Part shown: positions 1 through 64,000 of the stretch, piece by piece | Layout of the letters: every line of letters starts with the position of its first letter | Numbering within the stretch: the stretch's first letter is position 1 | IMG/VR virus record: IMGVR_UViG_3300032308_002010 | Span: 1 to 64,000 of that record | DNA from: a virus | DNA: 64,000 nt | Reading direction: 5' to 3' (one strand) | Notes under the pieces: model-generated | Databases searched by the model: none | Told to the model about the DNA's origin: nothing | The model's input: the letters and a program-made list of their open reading frames with translations, nothing else | Program-made: the position numbers and the translations under genes

Positions 1-174
1 ATCAGAAACAGGCATACCGTTTTCCCAGTTGTATGGGCCAAATTTTTCGGCGCCTTCGTGGTAGGTCTGCGCGAGGGCCCGCAGACCGATTGGCGAGATT
101 AGGTCGTAGCGCACGGCGTCGCAATCGGCGCTGCGTACGGCGCCGGTGTCATACTCGTGGCGTTCGTTGCTCAT
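1..174 (-). CDS. dATP/dGTP diphosphohydrolase-like protein (DUF5664 family), partial, runs off the window start
   Basis: Not in the ORF track. The ATG at 174 overlaps the TGA of the upstream gene (ATGA). Translation: MSNERHEYDTGAVRSADCDAVRYDLISPIGLRALAQTYHEGAEKFGPYNWENGMPVSD. The TGAxR..YDLI.P..L..A....GA.K.G..NW..G pattern is typical of this family. Confidence 0.8.
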   Translation of the reverse strand, partial: MSNERHEYDTGAVRSADCDAVRYDLISPIGLRALAQTYHEGAEKFGPYNWENGMPVSD

Positions 175-485
175 GCTGAAAAGCCTTCTTGGCGAAAAGC
201 AAAGTAAAACCGCGGGTCGTCATTGAATGCTACGGTACCGCGTGCGCCGTCGGACTTTCGAATTACGTGAACGTACGGCGGCTCAAAGTGCGACACCTCA
301 AACGTGTCTAACAGTTGCTCGCTGTCCCAGACCTGTTCGTTGTACTGGTCTTGCAGCACAGCGCGAATTTCGTCTGGCCCGCGGCGGGCAAGTTGTTCCT
401 TGATAACATTACGCAACATCACATGTCCGAGATCGTCGAGCTGTATTTGAGTTGCGAGTTCTTTAGCTTTGGGTGGTGTCGGCAT
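171..485 (-). CDS. hypothetical protein
   Basis: ORF track gives 171..581; start moved to ATG 485 (MPTPPKAKE) to reduce overlap. Stop is coupled to the next gene. Confidence 0.55.
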   Translation of the reverse strand: MPTPPKAKELATQIQLDDLGHVMLRNVIKEQLARRGPDEIRAVLQDQYNEQVWDSEQLLDTFEVSHFEPPYVHVIRKSDGARGTVAFNDDPRFYFAFRQEGFSA

Positions 486-849
486 TGGGTTGTGCAAGCT
501 TGTCCAGTTCTTCTTTCTGTTGTTTAATTTGTTCTGCGACATGCGCAGCGTACTGGTCAAGCATCCGAAGCTGGCCGACAAGATCTTTGTGTACGTCGAC
601 GCTAAATAGTGAGAGTCTGCGCAACAGTAAGAGCAGACTCGCCGTGAACGGCGGCTCTTTACTGCGCAGACTTAAAAATCCGGGCGGCGCATTCTCCGGC
701 TGCGACGACCACAGCGGCACAATTGCGAGGCCGTGTAGTTCTGGTACAGCGGCCATTATTTCGTTGCAAAATTCTTCTCCGCGCCGCGTAAACTCTACGT
801 CAAACGGGAGGCGGGTAGCTTGCTGCTCAGGTTGCTGCGGCGTATCCAT
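463..849 (-). CDS. hypothetical protein with coiled-coil C-terminus
   Basis: ATG 849 is preceded by AAGGA; ORF lies in a co-directional chain. Confidence 0.6.
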   Translation of the reverse strand: MDTPQQPEQQATRLPFDVEFTRRGEEFCNEIMAAVPELHGLAIVPLWSSQPENAPPGFLSLRSKEPPFTASLLLLLRRLSLFSVDVHKDLVGQLRMLDQYAAHVAEQIKQQKEELDKLAQPNADTTQS

Positions 850-862
850 TAAACATCCTTTG

Positions 863-1210
863 TTATTTCGCGTAGCGCGATTCTTTTGGGAGCACACCGT
901 CGATTACGTTACCGAGGCGTGTGGCGGCAAGGCTGTAGATCACTACCCGAATGGCAGCCTCGACCATACCGCCAATTCCTGTTCCTGCCAAGAGCAGTAA
1001 AAACAGATAAAATGGCGCGTGATACGACTTGCAAAACGGGCAATTGATCAGCTCTAAGAGCTTTCCTTTTGCCGTGTCGTATGGTGTCACATCTTGAAGT
1101 GCTTGCGCATAAGCGCGTGCCGTCTCAAACAACGAGCCTTTGTGCCACACTTCAATAATTGCGCCAGCCGCAAATGTGACAGCCAAAAAATCTAAAGCGG
1201 TTATAGTCAT
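863..1210 (-). CDS. DUF1360-like membrane protein (CPFC motif)
   Basis: Hydrophobic segments flank LLELINCPFCKSYH, resembling DUF1360 (CPxC). ATG 1210 overlaps the upstream stop. Confidence 0.5.
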   Translation of the reverse strand: MTITALDFLAVTFAAGAIIEVWHKGSLFETARAYAQALQDVTPYDTAKGKLLELINCPFCKSYHAPFYLFLLLLAGTGIGGMVEAAIRVVIYSLAATRLGNVIDGVLPKESRYAK

Positions 1211-1389
1211 CGCCGTTTTCGTTTGGGTTGATTTGCAGTGTAGCCGTTCATAAAACAAGCGCCACTATAAATCGCGCCGGCTGCCATAAGCAAGCCCGCA
1301 AAGCCAACCTGCGACATTGCGCAGATACCGGCAAAAAGCATGAGAGCGGCATAACCTGAGAAGGTTGCACTAGGATCTGATTGCGACAT
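1207..1389 (-). CDS. small membrane protein
   Basis: Two hydrophobic stretches and a basic C-terminus (KRKRR). Confidence 0.45.
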   Translation of the reverse strand: MSQSDPSATFSGYAALMLFAGICAMSQVGFAGLLMAAGAIYSGACFMNGYTANQPKRKRR

Positions 1390-1614
1390 TTACGGAGCCT
1401 GACTGTCGCCGTGCGGCCACACCTGTGTTCGAGTCGTGTCCGGCGCGGCTGGGTTAAATTGATAATAGGGTAGCGGCAACGGCGCCTCAAGTTTAAGATG
1501 GTTCACGGCATTATCCGGCAGGTAAACCTGTGGTCCGGGTCCGCGTCGGGTGCCTTCCGTGTAAATCTGTTTACGTTCTTGATACAGCTTTGCAGAGCGT
1601 CCGACGTTAGCCAT
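1390..1614 (-). CDS. hypothetical protein (uncertain)
   Basis: ORF track; its stop abuts the next start, but it overlaps 1503..1718. Confidence 0.3.
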   Translation of the reverse strand: MANVGRSAKLYQERKQIYTEGTRRGPGPQVYLPDNAVNHLKLEAPLPLPYYQFNPAAPDTTRTQVWPHGDSQAP

Positions 1615-1718
1615 ATAACCTCCAATGAGTGCGCGTACGGGTCACCGTTTAGTATACCCGGACGCGCACCGATCACTTGCGAGTTGTTTCTTTGGCAGCC
1701 GCAACTGCAACCTGACAC
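1503..1718 (-). CDS. hypothetical small Cys-containing protein (uncertain)
   Basis: GTG start, N-terminal SGCSCGC; no recognisable family. Confidence 0.35.
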   Translation of the reverse strand: MSGCSCGCQRNNSQVIGARPGILNGDPYAHSLEVIWLTSDALQSCIKNVNRFTRKAPDADPDHRFTCRIMP

Positions 1719-1835
1719 ATGTAACCGAGTACATTTGCCAGTCCAGCAAGGCCATAAATGAAAACATGCCCCGTGTACTTGAGGCTGTCTTCAACCCATT
1801 GAAATTCTGACTCGCTACCGTTGTTATTGTGGTTC

Positions 1836-3752
1836 ATGAATAAACCTGATCAAACAGTTACTGAAGCAATTGACATGCCTGCCGTAGGCGTGCAATCACT
1901 TCTACAAGAATTAATCTCAATTGACGTGACGGATGTGCATTCTGTTCACGCGCGCGCGGCCGTTTTGCAGCAGCTTGCCGGTAGACATGCGTTTCCGTCT
2001 CTTGAACCGATTCTACCTTTGGTTCTGAATCTTAATGGACGCCCGTACAGCATTCAGAACCATATGCCGTTTTCCCCACTTTTCAGGCTATTAACACCAA
2101 AAAATCAGGTGTGGTGTACTGGGCGTCAGGTATCAAAATCGACCAGCCTAGCAGCGCACGGAGTTGTGGTTGCCAACTCTATCCCGTTCTTTAAGACGTT
2201 ATTCATCACACCGTTGTACGAACAGATACGCCGGTTCTCAAATAACTATGTGCGTCCGTTTATCGATCAGTCTCCTGTGAAGTCGCAATGGAGCGGCACG
2301 ACGACCGAGAATTCAGTTCTGCAAAGATCTTTTAAGAACAACTCAATGATGTTGTTCAGCTTTGCTCTTTTAGATTCGGATCGTATACGTGGTGTTTCTG
2401 CAGACCGAGTGTGTATCGACGAAGTTCAGGACATGGATCCTGATCACGTGCCGATCATTCAAGAAACTATGTCTTACTCCAAATGGGGGACTAGTTATTA
2501 CACAGGAACTCCGAAGACGCTAGATAACTTAATTTACGGATTGTATAAACGATCATCACAGGCCGAATGGTTTATACCTTGTCACGCTTGCAAGCATTGG
2601 AGCATCCCTTCGCTTGAATATGACTTGGACAAAATGATCGGCCCATACAGCGTGCATATCAGCGAGAAGTATCCGGGCACCGTCTGCGCTAAATGTCAGA
2701 AACCGATCAGCCCAAGGCATGGTCGGTGGGTGCATAGATATCCCGAACGCCGCTGGCAATTTGCCGGGTATCACGTACCACAGATGATACTACCGCTTCA
2801 TTTCTCCGACCCTGAAAAGTGGTCAACTCTATTGTTGAAGAGAGAAGGGTTTGGGAACATGACCCAAGCCCAGTTCTACAACGAAGTAATGGGAGAAAGC
2901 GTTGATACCGGTCAGAAGCTCATCAGCGAAACTGATTTGAAAGCTGCGTGCGTGCTAGACTGGGAAAACAAAAAAGAACCAGACCCTAAATGCTTCGCAA
3001 ATCTTTCGCAATACAAACATCGCATCCTTGCGATCGACTGGGGCGGCGGCGGAGAAGCCGGTATTAGTTTCACCGTGCTTGCTGTGCTGGGGTTCCGCCC
3101 GGATGGGACCATCGACACGCTTTGGGCCAAGCGCCTGCTTATTGGCGGCGATCATTTGGCCGAAGCTGTTGAATGTATGCGCTGGTCTAATTTGTTTAAT
3201 TGCGATTTTGTCGCTCACGATTACACGGGCGCCGGCACGGTCCGCGAAACGGTCATGGTGCAGGCTGGGTTTAATTTAGAGCGAGTCTTAGCGATGCGGC
3301 TTGTTCGTTCCGCGTCACAAGATTTGATGGTGTTCAAACCACCGACAGAGATCAATCATCGAGCGCACTATAGCCTCGACAAAACGCGGTCGTTGCTGTA
3401 CACGTGTCAGGCGATCAAGCTGAAGCAAGTCCGTTTCTTCCAGTATGACTGGTCGTCGCAGGACTCGCCGGGCTTGGTGTCGGACTTTCTTGCGTTGGTA
3501 GAAAGTAAAGCCGAGTCTAGACTAGGCGGCGACATTTATACCATTACAAGAAACACGTTGTTGACTGACGACTTCGCGCAGGCTGTTAACCTAGGCTGCG
3601 CCGCTCTTTGGCACGTGAATAACGCGTGGCCAAATTTCGCGGAGATTGCTGGCGTAGCGAGGTTAAGTGAGCGCGTTGTCAAGACGGAAACGCCGATGGA
3701 TGACGACTGGGCGGATGACGCCATCGGTCAAAACTATTTCAGCGGATATTAA
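1836..3752 (+). CDS. terL: terminase large subunit (GpA-like ATPase + nuclease, with Zn ribbon)
   Basis: Walker A-like GRQVSKST, Walker B VCIDEVQD, coupling motif TGTP, CHAC...CAKC Zn ribbon, nuclease LAIDWGGG and C-terminal DDF. First ATG is at 1836. Confidence 0.92.
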   Translation: MNKPDQTVTEAIDMPAVGVQSLLQELISIDVTDVHSVHARAAVLQQLAGRHAFPSLEPILPLVLNLNGRPYSIQNHMPFSPLFRLLTPKNQVWCTGRQVSKSTSLAAHGVVVANSIPFFKTLFITPLYEQIRRFSNNYVRPFIDQSPVKSQWSGTTTENSVLQRSFKNNSMMLFSFALLDSDRIRGVSADRVCIDEVQDMDPDHVPIIQETMSYSKWGTSYYTGTPKTLDNLIYGLYKRSSQAEWFIPCHACKHWSIPSLEYDLDKMIGPYSVHISEKYPGTVCAKCQKPISPRHGRWVHRYPERRWQFAGYHVPQMILPLHFSDPEKWSTLLLKREGFGNMTQAQFYNEVMGESVDTGQKLISETDLKAACVLDWENKKEPDPKCFANLSQYKHRILAIDWGGGGEAGISFTVLAVLGFRPDGTIDTLWAKRLLIGGDHLAEAVECMRWSNLFNCDFVAHDYTGAGTVRETVMVQAGFNLERVLAMRLVRSASQDLMVFKPPTEINHRAHYSLDKTRSLLYTCQAIKLKQVRFFQYDWSSQDSPGLVSDFLALVESKAESRLGGDIYTITRNTLLTDDFAQAVNLGCAALWHVNNAWPNFAEIAGVARLSERVVKTETPMDDDWADDAIGQNYFSGY

Positions 3753-4075
3753 TAAATCCGCCAGCAGTAGTCTTCAATAAACTTTTTCATCGCGCCGTAG
3801 TCGCGCATTTGGGCGTTTTCAATAACGTCAACAACTGCGCCCGTCGCCGTAGCAAGCGCGGTGGCGGCCTCTCTACAATCCATTGACGAATCGTACAGTT
3901 GCCAACCGGCGCCAGAACGCGGCACAGCTGGTTCTTTTCCCTCAAACGCGTCAACAATTATCTGCTGAAATACGCCGTCTGGTTCAGTATCGCCGGCGCC
4001 AAACGCACGATACTTTGCTTGCGTTGCTTCAAATTTACTGATCGCTTCTTTGAGCGTCGTCACTGCAAGTGTCAT
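3749..4075 (-). CDS. hypothetical protein
   Basis: ATG 4075; shares the palindromic TTAA stop with convergent terL. Confidence 0.55.
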   Translation of the reverse strand: MTLAVTTLKEAISKFEATQAKYRAFGAGDTEPDGVFQQIIVDAFEGKEPAVPRSGAGWQLYDSSMDCREAATALATATGAVVDVIENAQMRDYGAMKKFIEDYCWRIY

Positions 4076-4526
4076 TGGATTTGTTAATTGCGTCGACAAG
4101 CTCCATGCCTTTTTCAGTTATTGAGAAGTTGAAATCATTTTTCTCAAAATCAAACTCGGCATCGAGCAGACCTCTCTGCACACCGACGCGCATAATGTTT
4201 GATATCACGCGAGCACCAAGCGCGCGAAACAGTCCCAGCATTTTGGTTTTGTACTCTTCAAACGAGTTTGCGCCGATGCCATATACACCATCTGATTTAA
4301 CGTCAGACATCTCGCGCACAATCTGTTCAACCTCCCAGATTTCCAAAAACTGGCGCTGGTAGTCGAGCGAGCATTCGGACTCGGTGGGTTCTTCGTTTTG
4401 CAGCTTGGCAATGAAGCCGGCAAACATGATGAGTATATGATCGCGCAGATCATCAATTGAGCCGCAAATACGGCGCGCGCCCTGCTGTTCTTCGTCTTCG
4501 TTTTCGTCTTCGTAGTCTTCGAACAT
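4035..4526 (-). CDS. hypothetical protein, acidic N-terminus
   Basis: GAGG SD upstream of ATG; 163-aa ORF. Confidence 0.6.
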   Translation of the reverse strand: MFEDYEDENEDEEQQGARRICGSIDDLRDHILIMFAGFIAKLQNEEPTESECSLDYQRQFLEIWEVEQIVREMSDVKSDGVYGIGANSFEEYKTKMLGLFRALGARVISNIMRVGVQRGLLDAEFDFEKNDFNFSITEKGMELVDAINKSNDTCSDDAQRSDQ

Positions 4527-4533
4527 GTTTACC

Positions 4534-4848
4534 TCAAGCGGTCCCGGCGGCGATACGGGCGGTAGCCAGTGCAGCGTCGTAGTTGCCGCGGGCGATCATA
4601 CGCGCGTGGGCAGCGTCGCGGCACTGTCCGAGATAGTCAGAGTAGGCGTCGTCTGTGTTGACCAGCGCTTCGGCCGAGCTGAAGCTGTGCGGTTTGCCGG
4701 TCAGCGGGTTGTCGCCGCTACGCATGATCCGCTCGACTGCGGCCATCTTGACCGCGATCCGATTGTCTTCCAGTTCCGACTCGCTGCGTACGGCGTCAGC
4801 GAGAGCCGCCGCAGCGGCGGTAATGTTATCGGCAAAATTCTTTGACAT
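4534..4848 (-). CDS. hypothetical protein
   Basis: AAGGAG SD before ATG 4848 (MSKNFADN). Confidence 0.65.
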   Translation of the reverse strand: MSKNFADNITAAAAALADAVRSESELEDNRIAVKMAAVERIMRSGDNPLTGKPHSFSSAEALVNTDDAYSDYLGQCRDAAHARMIARGNYDAALATARIAAGTA

Positions 4849-4850
4849 GG

Positions 4851-5123
4851 TCACTCCTTATTGTCTACAGCGCGACGAACACAAAGTATGTCGTCAAGCG
4901 CGCGGTCTAGCATGTGGACGGCTTCTTCGCGGTTGCCCGCTTCAGCCAGTTCAAAAAGCAGAAATGCAAACAGCGTGTCGCCGCATTCGCGAATTTGTTG
5001 TTTGCGTTGGCGGTTAATGTAATCGTGAAACGTTTCGTGAGTTTCGGGCGGATCGAGCGCCAACAAATCAGCCGCCGGATATGAATCGTACACTTCTTTC
5101 GGAGTTAATGGATTATTCGTCAT
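4851..5123 (-). CDS. hypothetical protein
   Basis: GGAG SD before ATG 5123 (MTNNPLTP). Confidence 0.6.
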   Translation of the reverse strand: MTNNPLTPKEVYDSYPAADLLALDPPETHETFHDYINRQRKQQIRECGDTLFAFLLFELAEAGNREEAVHMLDRALDDILCVRRAVDNKE

Positions 5124-5349
5124 CTCTCCAGTTTTGTTTTTCTTGTCGCGTCGGTTGCCGCGTGGGATACTTTTCCGGGTGGCAGACCTGACAGCGTGCG
5201 CGGCCGCAGGCGAATGCGCGGCGCGTTTTGCGGAAGCTACCAATAACCGGCAGGTACTCGTTGAAATTTTCGCCGAACCAGCCGCCGATATTTTTAAATT
5301 CGCGCATACGCGTTTCAATGATGTGCTGTTCGCTGTGGTATCGTTTCAT
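5113..5349 (-). CDS. hypothetical protein (CQVC motif)
   Basis: Fills the gap in a co-directional chain. Confidence 0.5.
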   Translation of the reverse strand: MKRYHSEQHIIETRMREFKNIGGWFGENFNEYLPVIGSFRKTRRAFACGRARCQVCHPEKYPTRQPTRQEKQNWRDDE

Positions 5350-5352
5350 TGG

Positions 5353-5805
5353 TTACTCGCCGTTTGATTCACAGTAAATGACAATTTTGCAGCCACACTG
5401 CTCAGCTAGTTTAATAACGTCGGGTGAGTACACAGACACAATCTGATCGCGTTTAACTGCGCCAGTTGTGATCAGCGCCTGCAACCCAAGTTTGGCTATA
5501 CCGCGCCGTCTGTATTCCGGGTCTACGAAACACTCAATTGTTTGCGCTGTGATTAGTTGGCCTTTGAATTTTTCAGGCCACAGGCGCGAACCGACCCAGC
5601 CGGCAAGCGTCTCATCTACCCACACAAGCGCTATAGCCATTTCTGGGTGCGGCTGCGTGTGGTTGCCGTGCAGGTATCGCTTGCTGAGTTCTTTTTGTAT
5701 TGAACTAGCGCTGCCGGAATCAGGCCACGACAATCTTGTCATGATTGCCGTCACATCGACCAACCCAAGTCGGTTGATGTCTTTGATTTTGATAGTAATA
5801 TCCAT
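5353..5805 (-). CDS. GNAT-family N-acetyltransferase
   Basis: Acetyl-CoA motif A FVDPEYRRRGIAKLGL; GGAGG SD before ATG 5805. Confidence 0.8.
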   Translation of the reverse strand: MDITIKIKDINRLGLVDVTAIMTRLSWPDSGSASSIQKELSKRYLHGNHTQPHPEMAIALVWVDETLAGWVGSRLWPEKFKGQLITAQTIECFVDPEYRRRGIAKLGLQALITTGAVKRDQIVSVYSPDVIKLAEQCGCKIVIYCESNGE

Positions 5806-5830
5806 GCTGTGTCCTCCGCGACACAACATG
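5803..5830 (-). promoter_or_regulatory. 11-bp hairpin sequestering the SD and AUG of the GNAT gene
   Basis: CAUGUUGUGUC-GCGGAG-GACACAGCAUG, fully paired with one G-U pair. Confidence 0.6.
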
Positions 5831-5840
5831 AAGTATACAA

Positions 5841-5913
5841 AGCCGGCGGTCGGATTCGAACCGACGACCTACTGATTACAAATCAGTGGCTCTACCAACT
5901 GAGCTACGCCGGC
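5841..5913 (-). tRNA. trnT: tRNA-Thr(UGU)
   Basis: Complete cloverleaf: acceptor GCCGGCG/CGCCGGC, D arm GCTC/GAGC, anticodon arm ACTGA-TTTGTAA-TCAGT, T arm GTCGG-TTCGAAT-CCGAC. CCA is not encoded. Confidence 0.97.
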
Positions 5914-5918
5914 AAGCT

Positions 5919-6386
5919 TTAAACAGGTTCAGTAATTAAACCAGTTGGCCAGTAGTATGGCAGGTGGATCGGCTCCTGCCAACCAAACCGAGAATAGTGG
6001 CGAAAATCTTTGCGGAGAAGATTGCTGCGGTGGCTGGCGTGAAATTTTTCGTCACCAATCCACGGCGGGTACACGTTTCGGTCTATTGTGTTGCGCAGCC
6101 TTGTGTAGCTGCCCATGAATTGCCGGCAGAGCGTGTCATTAAATCCGCGACGTATCCACTCACGGCACACGACTACGGCGTATACGGCCAGCGCTGTTTC
6201 GTAGCCAGTCCACATACGGACAGCGGGATGATTACGCCAGCTACTTGTTCCGGGCTCGTGTTCGCCTACTGGAACGCCAAGGCAGAGCAGGATCTGTTTA
6301 CATTCAACCCTTTGTTTTCCCAACCTTTTATTGTCAAGGCAGGCGGCCGAGTGTTTGAATCTCGGCAGGGGCAAGAATGTTTGCAT
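5919..6386 (-). CDS. pyrimidine-dimer DNA glycosylase / endonuclease V-like protein (MSMEG_6728-like)
   Basis: MQTFLP...LDNKRLGKQRVE..QIL...HPAV.MW.G....L..Y...PPW.G...H.SH.SNLLRKD signature. Confidence 0.85.
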   Translation of the reverse strand: MQTFLPLPRFKHSAACLDNKRLGKQRVECKQILLCLGVPVGEHEPGTSSWRNHPAVRMWTGYETALAVYAVVVCREWIRRGFNDTLCRQFMGSYTRLRNTIDRNVYPPWIGDEKFHASHRSNLLRKDFRHYSRFGWQEPIHLPYYWPTGLITEPV

Positions 6387-6390
6387 TTAA

Positions 6391-6723
6391 TCAGTCGTCA
6401 AACTCGTCGTCAAAATCTTCTTTGTATGCCGGGTCATCGTCTTCTTCGTCTTCGTAGTCTTCGTCACAATTTTCATCTTCGTCGCTCCACTCTTCTTCTT
6501 CGTCTTCATCTTCTTCGTCATCGTCTTCGTCGTCGTCTTCGTCGTCAGTAAAAATGTAGTTCGGTTTTGAAAAATCGCTATCTTTGTCTTCGTCGTCGTC
6601 GTTTTCGTCGTCGTTTACAAACTGCCACTCTTCTTCAATAAAGTCGTCGTCTAATCCGTCGTCGTGCCGCGCGGCCTTCTCATCCCTGTGTCGACGAAAC
6701 GAAGCGTGCTCAAAGTAGCGCAT
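6391..6723 (-). CDS. highly acidic (Asp/Glu-rich) protein
   Basis: About 55% D+E by hand count; short basic N-terminus; abuts neighbours on both sides. Confidence 0.7.
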   Translation of the reverse strand: MRYFEHASFRRHRDEKAARHDDGLDDDFIEEEWQFVNDDENDDDEDKDSDFSKPNYIFTDDEDDDEDDDEEDEDEEEEWSDEDENCDEDYEDEEDDDPAYKEDFDDEFDD

Positions 6724-6725
6724 GG

Positions 6726-9359
6726 TTATCCAATTTCCCGGGCGAGGTCAGCGGCAGGTAATAAATATTGATCACACCAACTACTGTCAACAAGAATGCC
6801 CGGTAGATTGCGTACAGCCTCTTCTCCGCCGAGAACTCCGCGTTGCGCCAATAGTTTAACAAGCCACGACCAATTTGGGGCTATGGCTTTTCTATCATAA
6901 AAATAGCGATCAATCGCCCGCTGGTTCAACCACCAGTGCGTTTTTTTACGCACTATGTAATTTCCGGGCTGGCCGATATTTCGGGCCCGGGGTAAGACTG
7001 CCAAATCTCCGTGTTGAACGGCCGCTGTTAACTCCGTAAAAAACGCGATATCTGCCGCGTTTTGCGTAATTAAATGGTTGTTTGCGTATTCGAATTGGAA
7101 CGCGGCGCCGTATGTTTCTGTCAGCCATGCGTGCATATCTGCCAGCACGGCTAGGGTAGTTATCGGGTTGGTGAGGCTGACGCGCATACGCTGGCGGAGC
7201 GTGCGCTGAATATACGCCGGCAGTACGTATGCGAGCGGCGTAAAGTCTGTTGCGGGGTTTGCCATCCCGCTGATTATTTGCCAGCCGTATGTCGGCGCTA
7301 CACTGGCGGTCTGCGAAGACAAGTGCGCAAGTATAGGCCGATTATGACATCGCGGTACTATCGGGCTTAGACTTGTGGCGTCGAACACGCTGGCAATTGT
7401 TGTCGGCCATTCTAATGCAGTTGTGCGCTCATACACGGCGGCACAAGCGTTTGCGCGGCGCAAGATATCAATACGCTGATGCGAGCAACCAAGAACCGCG
7501 GCGATTTGAACTGCGATTAAAAAACTGTCGCCTGTAAGCCCGGTCGCCGCGGAGTCGCGCCGCAAAATTGGGTCAATCAGGTCGGCCGTAATTGCCGCGA
7601 CAACAGTCCAGATAAATGCGTTCTCTGGGCTCGGCGTTAGAAACTGCCGTATTGCGGGCGGCGCAACAGCTACAGGTTCCGGGAAAACGACGTGTTTATT
7701 TTTTTCGCTGGGTTGCGTCGGCGCTGACGGCGTACCGTCTACGGCCAATTCGTAGTTCGCGAAACGAAACGTATTTGCACGATTGTCCCACCCAAGGCGG
7801 TTAGACACGCATACAAGTTCTGGCCGGCTTAGGGATATTGCTATCAAATGACTGCGGCTGTTCCACCTACTGTCGTATAGCATTACTTTTTTGTGCCCAG
7901 CAACAACGCCGGCTGCATACGTTAACAACCCGGCGCGTTCTATTTTGGCGGCATTATCCGCAAATGGTATTTCTTCGCCGTTAAGGTGGATGATGCCGGT
8001 GTATGTTTTTTCGCCGTCATCAGACTGCGTGACTTTGCTGATAACAATACTTGCGTCACAGATATGATGATTTGTGACGCTCCACCAGCCATCCGACTTG
8101 GGGATGACTGTACGCTGCCACGGCTTTGATACGTCTGGCGTAATGTTTTTCGACGTCTTGACGTGCGTCAGCACCCTGTCAGAGAACCCCGGTGAAAAAT
8201 TAGTGCTAATCTTGTTTAAGAATGGCACTAGCTTTTCGGCCGCAATGGTGAGTCGCGTCGCAAAAGAGTGCGCCGCTATCTCATTCATCTGGCCGAGTGT
8301 GCTCGTTAAACGTGTTTGCCACGTCTCGGCATTTTTGCGCAACGACACAAGGCGGCTCATTGCGTTTGTGGCCAGTCGTTTTTGAACGCGTTGGTTTTGC
8401 GTTGCTATCGTCACGTAGCCCCGCGCATTCGCCGCGCGACTGATCAACTCTGGCGATGCCGCGTGACTTTGAAAAATACGCGGCACTGGCGTAAACGCGC
8501 ACCAACTTCCGCCCCAGCTGTTTGCTTCAACGCCGGTATAACTCGACATAAGCGGCAAAAGTGACAATCCGCGGCGCAGCATTTCGCACTGCATGCTTAA
8601 CGCCCACATCGGATCGTCGACAATAAATTGCGTGCTTTTTAACAGTTCGCCTGCGGGAGAGAGCGCCGTACGCAATAAAAAGTATCCGGCTTCTGGCCTG
8701 TTTCTTTTGTACTGACTGACGGCGATAAAGTTTTGTTTTGCCGTAAACTGTTCATCGTACTGCACTATTAAAAACCCGGTTAACCTGCCGGGAAGATCAT
8801 AGTGCGGGAACACGAGGCTGGCGCCGTTTTCGCGGATGGGACTTATTAATGGGCGGCGTACAAATCTTTGAAGTGTGTCTAGTTGTTCTTTGTACGCCAC
8901 GCCCACTAAACCGGCGGCATTTATTTCAGGGTATACGCCAAGTTCGCGTAGGCGGCAGGCGATGACGTCATCATGGTGCCCCCAAATCTGCGCCTCAGCG
9001 TCAAACCAGAACTGCTCAAATTTTTCAAAGCGCTCGCCGGTCCGGGCGTATTCATTGACAGCGTTATCTTTTTCAGCTGCATTTATGGCGTTTAATTCGA
9101 TAAAACGGGCAATCACCACGTCGGGGCTTGTATTCCATAATGCCGCGCCAAACGTTATGATATCTCCATGGGCTAAGCACGCATTACAGTGCAGCCAGAT
9201 ACCGTTAGTACTTGCGTCGTCGAACAGGTGTAGCGTATTTTTTTGACACAGCGGACAACTGACGACGGCCGGAAAAACCAACTGGTCCGGTGCAATGCCC
9301 AACGCCGACAGGGCAATCGCGTGGTGTTGGCGGCTAATTAAACAGGTAGGAAATCCCAT
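6726..9359 (-). CDS. primase/helicase-like replication protein (N-terminal Zn finger, DUF927-like region)
   Basis: CPLC...CNAC Zn finger, primase-like PHYDLPGRLTGF segment, RLGW....F.F segment reminiscent of DUF927. No intact Walker A seen. Confidence 0.55.
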   Translation of the reverse strand: MGFPTCLISRQHHAIALSALGIAPDQLVFPAVVSCPLCQKNTLHLFDDASTNGIWLHCNACLAHGDIITFGAALWNTSPDVVIARFIELNAINAAEKDNAVNEYARTGERFEKFEQFWFDAEAQIWGHHDDVIACRLRELGVYPEINAAGLVGVAYKEQLDTLQRFVRRPLISPIRENGASLVFPHYDLPGRLTGFLIVQYDEQFTAKQNFIAVSQYKRNRPEAGYFLLRTALSPAGELLKSTQFIVDDPMWALSMQCEMLRRGLSLLPLMSSYTGVEANSWGGSWCAFTPVPRIFQSHAASPELISRAANARGYVTIATQNQRVQKRLATNAMSRLVSLRKNAETWQTRLTSTLGQMNEIAAHSFATRLTIAAEKLVPFLNKISTNFSPGFSDRVLTHVKTSKNITPDVSKPWQRTVIPKSDGWWSVTNHHICDASIVISKVTQSDDGEKTYTGIIHLNGEEIPFADNAAKIERAGLLTYAAGVVAGHKKVMLYDSRWNSRSHLIAISLSRPELVCVSNRLGWDNRANTFRFANYELAVDGTPSAPTQPSEKNKHVVFPEPVAVAPPAIRQFLTPSPENAFIWTVVAAITADLIDPILRRDSAATGLTGDSFLIAVQIAAVLGCSHQRIDILRRANACAAVYERTTALEWPTTIASVFDATSLSPIVPRCHNRPILAHLSSQTASVAPTYGWQIISGMANPATDFTPLAYVLPAYIQRTLRQRMRVSLTNPITTLAVLADMHAWLTETYGAAFQFEYANNHLITQNAADIAFFTELTAAVQHGDLAVLPRARNIGQPGNYIVRKKTHWWLNQRAIDRYFYDRKAIAPNWSWLVKLLAQRGVLGGEEAVRNLPGILVDSSWCDQYLLPAADLAREIG

Positions 9360-10533
9360 GACAAATATCCCGCTCGATCAGGCGCATGACGTCAGTGGCC
9401 GCGAAACACACAGGCTTACGACCCTGTATCCGCAGCCGGACTTTGTAAAAAATGCCGCGCACGAAAAACTGAGTGGTGCCGCGGATTTACCGCGCCATCT
9501 ATACGCCGATCAGCGCCATAAACTTTATCCGTGCCATACCGCCCCTGCAACATGGATGTCCGCGCTTTTCTTTGCGGACAAACAGGCGCAGTTTGACGCC
9601 AAAGAGGCCGCGGCCATTCAATCTAGAATACACCAAGCCGCCGAATATTTCGGTATCGGCGGGGCTGTGGCGGAACTAGAAGAGAAGATCGCGGCCAGCG
9701 CGACGCAAGACATTAACAGCCTACCGGACTCTGAATTTGCTATTGTCTGGGTCAGCGACGTGGGTGGTAAAGAGCGGCACTGGCCGCTGCGCAACGCCGA
9801 GGAGGTCAAGTTTGCCGCCGCGCACTTTAAAACGTTCCGCGACAACTTCGTCTTCGAAGATCGCCACGTAATTGCCACAAAGATCCTCGAAAAGGCCGCG
9901 CAGTACAGCGCAGACGTTTCGGGGGCAGAGGGCTCGCTAGAGTTGGCGGCGGGGCTTGGCGCCTGCGCGGCCAAGGTGGCGAGCGACATGATCAAAGATC
10001 GCGTACGGCTTACCAGTCGGCAGCACACGCAGCTGGCGAGTGAGTTGTCAAAGTTAGCAGAAGCTGTTGACCAGAACCCCGAGAAGGCTCGTACGGTCGA
10101 CATGCGGCTAAAGTTGGCGAGCGCGGTCGATAATTTCGATAGGAGCACGCAGCTCTATCGACTCTACGACGCCGGCGGATTACCGCGGCCTGAAGAAGTT
10201 TTGTTCGCCATTACCGAAAAGGTGGCGCGGGACTTCATGACGCAGAACGTCGAAACCACTACGGGCAACGTATACGCGCTCGATGACCTTGAGAAGCTAG
10301 CCGTTGACGATGTACGCGAGTGGCTTGGCGATGACTTCGCCGACGCGGTAAGCGCCGGCGGCGTATACATGGACCGCGAAAAGCTGGCCGCGATTGTTCC
10401 CACGCTCGACCGCGGTATGGCGGCTATGCTGGACCGGCTCATGTCCGACAAGAGCGCTGGAGCTGTCGTGAAGTCAGCGGCGGCTGACAGTCTTCTTTCG
10501 CTTGAGCGCCTTCGCGAGCTTGCGCGGGGCTGA
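9358..10533 (+). CDS. hypothetical protein, candidate head-internal protein (KxA-motif rich)
   Basis: AGGA SD before ATG 9358; 391 aa; eight K-x-A-(A/S) motifs like those in head-module proteins. Confidence 0.7.
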   Translation: MTNIPLDQAHDVSGRETHRLTTLYPQPDFVKNAAHEKLSGAADLPRHLYADQRHKLYPCHTAPATWMSALFFADKQAQFDAKEAAAIQSRIHQAAEYFGIGGAVAELEEKIAASATQDINSLPDSEFAIVWVSDVGGKERHWPLRNAEEVKFAAAHFKTFRDNFVFEDRHVIATKILEKAAQYSADVSGAEGSLELAAGLGACAAKVASDMIKDRVRLTSRQHTQLASELSKLAEAVDQNPEKARTVDMRLKLASAVDNFDRSTQLYRLYDAGGLPRPEEVLFAITEKVARDFMTQNVETTTGNVYALDDLEKLAVDDVREWLGDDFADAVSAGGVYMDREKLAAIVPTLDRGMAAMLDRLMSDKSAGAVVKSAAADSLLSLERLRELARG

Positions 10534-10959
10534 GGCTTTTTTCTTCTTACGTGGAGCCGGACCGAACAACGACTTAATATGTCGTAGTACGTCCGCTTCG
10601 CGCACGCGTTTGTAGTTTACATCGTCCCACGCTTGGTCAGCGTGCTCGACGCCGCGGCGCGCTGCCTCAACGTCGTGGATGAGGCTGTACTGCGGGTTGT
10701 ACCATTTGAACGCCCGCCCCTTGCCTTTGTTCCATTTAAAGTCTGCTACCGATATTTCATAGACAGTGTGCGTCACTTTATCAATGATTATTTGCGCGTG
10801 GCATTTAAACTCTTTGTTTGGCAGCCGGATTGTGGCCTCAATTATATGCGCGTTGCTGCCGTAACAAGCCCAGCAGTACTCGGCGCTATCGGTTATCAGA
10901 AAGCGACAGGCGTTAAAAAAGCGATTAACGCGCAACGTGCCGCAGTGATCGAATGTCAT
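10474..10959 (-). CDS. conserved-looking phage hypothetical protein
   Basis: IT..S.YCW.CYG.NA...YE....D...NP.Y...EA..RG....AWDDV pattern recalled from uncharacterised phage proteins; ATGA coupling at the start. Confidence 0.65.
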   Translation of the reverse strand: MTFDHCGTLRVNRFFNACRFLITDSAEYCWACYGSNAHIIEATIRLPNKEFKCHAQIIIDKVTHTVYEISVADFKWNKGKGRAFKWYNPQYSLIHDVEAARRGVEHADQAWDDVNYKRVREADVLRHIKSLFGPAPRKKKKASAPRKLAKALKRKKTVSRR

Positions 10960-11198
10960 TTTGATATCAAGTCCTTCAGTTTGCGGAATAGTTGCCGCAC
11001 GGCCGGCATGAGCTGCCGTTTTCTTGGTGGCTCCGCGCCGGGCTCAACGTTCTGAGAAGATAAGCCGCCAGACTGATCGTCTAACTCGCTTCGGCAGTAG
11101 TCGAGGTAGAGTTGCCAGTTTTCATAGGCGTCTCGATCTTCTGCGGATTCATATGGGATGTAGGGTGGTTCGTCTGGGACTCTGTCGTTCCAGCCCAT
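10956..11198 (-). CDS. hypothetical protein overlapping the csrA 3' end
   Basis: AAGGA SD 9 nt upstream of ATG; stop overlaps the next ATG (ATGA). Confidence 0.5.
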   Translation of the reverse strand: MGWNDRVPDEPPYIPYESAEDRDAYENWQLYLDYCRSELDDQSGGLSSQNVEPGAEPPRKRQLMPAVRQLFRKLKDLISK

Positions 11199-11371
11199 TT
11201 CTGTTTGTCCTTCTTTTTACTTCCGTCGATCAACTCGCCGCGAACAATGGTTGTTGTTTGCGGCGCAGTCAGACCGATCTTGACGCGATCGCCTGTGATT
11301 CCCAAAACCTTCACAATAATTCCGTCGCCAATTACAACTTCCTGTTCCGTCTTCCTTGAGAGTACAAGCAT
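11081..11371 (-). CDS. csrA: carbon storage regulator CsrA/RsmA-family RNA-binding protein
   Basis: MLVLSRK..QEVVIGDGIIVKVLGITGDRVKIGLTAP.TTTIVRGEL, the canonical CsrA core including the beta1 MLVLSR and the beta5 Arg. Confidence 0.93.
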   Translation of the reverse strand: MLVLSRKTEQEVVIGDGIIVKVLGITGDRVKIGLTAPQTTTIVRGELIDGSKKKDKQKWAGTTESQTNHPTSHMNPQKIETPMKTGNSTSTTAEAS

Positions 11372-11381
11372 TGTGTCACCA

Positions 11382-12053
11382 TCATGATGTAGTTGAACCT
11401 TGTAACATTTTTACGACATACTCCGTGTTGCCGTTTTTCAGGTCCAGCGCGGCCATTTGTTTGATAAGTAAATCCGTCTTCAATCGAACCGACTGGTTGA
11501 TGTCTTCTGTCTTTCCGGCTTCTAGATCGTAGACCGCGTTAAACATCGTCGGGTCATCTGAGAAGTCTGTAATGCTGGGGCTGACACGTGCCGCGCGCAA
11601 AGCAATACGCAGAATATCCGGTGCGTTGATAATTCCCTCGCTGTCCAGCACGGCGCCGATATAGCCGCGCACTTCGTCAGTGAACGGTTCTTTGTCGTCG
11701 TCTTCTGGCGGGCTGATCAGTAGCGCCTCTGTGATACCCCACGCGACCTCTTCGGCGTCTGCGGGGTCCCACATGTCCGGGCGGTATGTGTCGCCGCACA
11801 TCACGTTGCAGAACATCACAAAGTCCGGCAGGCTTTTAAAAAATTTGTCGGTCGTTAGGATCTGGATTGCGACTAGCAGCTTGTCGAGGGCCAGCTGGGG
11901 AAGCTCGACATCAAACTCTTCTTCGATTTCGAGGGTGATGGTCGCGGGGTCCCAGTCTAGGGCTTCGATGCCGAATTTATCCAGAAACAGGGTTAGTAGG
12001 ACGCTCGCAAACGTCTCCCGGCTTTTCCACGCTTCCTGCGCTATTGTCGACAT
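11382..12053 (-). CDS. hypothetical protein (acidic, helical)
   Basis: 223-aa ORF with protein-like composition. Confidence 0.7.
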   Translation of the reverse strand: MSTIAQEAWKSRETFASVLLTLFLDKFGIEALDWDPATITLEIEEEFDVELPQLALDKLLVAIQILTTDKFFKSLPDFVMFCNVMCGDTYRPDMWDPADAEEVAWGITEALLISPPEDDDKEPFTDEVRGYIGAVLDSEGIINAPDILRIALRAARVSPSITDFSDDPTMFNAVYDLEAGKTEDINQSVRLKTDLLIKQMAALDLKNGNTEYVVKMLQGSTTS

Positions 12054-12534
12054 TGAGACCGCTCCTGCTCTTGATGATCTGCACGCCCCGGCGGTACAGC
12101 TCGTCTAGATTATACGCAATCGTCTCCAGCGGCGGTCGAGGGATTTGAGCGACGTGGTCGCCAGATTCCAGCGAAACCCAGCCCGGCGCGCCTGTCCACG
12201 TGGCATAGCGGCCGTCTGCAAAAGCCAGCGTGTGCCCGCAGCCACTTGTGAGCGCATCGGCGTCGAGGCCCGCGTCGTACTGGGATCGCCGCATCATTTC
12301 GCCAACCAGCAGCCGCTGCTCGCTGGATAAGAATTGGAGGTTTTCCAGCATGTCGGCCAGCAGCAGGTAGAACACGGCCTCTTTGTCGACATAGTCGCTG
12401 CCGGCGGCAAATCCGCGCTGCAATACCGCGGTAAATATGCCGCGAACTTGTAGCTTGCTAAGTTTTACGACCCGCATTACCATATCAAGCGTCAGGTCTA
12501 TTTCTTCTACGGAGGTATTTATGTCCGTTTCCAT
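11977..12534 (-). CDS. hypothetical protein
   Basis: ORF track gives 11977..12681; more plausible starts are ATG 12534 or 12483. Confidence 0.55.
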   Translation of the reverse strand: METDINTSVEEIDLTLDMVMRVVKLSKLQVRGIFTAVLQRGFAAGSDYVDKEAVFYLLLADMLENLQFLSSEQRLLVGEMMRRSQYDAGLDADALTSGCGHTLAFADGRYATWTGAPGWVSLESGDHVAQIPRPPLETIAYNLDELYRRGVQIIKSRSGLNVDNSAGSVEKPGDVCERPTNPVSG

Positions 12535-12799
12535 TATTGACAACCTTTCTAATATCACGCAGGGCCGAGCTGAGATTATCGTCAGCGGCGATGGTATCGA
12601 GGAACTGCTTGCCGCCGCAACTGCAAACATGGTTTTGCAGAAAGCGGCCGAGGCTGGCCTGAATCGCCCGGGCGTATCCAACGCCAGCGGCCCCTACCCG
12701 GTAGACGCCGAAGGAAAGACCGACGATGAGCTAATGATGGGCAAGCGTGGCCCGGTCGCCGGCTACCGCCGAGATTTTGTTATCTTGGCGTCGCTCTGA
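12521..12799 (+). CDS. small hypothetical protein
   Basis: GGAGGT SD 4 nt before ATG 12521 (MSVSIIDN); stop abuts the convergent stop at 12800. Confidence 0.65.
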   Translation: MSVSIIDNLSNITQGRAEIIVSGDGIEELLAAATANMVLQKAAEAGLNRPGVSNASGPYPVDAEGKTDDELMMGKRGPVAGYRRDFVILASL

Positions 12800-13126
12800 T
12801 CAGGCGTCGTCTGGTCGGCTGACAATCAGCATATTCGTGGGCTTTCCGTACTCAAATGAGATAACGGCAAAGCACACTGGCGTCCTGCAGTCGATATCGA
12901 GCTTCTTCGTCGCGGCGTATCCGACGCGGAAGCTCGTTGTCTTTGCAGCTTTGATCGCGGCCGCCTTTGTCTTGAATAAGCCGACCGGCACGTCGTCCAT
13001 CGTGTGGCGCCACACGACAAGGTGGCCGGTAAGCCCGGGCACAACTTCGGTGCCCTTTGGTTTGCGCAGTAATTTGTTTACACCCGAGGCGCGCGGAGCG
13101 CGCCTCTTCTTTTGCGTTTTAGTCAT
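12800..13126 (-). CDS. basic hypothetical protein
   Basis: GAGG SD; Lys/Arg-rich N-terminus. Confidence 0.6.
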   Translation of the reverse strand: MTKTQKKRRAPRASGVNKLLRKPKGTEVVPGLTGHLVVWRHTMDDVPVGLFKTKAAAIKAAKTTSFRVGYAATKKLDIDCRTPVCFAVISFEYGKPTNMLIVSRPDDA

Positions 13127-13152
13127 ATTTGTACCTCTGCACTGACGCTCGT

Positions 13153-13722
13153 TTAGGGGAGCGGATTGTTTTCGGTTGGTTCTGCTGATGTGTCGTCGGC
13201 GTCCGTGTCGACCACAATTTTTGTCCGGCCGTTGCTGAAATATCGCGAACCGTAACTGGTAAAAATTTCATCGCCGGTGGCTATGTCTTTTTGCGCGATA
13301 AGATCCGCTACGTTTGCCGGCCAGTTAAAACTCCAGTTGGCGTTTGGAGCGTCTTGGTGGTTGTAGAGCATTCCGTATCCAAGCACCATGTACATGTGGT
13401 TCCCGTGCCGTTTGCACTCTTCGCAGGGGCACGAACTGTTTGTGTACAGGTAATTAAATAGCTGCGGGTCTTTGTGGTACTTTGTGCGAAACGCCAACTG
13501 AATCATTGGACACCGCTCGATCAGCTCGCCCTTTTTGATATCATTTGTCGCAAAAACACCGCGACCGTGTATGCCGGAATAACCAAGCTCGATTTTTGTC
13601 GGGCGAAACAACGGCACCCGCTCGGGTTCCGCTTTTTCTGCCGCGACTGTTTTTTCGACAGCTTCGGTTTCGGGCGCGTCTTGGATTTTTTCGTCATGTC
13701 CTTCTGTTTTGTCTTCCGACAC
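13153..13722 (-). CDS. SET-domain protein (putative lysine methyltransferase)
   Basis: SGIHGRGVFAT.DI.KGELIE, YNHQDAPNA and I..GDEIFTSYG motifs; CPCEECK.H insert. Confidence 0.88.
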   Translation of the reverse strand: MSEDKTEGHDEKIQDAPETEAVEKTVAAEKAEPERVPLFRPTKIELGYSGIHGRGVFATNDIKKGELIERCPMIQLAFRTKYHKDPQLFNYLYTNSSCPCEECKRHGNHMYMVLGYGMLYNHQDAPNANWSFNWPANVADLIAQKDIATGDEIFTSYGSRYFSNGRTKIVVDTDADDTSAEPTENNPLP

Positions 13723-13742
13723 GTTATTACCTCGTGTGTGAG

Positions 13743-14216
13743 TTATTCTTCGTGGCCAAATTTGTCGACGTGTGCAAGTCTAGCGCAATAAAATTCTGCG
13801 ACCATACCGGCTACCTTTTCGAACCTCTTCACTATGTCCGGTAGAATTTGCTCGTTAAAGACCCGCAGAATTACACGCCTGAATTTTGCGATCGCTTCGG
13901 GGGTGTAGCCGGCGGCGCGCGCATTTTCAGCAGCGGTCCGCACTTCTTGGCTGCTGTCGAGTTGAATCTGGATGAAGGCTGGGTTAACAAACTCAATAAT
14001 GTGGCCGTACGTCTGACGAACTTCGTACGGGTACGGAACGTCAAACACAGGGGGTCCGGGCCATTGCTCTCCATTCACTTTATCCTTTGACATGTATCGC
14101 AGCTTCCCCAACGTCCAACCGAATGCGGCTGCGTCATCATTCGGTTCAGCCAGCACAAAGGCTGGTTTCGGCGCTGGTGGTTGCTTGTCGAGTTTTGCTT
14201 TGCTTTTACGCGCCAT
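13743..14216 (-). CDS. hypothetical protein
   Basis: 157-aa ORF in a co-directional chain. Confidence 0.6.
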   Translation of the reverse strand: MARKSKAKLDKQPPAPKPAFVLAEPNDDAAAFGWTLGKLRYMSKDKVNGEQWPGPPVFDVPYPYEVRQTYGHIIEFVNPAFIQIQLDSSQEVRTAAENARAAGYTPEAIAKFRRVILRVFNEQILPDIVKRFEKVAGMVAEFYCARLAHVDKFGHEE

Positions 14217-14250
14217 GATTCACAATAGCTAAGGAAAATTGGGACAGTTT

Positions 14251-14327
14251 TGTTCTGACTGCGTAGCCGGGAATCACATCAGCCGTCATAAGACGATTAG
14301 ATGTGTCCCGACTACACAGTCAGAACA
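14251..14327 (-). ncRNA. long intergenic RNA hairpin (function unknown)
   Basis: Arms TGTTCTGACTGCGTAGCCGGGAATCACATC and GATGTGTCCCGACTACACAGTCAGAACA. The two C-A mismatches on + are G-U pairs on -. Inner CGUC-UUAU-GACG stem-loop. Confidence 0.6.
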
Positions 14328-14336
14328 CGCCGAAGA

Positions 14337-14711
14337 TCAATCTCCGGCGGTGCAAGCAAGGTACGCATGATAGCGCGCTACTTCCTCAATGTTAGGATTA
14401 ACCTCTTTAAACACTGGCTCATCATCCATAGTGGCCAGTTCACCTCGAAACATCGCGGTCGTATATTCGTGATACAGCCGAGCCATATCTCCGCGAATTT
14501 TCTTCTTGGTGAATTTAAGCACGTGCTCCTTCAAGAAGGCAGCACGTTCCCAGAAGTTCGGCATCAGATCAAGCTGATCCCGAAACTTCTCTGCAGTTTT
14601 CTCGAAAAGTTTATGCGCCCTATCAGGAACAATCTGAAATTGGGGCACGGTCTTTTTGCATCGAGCGGTAACTGCAAGGCGGATTTTCTCCGCCGGGGCC
14701 GAAAGAAGCAT
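14337..14711 (-). CDS. hypothetical protein
   Basis: 124-aa ORF ending in TGA just upstream of the hairpin. Confidence 0.6.
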   Translation of the reverse strand: MLLSAPAEKIRLAVTARCKKTVPQFQIVPDRAHKLFEKTAEKFRDQLDLMPNFWERAAFLKEHVLKFTKKKIRGDMARLYHEYTTAMFRGELATMDDEPVFKEVNPNIEEVARYHAYLACTAGD

Positions 14712-14836
14712 GCGTTAACTCCGTTGTAACGCGGTAGAGAAGAGCCGCTAATACGATATAGCAGCGACAATAAATATGCCGCGTTTTTGGCAAAAATTTA
14801 GCGCTTGTCCTGTGTTCGCGAATCGCGAATATACCT

Positions 14837-14863
14837 GCCCTGTAAGGACTTACGGCGCAGGGC
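14837..14863 (-). terminator. possible terminator hairpin ending the structural operon
   Basis: GCCCUG...CAGGGC stem directly after the stop at 14866; the U-tract is weak. Confidence 0.3.
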
Positions 14864-14865
14864 GG

Positions 14866-15171
14866 CTAGAAAGTTAGCTGTACAACTTGGCCGCCGGAGT
14901 TCACATAGATCACGCGAACTTTATTGGTGTCTAGTAGCGCCTTGAGCTGCATCTTTTTTTCGCTGCTCATACCAGCAAGGCACGACTTGATCTGGGCCAT
15001 TGCGCTACGGCGCTTCTCTTGGCGTTTACGCGCGCACGCACTACACCCGCCCGACTCGTTACTTTTAAGGACGTCCCGCTTGTTGTAAAAACACGGGATC
15101 GACTCGGCGTACGCGGGGTCATTCAGTAATGATATTATTGTGCTGTCTTCTAGCACTACCATGTCACGCAT
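14866..15171 (-). CDS. small Cys-containing protein (GGCSAC), likely paralog of 16265..16621
   Basis: Shared MV.l....I..l...P.f...P N-terminus, GCxC and KV.v.YV C-terminus. Confidence 0.6.
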   Translation of the reverse strand: MRDMVVLEDSTIISLLNDPAYAESIPCFYNKRDVLKSNESGGCSACARKRQEKRRSAMAQIKSCLAGMSSEKKMQLKALLDTNKVRVIYVNSGGQVVQLTF

Positions 15172-15178
15172 ATAAACC

Positions 15179-15988
15179 TCACGCTGCGGGCGTAACCGGA
15201 TTAGCGGCTGTGATGTCGGCGCCGATGCCGGCTACGTTTACCGCCGCCACACGGAAGCGATAGGCTGTGCCGTTTGTCAGCCCTGTTACAGTAAATGTTG
15301 TCAGGGTAGAAACAGGCCGCGCGACTGTTGTCCAATTGGGTGCGCCGGCTGCCAGTGTTCTTTGAATTCTGTAGTCTGTAATAACCGCACCGCCGTTATT
15401 TGTTGGCGCTACCCACGTCAGTACAGCGCGCGCGTTGCCACCGGCGACTTGCAGGTTTGTTGGCGCGGCGGGAACAGTCGGTGGCGTTCCAACCCACAGT
15501 TCGCCGGCCGGGAGCAGGGTGTCTGCGATGTCTAGCGTTGTCTTGAGTCGCTGCACGTCGTCAATGACTTCTTCGATAAACGCTTTGACTTCTGCGCGCG
15601 AGCGGAGCAGCACGTCGACATAATTCAACCGAAACCACGCTGGGCGGTAATTTGGAATCGGGTCGTCTTCTGGATACTCTTCTAAGTCTGTGGGAGAGCA
15701 GACGTGATCAAATGCGCCTACCCGTTCGTTTGCGCCGGGTTTAAGCGGCAGCATTTGGTAGGCAAAGATCTTTGTCGGCATCTGTGTCGCGTTACTGGCT
15801 GTAATGCGTACCCGGATACCGTCAGTAGTTTCGTAGTTATATCTGCTGACTTGCCACGTAAGTTTAACGTTCCGCGCGCTTCCGCTTGGGGGCGGCGGGT
15901 CTATATCTGGAATGTAGAAGTTTAATCCAAGCGTGTCAGGCAGCAGAATTGGTTCTTCTTGCGGGCCCTGTGAGCAGCAATCTGTCAT
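15179..15988 (-). CDS. virion protein with C-terminal fibronectin type III domain
   Basis: PAAPTNL....GN..AVLTW.AP...GG..ITDY.I...W......ST.T.FTVTGLTNGT.YRFRV.AVN..G.G is canonical FN3. Confidence 0.85.
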   Translation of the reverse strand: MTDCCSQGPQEEPILLPDTLGLNFYIPDIDPPPPSGSARNVKLTWQVSRYNYETTDGIRVRITASNATQMPTKIFAYQMLPLKPGANERVGAFDHVCSPTDLEEYPEDDPIPNYRPAWFRLNYVDVLLRSRAEVKAFIEEVIDDVQRLKTTLDIADTLLPAGELWVGTPPTVPAAPTNLQVAGGNARAVLTWVAPTNNGGAVITDYRIQRTLAAGAPNWTTVARPVSTLTTFTVTGLTNGTAYRFRVAAVNVAGIGADITAANPVTPAA

Positions 15989-15989
15989 G

Positions 15990-16268
15990 TTATCCTTGCT
16001 CCGGTAATACGCTGGCTGTGATGTTTACTGGTCCCGGTGTTGTCGAGCGCACATAAGCGAGCGCTAAACCCTCGTTGTCGGTCGGGCCGGGCTGCGTGAT
16101 CTGCGCTGTTGCAACATCAGCAGAAATTTCAACCTGCCGTCCGGGTACTGGTCGGTCGCAGTCGTCGCGTAAACGAATTTTGACGACGGCCGCTTTTGTG
16201 CCGTCTGCTAGTACTTGCGGTTTTGACCCGTACAAGATTTTAGAGTTTTGCGGGCTAACGTAGCTCAT
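15990..16268 (-). CDS. stand-alone Ig-like (Big_1/invasin-type) domain protein
   Basis: ATG 16268 coupled by ATGA; ADG..A.V.I.L.D...PV.G..V......TD..G.A......PG...ITA pattern. Confidence 0.7.
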   Translation of the reverse strand: MSYVSPQNSKILYGSKPQVLADGTKAAVVKIRLRDDCDRPVPGRQVEISADVATAQITQPGPTDNEGLALAYVRSTTPGPVNITASVLPEQG

Positions 16269-16621
16269 GGAAACACATACCGGGCGGGCGTCGACGAATT
16301 TGGCGGTACGTAATAGATTGTAACCTTTGTGTTTGCGATATCGTCTGCTTTTGCGACATACCGCACAAATTGCTGCACGATTTCTGGGTTTGTTGTTTTG
16401 GCTTCTTCTAGCGTGTTGATAAACGTCGATACACATTCAAACAACAGGTTTGTATCGGCGCGGCATCGGCAACCTTGTTTTCTTGCCGATTCTTCAAACG
16501 CCATGCGGCACGCATCCATTGATTCTTTTACTGATGTCAGCTGCGGATTTTTTTCAAAAAAGTCTGGCTGCGCCGCCATGTGCATGATATTGTCGCGCGA
16601 AATAGAAACCATGCGTGTCAT
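16265..16621 (-). CDS. small Cys-containing protein (GCRC), likely paralog of 14866..15171
   Basis: See the paralog features of 14866..15171. Confidence 0.6.
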   Translation of the reverse strand: MTRMVSISRDNIMHMAAQPDFFEKNPQLTSVKESMDACRMAFEESARKQGCRCRADTNLLFECVSTFINTLEEAKTTNPEIVQQFVRYVAKADDIANTKVTIYYVPPNSSTPARYVFP

Positions 16622-16673
16622 TTTTTTCTTCCGTTGCCGTTTGGTCGTATTCTAATGGGTCTGAAAAAAAATG

Positions 16674-17711
16674 CTACGACACTGATGTAGCTGCGTTTTT
16701 AATTGCCGCGCGAAGTTGTGTGTTTGTTGCAATTTCAATTAGTAACTGCGCGAGCGTTAATTCACCAGACGGACCAATCGGACCGGTCGGGCCCATGTTT
16801 CCGCACGGACCGGTCGCACCAGCCGGACCTGTTGCGCCGGTCGCACCAGCCGGACCTGTCGGGCCTGTGGCGCCGGTGGGGCCCGTTACGCCAGTTTGAC
16901 CTTTCGGTCCGGTAGATCCGGTGTCGCCTTTTAAACCTCTATTACCTTGCGGCCCCGTAGCCCCTTGCGCGCCTTGCGATCCTTGTGTGCCTTGCGGTCC
17001 TTGCGGGCCCATTAAACCCTGCGGGCCAATCAAACCCTGTAAACCCCGCAGACCTTGTAAACCCTGATCACCTTTCGGGCCTGTGGGTCCGCGCGCGCCA
17101 GACGGACCTGTTGCGCCCGTAGGCCCGGATACGCCGGTTGGACCTGTTTGACCTTTGACGCCTGTAGGGCCTGTGACACCGGTTTGGCCTGTCACGCCTG
17201 TAGCGCCGGTCTGTCCTTTAATGCCTGTTGGCCCAGAAGGACCCGTAAGACCTGTAGCACCCGTCGGGCCGGACGGGCCTGTCGGGCCGGTCTGTCCTTT
17301 AATACCTGTTGGCCCAGAAGGCCCTGTGGGGCCTGTGGAGCCTGCTGGGCCTGTTTGGCCGCTGGGACCCGTTACACCAGTTGCACCGGTCTGTCCGATG
17401 GGCCCAGAAGGCCCTGTGGGGCCTGTAAGCCCGGTTTGACCTCTAAGCCCGGTCTGCCCTGTCGCGCCTACCGGGCCAACCGGGCCAGTAAAACCTCTGT
17501 CGCCTTTTTCGCCTTTGTCTCCCTTCAGTCCCTGCGGACCGACGGGACCTCTTGGGCCTTGAGGGCCGACAGGACCTGCGGGACCCGCGGGACCCTCCGG
17601 GCCGGCGGGGCCGGGCGGGCAGACGCCACAATCACCGGCGCCCACGGCTAATACTGGGCCGGCGTACGGCTCCATTTGAATTTCGTCGTTATTTTTTTGT
17701 TCGTCGGCCAT
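16674..17711 (-). CDS. collagen-like fibre protein
   Basis: About 95 uninterrupted G-X-Y triplets rich in GPT/GAT/GQT; CGVC just before the helix; short C-terminal helix. Confidence 0.9.
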
Positions 17712-17714
17712 GGT

Positions 17715-22511
<4,797 letters not shown>

Positions 22512-22512
22512 G

Positions 22513-23526
22513 TTATGTGCAGGTGTTTTGTGCGTTTGGTTTTTTCTGCACGACGAGCGCGCCGTCGTCGTTTATTAAAATGTTTACCCCGGGCCCGCCG
22601 ATAATGTTCACATTTGGCCCGCCTAAACCATTGATTGTTGAAACCAGTTGATTGCACGCGGGGCCGCCGCTGAAAAAACCGGTTACTTCATCAGACGGCT
22701 CATCTGGATATAACGGCACTTCGCCGCCGTGCTGGCACAGTTCGTCGGTGTCGGTGGCCACGCCTGAACCGACAGCGGCAGTAATTAAAAGCTCTTTAGA
22801 CCTATCAGTTTGTGTGATTAAGCAGTTATAGCCCTCCTTCAAACGAATGTCGCCCTTTAAACATCGCGCGTTTAAAACAATTGGGCGGTTGTTGTTGGCG
22901 TTGGTGACGTCGCACGGAGGAACTTTTACGCGCTGATAGTTTCCAAGGCTTATGGAGCGTAAATAACCTTTGTCTAAGTTTTGAATCAGTGCTGGTTCAA
23001 TTTGATACGCGTTTTGAATAAATTGCGTGTTTGCCGCGGCTGGCATGGCCGACAAATTACTTGTAGCCAAAAACCCCGACCAGACAGGTTCAGTGGCGCA
23101 TGGATTATCGGGTTCTGGCGCAGACTCAGCGTATTCGTTTATCCACTCGGCTGTCGCAGCGTCGCGGAAAAAAGAAAGTGTGATGGGTGTGGCGTTTGTC
23201 CTGAATACAAACTCAAACGTGGAACCTGTTTTATTGATTGCCGATAACCAAATAGAATGCTGATTAGGATTAAAGCGCGCGTCTAGGCCCATAATGAAAC
23301 CAGCGTCAACGACTACGCTGTTTTGAATAGTCGCTGTTGTGTTTGTTATTTCAACGTATGCTTGCCCGGTCCAGTAGTATTTTTTATCTGTGTCGCGGGT
23401 TATGTAAACAGCGTCTTTAACGCCGGCAACAGGTAACTCGCCATACGCAGACACGATCACAGTGTCTTTGTGCACGAACGGGTACGCGCGGTACTCGTTG
23501 TCGTTATAAAAACCCGGACGCGGCAT
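22513..23526 (-). CDS. tail-associated paralog 5 (R.YP / ING motif family)
   Basis: N-terminal [12 protein letters not shown]; C-terminal [18 protein letters not shown]. Confidence 0.7.
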
Positions 23527-24302
23527 TACAAAATACTCCGACCAGCAGTATCGATCACGAGCGCACCGTTGTCGACATATACGCGTAACACAGAGTCCGG
23601 CGCAAACCTGTTTGACGCTGTTATTGTGAAGTTTCCAAAATTATCTGCTGTACAACCGTTGATTGTTTTCAAAAAACGCTTTGTAGGAAAATCCACGCTT
23701 TTTGGTTCACAGATCGCGCGTTCAAATAACGGCACGCCAACGATATCAAATCGCACGATGTTTGCGCCGTCGAGCCTTACCACCACGCCCTGATCGCCAA
23801 TTAACCAGACATCGCTTGTCATCAGTTGTTTTGTTTCTGGCTGTAACGCTCTAACGCCCGGTTCGTTCGCTGGTATGCTTACGCTAGCGACAAACTCAGT
23901 CTGCGCGCGTGTAAACTCATACGTGCCAATTTCCCAAGAAGAAAAAAGCGCAAGCGCTGCTGGTGTAGATAGCAACATACCGCCCGGCCGCTCATAGACG
24001 TCGACAAAATTTAACACGCCGTCTTCTGGCGGCTGTAGCGGGTTATACGTTGCCGACAACCGACTAGTTAAATCATCGTCTCCGATAACGATGGTGATTG
24101 TCTGCGTTGCAATATCGATTGAGGATATAAACGTTCGTGCGCCGCTGCCGATAGCAAAAAAACTAGCGTCCAAAAACGTGTCTGTAGAGATTTGAATTGT
24201 CGCGTTTGTGCTGCTTTGCAGTGTTGCGGTGTCGGCAAACGGATACCGTGACGCGCGCTGTTCGTCGCGAAATTCAGGAAATAGAATGCGCGCGCTGCTC
24301 AT
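23526..24302 (-). CDS. tail-associated paralog 4
   Basis: FRDEQRASRYPF; LKTINGCTADNFGNFTI; TGATG coupling. Confidence 0.7.
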   Translation of the reverse strand: MSSARILFPEFRDEQRASRYPFADTATLQSSTNATIQISTDTFLDASFFAIGSGARTFISSIDIATQTITIVIGDDDLTSRLSATYNPLQPPEDGVLNFVDVYERPGGMLLSTPAALALFSSWEIGTYEFTRAQTEFVASVSIPANEPGVRALQPETKQLMTSDVWLIGDQGVVVRLDGANIVRFDIVGVPLFERAICEPKSVDFPTKRFLKTINGCTADNFGNFTITASNRFAPDSVLRVYVDNGALVIDTAGRSIL

Positions 24303-26035
24303 CACTGCACCACAAATTTGTTGAAGAACGTTGACGACTGGTTCGCAAACAATCCAGCAGAACCAGTTGCGGGGCCGGGATTAATGATATCTGTAAAACC
24401 ACTTATGGGTTGTGTGCCGTCTAATTGTGCCGCGGAAAAATGCACAGATAAATTACTGCCGTTTGTGTTTAAGTTGGCGTACAACCGATACCATTTGTCG
24501 ATTTTAACGTTGTAGTTTACTTCAAACTCTGGGGTAAAAATACCGTCGGTATACCGTAGGATGCGCGCTTTTGCTTTTGTAGCGTCAAGTACAACGGCAA
24601 TAAACGTAGTGATAACACGGCCGGTGTCTAGAGTTTCAAGGTAATTCAAAACAACGCCGCCGTTTCTGGCTACGCCGTCGACGCCGATTTTGAATTCGAT
24701 CATAATCGTTTTGCTCAGCGCCCAGTCTGTTGCGCAATTTTTTAGTAGCGCAATGTTTCGGCCGCCGATGCCGGCTGCAACGTATGTGTTGTGCTCTGTT
24801 AACTCTGCGCCCAAGTTTGGTTCAAATTCATTTATTGAGCAGTTACCGCACACTGGTGGCGCTAACGTTTGTCGGGCGTTAAAAATGCCAACTTTCGTTA
24901 CAAAATATTCGCTCGGCTGACATGAATCGAAATCAAGGCAGAGCGGCGCATTTAGGCACGGATAATTTCTGGGGTCTAGCGTCTCGTTATCGATGATGTC
25001 GATTGCTGTGGTTGGATCTGGCCAGCAGTATTCATCAATAACGATATCTGTTTCCTCGTAATCTGCGCCGTTCCACCTGTATACCTTGTTTGAGTCAAAT
25101 GCTAAGTAAAGCTGATCTAACTCACCAGCCAGCGGGAAAGCCGCGCGGTCAGCAAACTTAAAGATATTTTTACCGTCAAACGAGCAGCATTCGTCTTGGA
25201 ATTCTTGTGGTTTTTTTGGTTTGTTCGCGTCGCACGTAGCGCTCAAACTGATATCTGTCGTGACGTCGAGTCCGCCGCAGTTTTCAAACATCGCTGACGT
25301 AAATCCGTCAAATACAATGTCAATATTTCCGTCACAGTCTGGGGCAACGCCATTTATTGTTTCAATAGGTTGTTTTGGGCACGTACCGCTTTCTGGTCGC
25401 TGGCCGCACGAACCTAAAAACTGTTTTAACGCGTTGTAGTCTGTCGTAACTAAATCTTCATCTAAACGAAACACGATAGCTGGATATTCTTGACTGTCGT
25501 ATGTGATCGTTTTGTATTCAGCTTTTATGGGCGACGAGCCGACTACGCTTACGACATCTTGAAGCGCGGTACCGACGTTTAATTTTCCGATAGTTGGAAT
25601 CGGAAGCGGCTCGTACGGGCGTGCGTTGCGCGGCTGAATGATTGTTTGCCGTGCCGCCGTATATCGACCCGAAAAGGCGGTGTCTATTCCCGGGCCAAAA
25701 ACAACCCAGCCGGAAACACCCGCAATAAGCGGCGTCACGCTATAGTGCACGTACGCCGCGGCTGGTTGAATAACACTGACCGCACAAACTGTGTTGCCGG
25801 CTACGGCATTAATATCATTGACAGCGCCAAAGACTACCGTAACTATTCCGGGTGAAACAGTCAGGCCCTGCACGTATAAATACTTACCGGCAGTGTTTGG
25901 AAACCGGATGTGGCAATCAACAACAATGTCGTCGCGAATAAACTCGCCGCCGTCGTCTAATCCGGTAGACAGATCGTCTAACGGATAACGACGCGTTGAT
26001 TGCAGGTTGTACCAGTTTTGGTTACGTATAGCCAT
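24302..26035 (-). CDS. tail-associated paralog 3 with C-terminal ConA/LamG-like beta-sandwich, candidate receptor-binding protein
   Basis: WYNLQSTRRYPL; IETINGVAPDCDGNIDI; C-terminal GGVV..Y...KWY.L...G..GLF pattern. Confidence 0.65.
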   Translation of the reverse strand: MAIRNQNWYNLQSTRRYPLDDLSTGLDDGGEFIRDDIVVDCHIRFPNTAGKYLYVQGLTVSPGIVTVVFGAVNDINAVAGNTVCAVSVIQPAAAYVHYSVTPLIAGVSGWVVFGPGIDTAFSGRYTAARQTIIQPRNARPYEPLPIPTIGKLNVGTALQDVVSVVGSSPIKAEYKTITYDSQEYPAIVFRLDEDLVTTDYNALKQFLGSCGQRPESGTCPKQPIETINGVAPDCDGNIDIVFDGFTSAMFENCGGLDVTTDISLSATCDANKPKKPQEFQDECCSFDGKNIFKFADRAAFPLAGELDQLYLAFDSNKVYRWNGADYEETDIVIDEYCWPDPTTAIDIIDNETLDPRNYPCLNAPLCLDFDSCQPSEYFVTKVGIFNARQTLAPPVCGNCSINEFEPNLGAELTEHNTYVAAGIGGRNIALLKNCATDWALSKTIMIEFKIGVDGVARNGGVVLNYLETLDTGRVITTFIAVVLDATKAKARILRYTDGIFTPEFEVNYNVKIDKWYRLYANLNTNGSNLSVHFSAAQLDGTQPISGFTDIINPGPATGSAGLFANQSSTFFNKFVVQ

Positions 26036-26038
26036 AAT

Positions 26039-27643
26039 TTAACACGGCGCTTCTGTTTTACCGTCTGCGTTGCAATACAACGTTTGTGTTGTTTCAGCAA
26101 TTGCTGGCGGCGGCTCGGTTTGATCGTCGAGCGGATCTCCACAATTAATCAACAGGGGAGAATTGTCGCTCAAATACACGCCGGTTAGTACGCCATTAAT
26201 GACATACGGTCCGCGCGGTTTAACAACTGAAGTTTCCGCGGCTGTTAAATCTATTTGGTCAAACCGCAAACGAAATTGTGCGTAAGCCGATTCTCCGGGT
26301 TTTATTGTCGGAAACGCTGCCGAATACTGCAGGCCGTTCGGCGACACGGTTATTCCGACGCCGGCGCCGCGTACACCCGGGGCGCGCATAAATGTGTATC
26401 CGCACTCTAACGCCGGTCGCACTGAAAGTGTTGCCGGGTTTTGACCGGGCGCCGGCACAAAATCGCCGGCTACGTCAACAGTGAGTGTTAACCTCGTGGG
26501 TGCAACGCATATCTGACACGGATTGCAAAGCATCATAACAATGTCAACGTACGCACAGCGTTGCGGAACCATAAACAGGCGTAGCGGGCGCTGTACGCTA
26601 CAGGCGCGCTGGTCTAGCCACCGCGCGATATTGTTTTCGTGCTCTGTTCGCACTTTCTCTGCACGTTGTCCGATTAGTTTGTACCGGTAGCTAGTGTCGT
26701 TCATGTATTTTGCGGTGTCTGAGTAGTCAGAACACGCGCAGCATGGGTCGCAATTGGCGCCGATTTGTTGATGCGACGTCAACGACGGATTTGTAATGTG
26801 CGGCTCGTTTATGCTTACTGTGACGGCGCGACGAATAAACAAGCAGTCTTTTGCCGACAAATTAAAATCACCGTTTACGCCAGTTACGCCATTTATTTTT
26901 GAAATTGGCACTGCCGGCGTTTCTGGGCAGTTGCCGTAACGGCCCAGTCCGGTGCCGGCAACCGCGCTGAATTCAATCCCGGTATCTATCCGAAAGTTTT
27001 TTACTTCTGCTTGCGCGGCTGCTATTTCAGTGTTGTAGCCGTTGACAAAATTAATTGCGCCAACGTATCGGTTGCTTATTGTTTGCCCGGTCTGTACTCG
27101 CAGCGTAAGTAGCCGTTTGGGCATTTTGTAAACAGCGCGTGTGTCTAACTGCGCGTTTACTGGCGTTAAATACTTATTGTAATTTCGTGGCGCGTCGTCG
27201 TCGCCTTGATCGGCAATTGGCCATGTCCTGTGCGCCACGAGTCGGCAGACGCTGTTTGCGGTTTTCCACGTATAAATTTTGTAGTCTTGGCTCCAATCCG
27301 CCTGATCAAACGTTGTTAGCTGCGTTGTAGTGTCTAAAACAACACGATTAAGCGCGTCCACTAAAACAATATCTGCGGCATGAGCTGGCGTAGGAAAATT
27401 TGCGGCTGGCGTATTTTCAACACAACCGACGCCGTACAAGTGGCGAATTGAGAGCGGGTTTTTAACCGGCGCAACGGTATTGTTGTATTCGCCAACGTCG
27501 TCGTATTCGAAATGGAAATCGGCGACAAGATATTCGATATCGGCCGTTGGATTAACGAACGGGTAGTTCAATCCACTTTGCGGTTGAACAACGCCCAGCC
27601 CTTGGCGGCCGGTTTTCGATAGTTGAAAATCGGGGCACGGCAT
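26039..27643 (-). CDS. tail-associated paralog 2
   Basis: QSGLNYPF; ISKINGVTGVNGDFNL; CDPCCAC followed by a coiled coil. Confidence 0.7.
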   Translation of the reverse strand: MPCPDFQLSKTGRQGLGVVQPQSGLNYPFVNPTADIEYLVADFHFEYDDVGEYNNTVAPVKNPLSIRHLYGVGCVENTPAANFPTPAHAADIVLVDALNRVVLDTTTQLTTFDQADWSQDYKIYTWKTANSVCRLVAHRTWPIADQGDDDAPRNYNKYLTPVNAQLDTRAVYKMPKRLLTLRVQTGQTISNRYVGAINFVNGYNTEIAAAQAEVKNFRIDTGIEFSAVAGTGLGRYGNCPETPAVPISKINGVTGVNGDFNLSAKDCLFIRRAVTVSINEPHITNPSLTSHQQIGANCDPCCACSDYSDTAKYMNDTSYRYKLIGQRAEKVRTEHENNIARWLDQRACSVQRPLRLFMVPQRCAYVDIVMMLCNPCQICVAPTRLTLTVDVAGDFVPAPGQNPATLSVRPALECGYTFMRAPGVRGAGVGITVSPNGLQYSAAFPTIKPGESAYAQFRLRFDQIDLTAAETSVVKPRGPYVINGVLTGVYLSDNSPLLINCGDPLDDQTEPPPAIAETTQTLYCNADGKTEAPC

Positions 27644-27646
27644 AGC

Positions 27647-28588
27647 TCACCCCGCGTTACAGCCAGAGTCGCCGAGCTGGCTTCCCAACACGACGAGGCT
27701 CATTTGCGTTACTTCAGAGCCGAGTCGTGTGACAAAGTTTTGTAGCGTTGTTACACCGTCGCCGAATCGATTGATTTGATCGACGATTGCGTCGAGTTCT
27801 GTACACCCGCAACAAGGTTGCGCACATGTGTCGGCAAACTTTAAACCATTGCTCATCGGCGTAATTTGAATACAGTCATCGGGCGCAATAATAAAGTTTC
27901 CGTCGCTGCTGCATACGCCATTGATACAACGAATGCAATCGCCACTATCGGGAACGGCGCAATAGCACTCTTCGTTTAGATTGGCATTTGCGATAGCGTC
28001 AAATAAAATTTGCGTTTCATCGCCGACTGTTGCTGCCGTGATCCGCATATTGGCGCCGGCAACAAGCGTAACGTCGCCATAGATTGGTTCGCTCAGTTCA
28101 CCGTTATTGCGCACACGCAAACGAGTAACGGCGCGCAACATCGGCCGAATCGCGTCTGTTTCGAGTTCGCCCCCTGCCTGATCAAACTCGTATAGTCCGG
28201 GTGGTAGTTTATCCACCTCGTCTAGTCGACCAAGAACTATTTGGCCGACGCAGTCGGCATACTCCCCGATACCGCCGAGCGCGTATGACCGATTTTCTTG
28301 ATAGTTGCTGCGAATAATGTTAGCGGCGGCTACATCTACGGTTTGCCCGTCGGCGGTGTAGCCGACTGTGACATTAAAACCAGTTGGGGCGATCAGTACG
28401 CTTTTGATATGAAAATTGCTGGGCGCAAAATCGAGCCCTGAATGAATGGGCAGATACAGCGCAACAATAAAACTGTCAGGTAATCTTATTGTGCCGTCTA
28501 ACGATAATTTTGTGGCGCGCTCTGTGAGCGGGTACGACCGCTGTGAATTGTGGTTGAGCCACTGTAGATTCCAATTTCCGATTGGCAT
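27647..28588 (-). CDS. tail-associated paralog 1
   Basis: WLNHNSQRSYPL; IRCINGVCSSDGNFII; CAQPCCGC followed by a coiled coil. Confidence 0.7.
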   Translation of the reverse strand: MPIGNWNLQWLNHNSQRSYPLTERATKLSLDGTIRLPDSFIVALYLPIHSGLDFAPSNFHIKSVLIAPTGFNVTVGYTADGQTVDVAAANIIRSNYQENRSYALGGIGEYADCVGQIVLGRLDEVDKLPPGLYEFDQAGGELETDAIRPMLRAVTRLRVRNNGELSEPIYGDVTLVAGANMRITAATVGDETQILFDAIANANLNEECYCAVPDSGDCIRCINGVCSSDGNFIIAPDDCIQITPMSNGLKFADTCAQPCCGCTELDAIVDQINRFGDGVTTLQNFVTRLGSEVTQMSLVVLGSQLGDSGCNAG

Positions 28589-28601
28589 GGCAGCTCACCT
28601 A

Positions 28602-30527
28602 TCATGTTGCGCTGTAAATAATTCCGGTGACGCGCAATACGCCAATCTCTCCGTAAACGCTGTCCTCAACGCGCCCGATTGTTACTAATACGGTGTCGCC
28701 CTCTTCTATACGATCGTTTTCATTACCACCAAACGGATCGCTGTCTCTCGTAATGGCGTGATCAATAAACAAATTTGCGCTAGAGTTAAAATTTAACAGC
28801 GCGTCTGTAGTCGGTAAATTTATGCCGTCAGCGGATGTCAATGCCGGCGATTTCAGGGTTCTTCGTGTCATGTACAGCGACGGCATAACTTTGCGCTGCT
28901 GTTGCGTGCCGTCACGCCCGAACAACTGCACACGAATTTTCATACGCAAATTGTCGCCAATATTACTTCCGGGCACATTAAACCGCAGACGAAGCAAAGA
29001 AGCTTGCCCGCCCGGAAAACCGAGATACGGAATGTCCATATACAAGCGCTCGACGGTGTCGCTCAATCTGATGATCTGTGGCGAAAGCTCGCGCTCAACA
29101 AGTTGATCGGTGTAGTCGATTTTTAAAACGCCTTGATGCAGCGTAATTGGCGCTGTTGTTTGAATATCAAAAGCGTCTTTTTCTGCTTGCGTTAGCGTTC
29201 GCGGCGTTTCCCGCGAACCCGTTATCGAAATTTGATTTGATAGCGTGAAGGCACCTTCGGTAATCCAGCCGCGCGTAAGTTGGTGTCGGTTAATCACGCC
29301 TTTTAACGCGCGGCCTCCGATTGCCTCCGCAGCTGCGATTTGTAAGTCGAGATTTAGCTGCAGATCGCCAGTCGACGCAGGATCGTCCGCGCAGTTTGTA
29401 ACTGCGATCGGGCTGGTGACTGTTGTCGCAACCGGTGTTGCTGCGGTTTCTGTCGCGTCTGCGTCGTCGACATCTTTTACGAGGCTCGTGACTACGTTTC
29501 TGTCGTTGCCAGCTAGCATGCGCAAATAAACAACAGACACGCGCATTTTTTCGTAGCGCGGACATTCTGTGCCGACTGGTGGTGTCGTTGGCGCTGTAAA
29601 AGGAACGTCGCCCGCGCAGTTGCTCATCCACCAAATACCGTTTGTGTCGCAAATCGCCAGCCCGTTTTGCCCAAGCGGAATTTCTGTAGCGCCGACAAGT
29701 CCATTTCCTTTATCCCACAGCATGGCAACAGATTGAATCGGCAGCGGCGGCCACACGTTAGACAGCGCCGAATGCTGCGAAAGGTTGTAACCAAACACGG
29801 CGCCACTAGGAGCTTTGCCGTTAAAAATAGCATTGTTCGCCGGCAGCCACCCGGGCAACGACGTGTTTGGGTTTGTAATAGTTACGCGCTGCAAACCGTC
29901 TAACGTAAATGTTGTTTGAGTGCCGGCAGCTGTTGTTGTAAGGTCAAAGCGATAGTGGGTGTGCTCGTCGATGAAGTCGCGGATGTGCGGCATTACGACA
30001 ACGCGAGGAACTGTTGTGCAGCTGTCTTTGGGACCTTGCACATGACATACAGTTACAGTTACTGGCGGTTTCTGTTTTACAAGTTTGCCCGCGTCGGTTG
30101 CTGACAGGTAGTAGCGGCCCGGTGTAATTGGACCGTCAATCGCGTTAGCCAGATCGGGGATTTCGATAATCCCGCGCAACACGATGTCACCCAGCGTAGC
30201 GGAACGTTTTCTTAAGCAGATGCCGACACAATCTGACGACGGCTGAACGAGTAAAACTTGCGTTTCGGGATCAGATGCAACGGCTGCCAGCGCCGGCTCA
30301 TACCGTTTTTCAACCCAGTTCCAATAAACCGGTTGCCCGGGTTGCACGGAACTGCAAATCGTAGCGTCACTATCGACAAGCACGCGCCCGAGCGCCGCGG
30401 CATCTAGTCGATCTTTAAGATAGTCTGTCCGGTCTTCGAGCGTACGGTCGGGGCGTGAAACCACACCGGCCTGTACAGGCTCACCCGGATTGACGTGTTT
30501 AATGTTGTGCAGCCAGTTACCGGACAT
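28602..30527 (-). CDS. putative tail/baseplate structural protein
   Basis: N-terminal DRTLEDRTDYLK resembles a fibre-base segment; G....PG..YYLS....GKL motif typical of phage tail/decoration beta folds. Confidence 0.55.
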   Translation of the reverse strand: MSGNWLHNIKHVNPGEPVQAGVVSRPDRTLEDRTDYLKDRLDAAALGRVLVDSDATICSSVQPGQPVYWNWVEKRYEPALAAVASDPETQVLLVQPSSDCVGICLRKRSATLGDIVLRGIIEIPDLANAIDGPITPGRYYLSATDAGKLVKQKPPVTVTVCHVQGPKDSCTTVPRVVVMPHIRDFIDEHTHYRFDLTTTAAGTQTTFTLDGLQRVTITNPNTSLPGWLPANNAIFNGKAPSGAVFGYNLSQHSALSNVWPPLPIQSVAMLWDKGNGLVGATEIPLGQNGLAICDTNGIWWMSNCAGDVPFTAPTTPPVGTECPRYEKMRVSVVYLRMLAGNDRNVVTSLVKDVDDADATETAATPVATTVTSPIAVTNCADDPASTGDLQLNLDLQIAAAEAIGGRALKGVINRHQLTRGWITEGAFTLSNQISITGSRETPRTLTQAEKDAFDIQTTAPITLHQGVLKIDYTDQLVERELSPQIIRLSDTVERLYMDIPYLGFPGGQASLLRLRFNVPGSNIGDNLRMKIRVQLFGRDGTQQQRKVMPSLYMTRRTLKSPALTSADGINLPTTDALLNFNSSANLFIDHAITRDSDPFGGNENDRIEEGDTVLVTIGRVEDSVYGEIGVLRVTGIIYSAT

Positions 30528-30535
30528 CCTTGTCC
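30522..30535 (-). promoter_or_regulatory. CsrA/Rsm-type site overlapping the start codon
   Basis: GGAC-AAGGAU-GUCC: 4-bp stem, ARGGAU hexaloop, contains ACAAGGAUGU and includes the AUG at 30527. Confidence 0.6.
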
Positions 30536-30551
30536 TCCGGCAGTTAGTTGA

Positions 30552-31184
30552 TTACAAAAACGCGACATCCCATGTGATGCCGATTTGCGATGACGCTTCT
30601 TTGGTCACCTGATGATTGCTGCTAAATACTGTGCGCGCAAACACAACATCTTTTGACCTGTCATTAATCGCCGGAGCGGCGACAAGAGCGGCGGCATATA
30701 CGCGACTGTTTGTCAGATTGCTGAAACGCCGCGCTTCATCGTCATACACGACGCGCGCCTCAGACGTTTGCGCAAAAAAAGTCAATTGGTTGCCGGATTG
30801 ATTCACCGGTAAATTCGCTTCATAACCTGTCGACACGCTCAGCGCCGGCTCAATCGTTAGCGGCACACGAATAAAGTTGCGCGTTGTCGAGTCGTAGAGA
30901 GAGTTGTAATAGGTAATGTCGACATTTCGATCAAAACCGGGGGTTGAAATTTGAACCTCTGGCTCGACATTTTCATACTCGATATACATAGCTGAGATGT
31001 GGTAATCGAGCCGGTCGGGTTGTCGGCGATATCCCAGTTGCTTCGCGGCGATAAATCCCCAGCCGTATTGAATCTGGTTTGCCTGCGAGAATAGCGGCAG
31101 CTTTAGACCAGTCTTCTCGTCGACGCGCCACACAGCCACATGGCCGCGTACGCCGAAAGCGGGGGTAATGTTATCGGCAGCCAT
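30552..31184 (-). CDS. putative baseplate/tail-fibre attachment protein
   Basis: Position after the wedge; C-terminal VFARTVF...K..S..I.ITW.V.F resembles fibre-base domains. Confidence 0.5.
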   Translation of the reverse strand: MAADNITPAFGVRGHVAVWRVDEKTGLKLPLFSQANQIQYGWGFIAAKQLGYRRQPDRLDYHISAMYIEYENVEPEVQISTPGFDRNVDITYYNSLYDSTTRNFIRVPLTIEPALSVSTGYEANLPVNQSGNQLTFFAQTSEARVVYDDEARRFSNLTNSRVYAAALVAAPAINDRSKDVVFARTVFSSNHQVTKEASSQIGITWDVAFL

Positions 31185-31193
31185 GTGTTGTCC

Positions 31194-32921
31194 TTATTGG
31201 CATGTTCCAGATACAAGTCGCGCTGTCGCGCCCAAATCACTCACCAAAGATACCGGCACTTCGTCGGTTCTAGGCTCCATTCCTGTAAAACGCTGCACGG
31301 TCTCCGCCGTTAAGCTTTCGGGGTTTATGTTATCTTTGTCAGCCGTCAGCTCAAAAATCACAATCATTGCCGTTTGCGGCGGCAGTAATTGCCGTAGATG
31401 CCTAATATTGTACAGTCCCGGCTGATTTAACCCTAGCGCGTTCACAGAAATTCGCACCACAAACACGTTGTTTCGCAGCACGTTTTCCACGAGAAAACGC
31501 AGCGGATTAATAGTCTTTGGTAGTTGTGCCGCGGTGGGCTCCGTGCCCGCGTTTACGCGTTTGTCTAGTAGGTGCGCAAGCGTTCCAATTTTTAACTTCG
31601 GCGCGCAATCGGGTTGCGTTTTCAGCAACTCAGCGGCCTGAACACCGCGCGTGTGCACTTCGTCAAAAAACTGCTCGACGTCTGCCGGGTACCCGCTAAG
31701 CCTAAATTTTACGTACGTGTATCCCGTCGGGTGGGTCGTGTTTACTTCGAGCGGAACGAGTTTGTTTTCAAACACGATGTCGCCGTAAAAGCACGAAGCT
31801 AAAAACCCGCTGTCGACGGCGATGGCTGTTATTGTTTTTCTAACTGGTTGGCACTGCTCGTCGTTTGGATCGATGAGTAGCGATTCTTCGTTTTCAGTTA
31901 TTAGCGCTTCCCACATGTTGCTTGCCAAAATGTTATTTGGCGCTGGACAACACAGCACACGTTGCTCCGGCGCGCGCGCATACGAGTTGCCGACAAAAAA
32001 CTCATGCACGTCAACGCCGTATACGAGCGGCGTACCGGCTGTGACGCGCTGCTCTACCTCGACACGCGGGACCGCTGTTTCAGGAAAACGATAGACCGCT
32101 TTGTCTGTAATAATCAACAAACCACGCGCATCGTTGTCTACGCGCTCGACTATCTCGTCGGGCCCTGTGCTGATCGGCACGCCGCAAATTGCCGCGATAG
32201 CCGCGTCTAGAATTGCCGCTGTAGCGCCGCCCTCTACAAGCCCAGATATCACGGCGTTGGTAAGATCTTTGTAGCCTTGGCTTGTGCGAAGCTTGATGCT
32301 AACAGCATACGCAAACTGATTGAAAACGTTGTTGTAATCAAACTTACCGCAAAACGCCCACAGCGTTAGTTCTTCGTCGTCGGTTGTGCCGGCAGCGGGG
32401 CGTTTTGTAAATACCGGGTTTTCAAACGGGTCTGCAGCAAACATCAAAGCGCCGCGCTCGACGTCGATAAGGAAGTCAAGATTTTTGCTCAACACGCCTG
32501 TCGGGAACGTGATGCGATTAAAGAATTGCGCCACGTCAACGAGTTCAGCCGGTAACGGAAAAGAGAAAAACGGCGCGTTCGCGTTCGCGGCGTCAAACTG
32601 CAGGCCGCCACTAAAATTTACGCCGGAATCGCGATCAAACCGCGCGATTGTAGTACGGGCGGAGTTGCGTTCAGATTTTTTTAAGACGACCGGCGTTAGC
32701 TTCTCTGTGTGCAACAAAGGAATATCAAACCGACTTAACGCCTCGATTGTCTCGATTAGATTTTGATATGTTTGGTTTGCAACGTGTGCCGTAGCGTCAA
32801 CATATGAATGCACTTGGTCTACGCCGGTATAAAGCCGCGACCAAAAGCTACCGAGCGCTGCAATTAAATTACGGCTGCGGTCAAAGTCGGACCCGGGGTA
32901 TACGAATTCAGGCTTTTTCAT
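31194..32921 (-). CDS. baseplate wedge protein (gpI/gp7-like)
   Basis: Directly follows baseplate J; typical synteny. Confidence 0.6.
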   Translation of the reverse strand: MKKPEFVYPGSDFDRSRNLIAALGSFWSRLYTGVDQVHSYVDATAHVANQTYQNLIETIEALSRFDIPLLHTEKLTPVVLKKSERNSARTTIARFDRDSGVNFSGGLQFDAANANAPFFSFPLPAELVDVAQFFNRITFPTGVLSKNLDFLIDVERGALMFAADPFENPVFTKRPAAGTTDDEELTLWAFCGKFDYNNVFNQFAYAVSIKLRTSQGYKDLTNAVISGLVEGGATAAILDAAIAAICGVPISTGPDEIVERVDNDARGLLIITDKAVYRFPETAVPRVEVEQRVTAGTPLVYGVDVHEFFVGNSYARAPEQRVLCCPAPNNILASNMWEALITENEESLLIDPNDEQCQPVRKTITAIAVDSGFLASCFYGDIVFENKLVPLEVNTTHPTGYTYVKFRLSGYPADVEQFFDEVHTRGVQAAELLKTQPDCAPKLKIGTLAHLLDKRVNAGTEPTAAQLPKTINPLRFLVENVLRNNVFVVRISVNALGLNQPGLYNIRHLRQLLPPQTAMIVIFELTADKDNINPESLTAETVQRFTGMEPRTDEVPVSLVSDLGATARLVSGTCQ

Positions 32922-32923
32922 AA

Positions 32924-34639
32924 TCAGCGCGTCCAGCCGGCGGATACTACGGATACAGATATGTCTTGCGGACTTGTTAAAAATGCCGTCGTTCGCCCGG
33001 TGACAAGTCGCGCGACGTCGTTAGGAATCTGTAGAATTGTGTTATCACGCACAAACGCAATGCTGCCGTCGGGTCTGCGGATACGGCCAAACATATCAAT
33101 ACCGCCAAGCGCCTGCTGCTTTGTGAGGTACTGATGCGCTGCTGTGCTGATAAGCGACGCGTGTAGCTGCCCAGAGAAACCAACCCCAGAAACAGCCGCG
33201 CTTACAGCTGTCTTAATCGCTTCTATATCGGGTGCCGGGTCGGCGGCGTTTTTACGGATTTCAAACGCGATCTTTGTAAAGCACGGCACCGGCGCTTTAA
33301 CCAACACGTCCGCAGCCCGGGCTCTCGTTTCACGAGCCGCCATGTAATCTTGCAGTTCCGCAATCAAAGGAAGGCCGGCCGTAGTAACCGAGTACAGCCG
33401 TTTTGTTTGTCCCGGCGTGAGCGTGGGGTTCGGTTGGATGTCTGTATTCACAAACCGAATTGTGGCGGTTTGGTAACGTGTGTATGCGCTTTCAGGTAGA
33501 TATAGAATGTCGGGAATAAACTCAAAGTCTGAGAAGTCGACGTTGCGCTCGTCGCTCAGTACAGAGTAATTAACTCGTAAGGTTGCTGCAGGATTTACGA
33601 TGCCGATGACTTCGTAAAACCCCGGGGCGAGATCGCGGCCAATCGATACCTGCCAGATAGTGCCCGTCGGCGTGCCACCAACCAAGTCGCGTTCGTCGCA
33701 CGGTCCGTCTGTGTTCTGCGCGGGAGAGTATGGGCCAATGTACGTAGCTTCCAATAAGTGTTCGCGCTCTTGCGCATAAGCGTTAGTGTGCGCGTAGATA
33801 TCTACCTTCCCGCCGCCAGAGATTGGGAAGAGCGAGTGCTGGTCACGTTGTTGTTCGGCGTCACCGCAACCGAGCACCGACAAGTGCAGCGTGTTGGCAA
33901 AGACCGGTTGTGACTTGATGGTCGCAATATAGCTTTGCCTGCTACCAATCGTTTTGGCCGCTAATCCCGTCGTTAGGCGTGTGAGATATTCGGCGTTAGT
34001 GGCCGGATCACGCCCGTCGATAAAGTCGGCGCTCGCGTAAAGATCGACAACATTGCTGATTGAACCTTGGCTGTTAAGTCTGGCGCGGCGACGGATATTA
34101 CCGGCAACGCCGGCAGCGGAAGCGATTACAGTGATTGTTGCCGCGTACGTCCCGTCGCCCACTGCGACCATTTTTCGCTGATCTGGTTCTGTGGCGGGTA
34201 GCGTCGGGTCGGTCGGAAACACAACGAAGTTTTGTGTCGGGCTGAACGTAATGTCGCTGTCCTCGACGCCGAAGATCGCGGCGGTCGTGATCTCTGTTCG
34301 GATGTCCGAGTTAAAGACAACAGTGACATAACCTACCGCCGGAGATCCGTTGTCGCGCGATAAGTTGAAATTCGACAAAACCTGATCCACGATATCAGTA
34401 TCAGCAAGATCGGGATTCTGTGTAATTTTCAACAAGCTTTGGCTCTGCAGTACGCGATCAATATTTTCTTGAATTGCTGCATTCAGTAGCCCGTCAAAAT
34501 AAAGCACAAGGTCGTGGAACACGCCGCGCGTTAACTCAACCTCTGGATGGCGCTCGGCCATCAGCTGCGATAAAGTCGCAACCATTGCCTGTACTTTTTC
34601 TGGGCTAAGCTGTTTGAGGCTTGAAATTTCAATCGGCAT
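32924..34639 (-). CDS. baseplate J-like protein
   Basis: A.GYVTV.F, A..AG..GNI, F..G.D.....EY..R and GG.VDIY motifs. Confidence 0.85.
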   Translation of the reverse strand: MPIEISSLKQLSPEKVQAMVATLSQLMAERHPEVELTRGVFHDLVLYFDGLLNAAIQENIDRVLQSQSLLKITQNPDLADTDIVDQVLSNFNLSRDNGSPAVGYVTVVFNSDIRTEITTAAIFGVEDSDITFSPTQNFVVFPTDPTLPATEPDQRKMVAVGDGTYAATITVIASAAGVAGNIRRRARLNSQGSISNVVDLYASADFIDGRDPATNAEYLTRLTTGLAAKTIGSRQSYIATIKSQPVFANTLHLSVLGCGDAEQQRDQHSLFPISGGGKVDIYAHTNAYAQEREHLLEATYIGPYSPAQNTDGPCDERDLVGGTPTGTIWQVSIGRDLAPGFYEVIGIVNPAATLRVNYSVLSDERNVDFSDFEFIPDILYLPESAYTRYQTATIRFVNTDIQPNPTLTPGQTKRLYSVTTAGLPLIAELQDYMAARETRARAADVLVKAPVPCFTKIAFEIRKNAADPAPDIEAIKTAVSAAVSGVGFSGQLHASLISTAAHQYLTKQQALGGIDMFGRIRRPDGSIAFVRDNTILQIPNDVARLVTGRTTAFLTSPQDISVSVVSAGWTR

Positions 34640-34646
34640 GCTGCAC

Positions 34647-35114
34647 CTACGGTAATGTTGCGATCGGAACTAGTATCTCACGGGAGTCACCGGCGCGGCT
34701 TGTAATCGCGATGCTAAGGTTCATGTACCCGGGCAATAGCCCGACAGAAATAAGCTCCGCGTCATCAAGTCGTTCGTCGTCGGGCATTCCTTCGTATTCT
34801 TCGGCCTGCAGCGTCACGCGAATCCGCATATTTGACGCGTGAAACGTTTGCGTCACGTTTAATTGTGTTTTAATAGTGCCCTGCCGCACAAACCGCATAA
34901 AGTCGCAGCCGCGGTCGGGTAAACCCAGCAGCGAACCTTTTTCTGTTAAAAACTCTAACAACCATCGCTGCGCAAGCTTTTGCGGGCCCGCGCATATTTT
35001 TCCGCGGTTGTCGTCTGAGTACAGAACGAGATCGAGTCGACTGTTGCGGCCGTCATCGCTTCGCTGCAGCGCGAGGAAGTCGTATTTTCGATTAGCAAAG
35101 TCGGCGATGCTCAT
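34647..35114 (-). CDS. baseplate wedge subunit (gp25/gpW-like)
   Basis: G.QKLAQR....LT.KGS.....G.DF, ERL....L; lies upstream of J. Confidence 0.7.
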   Translation of the reverse strand: MSIADFANRKYDFLALQRSDDGRNSRLDLVLYSDDNRGKICAGPQKLAQRWLLEFLTEKGSLLGLPDRGCDFMRFVRQGTIKTQLNVTQTFHASNMRIRVTLQAEEYEGMPDDERLDDAELISVGLLPGYMNLSIAITSRAGDSREILVPIATLP

Positions 35115-35116
35115 GT

Positions 35117-35584
35117 TTATTTACCAGCGTTAATGTGCGATTGCACGCCGTCCTTTAAAAATGAAAACACGCTTTTCTTGGCGAGACTGTGCCCGTCGAG
35201 CCGGCCGTGCATGAAACAGGCGCAACGAATAAGGCTCGCATGACGTAACCGCCAGCCGCGCTCTTCGGTGGCCATAAAATCTGCTTGCCACTTCATCGCA
35301 ACAAGATCGCCAGTAGTGCCGCCCTCTTTCCCGGGACCAGACAATACGCTCATCGAGTAAATCTGATTGATGTTATCGCGGTTCCAGCTTGGCTCGTGTA
35401 GATTTGGTACGTCCAGCAGCTCCTTGTCTTTTAGTTCGTCGGGCGTGTGCCAGTCGCGCGCGTCGCCTTGATATCTGAACGATGTTGACATTTGCCCGGC
35501 GCGTGATTCAAGCTGATTGACGCGCGCTTCAAATTTGCCGTCAACCTGTCCCTTAGTCGTTCCAATCCCTTGCGGCTTATCCAT
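35117..35584 (-). CDS. hypothetical protein in the baseplate module
   Basis: 155-aa ORF tightly packed in the operon. Confidence 0.6.
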   Translation of the reverse strand: MDKPQGIGTTKGQVDGKFEARVNQLESRAGQMSTSFRYQGDARDWHTPDELKDKELLDVPNLHEPSWNRDNINQIYSMSVLSGPGKEGGTTGDLVAMKWQADFMATEERGWRLRHASLIRCACFMHGRLDGHSLAKKSVFSFLKDGVQSHINAGK

Positions 35585-35592
35585 GTGTCACC

Positions 35593-36414
35593 TTAAAAAG
35601 TGCTTTGTGTGTATTGCTTATCGAGCATCGCCTGAATTTTTGCTGCGCGCTGACTCACTGCGCCCGGCGTGATGTTAAGACGCCGGGCGATTTCTTGTGT
35701 GCTTGTTTGTCTGCGTCCGTTACGCCCCAGCGTCATATCTGCAATGAGCTTGTCAACCGGGCTCAGATCTTCGTACACAAAATTGAACCACGCATTAGCT
35801 GCGCGCGTGTTGTTTGGAATTGTACTTGCGACATCTCCGCCGTAGCTTTCTTCGTCCATGACTTCTCGCGTAGTCATGCCCTCTGACACCGGTTGATTGA
35901 ATGCGCGAATTTTTTGAATTCGCCTCGTAGATAATCCGGTCGCGTCTGCCGTTTCGTCGTCTGTTGGGTCGCGCCCTAGTCGGTCGCGTAATTCGTTTTC
36001 ACTTTCATTGAGGCGCGTATAGTCGAGGCCCACTTGCTCTGGGATAGAGATGATGTTCTGTTGCTGTGCCGATAACCGACGCAAACTTTGTAACTGCGAC
36101 AGAAGATGCGTGCGCACGTTGCCGCGATTTGGGTCATAGGTGTCGAGCGCTTTAAGGGCCATGAGTTTTGCGCGCGACCGAATTATTGGGCTGGCTGATT
36201 GGCCGGCGTAACTCATAACGGCCGTGTCAATAACGGGCTGCAAACTGTTCAGTACTGCAGAGCTGGTTTCTGGAGTTTTATTGGCTACCCACTGCGGATA
36301 CAGACTGTCAAACTCCGAGCTAACGCCTGCGGGCTTTTTAGCTGAAAAAGGCGGTGCAACATCGCCCAGTATGGACGGCATTCCCTGCGGTTTTTTGTTA
36401 TTTGTATCGTTCAT
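35593..36414 (-). CDS. RNA polymerase sigma-70-family factor (FliA/SigB-like architecture)
   Basis: Region 2 (ALDTYDPNRG), region 3 (LRDRLGRDPTDDE.A..TG), region 4 HTH (STQEIARRLNITPGAVSQR). ATG 36414 is coupled by ATGA. Confidence 0.85.
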   Translation of the reverse strand: MNDTNNKKPQGMPSILGDVAPPFSAKKPAGVSSEFDSLYPQWVANKTPETSSAVLNSLQPVIDTAVMSYAGQSASPIIRSRAKLMALKALDTYDPNRGNVRTHLLSQLQSLRRLSAQQQNIISIPEQVGLDYTRLNESENELRDRLGRDPTDDETADATGLSTRRIQKIRAFNQPVSEGMTTREVMDEESYGGDVASTIPNNTRAANAWFNFVYEDLSPVDKLIADMTLGRNGRRQTSTQEIARRLNITPGAVSQRAAKIQAMLDKQYTQSTF

Positions 36415-38036
36415 TTCAGCGTATATCCCGGCCATTTTTGACCTTTATACAGCGGCGCGGTTTCTTGCGTAATTTTACCTGTTTTATTGTCTTCTTTTTC
36501 AGTCCTAATGTACGATAGGTCGAAGGCGGTTCCGGCAAGCGCACGCTCAGCGTTGATCGCGTACGATACCTTTGTTACGGCAGCGATTAGATCGCCTGTG
36601 TTGTCTAGCTCCGTGTCCGGCAGCTTGATTTTAACAATACTGCCGGGCGCTATATCAAAGCGTAGTTTACCGGATAGTTCGCCGTATCTTTGACTTAAAA
36701 ACTCTGTGTGATAGAAGTGTTTTGCAAATCGCGTGCAAACTTCGTTGTACATTGCGTCAGCAAGCTCCGCTGGTTTTTTCCAGCCCGCCGGTAAATTTGA
36801 CTCACCCGTTTGTGGGGCGAGGCAATCCCCCGGCCGCTTTCCACCTTCTCCGGTCGTTGGTCCGCACATGATTGGCCACGGAGACGTGTTCGCGAGCCAC
36901 GACGGTAAGTCTTTAAATAGTTTTAATCCCTGCCGCGGTTGTTGCGCTGTTCCTACATCCGGCCACTGCCCCGACGGCGTAGAAAATTTATCGCTGCTCT
37001 GCATATCTCCGCCCAGATGTAACATCGGATCCATTTGTGCCGGCCAAAACACAGTGACGTTTTCGATTAGCTGGTGCATCGTGGCGTTGAAATTTGCGTA
37101 GCTGTAGTCGTCTGCATGAATTGTGAGTTTGTCGCTACCGTTGAATTTAAGTCCGCCAAAAAACGGAATGACGTACGCTTTGTCAATACAGGGCGATACG
37201 GCAAAGAAAAACTGTGACGCGTAGTCTCCGACGAGCGTGCTCCAAAACGTGGTGTACGCAAATGATTCTGCAGAATCTTTTGTAAGCGCCTGTCGAATAG
37301 ACATCTCGGCGTTTAACCCGACGCCGCTGATATCTAAACTCAACTTGGCCGATCCTGCAAAGCTGGGGGCTTCCGCCGGCATCCGTTCTAGCGCCTTAAG
37401 CGCGGCGTCATTCGGATCGTTTGACGATGTTTTCCAGCCCGCCATCGTTTTAAAGATGGGTTTTATTACATCGCCCCAGAGATTTTGACTGATGTTTGAC
37501 TCTGTAATGATTTGCTCGTTAGCGTCGATAATCGGTACCGGAGACCACACGTTACCGTCGCTGGTTTGCAGTGCTTCGAACGCGGCGTTTTGCGCCATTA
37601 AAAAGGGCGCGTTAGGAAACCACTTGCCGTTGAGCGCGGAAGAGTTGTTGAGGTCATCAAGCCAATGCACGACGTGGATGACATAGTTGGCGCTGTTGTG
37701 GGAGCGCTGATAACCGATACTAACCAAAAAGCCCTCGAAAATTTTTATGCGGCCGTTTTCCATTTTTTCGGTGCGACCGGCGGTTGGTGTGATTGTTAAC
37801 CACACCTCAACTTTATCTCGCGGTTGCAGGTTTTCTTTTGCTTCGTGAATTTTTGCTTTTTTATTTCGCCCCGAGCGCGCGTCGTGCCCGACTGCTACGG
37901 TAAGACTAGCTGTCGGAATTGTGTTTAATGGAAACGACGCCGACATAGCGACGATATCATTGTCAAAATTTATGCCGCCAATTGTGGCTTCAATTTTGAA
38001 TTTTGCGTGAACATAATTCGGATTTAATTCTGTCAT
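36411..38036 (-). CDS. baseplate hub protein (gp27/gpD-like)
   Basis: C-terminal FDIAPGSIVKI...VTKVSY.I...T.FDL; position near the tape measure. Confidence 0.6.
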   Translation of the reverse strand: MTELNPNYVHAKFKIEATIGGINFDNDIVAMSASFPLNTIPTASLTVAVGHDARSGRNKKAKIHEAKENLQPRDKVEVWLTITPTAGRTEKMENGRIKIFEGFLVSIGYQRSHNSANYVIHVVHWLDDLNNSSALNGKWFPNAPFLMAQNAAFEALQTSDGNVWSPVPIIDANEQIITESNISQNLWGDVIKPIFKTMAGWKTSSNDPNDAALKALERMPAEAPSFAGSAKLSLDISGVGLNAEMSIRQALTKDSAESFAYTTFWSTLVGDYASQFFFAVSPCIDKAYVIPFFGGLKFNGSDKLTIHADDYSYANFNATMHQLIENVTVFWPAQMDPMLHLGGDMQSSDKFSTPSGQWPDVGTAQQPRQGLKLFKDLPSWLANTSPWPIMCGPTTGEGGKRPGDCLAPQTGESNLPAGWKKPAELADAMYNEVCTRFAKHFYHTEFLSQRYGELSGKLRFDIAPGSIVKIKLPDTELDNTGDLIAAVTKVSYAINAERALAGTAFDLSYIRTEKEDNKTGKITQETAPLYKGQKWPGYTLK

Positions 38037-38920
38037 CGGTGCAGCCTTACCTGTTCCGTTCTATAGACGAGTGACATGACTAAACCCGCTAATCGGTACG
38101 CCGGCAACGGATGATCAAACCAAACGTTTTTAAACGTAGCGTACGGCTCTTCGGGCGCGACGCCAAACAGTTCTAGAAAAATTGGCTCACCGAGAATTTC
38201 AAGTGTGGGCAGTAATGATGTAATTGCCGGCACGGGGTTTGCCAATAAGTTAATGTGCCAGCGCCCTTCATATGTCGCCGGATCGGAGATCAAAGAGCTA
38301 AGGCGTACCCGCACTTCCGTTTCCGGCAGCGTTAATGTGGGAAGTCCGTCTGCCACGGTTTGCCGCGCGTCTTGTCGCTGGTCGTTGATCGCCTCTGCGC
38401 TTACTGTGATAAACTCTGACTTCAATTCTTGCAACAACAAACCCTCACCAGATTCGAGCGTTAGCGTTGCGCCTTCTTGTTCGTTTACAACTGGCGTGTC
38501 CATTGGATCAATAAATGTCAGTGTGTATTGCCGGTGTGCGCGGCCGGAGCCGTTCGCGGCAATAAACTCGCCGCCTATCGCGACTGGGCGCGCCGGGCCG
38601 CGCAATTGCTTAATACGGATGCCGGTTGGGAACTGGAACGAGTTGGCAGCGGGTTCCGGCCAATACGTAACGCGCGGATCTAGTTTGTAAACATACTCAG
38701 CTAATTCAGTTTGATGGACGTAGCTGAGCAATTCACGCGCACGCAAGTTTAAAAATCGCTGATCGGGCAGTGAGCCAAATAGCACGCGGCGTAATGTCTT
38801 TAGACTTTGCGGTAATACAAGCGGACGATATTCTACGGGGATGTACTCGTAACCGGCGAGCTGCTTGTCGGCGCTTTGAGCAAAAATATTTAACAGTAGT
38901 GTACGCGCGTGATTAATCAT
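38033..38920 (-). CDS. hypothetical tail/baseplate protein
   Basis: 295-aa ORF, ATGA-coupled. Confidence 0.6.
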   Translation of the reverse strand: MINHARTLLLNIFAQSADKQLAGYEYIPVEYRPLVLPQSLKTLRRVLFGSLPDQRFLNLRARELLSYVHQTELAEYVYKLDPRVTYWPEPAANSFQFPTGIRIKQLRGPARPVAIGGEFIAANGSGRAHRQYTLTFIDPMDTPVVNEQEGATLTLESGEGLLLQELKSEFITVSAEAINDQRQDARQTVADGLPTLTLPETEVRVRLSSLISDPATYEGRWHINLLANPVPAITSLLPTLEILGEPIFLELFGVAPEEPYATFKNVWFDHPLPAYRLAGLVMSLVYRTEQVRLHR

Positions 38921-38925
38921 AGTAA

Positions 38926-39378
38926 TTACTTCTTCGGTAACACGTTAAAGCGAAGCGACCACTGCGCAATTGCTGTTTGCGGGTCTTGCACCTCAACACG
39001 CATACCCGTTAGAAACGCCCAGAAGTTTGCGTCCGGGCATTCGCCAATGTGGACTGAAAGGTCGCCTTTTTGTTTAATTCGGTTTTGTGTGTAGAAATCA
39101 AACAGGTTGCAGATCTTTGCCGACGAGGCATTACCGCACGTCTGCGAGAACCCAAAGCCAGACACAGTCAGTTCACCGATACGGTCGCCAAAAGCGTACA
39201 CGTAAATAAAATCGTTGACGGTGTGCAAAAACTGATAGTTGCCGTTTAACTCCAGCGCAAAGCCAGAAATCGGCAGTGTGAGCGAGCCGCCGCTAATGTC
39301 AACTTTAAATACGGCGTCGCCAGAGCAACCCGGGATTTTTGCGACGGCGCCAACGCAGGGACTAAAAACAGCTGCCAT
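38926..39378 (-). CDS. tube-like baseplate/tube initiator protein
   Basis: F...N..FL......YVY.FG.R.G resembles the tube protein at 48753..49184; immediately follows the tape measure. Confidence 0.55.
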   Translation of the reverse strand: MAAVFSPCVGAVAKIPGCSGDAVFKVDISGGSLTLPISGFALELNGNYQFLHTVNDFIYVYAFGDRIGELTVSGFGFSQTCGNASSAKICNLFDFYTQNRIKQKGDLSVHIGECPDANFWAFLTGMRVEVQDPQTAIAQWSLRFNVLPKK

Positions 39379-39385
39379 AAATCAC

Positions 39386-42300
39386 CTACCCGTGGTAAGA
39401 CCCTGCGCCGCCGCCCATGTCGACTGGCGTACCGTCTGGCGTCTGCTCCATATGCCGTCCGCTCGCCTGCATCACGGCCTCTGACAGGCCCTTTAATACA
39501 AGAGTGCCGGTCAACTGCATATCGCGGCCGCGCTCGTTATTTTGCACGTTCTGCTGCGCGCGAGACGCCTGCTGCGCGTTCTGTTGCACAAGCCCTATAG
39601 CCTCGCGCCCAGCTGATGTGAAGTCGTGCTGCGTCTGTTGAATAGCGCTAACGCCGGCAGAGTCAAAACGCGCAGCTTTTACAGTGGCAGTTTGGACGTC
39701 GCGGTCACCAAGTATTATGCGGCCGCTTCTCGCGGTGGCGTCTTGACCGGTTGTTTTTATTTCATCGCGGCGCTGCTGTAAAAAGTCGTATTGCTCGCGG
39801 TCTTTCTTCGACAACTGCAACTCATTTGTAAACCAGCCTGACTTACCGCGCGACGCGACTTCTTCCATCTGCTTAGTTACGGCGCTAAGCGGATTCCCTG
39901 ATTCGAGTTCCTTGCGGCGCTGACTGAGGGCGTCATATTTTTTACGGTCTTCTTTTGACAGCTGCAGTTCGCTTGTAAACCAGCCGGGTTTGCCGCGGGA
40001 AGCAACCTCTTCCATCTGCTTAGTTACGGTACCAAGCGCATCGCCAGAGACGACTTCTTCTTTTCTTCGTTGCAGCGATTCGTATTTGTCTTTGTCTTCT
40101 TTTGACAGCTGCAGTTCGCTTGTAAACCAGCCGGGTTTGCCGCGGGAAGCAACCTCTTCCATCTGCTGTGTAACAAGCTGCAGCTGCTCTTGTTGCGACG
40201 GCTGACCTTGCGCAGTAGCGGCGCCACCCGACAACAAATCCATCATTTGCTGCAGGCCGCTGGAGTGCAGCGCTGATGATTGTTTTGGGTCAAGGTTTTG
40301 AGAGGTAAGGCCGGCGGCTGGCTGCGCGGGAGCCCCAGACTTTACGCGTTCCATTACTTTGGTTGCTTGATGTTCGGCCAGCGTTTTGTGTAGGCGCGAT
40401 ACGTTTGCGCGCTCTTCTTTTGTCAGTAACACACTTGTCCGCGCGTCATCTAAACCTTTTAACCCGCTTTGCTGATCTTCAGGTGAAAACTTGTCAAACA
40501 AATCTCGGGCGGATGCGTCTGGTAACGACAACAGTTGCGCTCTTTTTTCGTCGTTCCACATTGCGGCTTTGAAATTATCGACTGTTGGATCTTTGCTAAT
40601 TTCATCAACAACTTTTTGCTGCGCGGCGGTAGGTTTTGTGTCGTCCGCGGCGGCAGGTGTTTCGAGTTCTTTCTTGCGCTGCTGCAGTTCTTCCCAACGT
40701 TTCTGGTCTTCGTCGTTAGAGAATTGCATGTCGCTGGCAAAAAAACCACGGTCTTTACCGCGCTTCTTTAACTCGTCAATTTGCGCGTTTACACTTGCCG
40801 GATCGTCCATGTTTGTTTTCTTGGATCGGAATGTTTCCAACCCCTGTTCTTTGGCGGCCTCTCTCGCTTTGGCGTAGACATTGTTCAGCTGCTGAACGCC
40901 GCGCTCACCCTCGCCAAATACTGCGCGCAAGTGCTTAGTTGCTTTTTCTTCAGCGCGAGCAGGAACGGACCCCTCGCTTTCGAAGTGCTTGACCATCTCT
41001 TCTTTCAGCCGCTTCGACATGAACTTAGCGCGCTCTTCTGGTGACTCGTCGACTTGATTGCCCATTTCATTGATAGCAACGCCGGAAGCGATGTCGGCAG
41101 TCTTGCGCATAAGATCTTTACGGCGCGCATCAAACTGCTCAGCTGTCACGTTTTCTGGTTTTAGATCAGCGTACGCGCGTTTGTCGTAGTTTTGCTCTAG
41201 CTGCTCAAACGTTTGTCGACTGACGTCACGAGTAACTTCATTTGTTTTTGCCAGCGGTCTTTCTTGAGCTTCGGTGACGGTTTGCGCGCTCTGATCGAGA
41301 CCAACGCTCGCTAAGCCGCCAAACTCTTGCGACGCACGAAGCGCTTTAGACATTGCGCGGGCTTCTTCTTGTTTTTCTTGGCTCAATTTGCCGCCGAAGA
41401 AGCCGCCCTGCATTTTCTTTTCAAACGCGGTCGTGTCTTTGTTGAGCGCTGCTTCCGCGAATGCGTCAATTTGTTTTTGATCAGCGTTTGGACCAAGTAC
41501 GGATTCGGCCATGGCTTTTGCGCCGGCCGTAACGTCTTCTTTTTTGCCAGTGTTATATGCTTTGATAATTGTCGTAGCGCGCTTACGTTGCGCCTCGTTT
41601 CGCTCTTTTTGTTCTGGCGTGGACCCAGCGGCAGTATCGCTAGCCGCCATCTGCGCGCGAGCGTATAGGGTCTGTTGTTGTTCAGCCGTCAGCTCTTCAT
41701 CGGGTTTAAACCCGGCTAGTTTCTTCAGTTCTTTGGCCGCGGCGCCGCTCGGGTTTTTTTGCGCTTCTTCGTTGAGCTTCTGGATTTTTTCCGGCGTAAT
41801 AGTCGCGTCGTTTGACATCTTCGCCGCGGCAACGAGACCTTCTTGCATATCCGGCGCGTACTTCTGCAGCACCTCGTCCTCAGATATGACGTTGAATACA
41901 CGCTTCAACGACTCGGTGCGTGTAATCGTGTTGTCTGATGCTATGTTATTTAATTCATCGCCCACTCGCTGTGAAAACGTAGATTCTGTGCCCATAGCCG
42001 CGGCGCCAAAACGTTCAGCTTTTCGTTCAGTGATTTTTTGGCGCGCGTCGGCGTCGGTGATGGCGGCCTTGTTGCGAATTTGTTTTTGACCCTCGATGCT
42101 GACGCCAGTACGTTCTTGTAAAATCGCGCTTGATTCGGTGTACAGTGTGCGCATGCTTTCTTTACGCGTTGCCGCGTCGGCACCGTAAAGTGCGTTGAAG
42201 TAAGTCTCAGCGCGGGCGTCTGCCGCCCCTTTACCGAGTCCGCCGCCGTCTTTACTTTGAAAGTATTTCGACAGTTCTTCTTTACCGCGGCGCTCAAGCG

Positions 42301-44296
42301 TGGCGTCGACCTCTTCCGCGCCCATGTCTTTTGTTTCGTTCATTACGACGTCGAGCATGCGATTGGCGAGGTTTGGCGCGATCGTCTTCTTTTGCTCCGC
42401 AAACTCTTCGTCTGACACGCCCATCGGCTTGATTTTGTTAAACTCTTCGCTGTCCATCGTGCCCTGCATGACGGCAGCTTGCCGTTGTGCAAGCCGCCGC
42501 TGGTGCATATAGGTTTGACCTTTGTAGGCGTATCCTTCTTGCACAAATGGCCGCAAGCCCTGCCGGTCCATCTGATAAGCCCGAAACATACGATCAGAGG
42601 CGCCAGATTCGCGCGCGAGCTGGTACATAGCGCCGACGCCGCCCTCGCCAACCATCTGCGCGAGGTTATACTTCTTACCCTTGTATTCAAACTCTTCTTG
42701 ATTGTTTCGGTATGCCTGTGCCGCGGCCTCCATCTTAGTGCCGCGGTACTTGTCAGGATTTTCAGAGACAAGCCGGTTTAACACCGCAATACTTTGACCA
42801 CCCGCGCTTTCATCGCCACGACGCGAAAAACCCGCCATTGTTGCGTCGGCACCGTCGTCCCCTTCTTTCTGTAGCTTGCCCGGTAGCATCTTGTTATAGA
42901 CACCAGCGTCGTGCATAGCTTGGCTGCGCGCCATATTAACTTTCATCCGCTCCAATCCAACCTCGCCTGCTTGCGCACGAGTTAACCCCATTTGCACGCC
43001 AAACTCTTGTTCGTTGCGCGCCATGTTGTGCAACTCGGTCAGGCTGGTGCTGGAGTCGCGCGCGGCCATGCGCACTTCTCGCACAAGTTTTTCCAACTTA
43101 CCGGGCGCCAAAGATGACGAACCGCCCGTTAGCTGTTCGAGGCTGGCGATCAACGCTTGAACCGGCGCGTTTGCCTGCCCGTTGTCGCCAAAAATTTCAC
43201 GAATAGACGCGATAACTTTGTTGTAATCTTTTAGCGTTTTTGACGTTCGTGTTGCGTCTACGGCATTTGCTGCAACACTAAATCCGTCCATTTGCTCGAT
43301 TTCTGAGACAGATTTAGCGCGCGGATCTTTAGCGACTTGTTTGTCAATTTCTTCAAACGTTGAGCTAATGCGCTTTTTGTAATCGCCCATTTTGTCGTCG
43401 AGCATTATTTTGCGTTCTTCTTCGGTCGCGTTGGCGTAGTCGAAGTTACGCGTCATCAAATCGTCATGTCCAAACTGCTCGGCCATGCGTGTGATTGTTT
43501 TATCGTCGCGCTTGGCGGCGCTCATTGCTTTGACGCGCTCAGCCGGTGACAGCGCCCCGAGAGCCTGCGGCAGCTGCCCCTTCTGGAATAAATGCTCCAT
43601 CATCTCGCTAGTCGACTGAGCGCCAAATCCGCGCATTTCATTTATGTTCGCGTCCGGGCCGTATAAATTCTGATATACGTTTTGCGAGAACTGTTTAAGC
43701 GAGTCTTCCGACATGCGGCGACCACCTGTCGCGGCGTCGGCGCGATAAAAACCGATTCTTTGCGCAGCGCCGGCAATAGCTGCCGGATCGCCGCGGCTAC
43801 CGAACATTAAGCCCTCGTATGTGTCGGCGCCAACTTGACTTGCAGCAAACTGTTTAAATACGGGGTTGTTTAATACGCTTGCGCCCGTGTTTGCTTGTTC
43901 GCGGTCGAGCCGCGTGATTGGCTTCCCGCCGTTTGCGATTTGCTGCACAGCTAGTAGTTTCTTGGCGACCTCTTCGTTGCCGGCCATGTGCGCCGCGTTA
44001 ATTACTTGTACGCCGTGCCGCTGATATTGCGCGGCAGACCGTTCGTCCATAACGTTTTGACTAGGCATCTGGTGCATTAAAAACGCGTCGGGCCCAAACG
44101 CGCCCTGCACCAGCTGCGGGCCGTACATATTAGCCAGATAGCCAAACGCGTTATCTACGTGCGCCGGGTTGTTAAACGGCGAATACTGCGGCGGGGCGTA
44201 CCGCATCGCGGCAATGGCGCGGGCTTCCGCCGACGGCTCGCCGTACTCAAACGGAGCGGCGCCAAATAAGCCCTGATTGTTGTATTGCCCCTGCAT
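39386..44296 (-). CDS. tail tape measure protein
   Basis: 1636 aa, Ala/Gln/Lys/Glu-rich and helical; located between chaperones and hub. Confidence 0.8.
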   Translation of the reverse strand: MQGQYNNQGLFGAAPFEYGEPSAEARAIAAMRYAPPQYSPFNNPAHVDNAFGYLANMYGPQLVQGAFGPDAFLMHQMPSQNVMDERSAAQYQRHGVQVINAAHMAGNEEVAKKLLAVQQIANGGKPITRLDREQANTGASVLNNPVFKQFAASQVGADTYEGLMFGSRGDPAAIAGAAQRIGFYRADAATGGRRMSEDSLKQFSQNVYQNLYGPDANINEMRGFGAQSTSEMMEHLFQKGQLPQALGALSPAERVKAMSAAKRDDKTITRMAEQFGHDDLMTRNFDYANATEEERKIMLDDKMGDYKKRISSTFEEIDKQVAKDPRAKSVSEIEQMDGFSVAANAVDATRTSKTLKDYNKVIASIREIFGDNGQANAPVQALIASLEQLTGGSSSLAPGKLEKLVREVRMAARDSSTSLTELHNMARNEQEFGVQMGLTRAQAGEVGLERMKVNMARSQAMHDAGVYNKMLPGKLQKEGDDGADATMAGFSRRGDESAGGQSIAVLNRLVSENPDKYRGTKMEAAAQAYRNNQEEFEYKGKKYNLAQMVGEGGVGAMYQLARESGASDRMFRAYQMDRQGLRPFVQEGYAYKGQTYMHQRRLAQRQAAVMQGTMDSEEFNKIKPMGVSDEEFAEQKKTIAPNLANRMLDVVMNETKDMGAEEVDATLERRGKEELSKYFQSKDGGGLGKGAADARAETYFNALYGADAATRKESMRTLYTESSAILQERTGVSIEGQKQIRNKAAITDADARQKITERKAERFGAAAMGTESTFSQRVGDELNNIASDNTITRTESLKRVFNVISEDEVLQKYAPDMQEGLVAAAKMSNDATITPEKIQKLNEEAQKNPSGAAAKELKKLAGFKPDEELTAEQQQTLYARAQMAASDTAAGSTPEQKERNEAQRKRATTIIKAYNTGKKEDVTAGAKAMAESVLGPNADQKQIDAFAEAALNKDTTAFEKKMQGGFFGGKLSQEKQEEARAMSKALRASQEFGGLASVGLDQSAQTVTEAQERPLAKTNEVTRDVSRQTFEQLEQNYDKRAYADLKPENVTAEQFDARRKDLMRKTADIASGVAINEMGNQVDESPEERAKFMSKRLKEEMVKHFESEGSVPARAEEKATKHLRAVFGEGERGVQQLNNVYAKAREAAKEQGLETFRSKKTNMDDPASVNAQIDELKKRGKDRGFFASDMQFSNDEDQKRWEELQQRKKELETPAAADDTKPTAAQQKVVDEISKDPTVDNFKAAMWNDEKRAQLLSLPDASARDLFDKFSPEDQQSGLKGLDDARTSVLLTKEERANVSRLHKTLAEHQATKVMERVKSGAPAQPAAGLTSQNLDPKQSSALHSSGLQQMMDLLSGGAATAQGQPSQQEQLQLVTQQMEEVASRGKPGWFTSELQLSKEDKDKYESLQRRKEEVVSGDALGTVTKQMEEVASRGKPGWFTSELQLSKEDRKKYDALSQRRKELESGNPLSAVTKQMEEVASRGKSGWFTNELQLSKKDREQYDFLQQRRDEIKTTGQDATARSGRIILGDRDVQTATVKAARFDSAGVSAIQQTQHDFTSAGREAIGLVQQNAQQASRAQQNVQNNERGRDMQLTGTLVLKGLSEAVMQASGRHMEQTPDGTPVDMGGGAGSYHG
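39800..40167 (-). repeat. three 147-bp (49-aa) repeats in the tape measure
   Basis: 74 identical nt at 39947..40020 and 40094..40167; a diverged third copy lies at about 39800..39873. Confidence 0.85.
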
Positions 44297-44314
44297 ATGC
44301 CGCCGCCGTCGTTT

Positions 44315-44716
44315 TTATTGTTCGTTGTTTAGCGCTTTATATCGCTCCAACATGTCGCTAAGGTCTTTGCTTAACATTGTATCTTTTTTGGGCTCGTCAC
44401 CGCTCGTTGGCGCCGTTTTGTCTGCGTCGAGGCTAATCCACGGAAAAACTGTTTTTTGGATATCTACTAGTAGCTCATTGCAGCGTTTTTTCGTGTTTGC
44501 GAAGCTGTCCTCGACTAGGTTGCCGTGTGACAAAAGCGCTAGCCAATGCCGGTGGGCCGTAGTTAGCAGTTCGTAATCGTCTCGGCGCTCAACTTCCGTC
44601 AGTAGTAACCGGTGCTTAATCTTCCATTGACGATTTCTGGGATCGGCGCCCGCGTAATTTATTGCGCCGGACACGGCAGCCCGCACCATTAAGGCTGCTA
44701 CCCGATCCCGTTCCAA
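44315..44716 (-). CDS. tail assembly chaperone (GT-like second ORF)
   Basis: Directly upstream of the tape measure; overlaps the previous ORF in the -1 frame. Confidence 0.5.
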   Translation of the reverse strand: MERDRVAALMVRAAVSGAINYAGADPRNRQWKIKHRLLLTEVERRDDYELLTTAHRHWLALLSHGNLVEDSFANTKKRCNELLVDIQKTVFPWISLDADKTAPTSGDEPKKDTMLSKDLSDMLERYKALNNEQ

Positions 44717-45729
44717 AAACTTGGTTCTAGCGCCATAGCCTCAAGGGCCTCCACGAGCCTTTGAAAACGCCGAAGATGCGTGCTGATTAACCGGCGCGTA
44801 ACCTCGTGGGCGAGTGCTTTTGTGTTTACAAAATTTCTAGCCGCCGGAAGCGCCGTTTGATTCGGCTGATCTGCTGGCGGCGTAAATTTCACGTCGGCCA
44901 GCACGGGGTTTAAAACAGTCGGTTTACCTGTGCTATCAAGAATAGCTTCAAGCGAGCATGCGAGCCGGTATTCGGCCATACGCAAAAACCACTCAGCCTC
45001 TGAAAAAATTTCGCCGGCGTTTTGATCGAGCAGCAGCTGGCGCTGTATTAAAAAGTTTTCGTCGGCCAGTAAACTGCGCAGTCTGACAACCATTCGACCG
45101 CCGGCAAGCTCGTAGTCACGCGTAAAGCGGTTTCCGCCAAGCAGCGTAACAAGAAAGTCCTCCTTGTCGCGATCAGACACGTCGACGTCAAACTTTTGCT
45201 GCATGTTCCACCCGCATCGCGGACAGAACGGCAAAATAACCATCGGCCCTTCGAGGTCGCCTGTCGGCGGGGGAAGCTCTTCTTCGTCTGTTTTAACCGG
45301 CTGTTCTTTAGATTTAGCCGGCTCTTCTGTTGCTGTAACGGCGGCCGGCTTCTGCTCAGTGGCCGCTGCTTCAGCAGCAGCGACTTCTTCGCGGTCGTCT
45401 ACAATTTGTGTTTCCATCATCTTGCGGTACGCCTCGGCAACACTTGGCGCCATGTCAGCCGTCGCTTCTTTGAGTTTGTCGTCGGCTTCTTTCTTTTTGC
45501 CAATATTCTTTGCGTCGACAAGGCTTTTTTTTACTTTCTCTACGTCTTCCTCTGTCATTACCGCCGCGTCGATGAGCACGTCGATTCGTTTGGACGGCGG
45601 TAACCTGTCTCGAATTTGCAGCAGGAGTTCGCCGAGATCTGCTGGAATAGGGTCGTTAACCTTCCAGCCAAACTGCTCAAGCGTTGCCTTTGTAAAATCC
45701 GACACGTAAGGATTTTCTACTAAGTCCAT
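44698..45729 (-). CDS. tail assembly chaperone with long acidic N-terminal extension and CPRC motif
   Basis: AAGGAG SD before ATG 45729; C-terminal F.R.Y.L.GG...V.LRSL...E pattern; position in the tail module. Confidence 0.55.
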   Translation of the reverse strand: MDLVENPYVSDFTKATLEQFGWKVNDPIPADLGELLLQIRDRLPPSKRIDVLIDAAVMTEEDVEKVKKSLVDAKNIGKKKEADDKLKEATADMAPSVAEAYRKMMETQIVDDREEVAAAEAAATEQKPAAVTATEEPAKSKEQPVKTDEEELPPPTGDLEGPMVILPFCPRCGWNMQQKFDVDVSDRDKEDFLVTLLGGNRFTRDYELAGGRMVVRLRSLLADENFLIQRQLLLDQNAGEIFSEAEWFLRMAEYRLACSLEAILDSTGKPTVLNPVLADVKFTPPADQPNQTALPAARNFVNTKALAHEVTRRLISTHLRRFQRLVEALEAMALEPSFWNGIG

Positions 45730-45740
45730 TATTAACTCCT

Positions 45741-48626
45741 TCAAGTCCGCGGAACGATCGGGTAATTGCCGTTAATGATTTTTGGCGTGTTTTCTTTGAA
45801 CTCTGGTGTTTGATATTCGCCAGCCAAACCGGGCGCTGGGTTTCGTTGCTTATCGATATAACCACCCTCAAGCTGCACGATCCTGAAATCTTGCTCAACG
45901 TAAGCCGGTTCCGAGTTGAGCCATTTGTCGCCCGGAAACGGAAATGTTTCTCCGCAAGCCGCCGCAACAACGGGGCGCTCTTTCCACTTGTCTGGAATCT
46001 TTCCGTCGAGTCGCGCCATCTGTTGCCATCTATCTTCGTACAGCATGAAGTCAGGAATTTTGTAATCTTCGTCGCGCCGGAAAGAAAACTCCATAATCGT
46101 CATTACGCGATCGTTGCCGGCGCGCTTTTCCGCATACCACATCTGCTGAATCTTTTGCGTATCGATCAGGTCGCCAATCTGCGGGATTTCCTCGTCAATA
46201 AGCTGTTTAAACAGATCAATTGCTTTGCGCACTTCTGCCTGACACTTGCCGTCGCAACCGGCTACAAAGACTTGGCCACGAGCTGCTTGTTCGGTGAATA
46301 TGTGACCCTTTGATACAAGAACGCTTCCGTCGCACAGCACATTACCGTCGAGGAAGATGTCGCCGTCTGTACCGATCGGGCCGCACAGCAGGGTAAGTGA
46401 TTGTTTGAAAAGATTGGCTTTATTTGTTCCACCAACTTTTTGTCCGCCAAAGAAGTGATAAACCGAACCCGACTCTTTGAGGTAGTTATACAGGTTCTCG
46501 GATTTGGTGATAATATCTTTACTGCCTTGCGCCGCGTCGAGCATGATGTCGCCGGGCTTGATATTGCCGCCACCTGTGCGCATGTAAATTTGATGCGCTA
46601 AGCCCACCACGTTTGAGTACGGGGCGCGCGCAACGACACCGGCAAACTTGATTTGATCGCCGCACTGCTCGAAGTCGTATTCGATAGTCTTGCCGCGCGA
46701 TTCAAGTAGGATGCCGCCTTCTCGGTCAGATGTTTCGTTTCCGGCAAATACCAATACGTTACGCTCGGCTTTGATACGGACGTTCTTTTCCGTGGCCGAG
46801 ATATCGACGGTCTTGTTACCGCGCAGAATGACGTCGTTACCACCCCACGCTTGCACGTCGCGGCCGCCCTTGAGCCACACGTCGCCGGGAGAAGAGATAG
46901 TGACGCAGCCAGCCACCATACGTATTTCGCCGCCGTATCCGTCCCCAATAACTACGCCGCCATCCTCCAGCAACGATATGTACGATTCCTGTTCGTAAAA
47001 CTTTTGCTGGTTGTAACGGTGATCAATTTTCCACTGTCTGGGCGTCGGTTCTTTGAGATACATCGAGCCTTGCAGCTGACTAAAGTCGGGAATTTTTTGA
47101 TTAACGTCAGCATAGCCCTCGCTTTTTAGATCCTGCTCCTCCCACGTCTTGTAATCTTTTTCGTGCCAGTAGAAGGGGTGCAGGCCGGCGTAATTAAACA
47201 GATAGCCGTGTAGATCGAGGACAGCCGTGGCGCGCTGCATGTTTGGCCACTTGGAGTCTGTCGTCTTAATGTCGCCAGTGATCTTGTGCTCTGGGCCGCT
47301 GCCGTATTTGCTGGCGGCTTTGTAGTTCTGATCGGTTCTATCGCCCTTGCCAGACTCGGGGCGCTTGAGGCGCTGCGGGAAGGGCAGTAGGATGCGTTTA
47401 GATAACACAATCCCCTTAGACGACGTAATAAACCGCCGCCCGTCCATGGCCACGTTGTCTTCTTGCAGGCCGTATACGGGTTTTTCTTGGTGGTCAGGGC
47501 TTTTGCTTCCACCGCCGCAGTCTGGTGGAAAGCTGTGCTTGCTGACGAGCGGCGATTCAAATGGCGGCGGTGGTTGGCCGCCCGGATCTGGTTTGTATGT
47601 CCATTTTTGTTGACCGGGTGGCGGCGCGTGCACAACCAACCGCGTACCTTGCCCGAGATACCCGTAAAACTTTTGTGTGCGGTGGTACGGCTGGAGGTAG
47701 TCGTCTTTGTTTTCCCAGTGACTGTAATATGGCACGCCCTTGGGGCATTGATAGTCTTTCGGTTGGAAATCTTTGACGATGTCCTGCCCCGGCTGTAGTG
47801 AGCCCATCGCCTCCCACGGGTACGGCGCATAACCGTTCGTGTCGTTGCACTCCGCCTGATCCATGTAGGCGTCGCGCTCTGTCCCAGCCGTCCACACCTG
47901 CATGTTATAGCCGGCTACACGCAGCAGCTGATCGTGGTAAAAGCCGTATACGCCGCAGAACTCGTTTACGGACGCCCGAAACATGAAGTCGTCGACCGTG
48001 ACGCCAATACCGGTTGTAGACACGGCGCCCCACTCGCTGGCTAACGTGGCATCCCACGGGCGCCAGCCGCTCCAGTCGACCATCTGACCGTTGAGCTTTT
48101 CTTTAATGTACTTCTTGTGGCAGTCGTCAACGCGCTTTCGGCTAGCCTGCGAGATATAGTCGTGGTAGGCGCGCCTACCGATATCTAAAACGCCCGGGGC
48201 GGCTCCAAGAATAAATCCCTGTCCTAGCCGGTCGTGCACCATGACGATGACAGGCGTACCGGGGGCGTACGTGTTGATCGCAGAAGCGCCGAAACACACC
48301 TGACTCGTGTGGGTCAGCGCAGACGCAATGATTGGCGCCCGAGACTTTTCAACAAACACTTTATAGCAGTTCGCAATAGCCGTGCCGTCGGCTATCGTGC
48401 CCATGCAGATCCGCCCAGTATCCTGAAACCCGGCTTTAAAACCGTGTAACTTACTGTTTGGATCTGCGACTGCCTGTGTTTGTGCCCCCCACGCCGCGGT
48501 TGCTGTACGACTAGAAAACTGCGTGTTACTTTGAACGCGTCGCGCAGTTTGAGTTGTGTCGTATGTGTGTTGCTGTCCGGTGGCTGGAGAAATACTAACT
48601 GGTTTAGGGAGCGGTTGCTCGCTCAT
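45741..48626 (-). CDS. baseplate central spike (gp5/gpV/VgrG-like), large
   Basis: N-terminal OB-fold-like YAPGTPVIV...G.ILG and a beta-helix-like run (ISLLEDGGVVIGDG.GG.I.M..G.V.I...GDV.L..G.DV). Confidence 0.6.
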   Translation of the reverse strand: MSEQPLPKPVSISPATGQQHTYDTTQTARRVQSNTQFSSRTATAAWGAQTQAVADPNSKLHGFKAGFQDTGRICMGTIADGTAIANCYKVFVEKSRAPIIASALTHTSQVCFGASAINTYAPGTPVIVMVHDRLGQGFILGAAPGVLDIGRRAYHDYISQASRKRVDDCHKKYIKEKLNGQMVDWSGWRPWDATLASEWGAVSTTGIGVTVDDFMFRASVNEFCGVYGFYHDQLLRVAGYNMQVWTAGTERDAYMDQAECNDTNGYAPYPWEAMGSLQPGQDIVKDFQPKDYQCPKGVPYYSHWENKDDYLQPYHRTQKFYGYLGQGTRLVVHAPPPGQQKWTYKPDPGGQPPPPFESPLVSKHSFPPDCGGGSKSPDHQEKPVYGLQEDNVAMDGRRFITSSKGIVLSKRILLPFPQRLKRPESGKGDRTDQNYKAASKYGSGPEHKITGDIKTTDSKWPNMQRATAVLDLHGYLFNYAGLHPFYWHEKDYKTWEEQDLKSEGYADVNQKIPDFSQLQGSMYLKEPTPRQWKIDHRYNQQKFYEQESYISLLEDGGVVIGDGYGGEIRMVAGCVTISSPGDVWLKGGRDVQAWGGNDVILRGNKTVDISATEKNVRIKAERNVLVFAGNETSDREGGILLESRGKTIEYDFEQCGDQIKFAGVVARAPYSNVVGLAHQIYMRTGGGNIKPGDIMLDAAQGSKDIITKSENLYNYLKESGSVYHFFGGQKVGGTNKANLFKQSLTLLCGPIGTDGDIFLDGNVLCDGSVLVSKGHIFTEQAARGQVFVAGCDGKCQAEVRKAIDLFKQLIDEEIPQIGDLIDTQKIQQMWYAEKRAGNDRVMTIMEFSFRRDEDYKIPDFMLYEDRWQQMARLDGKIPDKWKERPVVAAACGETFPFPGDKWLNSEPAYVEQDFRIVQLEGGYIDKQRNPAPGLAGEYQTPEFKENTPKIINGNYPIVPRT

Positions 48627-48685
48627 TTGTGTCACCAAGTTGGCGTGTTACGGGCGAAATCGCCCCGGGCGGCTGCCCAATACAA

Positions 48686-48720
48686 TAAACGGCGGCTGCG
48701 AAAACCGCAACCGCCGTTTA
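48686..48720. terminator. rho-independent terminator (possibly bidirectional) after the tube gene
   Basis: TAAACGGCGGCTGCG-AAAAC-CGCAACCGCCGTTTA stem with U-rich runs on both sides. Confidence 0.75.
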
Positions 48721-48752
48721 CTTGTTTGTTTTCGCTATATCAGCGTATCTGA

Positions 48753-49184
48753 TCAGGACACGTCGATATCGCTGCAAATAAAGCTCAAGTTCTCGTTAAT
48801 CACGACGTCTTGCGCCGTGACGCTGGCGCCGATCGACGTCAGGGTCGCGTCTTTTACGTCGTAGTTGACCGAGCCACCGCCCTTACAGGCGATGCCCTGT
48901 AGCGACATGTTTCGCGGGTTACACATGTTGCCGTAGGTTTGAATCAGCGTTTGGAAATCTCCATTACCGCCCATAACGCGCGTAAGCTGGCATTGCCCCT
49001 GACGACGGTTACCGACGTAATAAACATTGTTGCTGCCGATTTCATACAGGAAGTTTACGGTGCGGTTCACCGTAAATTGAAACTGCTGTACGAGTACGGC
49101 CTTAGATCCGAGCGTTAACACAACATCTTCTGCCCGCACGGCACCAGTGTGTGTTTGCGCCTGACTCTGCCACGGTACTGCCAT
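48753..49184 (-). CDS. tail tube protein
   Basis: 143 aa, beta-rich, immediately after the sheath; LYEIGS...YYV motif. Confidence 0.8.
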   Translation of the reverse strand: MAVPWQSQAQTHTGAVRAEDVVLTLGSKAVLVQQFQFTVNRTVNFLYEIGSNNVYYVGNRRQGQCQLTRVMGGNGDFQTLIQTYGNMCNPRNMSLQGIACKGGGSVNYDVKDATLTSIGASVTAQDVVINENLSFICSDIDVS

Positions 49185-49231
49185 AATTCACCTGCTGTTG
49201 TTGGGTTAGTACTTACTTATCAATTACGCGA

Positions 49232-52200
49232 TTAGACCACTAAGTGCAGCTCAATGTTGTTGAGCGGCGCCGGGACAGTCAGATCAAGCACAATCTCGAT
49301 ACGATCCTTGAGCAGCGGATGAATCTGCAGCTTACGAATCGCGCCGTCGATGAGCTGCGAGCCCAGCTCCTCGGTATTACCGTTGCCCTTGAGGAAATCG
49401 ATAATTGCCGTGACTTCGTAACGTAACCGACGCACCATACCCGGCTGCGCGTTCGTGCGGCCGATGAACGGCTTCAGACGGCGGTAGAACAGGTACGACA
49501 TGCTATCGACGTTACGACGAATCATTTCTTCACGGCGGTTCAGATCGAGGTTGTCGGTCGTCAAGGCGTGACGCGTGTGCGGCGTTCCGTCCTTGTCTTC
49601 CGTCACGATCCAGACGCCGGCCTCAGCCATGCGGTTAAGCTGGGTTTCGTTGAGGTACTTGTAGGAGCGCGAGAAGTCGTCAAACCCGGCAACCTCAACG
49701 TTCGTCAGCGGCTGGTGGGGCACCACGCCGGAGACGAGACCGGCCAGAGCGGCCGCGAGGTAGTAACCGGGCTGGATCGTGCCGGCTTCACCGACCTGAT
49801 CCGGCCACACGGCGCACACGCGACGGTTCGAGAGCGAACCACCCTGTTGCGCAATGTCTTCAACGATCTCGTTGCGGTTACGGTTGTGCCAAACCTCGAC
49901 GCGCTGCGGAACTGTAACCGCGGCGTCAGCGCCGGAGTACAGCAGCAGGGTCGATTCCGAGATAACCTGATCCACAACGTACTCTTCGTACTGCTCTTCG
50001 CCGAAACCGTCGACCGAGTAGTTGTAGCGCACGATATCGCCGGGGCGTACGTCATTTGTGATGAAGTAACCGTTGCCCGACGTAACCGTCAGCTTCGTGT
50101 ACTGCGTGTTGGTAGCGTTCGGGTCGTCGGCGAGCGAGGCAAGAACCGGGTCGTTAACCGTTTCGCCAAGCACACCTGCGATGCTCACGCCCTCACCAAC
50201 AACCTGAGCGACCGGCTGCGCCTTGAGGGCGAAGAAGCCAGCCTTCCAGTTGTTCGCGTACTCGTTCGACTCGCCGCCGATGTGCGCGGCCCACAGGTTT
50301 TGAATCCTGCGGTCGAACGTCATCGGAACGAGGTTATACATGTCGTCGCGGCCCTTGATGCGCTCAAGCACCTGTACCCACTTGTCCATGTCGACACCGA
50401 GCGAGCGACCCTCTTGGTCGTACTTCTCGGGGTCAGCTACGGCGGTGTACTTCACCACGGTGCCGTTGCTGTTGGAGAGCGCCTTGTAAACGCCCCACTT
50501 CAGCGGGTTATCAGGATCGAGCTGGCCCTTGATGTTGTCGAGGTCAGCCACGTCGCTGATCGAGTTGACCTGATCGGCCAGCTCAGACAGCCACTCGCGA
50601 TACTCGACGTACACCTTGCCAGAAATAACCGGCAGGGGTTGCTCGGCGCCGGCGCTGGTCCACTCGGGGTGGTAAGCGACGATGCCTTCCTGCACGCAGA
50701 TCTGGGTGTCTTCGTACCAGAAGTTGGTCATCGGGGCGAATCCGATCCGATTCTTCGAGATCTGGATGTTGTCCTTGATGAACAGCTTGAGGTCCATGTC
50801 TTCGCCGCTGATCAGCTGGCATGTCGCTGTAGCTGTCACCGCGCCGGGGCCAGCCGGTGGCGCCGAAAGCGTGACAGTCGGAGCGCTGGTGTAACCGGCG
50901 CCACGATCTGTGACCACAATGTTAACAACTCTGTCGGTGTTCTCGCCTTGAATGCTACCGAGCACAGCGTAACCGACGGCAGTACGAGCCTGCACAAGGT
51001 TGCCTGTCGGAGCCGAGAACGTCACAGTCGGGGCGGCGCCGTAACCGTCTCCAGCGTTGGTGATGCTGACCGGACCCACCTTGTCGACCGGCGCGCCGTC
51101 CTGCGTGAGCAGTACGGTCGGGAGGTCGTCGCGAAGGATGAGCTTGCGCACCGGGCCGGCCTTGCTGGAGTTAACAGTGATGTACCACTTGTCACCCTTG
51201 CGCAGACCAGCAACAGCGAAGTTGTCCTCTTGGTCGGCAGCGCCGACAAAGCGAACTTTAACGCCGTTCGTGCCGATGGCTACAGAGACGGCGTTACCGC
51301 CGGCGCCGTCGCCAGTTACTTCGGTCGGGCCGGAGAAGTCGAGGCCCTTGACGGTACGCACGGTGATCTCGGGAAGCTGAGCCCACGTGCCGCCCTTGGT
51401 GCACTCAACGACGTACGTGTCGTTCTTCGCGCCGGCGTACTTGCCAAGGATGTCAACCGCGCCGACAACGCCGTTTACCGACTCTTCAGTCTGGTACGCG
51501 CCGTCAGCGTCCGAAACAGCCCGGACCTTTTCGTACGTCTGCTTGACGTCAAACTTCCACTTCTGACCGACAACAAAGTTATCAAGATTAAGCGTTGTGA
51601 AACGCACCGAGAGGCCGCGGGTGCCGATGAACGTCACGCCGTCGTTGTCGTCAAAATCGTTCGGCTGAATTTCAGCCTGATCATCAGTGCCGGTTCCAGA
51701 CACAACACGCAGACGCGCGGCGTTGCAGCCAGAAATCGTGCTCTTGATGACTTCGACGTAGTACTCTTCTTCAACAGCGCCGGAGGGAAGGCCGTCATAA
51801 TCATTGGCACCTTCGTCTTGGGCGTCGAGGACGGTCACTGAAACGGCGTTATCAACACCCTCGATCTGCGTAACAGTTACGTCAACGCCGCTGGCGCTTT
51901 CGGCTGTGTAGCTATCTTGGTTGTTGATGTCAGCGACGGCCGGCAGAATGCGCGACGGAACAAGGTCGCTGGCGAAGCCGGTTACGTATGTCTCAAGCAC
52001 GGTCTCGATGCAGTCGTTGTCGGCGCTCACAGTGCGGAGCTGAACAACGTCGCCGAGTTGCACGTCACGATCAAAGAACGCGCTCGATCGCGGGTAAGCA
52101 GCGCCGTTCGACTTGAACGACAGCGTGCTGGACGCAATCCAGTTAGTCTTGCCGGGCACAGCTGTAATCGTCGTGTCGCTCTCGCCCATGTTGTGCTGGT

Positions 52201-52468
52201 AGTAACGCAGCATGGCGTCGTCAGCGTAAAGCTTGACGTAGGGAAGATCGACAACCGAGCCGGGCAGACGTTGCGGCCACGTGTAGCACGTATCGTTAAG
52301 ACGATCGTACTGGCCAAGAAGACAAAACCGCTTCTCGTCCGTGTTGCTATAGCGGTGAAGAATGCCATGCGGGCCAGCGATGTGGGCGCGCAGCGGCTCC
52401 GTGATCTCCGTGGGGACGATACGGAACTCTTGGAAAACAAGAACTTGTGGTTTTACGTAGCTCGACAT
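49232..52468 (-). CDS. tail sheath protein (enlarged)
   Basis: C-terminal sheath core (AAALAGLVSG..PHQPLTN...GF...LNRMAE.GVWIV...RH.LTT...E.I.RNVD...Y...L..FIG..N); strong high-expression codon bias. Confidence 0.9.
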   Translation of the reverse strand: MSSYVKPQVLVFQEFRIVPTEITEPLRAHIAGPHGILHRYSNTDEKRFCLLGQYDRLNDTCYTWPQRLPGSVVDLPYVKLYADDAMLRYYQHNMGESDTTITAVPGKTNWIASSTLSFKSNGAAYPRSSAFFDRDVQLGDVVQLRTVSADNDCIETVLETYVTGFASDLVPSRILPAVADINNQDSYTAESASGVDVTVTQIEGVDNAVSVTVLDAQDEGANDYDGLPSGAVEEEYYVEVIKSTISGCNAARLRVVSGTGTDDQAEIQPNDFDDNDGVTFIGTRGLSVRFTTLNLDNFVVGQKWKFDVKQTYEKVRAVSDADGAYQTEESVNGVVGAVDILGKYAGAKNDTYVVECTKGGTWAQLPEITVRTVKGLDFSGPTEVTGDGAGGNAVSVAIGTNGVKVRFVGAADQEDNFAVAGLRKGDKWYITVNSSKAGPVRKLILRDDLPTVLLTQDGAPVDKVGPVSITNAGDGYGAAPTVTFSAPTGNLVQARTAVGYAVLGSIQGENTDRVVNIVVTDRGAGYTSAPTVTLSAPPAGPGAVTATATCQLISGEDMDLKLFIKDNIQISKNRIGFAPMTNFWYEDTQICVQEGIVAYHPEWTSAGAEQPLPVISGKVYVEYREWLSELADQVNSISDVADLDNIKGQLDPDNPLKWGVYKALSNSNGTVVKYTAVADPEKYDQEGRSLGVDMDKWVQVLERIKGRDDMYNLVPMTFDRRIQNLWAAHIGGESNEYANNWKAGFFALKAQPVAQVVGEGVSIAGVLGETVNDPVLASLADDPNATNTQYTKLTVTSGNGYFITNDVRPGDIVRYNYSVDGFGEEQYEEYVVDQVISESTLLLYSGADAAVTVPQRVEVWHNRNRNEIVEDIAQQGGSLSNRRVCAVWPDQVGEAGTIQPGYYLAAALAGLVSGVVPHQPLTNVEVAGFDDFSRSYKYLNETQLNRMAEAGVWIVTEDKDGTPHTRHALTTDNLDLNRREEMIRRNVDSMSYLFYRRLKPFIGRTNAQPGMVRRLRYEVTAIIDFLKGNGNTEELGSQLIDGAIRKLQIHPLLKDRIEIVLDLTVPAPLNNIELHLVV

Positions 52469-52473
52469 ACGTC

Positions 52474-52487
52474 TCGGCCTCCGTGCC
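52474..52487 (-). promoter_or_regulatory. CsrA/Rsm-type hexaloop at the sheath SD
   Basis: GGC-ACGGAG-GCC. Confidence 0.5.
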
Positions 52488-52521
52488 TAAATTTTACGTG
52501 TGTGCGGTAGGGCGTTCAGGT

Positions 52522-52540
52522 CGTAGTATACACAACTACG
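52522..52540 (-). promoter_or_regulatory. candidate late promoter (TATACT) within a 6-bp inverted repeat
   Basis: CGTAGT-TGTGTAT-ACTACG on -, in the intergenic gap upstream of the sheath. Confidence 0.4.
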
Positions 52541-52571
52541 GGTTTGCAAAAAAAACACCCCATAAAAATTC

Positions 52572-53282
52572 TTAACAAGACAGTAAATCTGATGCCTTGA
52601 AGACAATCCGCTTTAGGCGCGGCGCATGCGGCTGGAGCGACCAAGCTTCCTCGGCAACGTATGCAACAGTCACAGGGACGGCATATCCCTGAGCGACCTC
52701 TTGAACTTCTCCTATGCCGCCGACTTCGGCGACGTAAAAACGAAACAAATCCATCTGGTCTCGGATCAGCGGCGAGAAGTTGATTAAAAACTTCAAGACC
52801 TCTGTTGCGAGAAATTCGGTTTCTGCGCCGGCAGAACTAAGGCAGTATATCGTATGACTACCTTCCCACAGTCCGGCGTAACTTACTTCTCCAGTATAAT
52901 CACTGGAGCTTGCAATGTCACCAATAGTTTGTTTTTGCCAGCGCCACCCATTTCGTTTAATAAGTACAGCTGGTCGCTTATCGGCGGTGTTTGGTGACCA
53001 CCGCGTAATACTTTCTATCAAAATACCGCCCTTGTTGTCGCCGGCGTCGGAGGGGCGCCAAGCGCCAAGCGTTTCTACGTGCCGGCGTATACGCGGTTCC
53101 TCTACATTAGCTGGATCCGCAAAGTGCCCCATTAATAATTGCCGCAAAAAACCAGTCATTACGTGCGGCCGTGTGCCGTACGAGCAAAGCGAACTAACTT
53201 TTTCGACTCGGTTTTCGGGGCTGCTGCCGGCCGGGAATTGTGCTTCAATTTCCGGCGGGTTTGGGTCGTCGCAGGTGCTCAC
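52572..53282 (-). CDS. putative tail terminator / tail completion protein
   Basis: Located between neck and sheath; D.RPA..IKR..W and H...C.S....E.E.LA patterns. Confidence 0.55.
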   Translation of the reverse strand: MSTCDDPNPPEIEAQFPAGSSPENRVEKVSSLCSYGTRPHVMTGFLRQLLMGHFADPANVEEPRIRRHVETLGAWRPSDAGDNKGGILIESITRWSPNTADKRPAVLIKRNGWRWQKQTIGDIASSSDYTGEVSYAGLWEGSHTIYCLSSAGAETEFLATEVLKFLINFSPLIRDQMDLFRFYVAEVGGIGEVQEVAQGYAVPVTVAYVAEEAWSLQPHAPRLKRIVFKASDLLSC

Positions 53283-53346
53283 CGGATTTGTCCTTTAAAT
53301 TTTTGTCGTACATATCGCCTGACGCAAACAAACTTATCTTTGGCGG

Positions 53347-53362
53347 CAAAATTCGAATTTTG
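53347..53362. promoter_or_regulatory. perfect 16-bp palindrome, possible operator
   Basis: CAAAATTCGAATTTTG in an intergenic gap. Confidence 0.35.
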
Positions 53363-53396
53363 TCTAACCGCGGTTCGGCCGGATTTTTTTTGGTCA

Positions 53397-54629
53397 TCAG
53401 ATATCCCAAAAATTGTCTTTGACGTTTGGCGGCGTTTCAACAACACGTGTAACTGCCGGCTCGGGTGCCGCAGTAAATTGTTGCGGCGCGTTGGTGTTTA
53501 CAACAGTAACAAAATCAACGTCTGGTCCGTACTCGCCCAACTTGCTGTATACGATAGCATACTGACCAGCATCCAACGCGATTGACTGCGCCCAGCGCCC
53601 GTTTGCCGTTGTTGATGTTACACCAAGCGCTAGATTTTCTGGTGTTTCAAAACCGCTAACGTCAAAAACACTCTTCTCATAAATACGTATAGACGCCCCG
53701 TGAATTGGGCAGCCGTCTTCAGTTTTGTAAACAAATCGATCGTTTCCGCCATAGTTTTGGTCGACCGGTACAGCGCCACAACCCTCGACCGGTAAGGTGG
53801 GTCCAACGCGCTCCGCCGGCTCGCCGCCCACTTCGATGGCGTAGGCAGTATTGCTAAACGGCAGCAGACCCATTTTGACTTGATATACAATCGGCACGTT
53901 TCTAATCGCCGCGGCAATTTGAATGGTCTCAACAAGCCAACGTTCGTCGCTGGAACCGTTGACCCAGATATCGCTTTTGTTAATAGCCGGAAAGCCTACA
54001 AGCCGCGCCGTGATATACGGATTGTTGCGCGTCATTCCTTTGAACTGCGCGTCTACATCTTCTTGAATAGTCTGAGTCGATAAATCCCAGCACTGTAGTG
54101 ACAGCGGCGGATGATAACCAACTTCGAAGCCGGTGCCGTTGCAAACAGGGCAATCAGAGTCTAGTACTTCTTGTGTTAACTGGTCGCGGCACCTGCGGCA
54201 CGGTTTTCCGAAACGAAACGGTTTTAACAGATAACCCGGAACCGCAACATATTTAAACCGCAGCTGTTCCTTGCGAATTATCTCGCGCGCAATTAGCCAG
54301 TCTTTCTCGGGTATGTCGCCGTAGCAATTAGCAGCCTGTGAGACATACACACTCGTCGGTGTAGTTAGTACAACGCGATAGTGATCCAGCAGGTCGTATC
54401 CGGCTTCGCGCCATTCTGGATCTGACGCCGTGTAGCCATTTACAACAGGCGGACCGATGTTGACCCAGTCTACGGCGTCGCGGAGCCCGGTCTTTCCAAG
54501 CTGCAGTTGAAATACGTACGGCCCGGGTTCGTTAAACGTTCGCTCTAACTGCCACCAAACGCGAGTTGTGCCGCGGACCATATGATCCACTGAAACTCGG
54601 CGGAACGGAAAGATGCGGGACTGCGGCAT
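53397..54629 (-). CDS. neck/head-closure protein with Zn finger and C-terminal beta-sandwich
   Basis: CRRC...CPVCNGTGF; head-closure-like D.WV......W.VE; C-terminal GA.IRIY...T.ANG.W...L..G.Y. Confidence 0.55.
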   Translation of the reverse strand: MPQSRIFPFRRVSVDHMVRGTTRVWWQLERTFNEPGPYVFQLQLGKTGLRDAVDWVNIGPPVVNGYTASDPEWREAGYDLLDHYRVVLTTPTSVYVSQAANCYGDIPEKDWLIAREIIRKEQLRFKYVAVPGYLLKPFRFGKPCRRCRDQLTQEVLDSDCPVCNGTGFEVGYHPPLSLQCWDLSTQTIQEDVDAQFKGMTRNNPYITARLVGFPAINKSDIWVNGSSDERWLVETIQIAAAIRNVPIVYQVKMGLLPFSNTAYAIEVGGEPAERVGPTLPVEGCGAVPVDQNYGGNDRFVYKTEDGCPIHGASIRIYEKSVFDVSGFETPENLALGVTSTTANGRWAQSIALDAGQYAIVYSKLGEYGPDVDFVTVVNTNAPQQFTAAPEPAVTRVVETPPNVKDNFWDI

Positions 54630-54689
54630 TGCTTATTTGAGCCTCCGCGCGGGTCGACATAAAAATATCATGTCAAACCGCGCAAAATA

Positions 54690-55682
54690 TCAATAACGAA
54701 TACGGATTGCGTCAGTGTAAGCCGAGTATTTATACGTCGAAGAAACCTCGCCGTAGCCACCCTCCAGATTGATACTGGCCTTTGTGGCGCGCACCCACTC
54801 GCGATACGCCTGCCACCGCATCTGGCCTGCGCGCTCGTAGCTGGCCTCTTTATTTTGGTCGTTTACTGACAACCCGGCCGCGGAGTAGTCAAACTGATTG
54901 CGGCGAAACTGCTCGGCCACCATCATGAATAAATTTGCGCAGATCCCCTCAAGCCAGTGATATCTAAACGGAAAAGATTGAGTGTTGTATACGGCGTCAA
55001 TTGGGGGCGGGATTTCGTTCCAGTACATAACAGGGCGCGCAATGGCTAGGGCAATCTCCGCGTCGTCAAACATTAAGCCATCGAGCAGAAAACTCTCGCC
55101 CGGAGCTGAGTCGCGGAGATGCAAACGGATCTCGGCAATACTCGGAGGTCCGCCCGGCTGGTTCACGCTATCAAACGTGCTGCGGGCGATTACCACCGAA
55201 AACGTATTAGAAAAGATTACACACGGCTGGTTACTGGCTTGCGCCGGCACACTGACAAGCGCCATCTCGCCGTAATACACGCCCGGGACGCTTGTGGCGT
55301 TGCTAGATAACGATACAGAGACTTTGCCTGTCTCGGGCGCCACAATCGTTGCCTGCACTTCTACGGGCGGATTCTGATTACCCAACGACAGCTGTTCTTT
55401 CAGCCGTAAAACCACCTTAAAGTCCTGCGGATCGTCGCACGCCGTCAGGCTCACCGGGCGGCCTTCGCGGTCGTGCATTGTCCACTCAATCGTGGCGCAC
55501 TGCCCCTGCGTCAGCGTAATCGCCCGCATACGAGTCAAAATGGGCTGGCCATTAACGCCAGATATCGGCGCGCTAACGACGTTTTGGCCGACGCACGAAA
55601 CTGGCGTAATAGATTGGCCGTTTGTGCTACCGTTGCAACACGGCACAATGGGGTGTTCAGCTGGTGTGGCGATGACGACCAT
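54690..55682 (-). CDS. head-tail adaptor/neck protein with N-terminal Ig-like (BppU-like) domain
   Basis: C-terminal EIR..LRD......LLD...F.D.EI..AI....WN..PP adaptor-like region; N-terminal G.V.V.L....T..PG.Y..E. Confidence 0.6.
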   Translation of the reverse strand: MVVIATPAEHPIVPCCNGSTNGQSITPVSCVGQNVVSAPISGVNGQPILTRMRAITLTQGQCATIEWTMHDREGRPVSLTACDDPQDFKVVLRLKEQLSLGNQNPPVEVQATIVAPETGKVSVSLSSNATSVPGVYYGEMALVSVPAQASNQPCVIFSNTFSVVIARSTFDSVNQPGGPPSIAEIRLHLRDSAPGESFLLDGLMFDDAEIALAIARPVMYWNEIPPPIDAVYNTQSFPFRYHWLEGICANLFMMVAEQFRRNQFDYSAAGLSVNDQNKEASYERAGQMRWQAYREWVRATKASINLEGGYGEVSSTYKYSAYTDAIRIRY

Positions 55683-55686
55683 GTGT

Positions 55687-55700
55687 ACCTCCGTGTAACA
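55687..55700 (-). promoter_or_regulatory. CsrA/Rsm-type hexaloop at the neck gene SD
   Basis: UAC-ACGGAG-GUA (ACACGGAGGU). Confidence 0.5.
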
Positions 55701-55710
55701 ACTACAGTAT

Positions 55711-55747
55711 AAACAAAAAGGGCCGGCCGCTTACGCAGCCAGCCCTT
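55711..55747 (-). terminator. rho-independent terminator of the capsid operon
   Basis: GGGCUGGCUGC-GUAA-GCGGCCGGCCC followed by UUUUUGUUU. Confidence 0.9.
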
Positions 55748-55772
55748 CGTGAGTCAAACAGATAAGTTAAGC

Positions 55773-56093
55773 TCAGTCCCAACCTTCCGGGCTCTTGGTG
55801 CCCAGCGCGTTGTCATCGAGCTTAAGCTGATCGACGCTGCCGTCGTCCTCGTCGGTGAGGTAAACAGCCGGCGACTTAGTGATGATCAAGTCGCCGTCTT
55901 CCAGCGCCGTTTCGAGCGCTTTGAACTGCCGCTGACCACCACGACCGCCCTTGCCGACCGTCGAGACGAGATCGCCGGGGACGGTGTACGTCTCGTTGTT
56001 CGCGAGACGCTTACCGTGCGCGCCGAGGAAGCCAAACACTCGGGCGGCGCCCGAAATGTTTTTAACTGTCGTGTATAAACCGGGTACTGCCAT
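55773..56093 (-). CDS. small head-associated protein
   Basis: Last gene before the terminator; same codon bias as the major capsid. Confidence 0.65.
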   Translation of the reverse strand: MAVPGLYTTVKNISGAARVFGFLGAHGKRLANNETYTVPGDLVSTVGKGGRGGQRQFKALETALEDGDLIITKSPAVYLTDEDDGSVDQLKLDDNALGTKSPEGWD

Positions 56094-56112
56094 TGTTAGT
56101 TACTCCATTTCT

Positions 56113-56502
56113 TCAGGATGCGCTTTGCAGAGCCGCGGCCGCAGCAGCCTGCAGCGTCAAAACAGCCTGCGCAATCGCAGGTTGATTAGCCGCTGCGCTT
56201 GCTACGTCGCCGTAAGCAGCCGCCTTTTCACCAGTGCCGCCAAGGCCCGCGGCCGCAAGCATCTCGTCAAGCTGCTTGTTAGCAACGTTGAGCGAGGATG
56301 CTTGCGCAGCCGCGACCTTTTCTTGCTCCGCCGTGTAGAGCACATGAAGCTTGGAGGCAGCGGCCCACATTTCTGCGGCTTCGCCTTCCGTACGCGGCTG
56401 AATGCCGTGCGCGGCAAGCTTCTCGAAGAAATACGGCGCGGCAAGTTCCGACACGATTGTGGCGTAAGCTTGCTCAGCCGCTTCTTTAACAGTATCAGAC
56501 AT
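56113..56502 (-). CDS. small Ala-rich head protein (KxA motifs)
   Basis: AAGGAG SD; KEAA, KLAA, KVAA, KAAA. Confidence 0.65.
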   Translation of the reverse strand: MSDTVKEAAEQAYATIVSELAAPYFFEKLAAHGIQPRTEGEAAEMWAAASKLHVLYTAEQEKVAAAQASSLNVANKQLDEMLAAAGLGGTGEKAAAYGDVASAAANQPAIAQAVLTLQAAAAAALQSAS

Positions 56503-56536
56503 AACGTGCTCCTTTGGGTTTAATTCCTACACGGCA

Positions 56537-57463
56537 TCACTTGAAGTTAACGCGAGCCAGACCGTTGGTATGGCCGAACGAGCCGCCCGAAGTCTGGTAA
56601 GCGAAGTACTCAAGCATGTAAGCTTCACGACGGATGTACATCGTGGTGGGCTCCAGCTCGTAGTTCTTGCCGATGAACTTCGGCGACGCGAACATGAACA
56701 GCGAGTCATCGGGGACAAGATCGCGCTTGATCGTGACGATCCAGCGGCAGTTGAGGAAGTTCGTCTCCGCCCAACCGTTCTTGATGATGTCCTGCGAGAA
56801 GTCACCGCCCATTTCGTCACGGCCGAACTTGAGGAGTTCCTTGATCGTGATGTTATTCACGAGGCAGGTTTCAACCTCAAAGTGCGACGGCGTGCGGGGC
56901 ATAACTTTCAGCGCGTCAACAAGGGTTTCACGCGTGATGCCGCCCGAAATTTCCTCGTACTGCACAGCGCCGCTAGCAACGTTGGCAACACCCGGAGTCG
57001 GAAGCACGGCGTTGAAGGCGGCAATAAACTTGCCGTCTTCTTCAGCCAGCATGTCCTTGATCATGTTGTCCGACAGCACCTGCCGGATGTCGATTACGTA
57101 CGTACGCAGCTCGTCGACGTCCTTCACAGCGCGGGGCGACACGATCCGGTCAAACATGACGCGGTAGCGCGGGCCACGGATGTAGAAGTTAATCGGGAGC
57201 GTCGCGAACGGAAGCGACACAGCCGCCGGGGAATCGGGCTCCTTGTCCACAACCTTAACGGGCTTGTCAGTATCAACCTGACGGTCGAGCTCGTCGTTGG
57301 TGATGGTCAGCGGCGGCATGATCCGCCGGTAGAACCCGTCTTCACGCATCTTGGTGCGCGTGAAGTCGTTAACCGCATCAATGGCCTGCTTCTGCATGCC
57401 GGGGGTGTCAAGCTGCTCAAAGAGCGTTTCGTTGAGCAGTTGGATCTCTTGCTGAGTGGGCAT
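56537..57463 (-). CDS. major capsid protein (putative HK97 fold)
   Basis: GGAGG SD 8 nt before ATG 57463; about 308 aa; strong codon bias; follows protease/scaffold/decoration genes; D..AEED..F and F..G.....G.A.V.F features. Confidence 0.85.
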   Translation of the reverse strand: MPTQQEIQLLNETLFEQLDTPGMQKQAIDAVNDFTRTKMREDGFYRRIMPPLTITNDELDRQVDTDKPVKVVDKEPDSPAAVSLPFATLPINFYIRGPRYRVMFDRIVSPRAVKDVDELRTYVIDIRQVLSDNMIKDMLAEEDGKFIAAFNAVLPTPGVANVASGAVQYEEISGGITRETLVDALKVMPRTPSHFEVETCLVNNITIKELLKFGRDEMGGDFSQDIIKNGWAETNFLNCRWIVTIKRDLVPDDSLFMFASPKFIGKNYELEPTTMYIRREAYMLEYFAYQTSGGSFGHTNGLARVNFK

Positions 57464-57467
57464 TTTG

Positions 57468-57483
57468 GGAACCTCCATGTTCC
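57468..57483 (-). promoter_or_regulatory. CsrA/Rsm-type hairpin at the major capsid SD
   Basis: GGAAC-AUGGAG-GUUCC (ACAUGGAGGU). Confidence 0.6.
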
Positions 57484-57503
57484 TGAATTAGTTAGGGATT
57501 AGA

Positions 57504-58085
57504 TCACGGATCAATGGTGGCCGCAGTGCCAGCCGGCAGGTACACGCACCAGAAGGAGAGTGTATCCACGCCATTGTGGTTCTTCGACGCGCCACTCGAA
57601 ACAACACCGCAAACCGGGTTTACGTACTGCACGGCGCTGGCCTTCGTCAGCACACCCTCAACGGCAGCGCCGCCAGAGGTGGGAGCAGTCAGAAGATCGC
57701 CGGGGTTGTACGTCACCGCGCTACCGCCGGACGTCTTCACGTACTCGGTGGTGGCGATTTCATAACCACCGGTCGCAACAAGACCCGACAGCTTGCCCGA
57801 GGGCGAAACTGCTTGGTGCATGAAGTTACCGGCCGCTGTGGTACCCGGATTGCTGACGTCAGCATCCGTCGAACCGTTCAGCAAGAAAATCGCGACGCCC
57901 GTGGCAGAGAGGCCCGGAACGAACACGTCCTTGCCGCCCTCTTTCGAGAGATGCACGACGCGACCGCGCGGGACATCATAAGCGACTGTGCTCAGCAGCT
58001 TGGCCGAGTAGTCGAGGGCCGTCATATCAAACCAGCCCTTTTTGACGTCAAGGCCGTGTTCAAACATAAGATCGGGAGCAGGCAT
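57504..58085 (-). CDS. capsid decoration/cement-like protein
   Basis: Immediately upstream of the capsid gene; beta-rich G......T.EY.....Y.PGDLLT....G.L pattern. Confidence 0.65.
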   Translation of the reverse strand: MPAPDLMFEHGLDVKKGWFDMTALDYSAKLLSTVAYDVPRGRVVHLSKEGGKDVFVPGLSATGVAIFLLNGSTDADVSNPGTTAAGNFMHQAVSPSGKLSGLVATGGYEIATTEYVKTSGGSAVTYNPGDLLTAPTSGGAAVEGVLTKASAVQYVNPVCGVVSSGASKNHNGVDTLSFWCVYLPAGTAATIDP

Positions 58086-58089
58086 TGTT

Positions 58090-58103
58090 AGACCTCCGTG
58101 TCT
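58090..58103 (-). promoter_or_regulatory. CsrA/Rsm-type hairpin at the decoration gene SD
   Basis: AGAC-ACGGAG-GUCU. Confidence 0.55.
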
Positions 58104-58139
58104 TTAGCAATTGGAAACGTGTTCCGGTAAGGGACGAAC

Positions 58140-58565
58140 TCAGGTAGTGGGCGGGTTGAGACCAAGGCCCGTAAACAACTTTACGTCAGAAGCCTTGAGG
58201 CGACCATCGCGGGCACCCACATACCCGCTCGTCAGGCTGGCTGTCGGGTCATAGCTGGCGGACTTTGTAGCCACCGGCGTGCCAAGACGAGCCATTTCAG
58301 CTGCGTTTTTATGCGCAGCTAATTTGATAACAAGTTCCATCGTGCGCACCGGGTCTTGAAGGGCGGCGGCGAGCGCTTCCTTCTGGTGGGCCTCGATCCG
58401 CTCGTTCTCCACGCACGCCTTGATGGCTTCGGGGATCAGGTGAGCCAGCTTTTCGCCGGTTTCAACCTGCGCCTTTTCGGCGGCGGCGGCTTTGGTCATC
58501 GCGGCATCGGAGTAACCGATGTAGTCGATGATCTTCTGTACGAGCGCGTTATTTTCGGTAGACAT
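58140..58565 (-). CDS. small scaffold-like head protein
   Basis: Helical; KAAA, KLAA, KNAA, KSAS; SD context ACACGGAGGU. Confidence 0.65.
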   Translation of the reverse strand: MSTENNALVQKIIDYIGYSDAAMTKAAAAEKAQVETGEKLAHLIPEAIKACVENERIEAHQKEALAAALQDPVRTMELVIKLAAHKNAAEMARLGTPVATKSASYDPTASLTSGYVGARDGRLKASDVKLFTGLGLNPPTT

Positions 58566-58581
58566 TAAAACCTCCGTGTGA

Positions 58582-59922
58582 TCAACGATTCACGAGTTCA
58601 AGAACGTGCTGCTTCATCATGTCCCGCAGCTGGCGCGAACGCTTTGTGCGAGCCTCTTTGACTTGAAACCGGCCAGCACGCTTAAAGTTTACAACAGCGC
58701 GGCCGATGGCGTCTAAATCTTTAGCAGCAGCCATCTTCGGCTCTTCCATCGGCGGCATACCCGCGTCGGGCGCAGCGCCGGCTTCGGGCGGCATGCCGCC
58801 TTCTGCGCTAGCACCGCCACCGGCCCCGGACAGAGCTTGCAGCAACGCTTCCGGCGGAATGCCAAGTTCTTCAAGCGCCATGGCCAGCTCTTGAACAGCT
58901 TCGTCTTCCGACGGCTCGCCGCCAACAGCTTCAGGACCCATGTCGCCACCACCTTCGGCGCCCATCATGGCGTCAAGACCGGCGGGTGCAGCGTCACCAG
59001 CAGGGGCATCGCTCATACCAGAAGCGGCGTCTTCAGGCGCAGAGTGATCTTCACCTTCGGTCGCTTCTTCGGTCGGATCGGCGGCGGCGGCCTTTGAGTT
59101 TACAAAACCGATGAAAAGGTCGGCCATTTCGTCGGCTTCGCGAATTGTGTTAGCGCACACTTCGCGAACGGACGCCTCAGCGGCTTCCTTGTTGAGCCCG
59201 AGCTGTTCAGCCAGTTCATAACCAGCCTTGAACGCAGCAGCCTTGTCGCTGCGAAGCGCGGCAAGATCCGAACCTTCGATCTTGCCGTCGTGGTCGGTGT
59301 CAAGTTTGTGCTGGTCGCCCTTCAGCTCGCCGGTCGACTCGTTTTTTTCTTCAGACTTCTCTTCGGTCTTTTTCTTTAAAAAAGCCGGCATCTCAGCCGC
59401 CTTCTCGTTGTTCAGCTTGCTCGTGCCGAAGTTGATGAGGTTGGCAAGAATGTCGTTGCCAAGGGTGCCGGCTCGTTCGCGGGCTTCCTTGAACGTAACC
59501 GAGCTGTACTTCTCACCGTCGTTGGCCTTGACCGGCGACGACGTGCCCGGATCATCCTTATCGCCCTTGAAATCTTTTTCGTTGGACGGATCTTCGCCAG
59601 TCGCCTTGGCCGAGACGCCGATGTTTGTCTGAACTTCGTCTTGACGACCTTCTTGCGACATCTCAGGTGTGTTGTCTACAGCGAGCGCACCCTGCTGCTT
59701 TTTGATATCAGCTTCGTACTCGCTGGCGCGCGCGCCTGTGCTGGCGTTCTGCACGCCATTGTCCGCGCTGGTCGTCGGATGCGAGGAGGCACCTTGGTAG
59801 CCACCCGGATCGGAGGGCACCGGGCCGGCGGACTTTTCAGCCGCAGTCTTAACGGGGCTCTGCGCAATCTCCGCGGCAAGAGCATTAAGTTGATCAAACA
59901 GTGAACGTTGCATCCGTGCCAT
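58582..59922 (-). CDS. scaffolding/internal head protein (acidic, low complexity)
   Basis: Disordered acidic sequence between the protease and capsid genes; multiple KxA motifs. Confidence 0.65.
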   Translation of the reverse strand: MARMQRSLFDQLNALAAEIAQSPVKTAAEKSAGPVPSDPGGYQGASSHPTTSADNGVQNASTGARASEYEADIKKQQGALAVDNTPEMSQEGRQDEVQTNIGVSAKATGEDPSNEKDFKGDKDDPGTSSPVKANDGEKYSSVTFKEARERAGTLGNDILANLINFGTSKLNNEKAAEMPAFLKKKTEEKSEEKNESTGELKGDQHKLDTDHDGKIEGSDLAALRSDKAAAFKAGYELAEQLGLNKEAAEASVREVCANTIREADEMADLFIGFVNSKAAAADPTEEATEGEDHSAPEDAASGMSDAPAGDAAPAGLDAMMGAEGGGDMGPEAVGGEPSEDEAVQELAMALEELGIPPEALLQALSGAGGGASAEGGMPPEAGAAPDAGMPPMEEPKMAAAKDLDAIGRAVVNFKRAGRFQVKEARTKRSRQLRDMMKQHVLELVNR

Positions 59923-59965
59923 GACTTTCTCCTTTGGGGTCTAACCGTTTCCGATTAGCTTCCGT

Positions 59966-61423
59966 TCATGTGACATAATTTTGCATTACACAGTGGTTTG
60001 CTGTCAACCAATTGTTTCCGTATTTCTCGCAGATGGCGGCGTAAGCAGCGATCTTATACAACGCGTAATGTTGCGCAAGAGCTGTTTCTGCTTTTCCACT
60101 CGCTTGCTTGTCAGACGGAAACTCAATTGCCCGGGCGTTACGAAGCGCGGCTAAATAGGCGCGCTTTTCAACACTGACGGGTAATACGCTATGTGTGTGT
60201 GCTACCTTTTCAGCCCACACGCGCACGTTTTGCGGCGCCGAGTCGGCTGGAAAGTATACGTTGTTTTCAAGCAGCGCAACCACATCACTGTCGTTGGCTA
60301 ACTTTGAAAACACATTAGGCAGCGCATACGCAACTGCACTAACAAGTGTGGCGTTAGCTGACTTAACTGTCAACGCTAAAAAATCTCGCGGGGGCAAGAT
60401 TACGCCAGCGTCGGCTAGTCCGCGTAACACCTCAGCCATTTTAACAGATGGCGCGCCATTTGTATCAATAGCCGGTTGTACTTCGTCGGAACTTGCGAGC
60501 GCGGTCTGGGCCCAATTACCGCCAGCGCCTGCATCCTTCTCCGCCTGCGCTAGCTGGGTTAACGCTTCTAACTGCAGCTGAACCCGGGTAGCGGGAGTAC
60601 GCCCAAGGTCAAAGCCAAGCGGCGCGGTAATACCGAGCTGTTCAGCGAGTTCAGCCCCGGAAACGCAACTGTTTGAGGCGGCTTTTTGCAACTGACCCGA
60701 CACGTAAGCAATGCGGTCTGCCGGGCGAAATACATGGCTGATATCAAAAAACGTTGGGTTCGGGTTGTCGGCGTGAAGAACGTGGCCGTCTTCTAGCACC
60801 CGCCCCATGTTGTGTTTTAACCCGCCCGCCTTACAATGACCGCCGCCCTCGATTGAGTCGCAATATTCGGCGCGGGTCTTGGCCGTATTGCCGCAAGACG
60901 AACACTTATCAAACGGAATTTTACAGGCCATCGACACAGCAATTTCTTTGTCGTTAGCTAGCTTTTCGAGTTCCTTGTCGGCAATCAAGCCGCCGTTTCG
61001 GTCGGCCGCTTCTTTAGAACCGTTAAGCGCCACGACTAACTCGATACGCTTCATGGGTTCGTGATATGCGCTGGCTTTCACAATTCCGAAAGACTTAGCC
61101 GGGTTTTTATTGGCGTGGTCGCGATAGAAACGAGCAAATTTTTCGAATGTCTGGTGGTAATTACGGCAGCAGTCGCGGGTGAATCCGTCGCCGTTGCGGT
61201 TCGGGCCGTAGTCCTCTGTGGCACCAATTGCGATCATGTGGACCGGCACTTCGTCTTTAGCAAACTTGATGTTTTCAAGCTTGTGCGCAAACTCAGCGCC
61301 AGCGCGCTTTACAAGTTCTTGTTTGTCTGCGCCAATAATGCCGCGGCTAGATACTTTGATCAGCGCAGCAACAGGCTCGCTAAAGTCTTGGGAGTGCGGT
61401 TGAATAACCTTGATCATGCTCAT
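59966..61423 (-). CDS. prohead (capsid maturation) protease with Zn ribbon
   Basis: NRNGDGF, R.H.N, VSMAC..PFD.CS.CGN...C, N....FFDIS.V.RPAD..A motifs of large-phage prohead proteases. Confidence 0.85.
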   Translation of the reverse strand: MSMIKVIQPHSQDFSEPVAALIKVSSRGIIGADKQELVKRAGAEFAHKLENIKFAKDEVPVHMIAIGATEDYGPNRNGDGFTRDCCRNYHQTFEKFARFYRDHANKNPAKSFGIVKASAYHEPMKRIELVVALNGSKEAADRNGGLIADKELEKLANDKEIAVSMACKIPFDKCSSCGNTAKTRAEYCDSIEGGGHCKAGGLKHNMGRVLEDGHVLHADNPNPTFFDISHVFRPADRIAYVSGQLQKAASNSCVSGAELAEQLGITAPLGFDLGRTPATRVQLQLEALTQLAQAEKDAGAGGNWAQTALASSDEVQPAIDTNGAPSVKMAEVLRGLADAGVILPPRDFLALTVKSANATLVSAVAYALPNVFSKLANDSDVVALLENNVYFPADSAPQNVRVWAEKVAHTHSVLPVSVEKRAYLAALRNARAIEFPSDKQASGKAETALAQHYALYKIAAYAAICEKYGNNWLTANHCVMQNYVT

Positions 61424-61425
61424 GT

Positions 61426-62382
61426 TTACTCTCCCGCGGACGAGCCGCCCAAGCTGTTAAGAAGCGCCGGTACACTAAGCGCGCCGAGAACCGGGAGCCC
61501 AATGCCGGCGAGACGACCACCAACACGCGGCATCTTGCGCAGAGCTTGTTGAAGCTGCGCCGTCGTTAACCGCCGGCCAGCGTTACCGACGCCAGAAGAA
61601 GGCTCAGATGCGATTGCAGCCAGAACGCTGGCCGCGTCGTCTGCGTTGCGCCCAAGAATACCGCCAAAAAAGTTGCCTCGGGCAGTGCCACGAGCCGAGT
61701 TAACGCGCCCTGCAACACTGGCTGGCGTGCGCATACCAGCTTCTTCCAGTGGTAGGCTTACGTCGCGCGGAACACGATCTGCGCCAAAAATACCGCTCCA
61801 CGTATTGTTTTGAGCAAATGGCATGTTACGCAAATGGCGCGTTAAATTGTCAGTAATCCTCGACGGCCCGCTGTTTGCGCGCAGCTGTTCAATCGTTGGT
61901 TTTATCTGTTTAGCCGCCTCATCGCCGGAGGCTAAAAACCTGTCTAGCTTGCCGTAGGCGTCAATCGAGTTAGCAACCTGTCGGCCGCCGTAGCCGCCAA
62001 CACCCGCGGCCGCCAGATTGAGCAGCGCGCCGCCAGAAGAGCCGTCTTGGCCCTTGGCGGCGGCAATTGCCGGCGGCGGATCAGTCTTGGTCAACAGCAT
62101 GTTTTTTGCCGCCGTAGCGCCGAGACCGCCGATGCCGCCCATTAACGCATAATCGAGCATGGCGCGCCGTTTTTTCTTTCCCTGCAGCGCGCCAATTAAA
62201 CCACCAGCGCCAGCACCCAGCGCGGCGTTCTGCAGATACGGGTTACCCAGAATTTGCGACAAGTCGGCCTGCTTGCCTAGCGCTTCGGTTACTGCCGCAA
62301 CTTTTTCAATTGCGGGGTCTGGCATGCGCGTAGCAATCGCCGACAAACCGCGCGCAAGTTCTTGAATGTCTGTTGTTTTCAT
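61426..62382 (-). CDS. glycine-zipper protein, candidate internal/ejection protein
   Basis: Several GxxxG hydrophobic helices; KVAA and KQAD at the N-terminus. Confidence 0.55.
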   Translation of the reverse strand: MKTTDIQELARGLSAIATRMPDPAIEKVAAVTEALGKQADLSQILGNPYLQNAALGAGAGGLIGALQGKKKRRAMLDYALMGGIGGLGATAAKNMLLTKTDPPPAIAAAKGQDGSSGGALLNLAAAGVGGYGGRQVANSIDAYGKLDRFLASGDEAAKQIKPTIEQLRANSGPSRITDNLTRHLRNMPFAQNNTWSGIFGADRVPRDVSLPLEEAGMRTPASVAGRVNSARGTARGNFFGGILGRNADDAASVLAAIASEPSSGVGNAGRRLTTAQLQQALRKMPRVGGRLAGIGLPVLGALSVPALLNSLGGSSAGE

Positions 62383-62384
62383 AA

Positions 62385-63758
62385 TTACAGTAACTCGCGG
62401 GCCTTCTGCTGCGCTTCGAGATTACTCTTCAAACTCTCAGCGCGGATCTTCTCCATTTCAATCAGCTGTTTGATATCAAAATCAGCGAGCTGCCCGGCTT
62501 CTAGCCGTTTGCGCAAAAGAGCCTGCATAGCTGCACCTGAACCAGTAAAATTAGGCGCAATTTCGGCAATTTGGTTATAAGCAGAAGCCACCTCGTACGG
62601 GTCGTAACCGGAGATAACCGGATCGTTCAGAATAAGGTCGTTAAGCACACCACGAGATTTAATCTGCTGCAGTTTGTTTTCGTGTTCTGCGTCGGACATC
62701 TGCGCAAACGCTTTTTGCTTTTGCTTAATCGGATCTGTTGAGCGCTCCTCGTTGGCGCCCAGCTCGTTGGTAAGACCGGATGGGCTCATAAGCTTACCGA
62801 GATGACCCATTGTGCCGCTATAAGATGTCAGGGGCGGCGTTGTGTCTTGTTTTTTTTTAACAGCTGCCACTTTAAGCGCGAGTGGCGCAGTTTTTTCGTC
62901 GTGAAGAATCGAGCCGGTAATCGGCGTGGGCGCAACCTTTGGCGACACTGCCGGTTGATTTAACGCAGCTAATTTACTGGCTGCGTTGTTATGTAGCTCT
63001 ACCGCTTTTATCACGTTTTCAACAAGCGTCACAACCGGAAGCGAACCAAAAAAGTTTTCGTTTTTGGCGGCCTGTTTTGCGAAGTGCGGGTATACGGCTG
63101 CAATCTTGTTTAAAGTCGACACGCCGATATTGCCGAGGCGCAAGCCAACTTCGCGCACAGCGTCAGGAAACGACATGTTGCCGGGAACGCGGAAATACTG
63201 CGCTAGCTCTTCCATTGCAGCAGCGGCTTTGTAGTGCGAAATAGTAGCAAGCCTGCGCGTTTCGTCGGCGGCGTGCTGCGCGGCTTGCTTTTCGCTGTGG
63301 GCGCGACGGGCGGCGGAATGATCGTCACGGGGAGCAGGTACGTATGTCGGGGCCGGGAGCACGCTCTTCGCTGCGGCTGCTTTATTCAGGGTCGCGTTAC
63401 GCCGGGCGATAAAGCCAGTCGGCGCTACGGCATACTCTGTTGAGATGACGCTGTTGTTTGTTAATTCAGCTGACGTTTTAACGTGCTTAGGATACAGCGC
63501 GTCCATAACAACATTTACGTCAGCAAGTTGAAAGTCTGCCGCTTTCTCCAACGTGTTTGCGCCGAGTTCGCGCTGCTTGTTGGTACGACCGGTGTTGTAC
63601 GCATGCACCATGAGGTTAATATGCCCGGCCGGAATACTCGCGTCGCTTGCGCTTTTAATAATCGCGTTGTTTGGAGTGGCGCCTTCGTTGACTAACGTGG
63701 CCGCGCGCTCAATTGCGCTCAGCAATTTTTGCTCAGCTTCTTTACTTAATGCCCGCAT
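62385..63758 (-). CDS. head-module protein (KxA-motif rich)
   Basis: 457-aa helical ORF; KSAS, KAAA, KQAA, KIAA, KLAA, KVAA. Confidence 0.65.
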   Translation of the reverse strand: MRALSKEAEQKLLSAIERAATLVNEGATPNNAIIKSASDASIPAGHINLMVHAYNTGRTNKQRELGANTLEKAADFQLADVNVVMDALYPKHVKTSAELTNNSVISTEYAVAPTGFIARRNATLNKAAAAKSVLPAPTYVPAPRDDHSAARRAHSEKQAAQHAADETRRLATISHYKAAAAMEELAQYFRVPGNMSFPDAVREVGLRLGNIGVSTLNKIAAVYPHFAKQAAKNENFFGSLPVVTLVENVIKAVELHNNAASKLAALNQPAVSPKVAPTPITGSILHDEKTAPLALKVAAVKKKQDTTPPLTSYSGTMGHLGKLMSPSGLTNELGANEERSTDPIKQKQKAFAQMSDAEHENKLQQIKSRGVLNDLILNDPVISGYDPYEVASAYNQIAEIAPNFTGSGAAMQALLRKRLEAGQLADFDIKQLIEMEKIRAESLKSNLEAQQKARELL

Positions 63759-64000
63759 CGGTTTTCTCCGGGTAGTGCAGTTCTTGGATCAGACCTTGAT
63801 TCTGTAAAGAACCGCCAGCCGCAATAATCATCATTTCGTCGTTACGTAACTCTGCAGCGCCGTCATCAAAGGGTAACATTTTTATGGCTGCGGAATCCAG
63901 TTTTGTTCCTACCTTAAACGGCAGAGTGGCCAACATTGCGCCAATATTTTCGACAATTGTGGCCTGCGATTTCGTGGCGTTGTCGCTGTTTTTCTCGATC
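63742..64000 (-). CDS. hypothetical protein, 3' part only
   Basis: Frame is open from the window end (IEKNSDNATKSQATIVENIGAML...) to the stop at 63742. Confidence 0.55.
   Translation of the reverse strand, partial: IEKNSDNATKSQATIVENIGAMLATLPFKVGTKLDSAAIKMLPFDDGAAELRNDEMMIIAAGGSLQNQGLIQELHYPEKTDAGIK

Follow-up and report, generated by a model that had tools for sequence, protein, structure and literature searches.

CsrA-type hairpins at translation starts in a jumbo phage that encodes its own CsrA: a candidate translational regulon

Analysis of the 194-kb genome of an uncultured, lytic-type jumbo phage suggests that the phage probably controls the translation of its own genes by means of CsrA-type hairpins at the ribosome-binding sites of its capsid and tail-sheath genes and some dozen more. 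Thirteen operator-like sites in the genome (ANGGAN hexaloops with a C-G closing pair) have a stem of at least 3 bp, and individual sites in the window examined here (the whole stretch of DNA, 64,000 nt) are given in Table 1. From comparison with relatives, we consider it reasonably likely that the hairpins serve as translational operators of the CsrA type on mRNAs of the phage itself, with the phage CsrA as the most likely ligand. Binding, the identity of the CsrA that binds, and the direction and timing of the control are what we infer here.

The phage csrA gene and the hairpin-bearing genes

The sequence-only reading had called csrA intact, and this was confirmed by matches to PF02599 and phrog_9500 as well as by alignment with RsmE. 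The PF02599 match scored 67.4 bits (curated cut-off 27), with residues 1-49 aligned on the 53-position model, and this CsrA domain is followed by a C-terminal tail of ~47 aa that varies among relatives and is not conserved. The best PDB matches were RsmE 2JPP, 1VPZ and 1Y00, and alignment with RsmE (2JPP) and CsrA (1Y00) revealed that L2, L4, R6, R44 and E46 are retained. Both RNA-binding regions of CsrA (residues 2-7 and 40-47, including R44; PMC5864733) are present, as MLVLSRK and TIVRGEL in the phage protein and MLILTRK and VAVHREEI in RsmE. Across the 11 aligned members of the clade, L2, V3, R6, V30, A36, R44 and E46 were invariant.

All six exact CANGGANG sites that had been reported at an SD or start codon were found (Table 1). 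The near matches reported at 849 and 15988 also exist, but neither is canonical, given the 7-nt loop of one and the absence of a closing pair in the other. For the 641-aa gene, the start-codon hairpin lies directly 3´ of the gene's GGAGG SD. The capsid hairpin is the MFE structure of its leader (dG -4.8 kcal/mol); over all hairpins dG ranged from 0 to -4.8 kcal/mol and most were missing from the MFE fold, as would be expected of a site clamped by a protein. Of the two possible start codons of the capsid gene, the ATG at 57463 is more probable than the loop ATG at 57478, since the loop ATG is absent in relatives with ACGGAG loops.

Table 1. Positions of csrA, the predicted capsid gene, the hairpins and the near matches (loops in square brackets).
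Feature	Position	Strand	Gene or context	Evidence
csrA, intact, 96 aa	11081..11371	minus		Pfam PF02599; phrog_9500 'CsrA-like regulator'
Major capsid protein (predicted), 308 aa, HK97 fold	56537..57463	minus		Foldseek; ESM Atlas
Hairpin GGAAC[AUGGAG]GUUCC	57468..57483	minus	Major capsid SD; AUG 8 nt downstream	
Hairpin AGAC[ACGGAG]GUCU	58090..58103	minus	SD of 193-aa gene 57504-58085 (putative 'decoration')	
Short hairpin AC[ACGGAG]GU	58570..58579	minus	SD of 141-aa gene 58140-58565	
Hairpin UAC[ACGGAG]GUA	55686..55697	minus	SD of 330-aa gene 54690-55682 (putative 'neck')	
Hairpin GGC[ACGGAG]GCC	52476..52487	minus	SD of tail sheath gene 49232-52468	
Hairpin GGAC[AAGGAU]GUCC	30522..30535	minus	Encloses AUG of 641-aa tail-region gene 28602-30527	
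Near match GCAAGGAUAAC	15989..16005	minus	Upstream of fn3-domain gene 15179-15988; C[AAGGAU]A without closing pair	
Near match AAC[AAAGGAU]GUU	843..857	minus	7-nt loop with AUG, outside hexaloop class; gene start putative	

The earlier label of major capsid protein for the 308-aa product is supported by Foldseek, whose 28 matches to the AlphaFold model at E<=1e-3 were all HK97-type capsid proteins or encapsulins (the model is weak, pLDDT 53, and supports the fold class only), and by ESM Atlas neighbours, which carry major capsid names. The sheath label likewise agrees with matches to phrog_2839 and phrog_279. Among the products of hairpin genes, Pfam and PHROG returned nothing for the capsid, 193-aa, 141-aa, 330-aa, 793-aa, 241-aa and 384-aa proteins, and the head region had no blastn match among deposited phages. 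The set of hairpin genes extends beyond structural or late genes, to those for a SEC-C-motif protein and a peptidoglycan-binding metallopeptidase and to small tRNA-region genes. The CsrA-type operator part of the earlier suggestion is supported by the stems, covariation and csrA co-occurrence described below; the late-gene switch is not.

Position, structure and covariation

Counted across the whole window, the bare 8-mer CANGGANG was at chance level (27 seen, 25.1 expected); the signal lies in position and structure, not in the motif count. Near gene starts, counts and SD-matched controls both spoke for the motif: 18 of the 65 sense-strand copies genome-wide fell 3-25 nt upstream of a start called by our own simple gene caller, compared with 1.5 expected under uniform placement, and 5´ CA was found at 12 of the 22-23 GGAGG SDs genome-wide versus 4/53 GGAGG sequences elsewhere. 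The CA is coupled to the closing G, with only 3/43 GGAGH SDs carrying it. In six csrA-positive genomes, stems of at least 3 bp were detected for 101 of the 148 start-proximal motifs (14% expected, binomial 8e-51), with 79 hairpins on the SD, 20 around the AUG and 2 at other places. When hairpins of every loop size and GGA offset were scanned without bias, the top class was a 6-nt loop whose GGA occupies positions 3-5 (91 versus a background of ~40), in csrA-positive genomes only, with a closing C-G and an A at loop position 1 each present in 67/91. Other GGA triplets, which might serve as a second site for bridging by a CsrA dimer, were present between -70 and +40 but about as frequent in the leaders of hairpin genes (1.64 per leader) as in those of other genes (1.56; p = 0.55).

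The proposed stems also held up when covariation was examined in relatives. For the capsid hairpin in 31 distinct relatives, 86.5% of cells were paired compared with 66.8% in shuffles (0/500), and double-sided changes numbered 24 compared with 6.4. At the capsid and sheath genes, as at the 193-aa and 641-aa genes, the stems of orthologous hairpins differ. The sheath orthologues have TCAGC/GCTGA, GGC/GCC and GC/GC, while those of the 193-aa gene have AGAC/GTTT, GTGAAC/GTTCAC and TC/GA in the relatives G006, G008 and G010 and no stem in csrA-less genomes. The start-codon hairpin of the 641-aa gene was kept in 4/4 csrA-positive genomes examined, with stems including GCC/GGC, TGCC/GGCA and GCTC/GAGC. 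Canonical hairpins are present at orthologues of the fn3-domain gene in G008 and G010 (CGCCC[AGGGAG]GGGCG and GGCC[AGGGAT]GGCC), and the 141-aa gene orthologue in G006 has GATC[ATGGAG]GATT. The 330-aa gene hairpin was absent at the orthologues in G006, G008 and G010. Collectively, the hairpins are structures under selection.

Co-occurrence with csrA and the likely ligand

Among the hairpin-bearing relatives of at least 90% completeness, csrA is present in all 11. The sister clade (G012-G014, support 99/99) lacks csrA and has hairpins only at chance level, with stems of at least 3 bp at 1/16 motifs. These genomes have 57-80 GGAGG SDs each, including plain GGAGG SDs at the orthologous genes, and the CA context is found at 13/203 of their GGAGG SDs compared with 83/246 in csrA-positive genomes (Fisher 3e-13). 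These relatives, rich in GGAGG and poor in CA, bear out the earlier argument that neither the 5´ CA nor the stems are accounted for by anti-SD pairing. Another csrA-less genome, G024 (84% complete), is nested among csrA-positive genomes (support 100/99), and the flanks of its csrA locus are adjacent, with ~1 kb gone. Stems were kept at 2/18 sites in G024 versus 45/68 in its sisters (p = 3e-5), and hairpins at orthologous genes were retained in 0/12 cases relative to G009 and 1/6 relative to G011; a 7-bp version of the sheath hairpin persists.

The csrA-less relatives do not all behave in this way. Two incomplete genomes, G015 (68% complete) and G023 (78% complete), carry 14 and 6 hairpins with a stem of at least 3 bp but no detectable csrA, despite having both known csrA loci on the contig; no csrA contig was found among the best 80 loci from their metagenome. 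Additionally, csrA occupies two distinct loci in two subclades, which would allow for separate acquisitions after the origin of the hairpins, and in the outgroup the flanks of locus A adjoin each other with no csrA between them. These observations would fit a reading in which host CsrA binds the operators, the hairpins being older and independent, and the phage csrA plays an accessory part, chiefly targeting host mRNAs or just topping up the host pool; proposals for CsrA of mobile elements do centre on host manipulation (PMC7366521, PMC11879866). We regard this as unlikely, given the presence of csrA in every hairpin-bearing relative of high completeness and the stem loss that accompanies csrA deletion in G024, which would require a simultaneous switch to a CsrA-less host. 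The MAG bins with relatives are also scattered taxonomically (Gemmataceae, Phycisphaerae, Nannocystaceae, Nanopelagicales, Methylococcales), which argues against this reading and made host assignment from the bins unreliable. The tmRNA is of the standard one-piece type and not diagnostic of the host.

Less probable again is a CsrA-independent role, such as presentation of the SD in the loop, a processing or stability signal, or recognition by another clade-specific factor, with the csrA link reflecting shared ancestry. Such a role would be compatible with the SD itself lying inside the loop, with an association based on only ~2 evolutionary events, and with the incomplete relatives just described. 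Presenting the SD, however, calls for neither an invariant C-G closing pair nor an A as the first loop base, and a fifth of the sites surround the AUG instead of the SD. Moreover, the stems lack the strength to stay folded unaided, and the same genes have plain SDs in the csrA-less sisters. Nor does any other gene track the hairpins: a phyletic-profile screen of G000 and G009 found no other gene matching their distribution. The single perfect match in the screen, a 155-aa gene (35117-35584), was discarded as an E-value threshold artefact, with a syntenic copy in G024. Finally, that the motifs are a mere by-product of strong GGAGG SDs and base composition, as the chance-level count in the window might suggest, is highly improbable in view of the SD-matched controls (own genome and csrA-less relatives), the stem excess and the covariation.

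For the CsrA-type operators that we favour, the ANGGAN hexaloop, closed by C-G on a short variable stem, would be presented on the SD (~4/5 of cases) or around the AUG (~1/5), and a CsrA-family dimer would clamp the loop and thereby control 30S access. The phage-encoded CsrA is the most likely ligand, since its RNA-binding residues are kept, and host CsrA may contribute. If the operators behave like known CsrA targets, repression is the effect to be expected. More speculatively, abundant operator transcripts could titrate a fixed CsrA pool, leading to a thresholded onset of, or a ceiling on, the synthesis of abundant virion proteins. Searches for a CsrB/Rsm-type sponge RNA gave only tRNAs and the tmRNA as Rfam matches and no intergenic region with more than 3.2 GGA per 100 nt, and the 194-kb genome contained no FliW (PF02623) at E<=0.1. 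These negative results count against the operator reading, as do the lack of enrichment for a second GGA and the lack of SD hairpins in four unrelated csrA-positive phages (Vibrio 431E45.1, Pseudomonas phi297 and two IMG/VR records, of 100 kb and 234 kb). The more inclusive model, a self-contained regulon in a clade of ~200 kb uncultured jumbo phages with their own CsrA, 10-30 covarying operators per genome at the starts of capsid, sheath and other genes that depend on the phage csrA and decay upon its deletion, and a titration-type translational gate on virion proteins, is plausible but put forward tentatively.

Relation to known regulators and significance

In the passages of PMC6849547 and PMC5864733 that cite Schubert 2007, the RsmE-hcnA consensus is given as (A/U)CANGGANG(U/A), and the same papers describe a CsrA-type site that overlaps the start codon of Pseudomonas putida cfcR. 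The phage sites resemble RsmE-hcnA and CsrA-glgC (PDB 2JPP) in consensus, in the C-G-closed ANGGAN hexaloop and in overlap with the SD or start codon, and the phage CsrA likewise keeps residues 2-7 and 40-47, including R44. In contrast to RsmE/CsrA repression in bacteria, a jumbo phage here encodes both the regulator and the targets, capsid and sheath among them, with operators predicted from sequence; neither a sponge sRNA nor enrichment for a second GGA was found in the phage.

In the Bacillus subtilis CsrA-hag-FliW system, the mRNA of a highly abundant structural protein that self-assembles has its SD occluded by CsrA. PMC5864733 mentions FliW-CsrA. SD occlusion on an abundant structural-protein mRNA, putative in the phage, is shared with this system, but the phage lacks FliW and the C-terminal tail of its CsrA is not conserved; any coupling to assembly would be speculative. 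T4 RegA is a phage RNA-binding repressor of several of the phage's own mRNAs, all from early genes, and acts at ribosome-binding sites that are AU-rich and lack structure. RegA and the phage CsrA are both phage-encoded RNA-binding proteins with unrelated folds.

Homologues of csrA on phages and plasmids have been catalogued (Sobrero & Valverde 2020, PMC7366521), and CRISPRi-ART knock-down of a phage CsrA-family copy, PTXU04 gp28, led to smaller plaques (PMC11879866). These are also mobile-element CsrA proteins, but target sites of the element itself are not named there (PMC7366521, PMC11879866). The sequence-only reading knew of no described phage CsrA regulon of this kind, and we likewise found no published description.

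CsrA is a textbook global regulator of bacteria whose phage copies were previously without assigned targets (PMC7366521, PMC11879866). A phage CsrA now has many explicit, conserved candidate targets, located on the most abundant structural genes of the phage itself, making the function of the protein directly testable with few RNAs and one small protein. As evidence, the motif match is outweighed by the comparative pattern, in which a sister clade has neither part and operator decay followed a nested deletion. If true, this would be a phage translational regulon with a scope like that of T4 RegA, made from a captured host regulator, and a compact, portable repressor-operator pair.

A phage CsrA and hairpins at translation starts

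The source record is a single contig of 193,815 bp (CheckV completeness 95%) whose first 64 kb form the window. By our own ORF-based calls this genome, G000, carries 196 genes (190 minus-strand), and no nucleotide match to it was found among deposited phages. The intact csrA described in the sequence-only reading is borne out: residues 1-49 of its product match Pfam CsrA (67.4 bits, cut-off 27), the protein matches phrog_9500, and its best matches among solved structures are RsmE (2JPP) and CsrA (1VPZ and 1Y00). RNA binding needs CsrA residues 2-7 and 40-47 (PMC5864733), regions to which MLVLSRK and TIVRGEL of the phage protein align, with R44 retained. Across 11 aligned clade members L2, V3, R6, V30, A36, R44 and E46 do not vary; the C-terminal tail differs among relatives in both length and sequence. 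Given the domain match, the aligned RNA-binding regions, R44 and the invariant residues, the gene looks like an intact csrA whose product is apparently competent for RNA binding.

The six hairpins that the same reading had placed at the capsid, 193-aa, 141-aa, 330-aa, sheath and 641-aa genes, each an ANGGAN hexaloop closed by C-G, were all found exactly there. The sequence CANGGANG is present in the whole window at chance level (27 copies vs 25.1 expected); genome-wide, 18 of its 65 sense-strand copies begin 3-25 nt before a called start codon, compared with 1.5 expected. Because GGAGG is a Shine-Dalgarno (SD) sequence by itself, an SD-matched control was needed, as the earlier reading had also proposed. 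A 5´ CA precedes 12 of 22 GGAGG SDs, compared with 4 of the 53 other sense-strand GGAGG copies and 3 of 43 GGAGH SDs, for which the commonest 5´ context is AA. CA, frequent at GGAGG SDs and rare at GGAGH SDs, therefore tracks the G able to close the loop. Pairing extends past the C-G by one or more base pairs in 16 of the 19 start-proximal motifs, and in 13 the stem reaches at least 3 bp. Hairpins with such stems number 24 on the sense strand of the whole genome; 15 fall within -7 to +19 nt of a called start, and several of the other nine are at plausible alternative starts or just within a gene. Unaided, the hairpins are weak (ΔG 0 to -4.8 kcal/mol) and usually absent from the minimum-free-energy fold of the leader, a weakness that suits a protein-clamped site.

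Across the genome CANGGANG is 3.4 times as frequent on the sense (minus) as on the antisense strand (65 vs 19); start sites account for only 18 of the 65, and codon usage is a possible source of the remaining asymmetry.

Conservation of the stems in relatives

IMG/VR holds 65 loci with a relative of the 308-aa capsid candidate (identity 100% down to 56%), on contigs mostly of 150-235 kb; the MAG bins containing relatives are taxonomically scattered and give no consistent host. Whole genomes of relatives (G006 and higher numbers) were fetched and their genes called in the same way. Thirty-one distinct relatives retain the capsid hairpin; its C, A, GGAG and G are invariant and its stem changes compensatory, the stems observed being GGAAC/GTTCC, AGAAC/GTTCT, AAGAC/GTCTT, GCAC/GTGC, CGATC/GATCG, TAAC/GTTA and TTC/GAA. 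Paired cells make up 86.5% of the alignment compared with 66.8% in shuffles, double-sided changes number 24 compared with 6.4 (0/500 shuffles for each), and the true register outscores every slid register. In the capsid, 193-aa, sheath and 641-aa orthologues the hairpin is found in 4/4 genomes compared, with a different stem in each.

Stems of at least 3 bp occur at 101 of 148 start-proximal motifs in six csrA-bearing genomes (13 of 19 in G000, 8 of 15 in G006, 15 of 19 in G008, 32 of 49 in G009, 20 of 27 in G010 and 13 of 19 in G011), where 14% are expected (binomial 8e-51). Of these 101 hairpins, 79 lie over the SD, 20 enclose the AUG, with a loop of AAGGAU or similar and the G of AUG as the closing G, and two lie elsewhere. 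When loops of 3-9 nt were scanned without bias at every GGA offset, a single class was in excess, the 6-nt loop whose positions 3-5 are GGA (91 vs ~40), in which the closing pair is C-G in 67/91 and loop position 1 is A in 67/91. By sequence, this class corresponds to the hexaloop site (A/U)CANGGANG(U/A) defined by the RsmE-hcnA structure (PMC6849547; PMC5864733). The hairpins are thus real and under selection, and they match CsrA/RsmE operators exactly in sequence and shape.

Co-occurrence of csrA and the hairpins

Searching the whole records with Pfam CsrA detected csrA in 11/11 hairpin-bearing relatives at least 90% complete. Its form varies, with a 184-aa open frame containing two CsrA-domain matches in G007 (record L083), a 174-aa open frame in G011 (L086) and two separate copies each in G010 and G021. 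The most distant relatives, G012, G013 and G014 (90-100% complete), form a sister clade in the capsid tree (support 99/99), and neither an HMM search nor tblastn with clade proteins (best E 0.17) found csrA in them. GGAGG SDs are more numerous in these sisters (57, 80 and 66), and CA context is present at 13/203 of them compared with 83/246 (Fisher 3e-13). Stems of at least 3 bp occur at 1/16 motifs, the chance level, and 0/14 orthologues of hairpin genes carry a hairpin. Counts of GGAGG SD genes are 23 of 196 in G000, 19 in G008 and 32 in G011; low counts could mean that GGA-rich SDs are avoided on genes that are not targets, an idea that the csrA-bearing G009 (77) and G010 (51) do not fit, or simply different hosts.

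A second event, independent of the sister clade, is seen in G024 (84% complete), which is nested with the csrA-bearing G009 and G011 (support 100/99). In G024 the csrA-flanking genes of G007, G009, G010 and G011 lie next to each other, ~1 kb including csrA is missing, and no CsrA was detectable elsewhere in the record. G024 retains 18 linear motifs but stems of at least 3 bp at only two, compared with 45/68 in its two sisters (p = 3e-5), and hairpins are retained at 0/12 orthologues from G009 and 1/6 from G011. In every complete genome their distribution follows that of a phage csrA which is conserved and apparently functional, and the hairpins decay after its nested deletion.

Three incomplete records in a poorly supported part of the tree do not fit. 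No csrA was detectable in G015 (68% complete), G022 (76%, 40% GC) or G023 (78%), and stems of at least 3 bp number 14 in the 123 genes of the hairpin-rich G015, two in G022 and six in G023. csrA occupies different loci in two subclades, lying between the 391-aa and 223-aa genes in G000, G006 and G008. That locus is on the contig without csrA in all three records, as is the flank of the second locus (G007 and G009-G011) in G015 and G022; in the outgroup the 391-aa and 223-aa genes are adjacent without csrA. Either csrA moved and now lies in the portions that these records lack, or its acquisition took place more than once and postdates the hairpins, which would point to host CsrA as the original ligand.

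In a phyletic-profile screen of G000 and G009 for another gene tracking the hairpins, the one apparent match was a threshold artefact. Searches for a CsrB/Rsm-type RNA, for intergenic regions dense in GGA and for FliW were negative, and second GGA sites are not enriched. Relatives of the clade CsrA are present at 246 viral loci in IMG/VR (L227-L306 among them), some on contigs (234, 269, 364 and 527 kb) without this capsid family. Four unrelated csrA-bearing phages had no hairpins of this type, so the arrangement is clade-specific and not general to phage csrA.

Genes bearing hairpins and the likely ligand

The view that structural genes carry the hairpins held in part. The 308-aa protein is predicted to be an HK97-fold capsid protein from ESM Atlas neighbours and a weak model (pLDDT 53) for which Foldseek gave 28 significant matches, all of them capsid proteins or encapsulins, and the 1078-aa protein matches tail-sheath PHROGs. 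No family match was found for the 193-aa ("decoration") or 330-aa ("neck") proteins. The set is not purely structural, because SEC-C, PG_binding_1/Peptidase_M10 and small tRNA-region genes also bear hairpins.

Features of the genome and hairpin-bearing genes outside the window
Feature	Position	Strand	Details
csrA	window 11081-11371	minus	96 aa
SET-domain protein	window 13153-13722	minus	189 aa; PF00856, E 4.6e-15; two genes upstream of csrA
Fibronectin-III domain protein	window 15179-15988
tRNA	window 5841-5913	minus
308-aa protein	window 56537-57463		capsid
Terminator-like GC hairpins with T-run	window 52490-52560 and 55700-55760	minus	upstream of sheath and 330-aa genes; followed by shared TGT(G/T)TATACT(A/G), 20-45 nt upstream of operator hairpin, which could be their promoter
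tmRNA, standard one-piece	genome 113,909-114,256 (L148:9909-10256)	minus	outside window; RF00023, 127.7 bits; tag GAYAPALAA (ARAGORN); within cluster of ~8 tRNA genes
134-aa gene hairpin	genome ~82,412-82,436	minus	9 bp, GACAGGCTC[ACGGAT]GAGCTTGTC; ATG within loop and closing pair; may mark true start
PG_binding_1 + Peptidase_M10 gene hairpins	genome ~82,060-82,085	minus	outside window; one before AUG, one just after
Gene 77678-78037 hairpin	genome ~78,030-78,045	minus	TTGAC[ATGGAT]GTCAA, encloses AUG
793-aa and 241-aa genes	outside window		bear hairpins; adjoin phage RNA polymerase genes
SEC-C-motif protein gene	outside window		bears hairpin
Several small tRNA-region genes	outside window		bear hairpins

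Operator-like shape and placement, selection, co-distribution with csrA and decay after the nested deletion together favor the reading that the hairpins are probably operators on phage mRNAs to which CsrA, most likely that encoded by the phage, would bind. That host CsrA is instead the main ligand seems unlikely; the hairpin-rich G015, with its known csrA locus on the contig and no detectable csrA, and the possible repeated acquisition of csrA speak for it, but stems were lost in G024 after the csrA deletion and every complete hairpin-bearing genome has csrA. A CsrA-independent role is less probable still, as no other gene followed the hairpins in the phyletic-profile screen. Chance, with which only the whole-window count agrees, is highly improbable in view of the stem frequency, the capsid covariation and the SD-matched CA excess.

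Phage csrA genes have been catalogued in 30 of 2,517 phages (PMC7366521), and knock-down of one gave small plaques, its authors describing the role as previously untested (PMC11879866); our literature searches found no published phage CsrA regulon. The timing or balance of synthesis, and the post-transcriptional late-gene switch suggested in the sequence-only reading, are speculation. The hairpins are placed where CsrA binding would block initiation, and repression is the effect to be expected from this placement.
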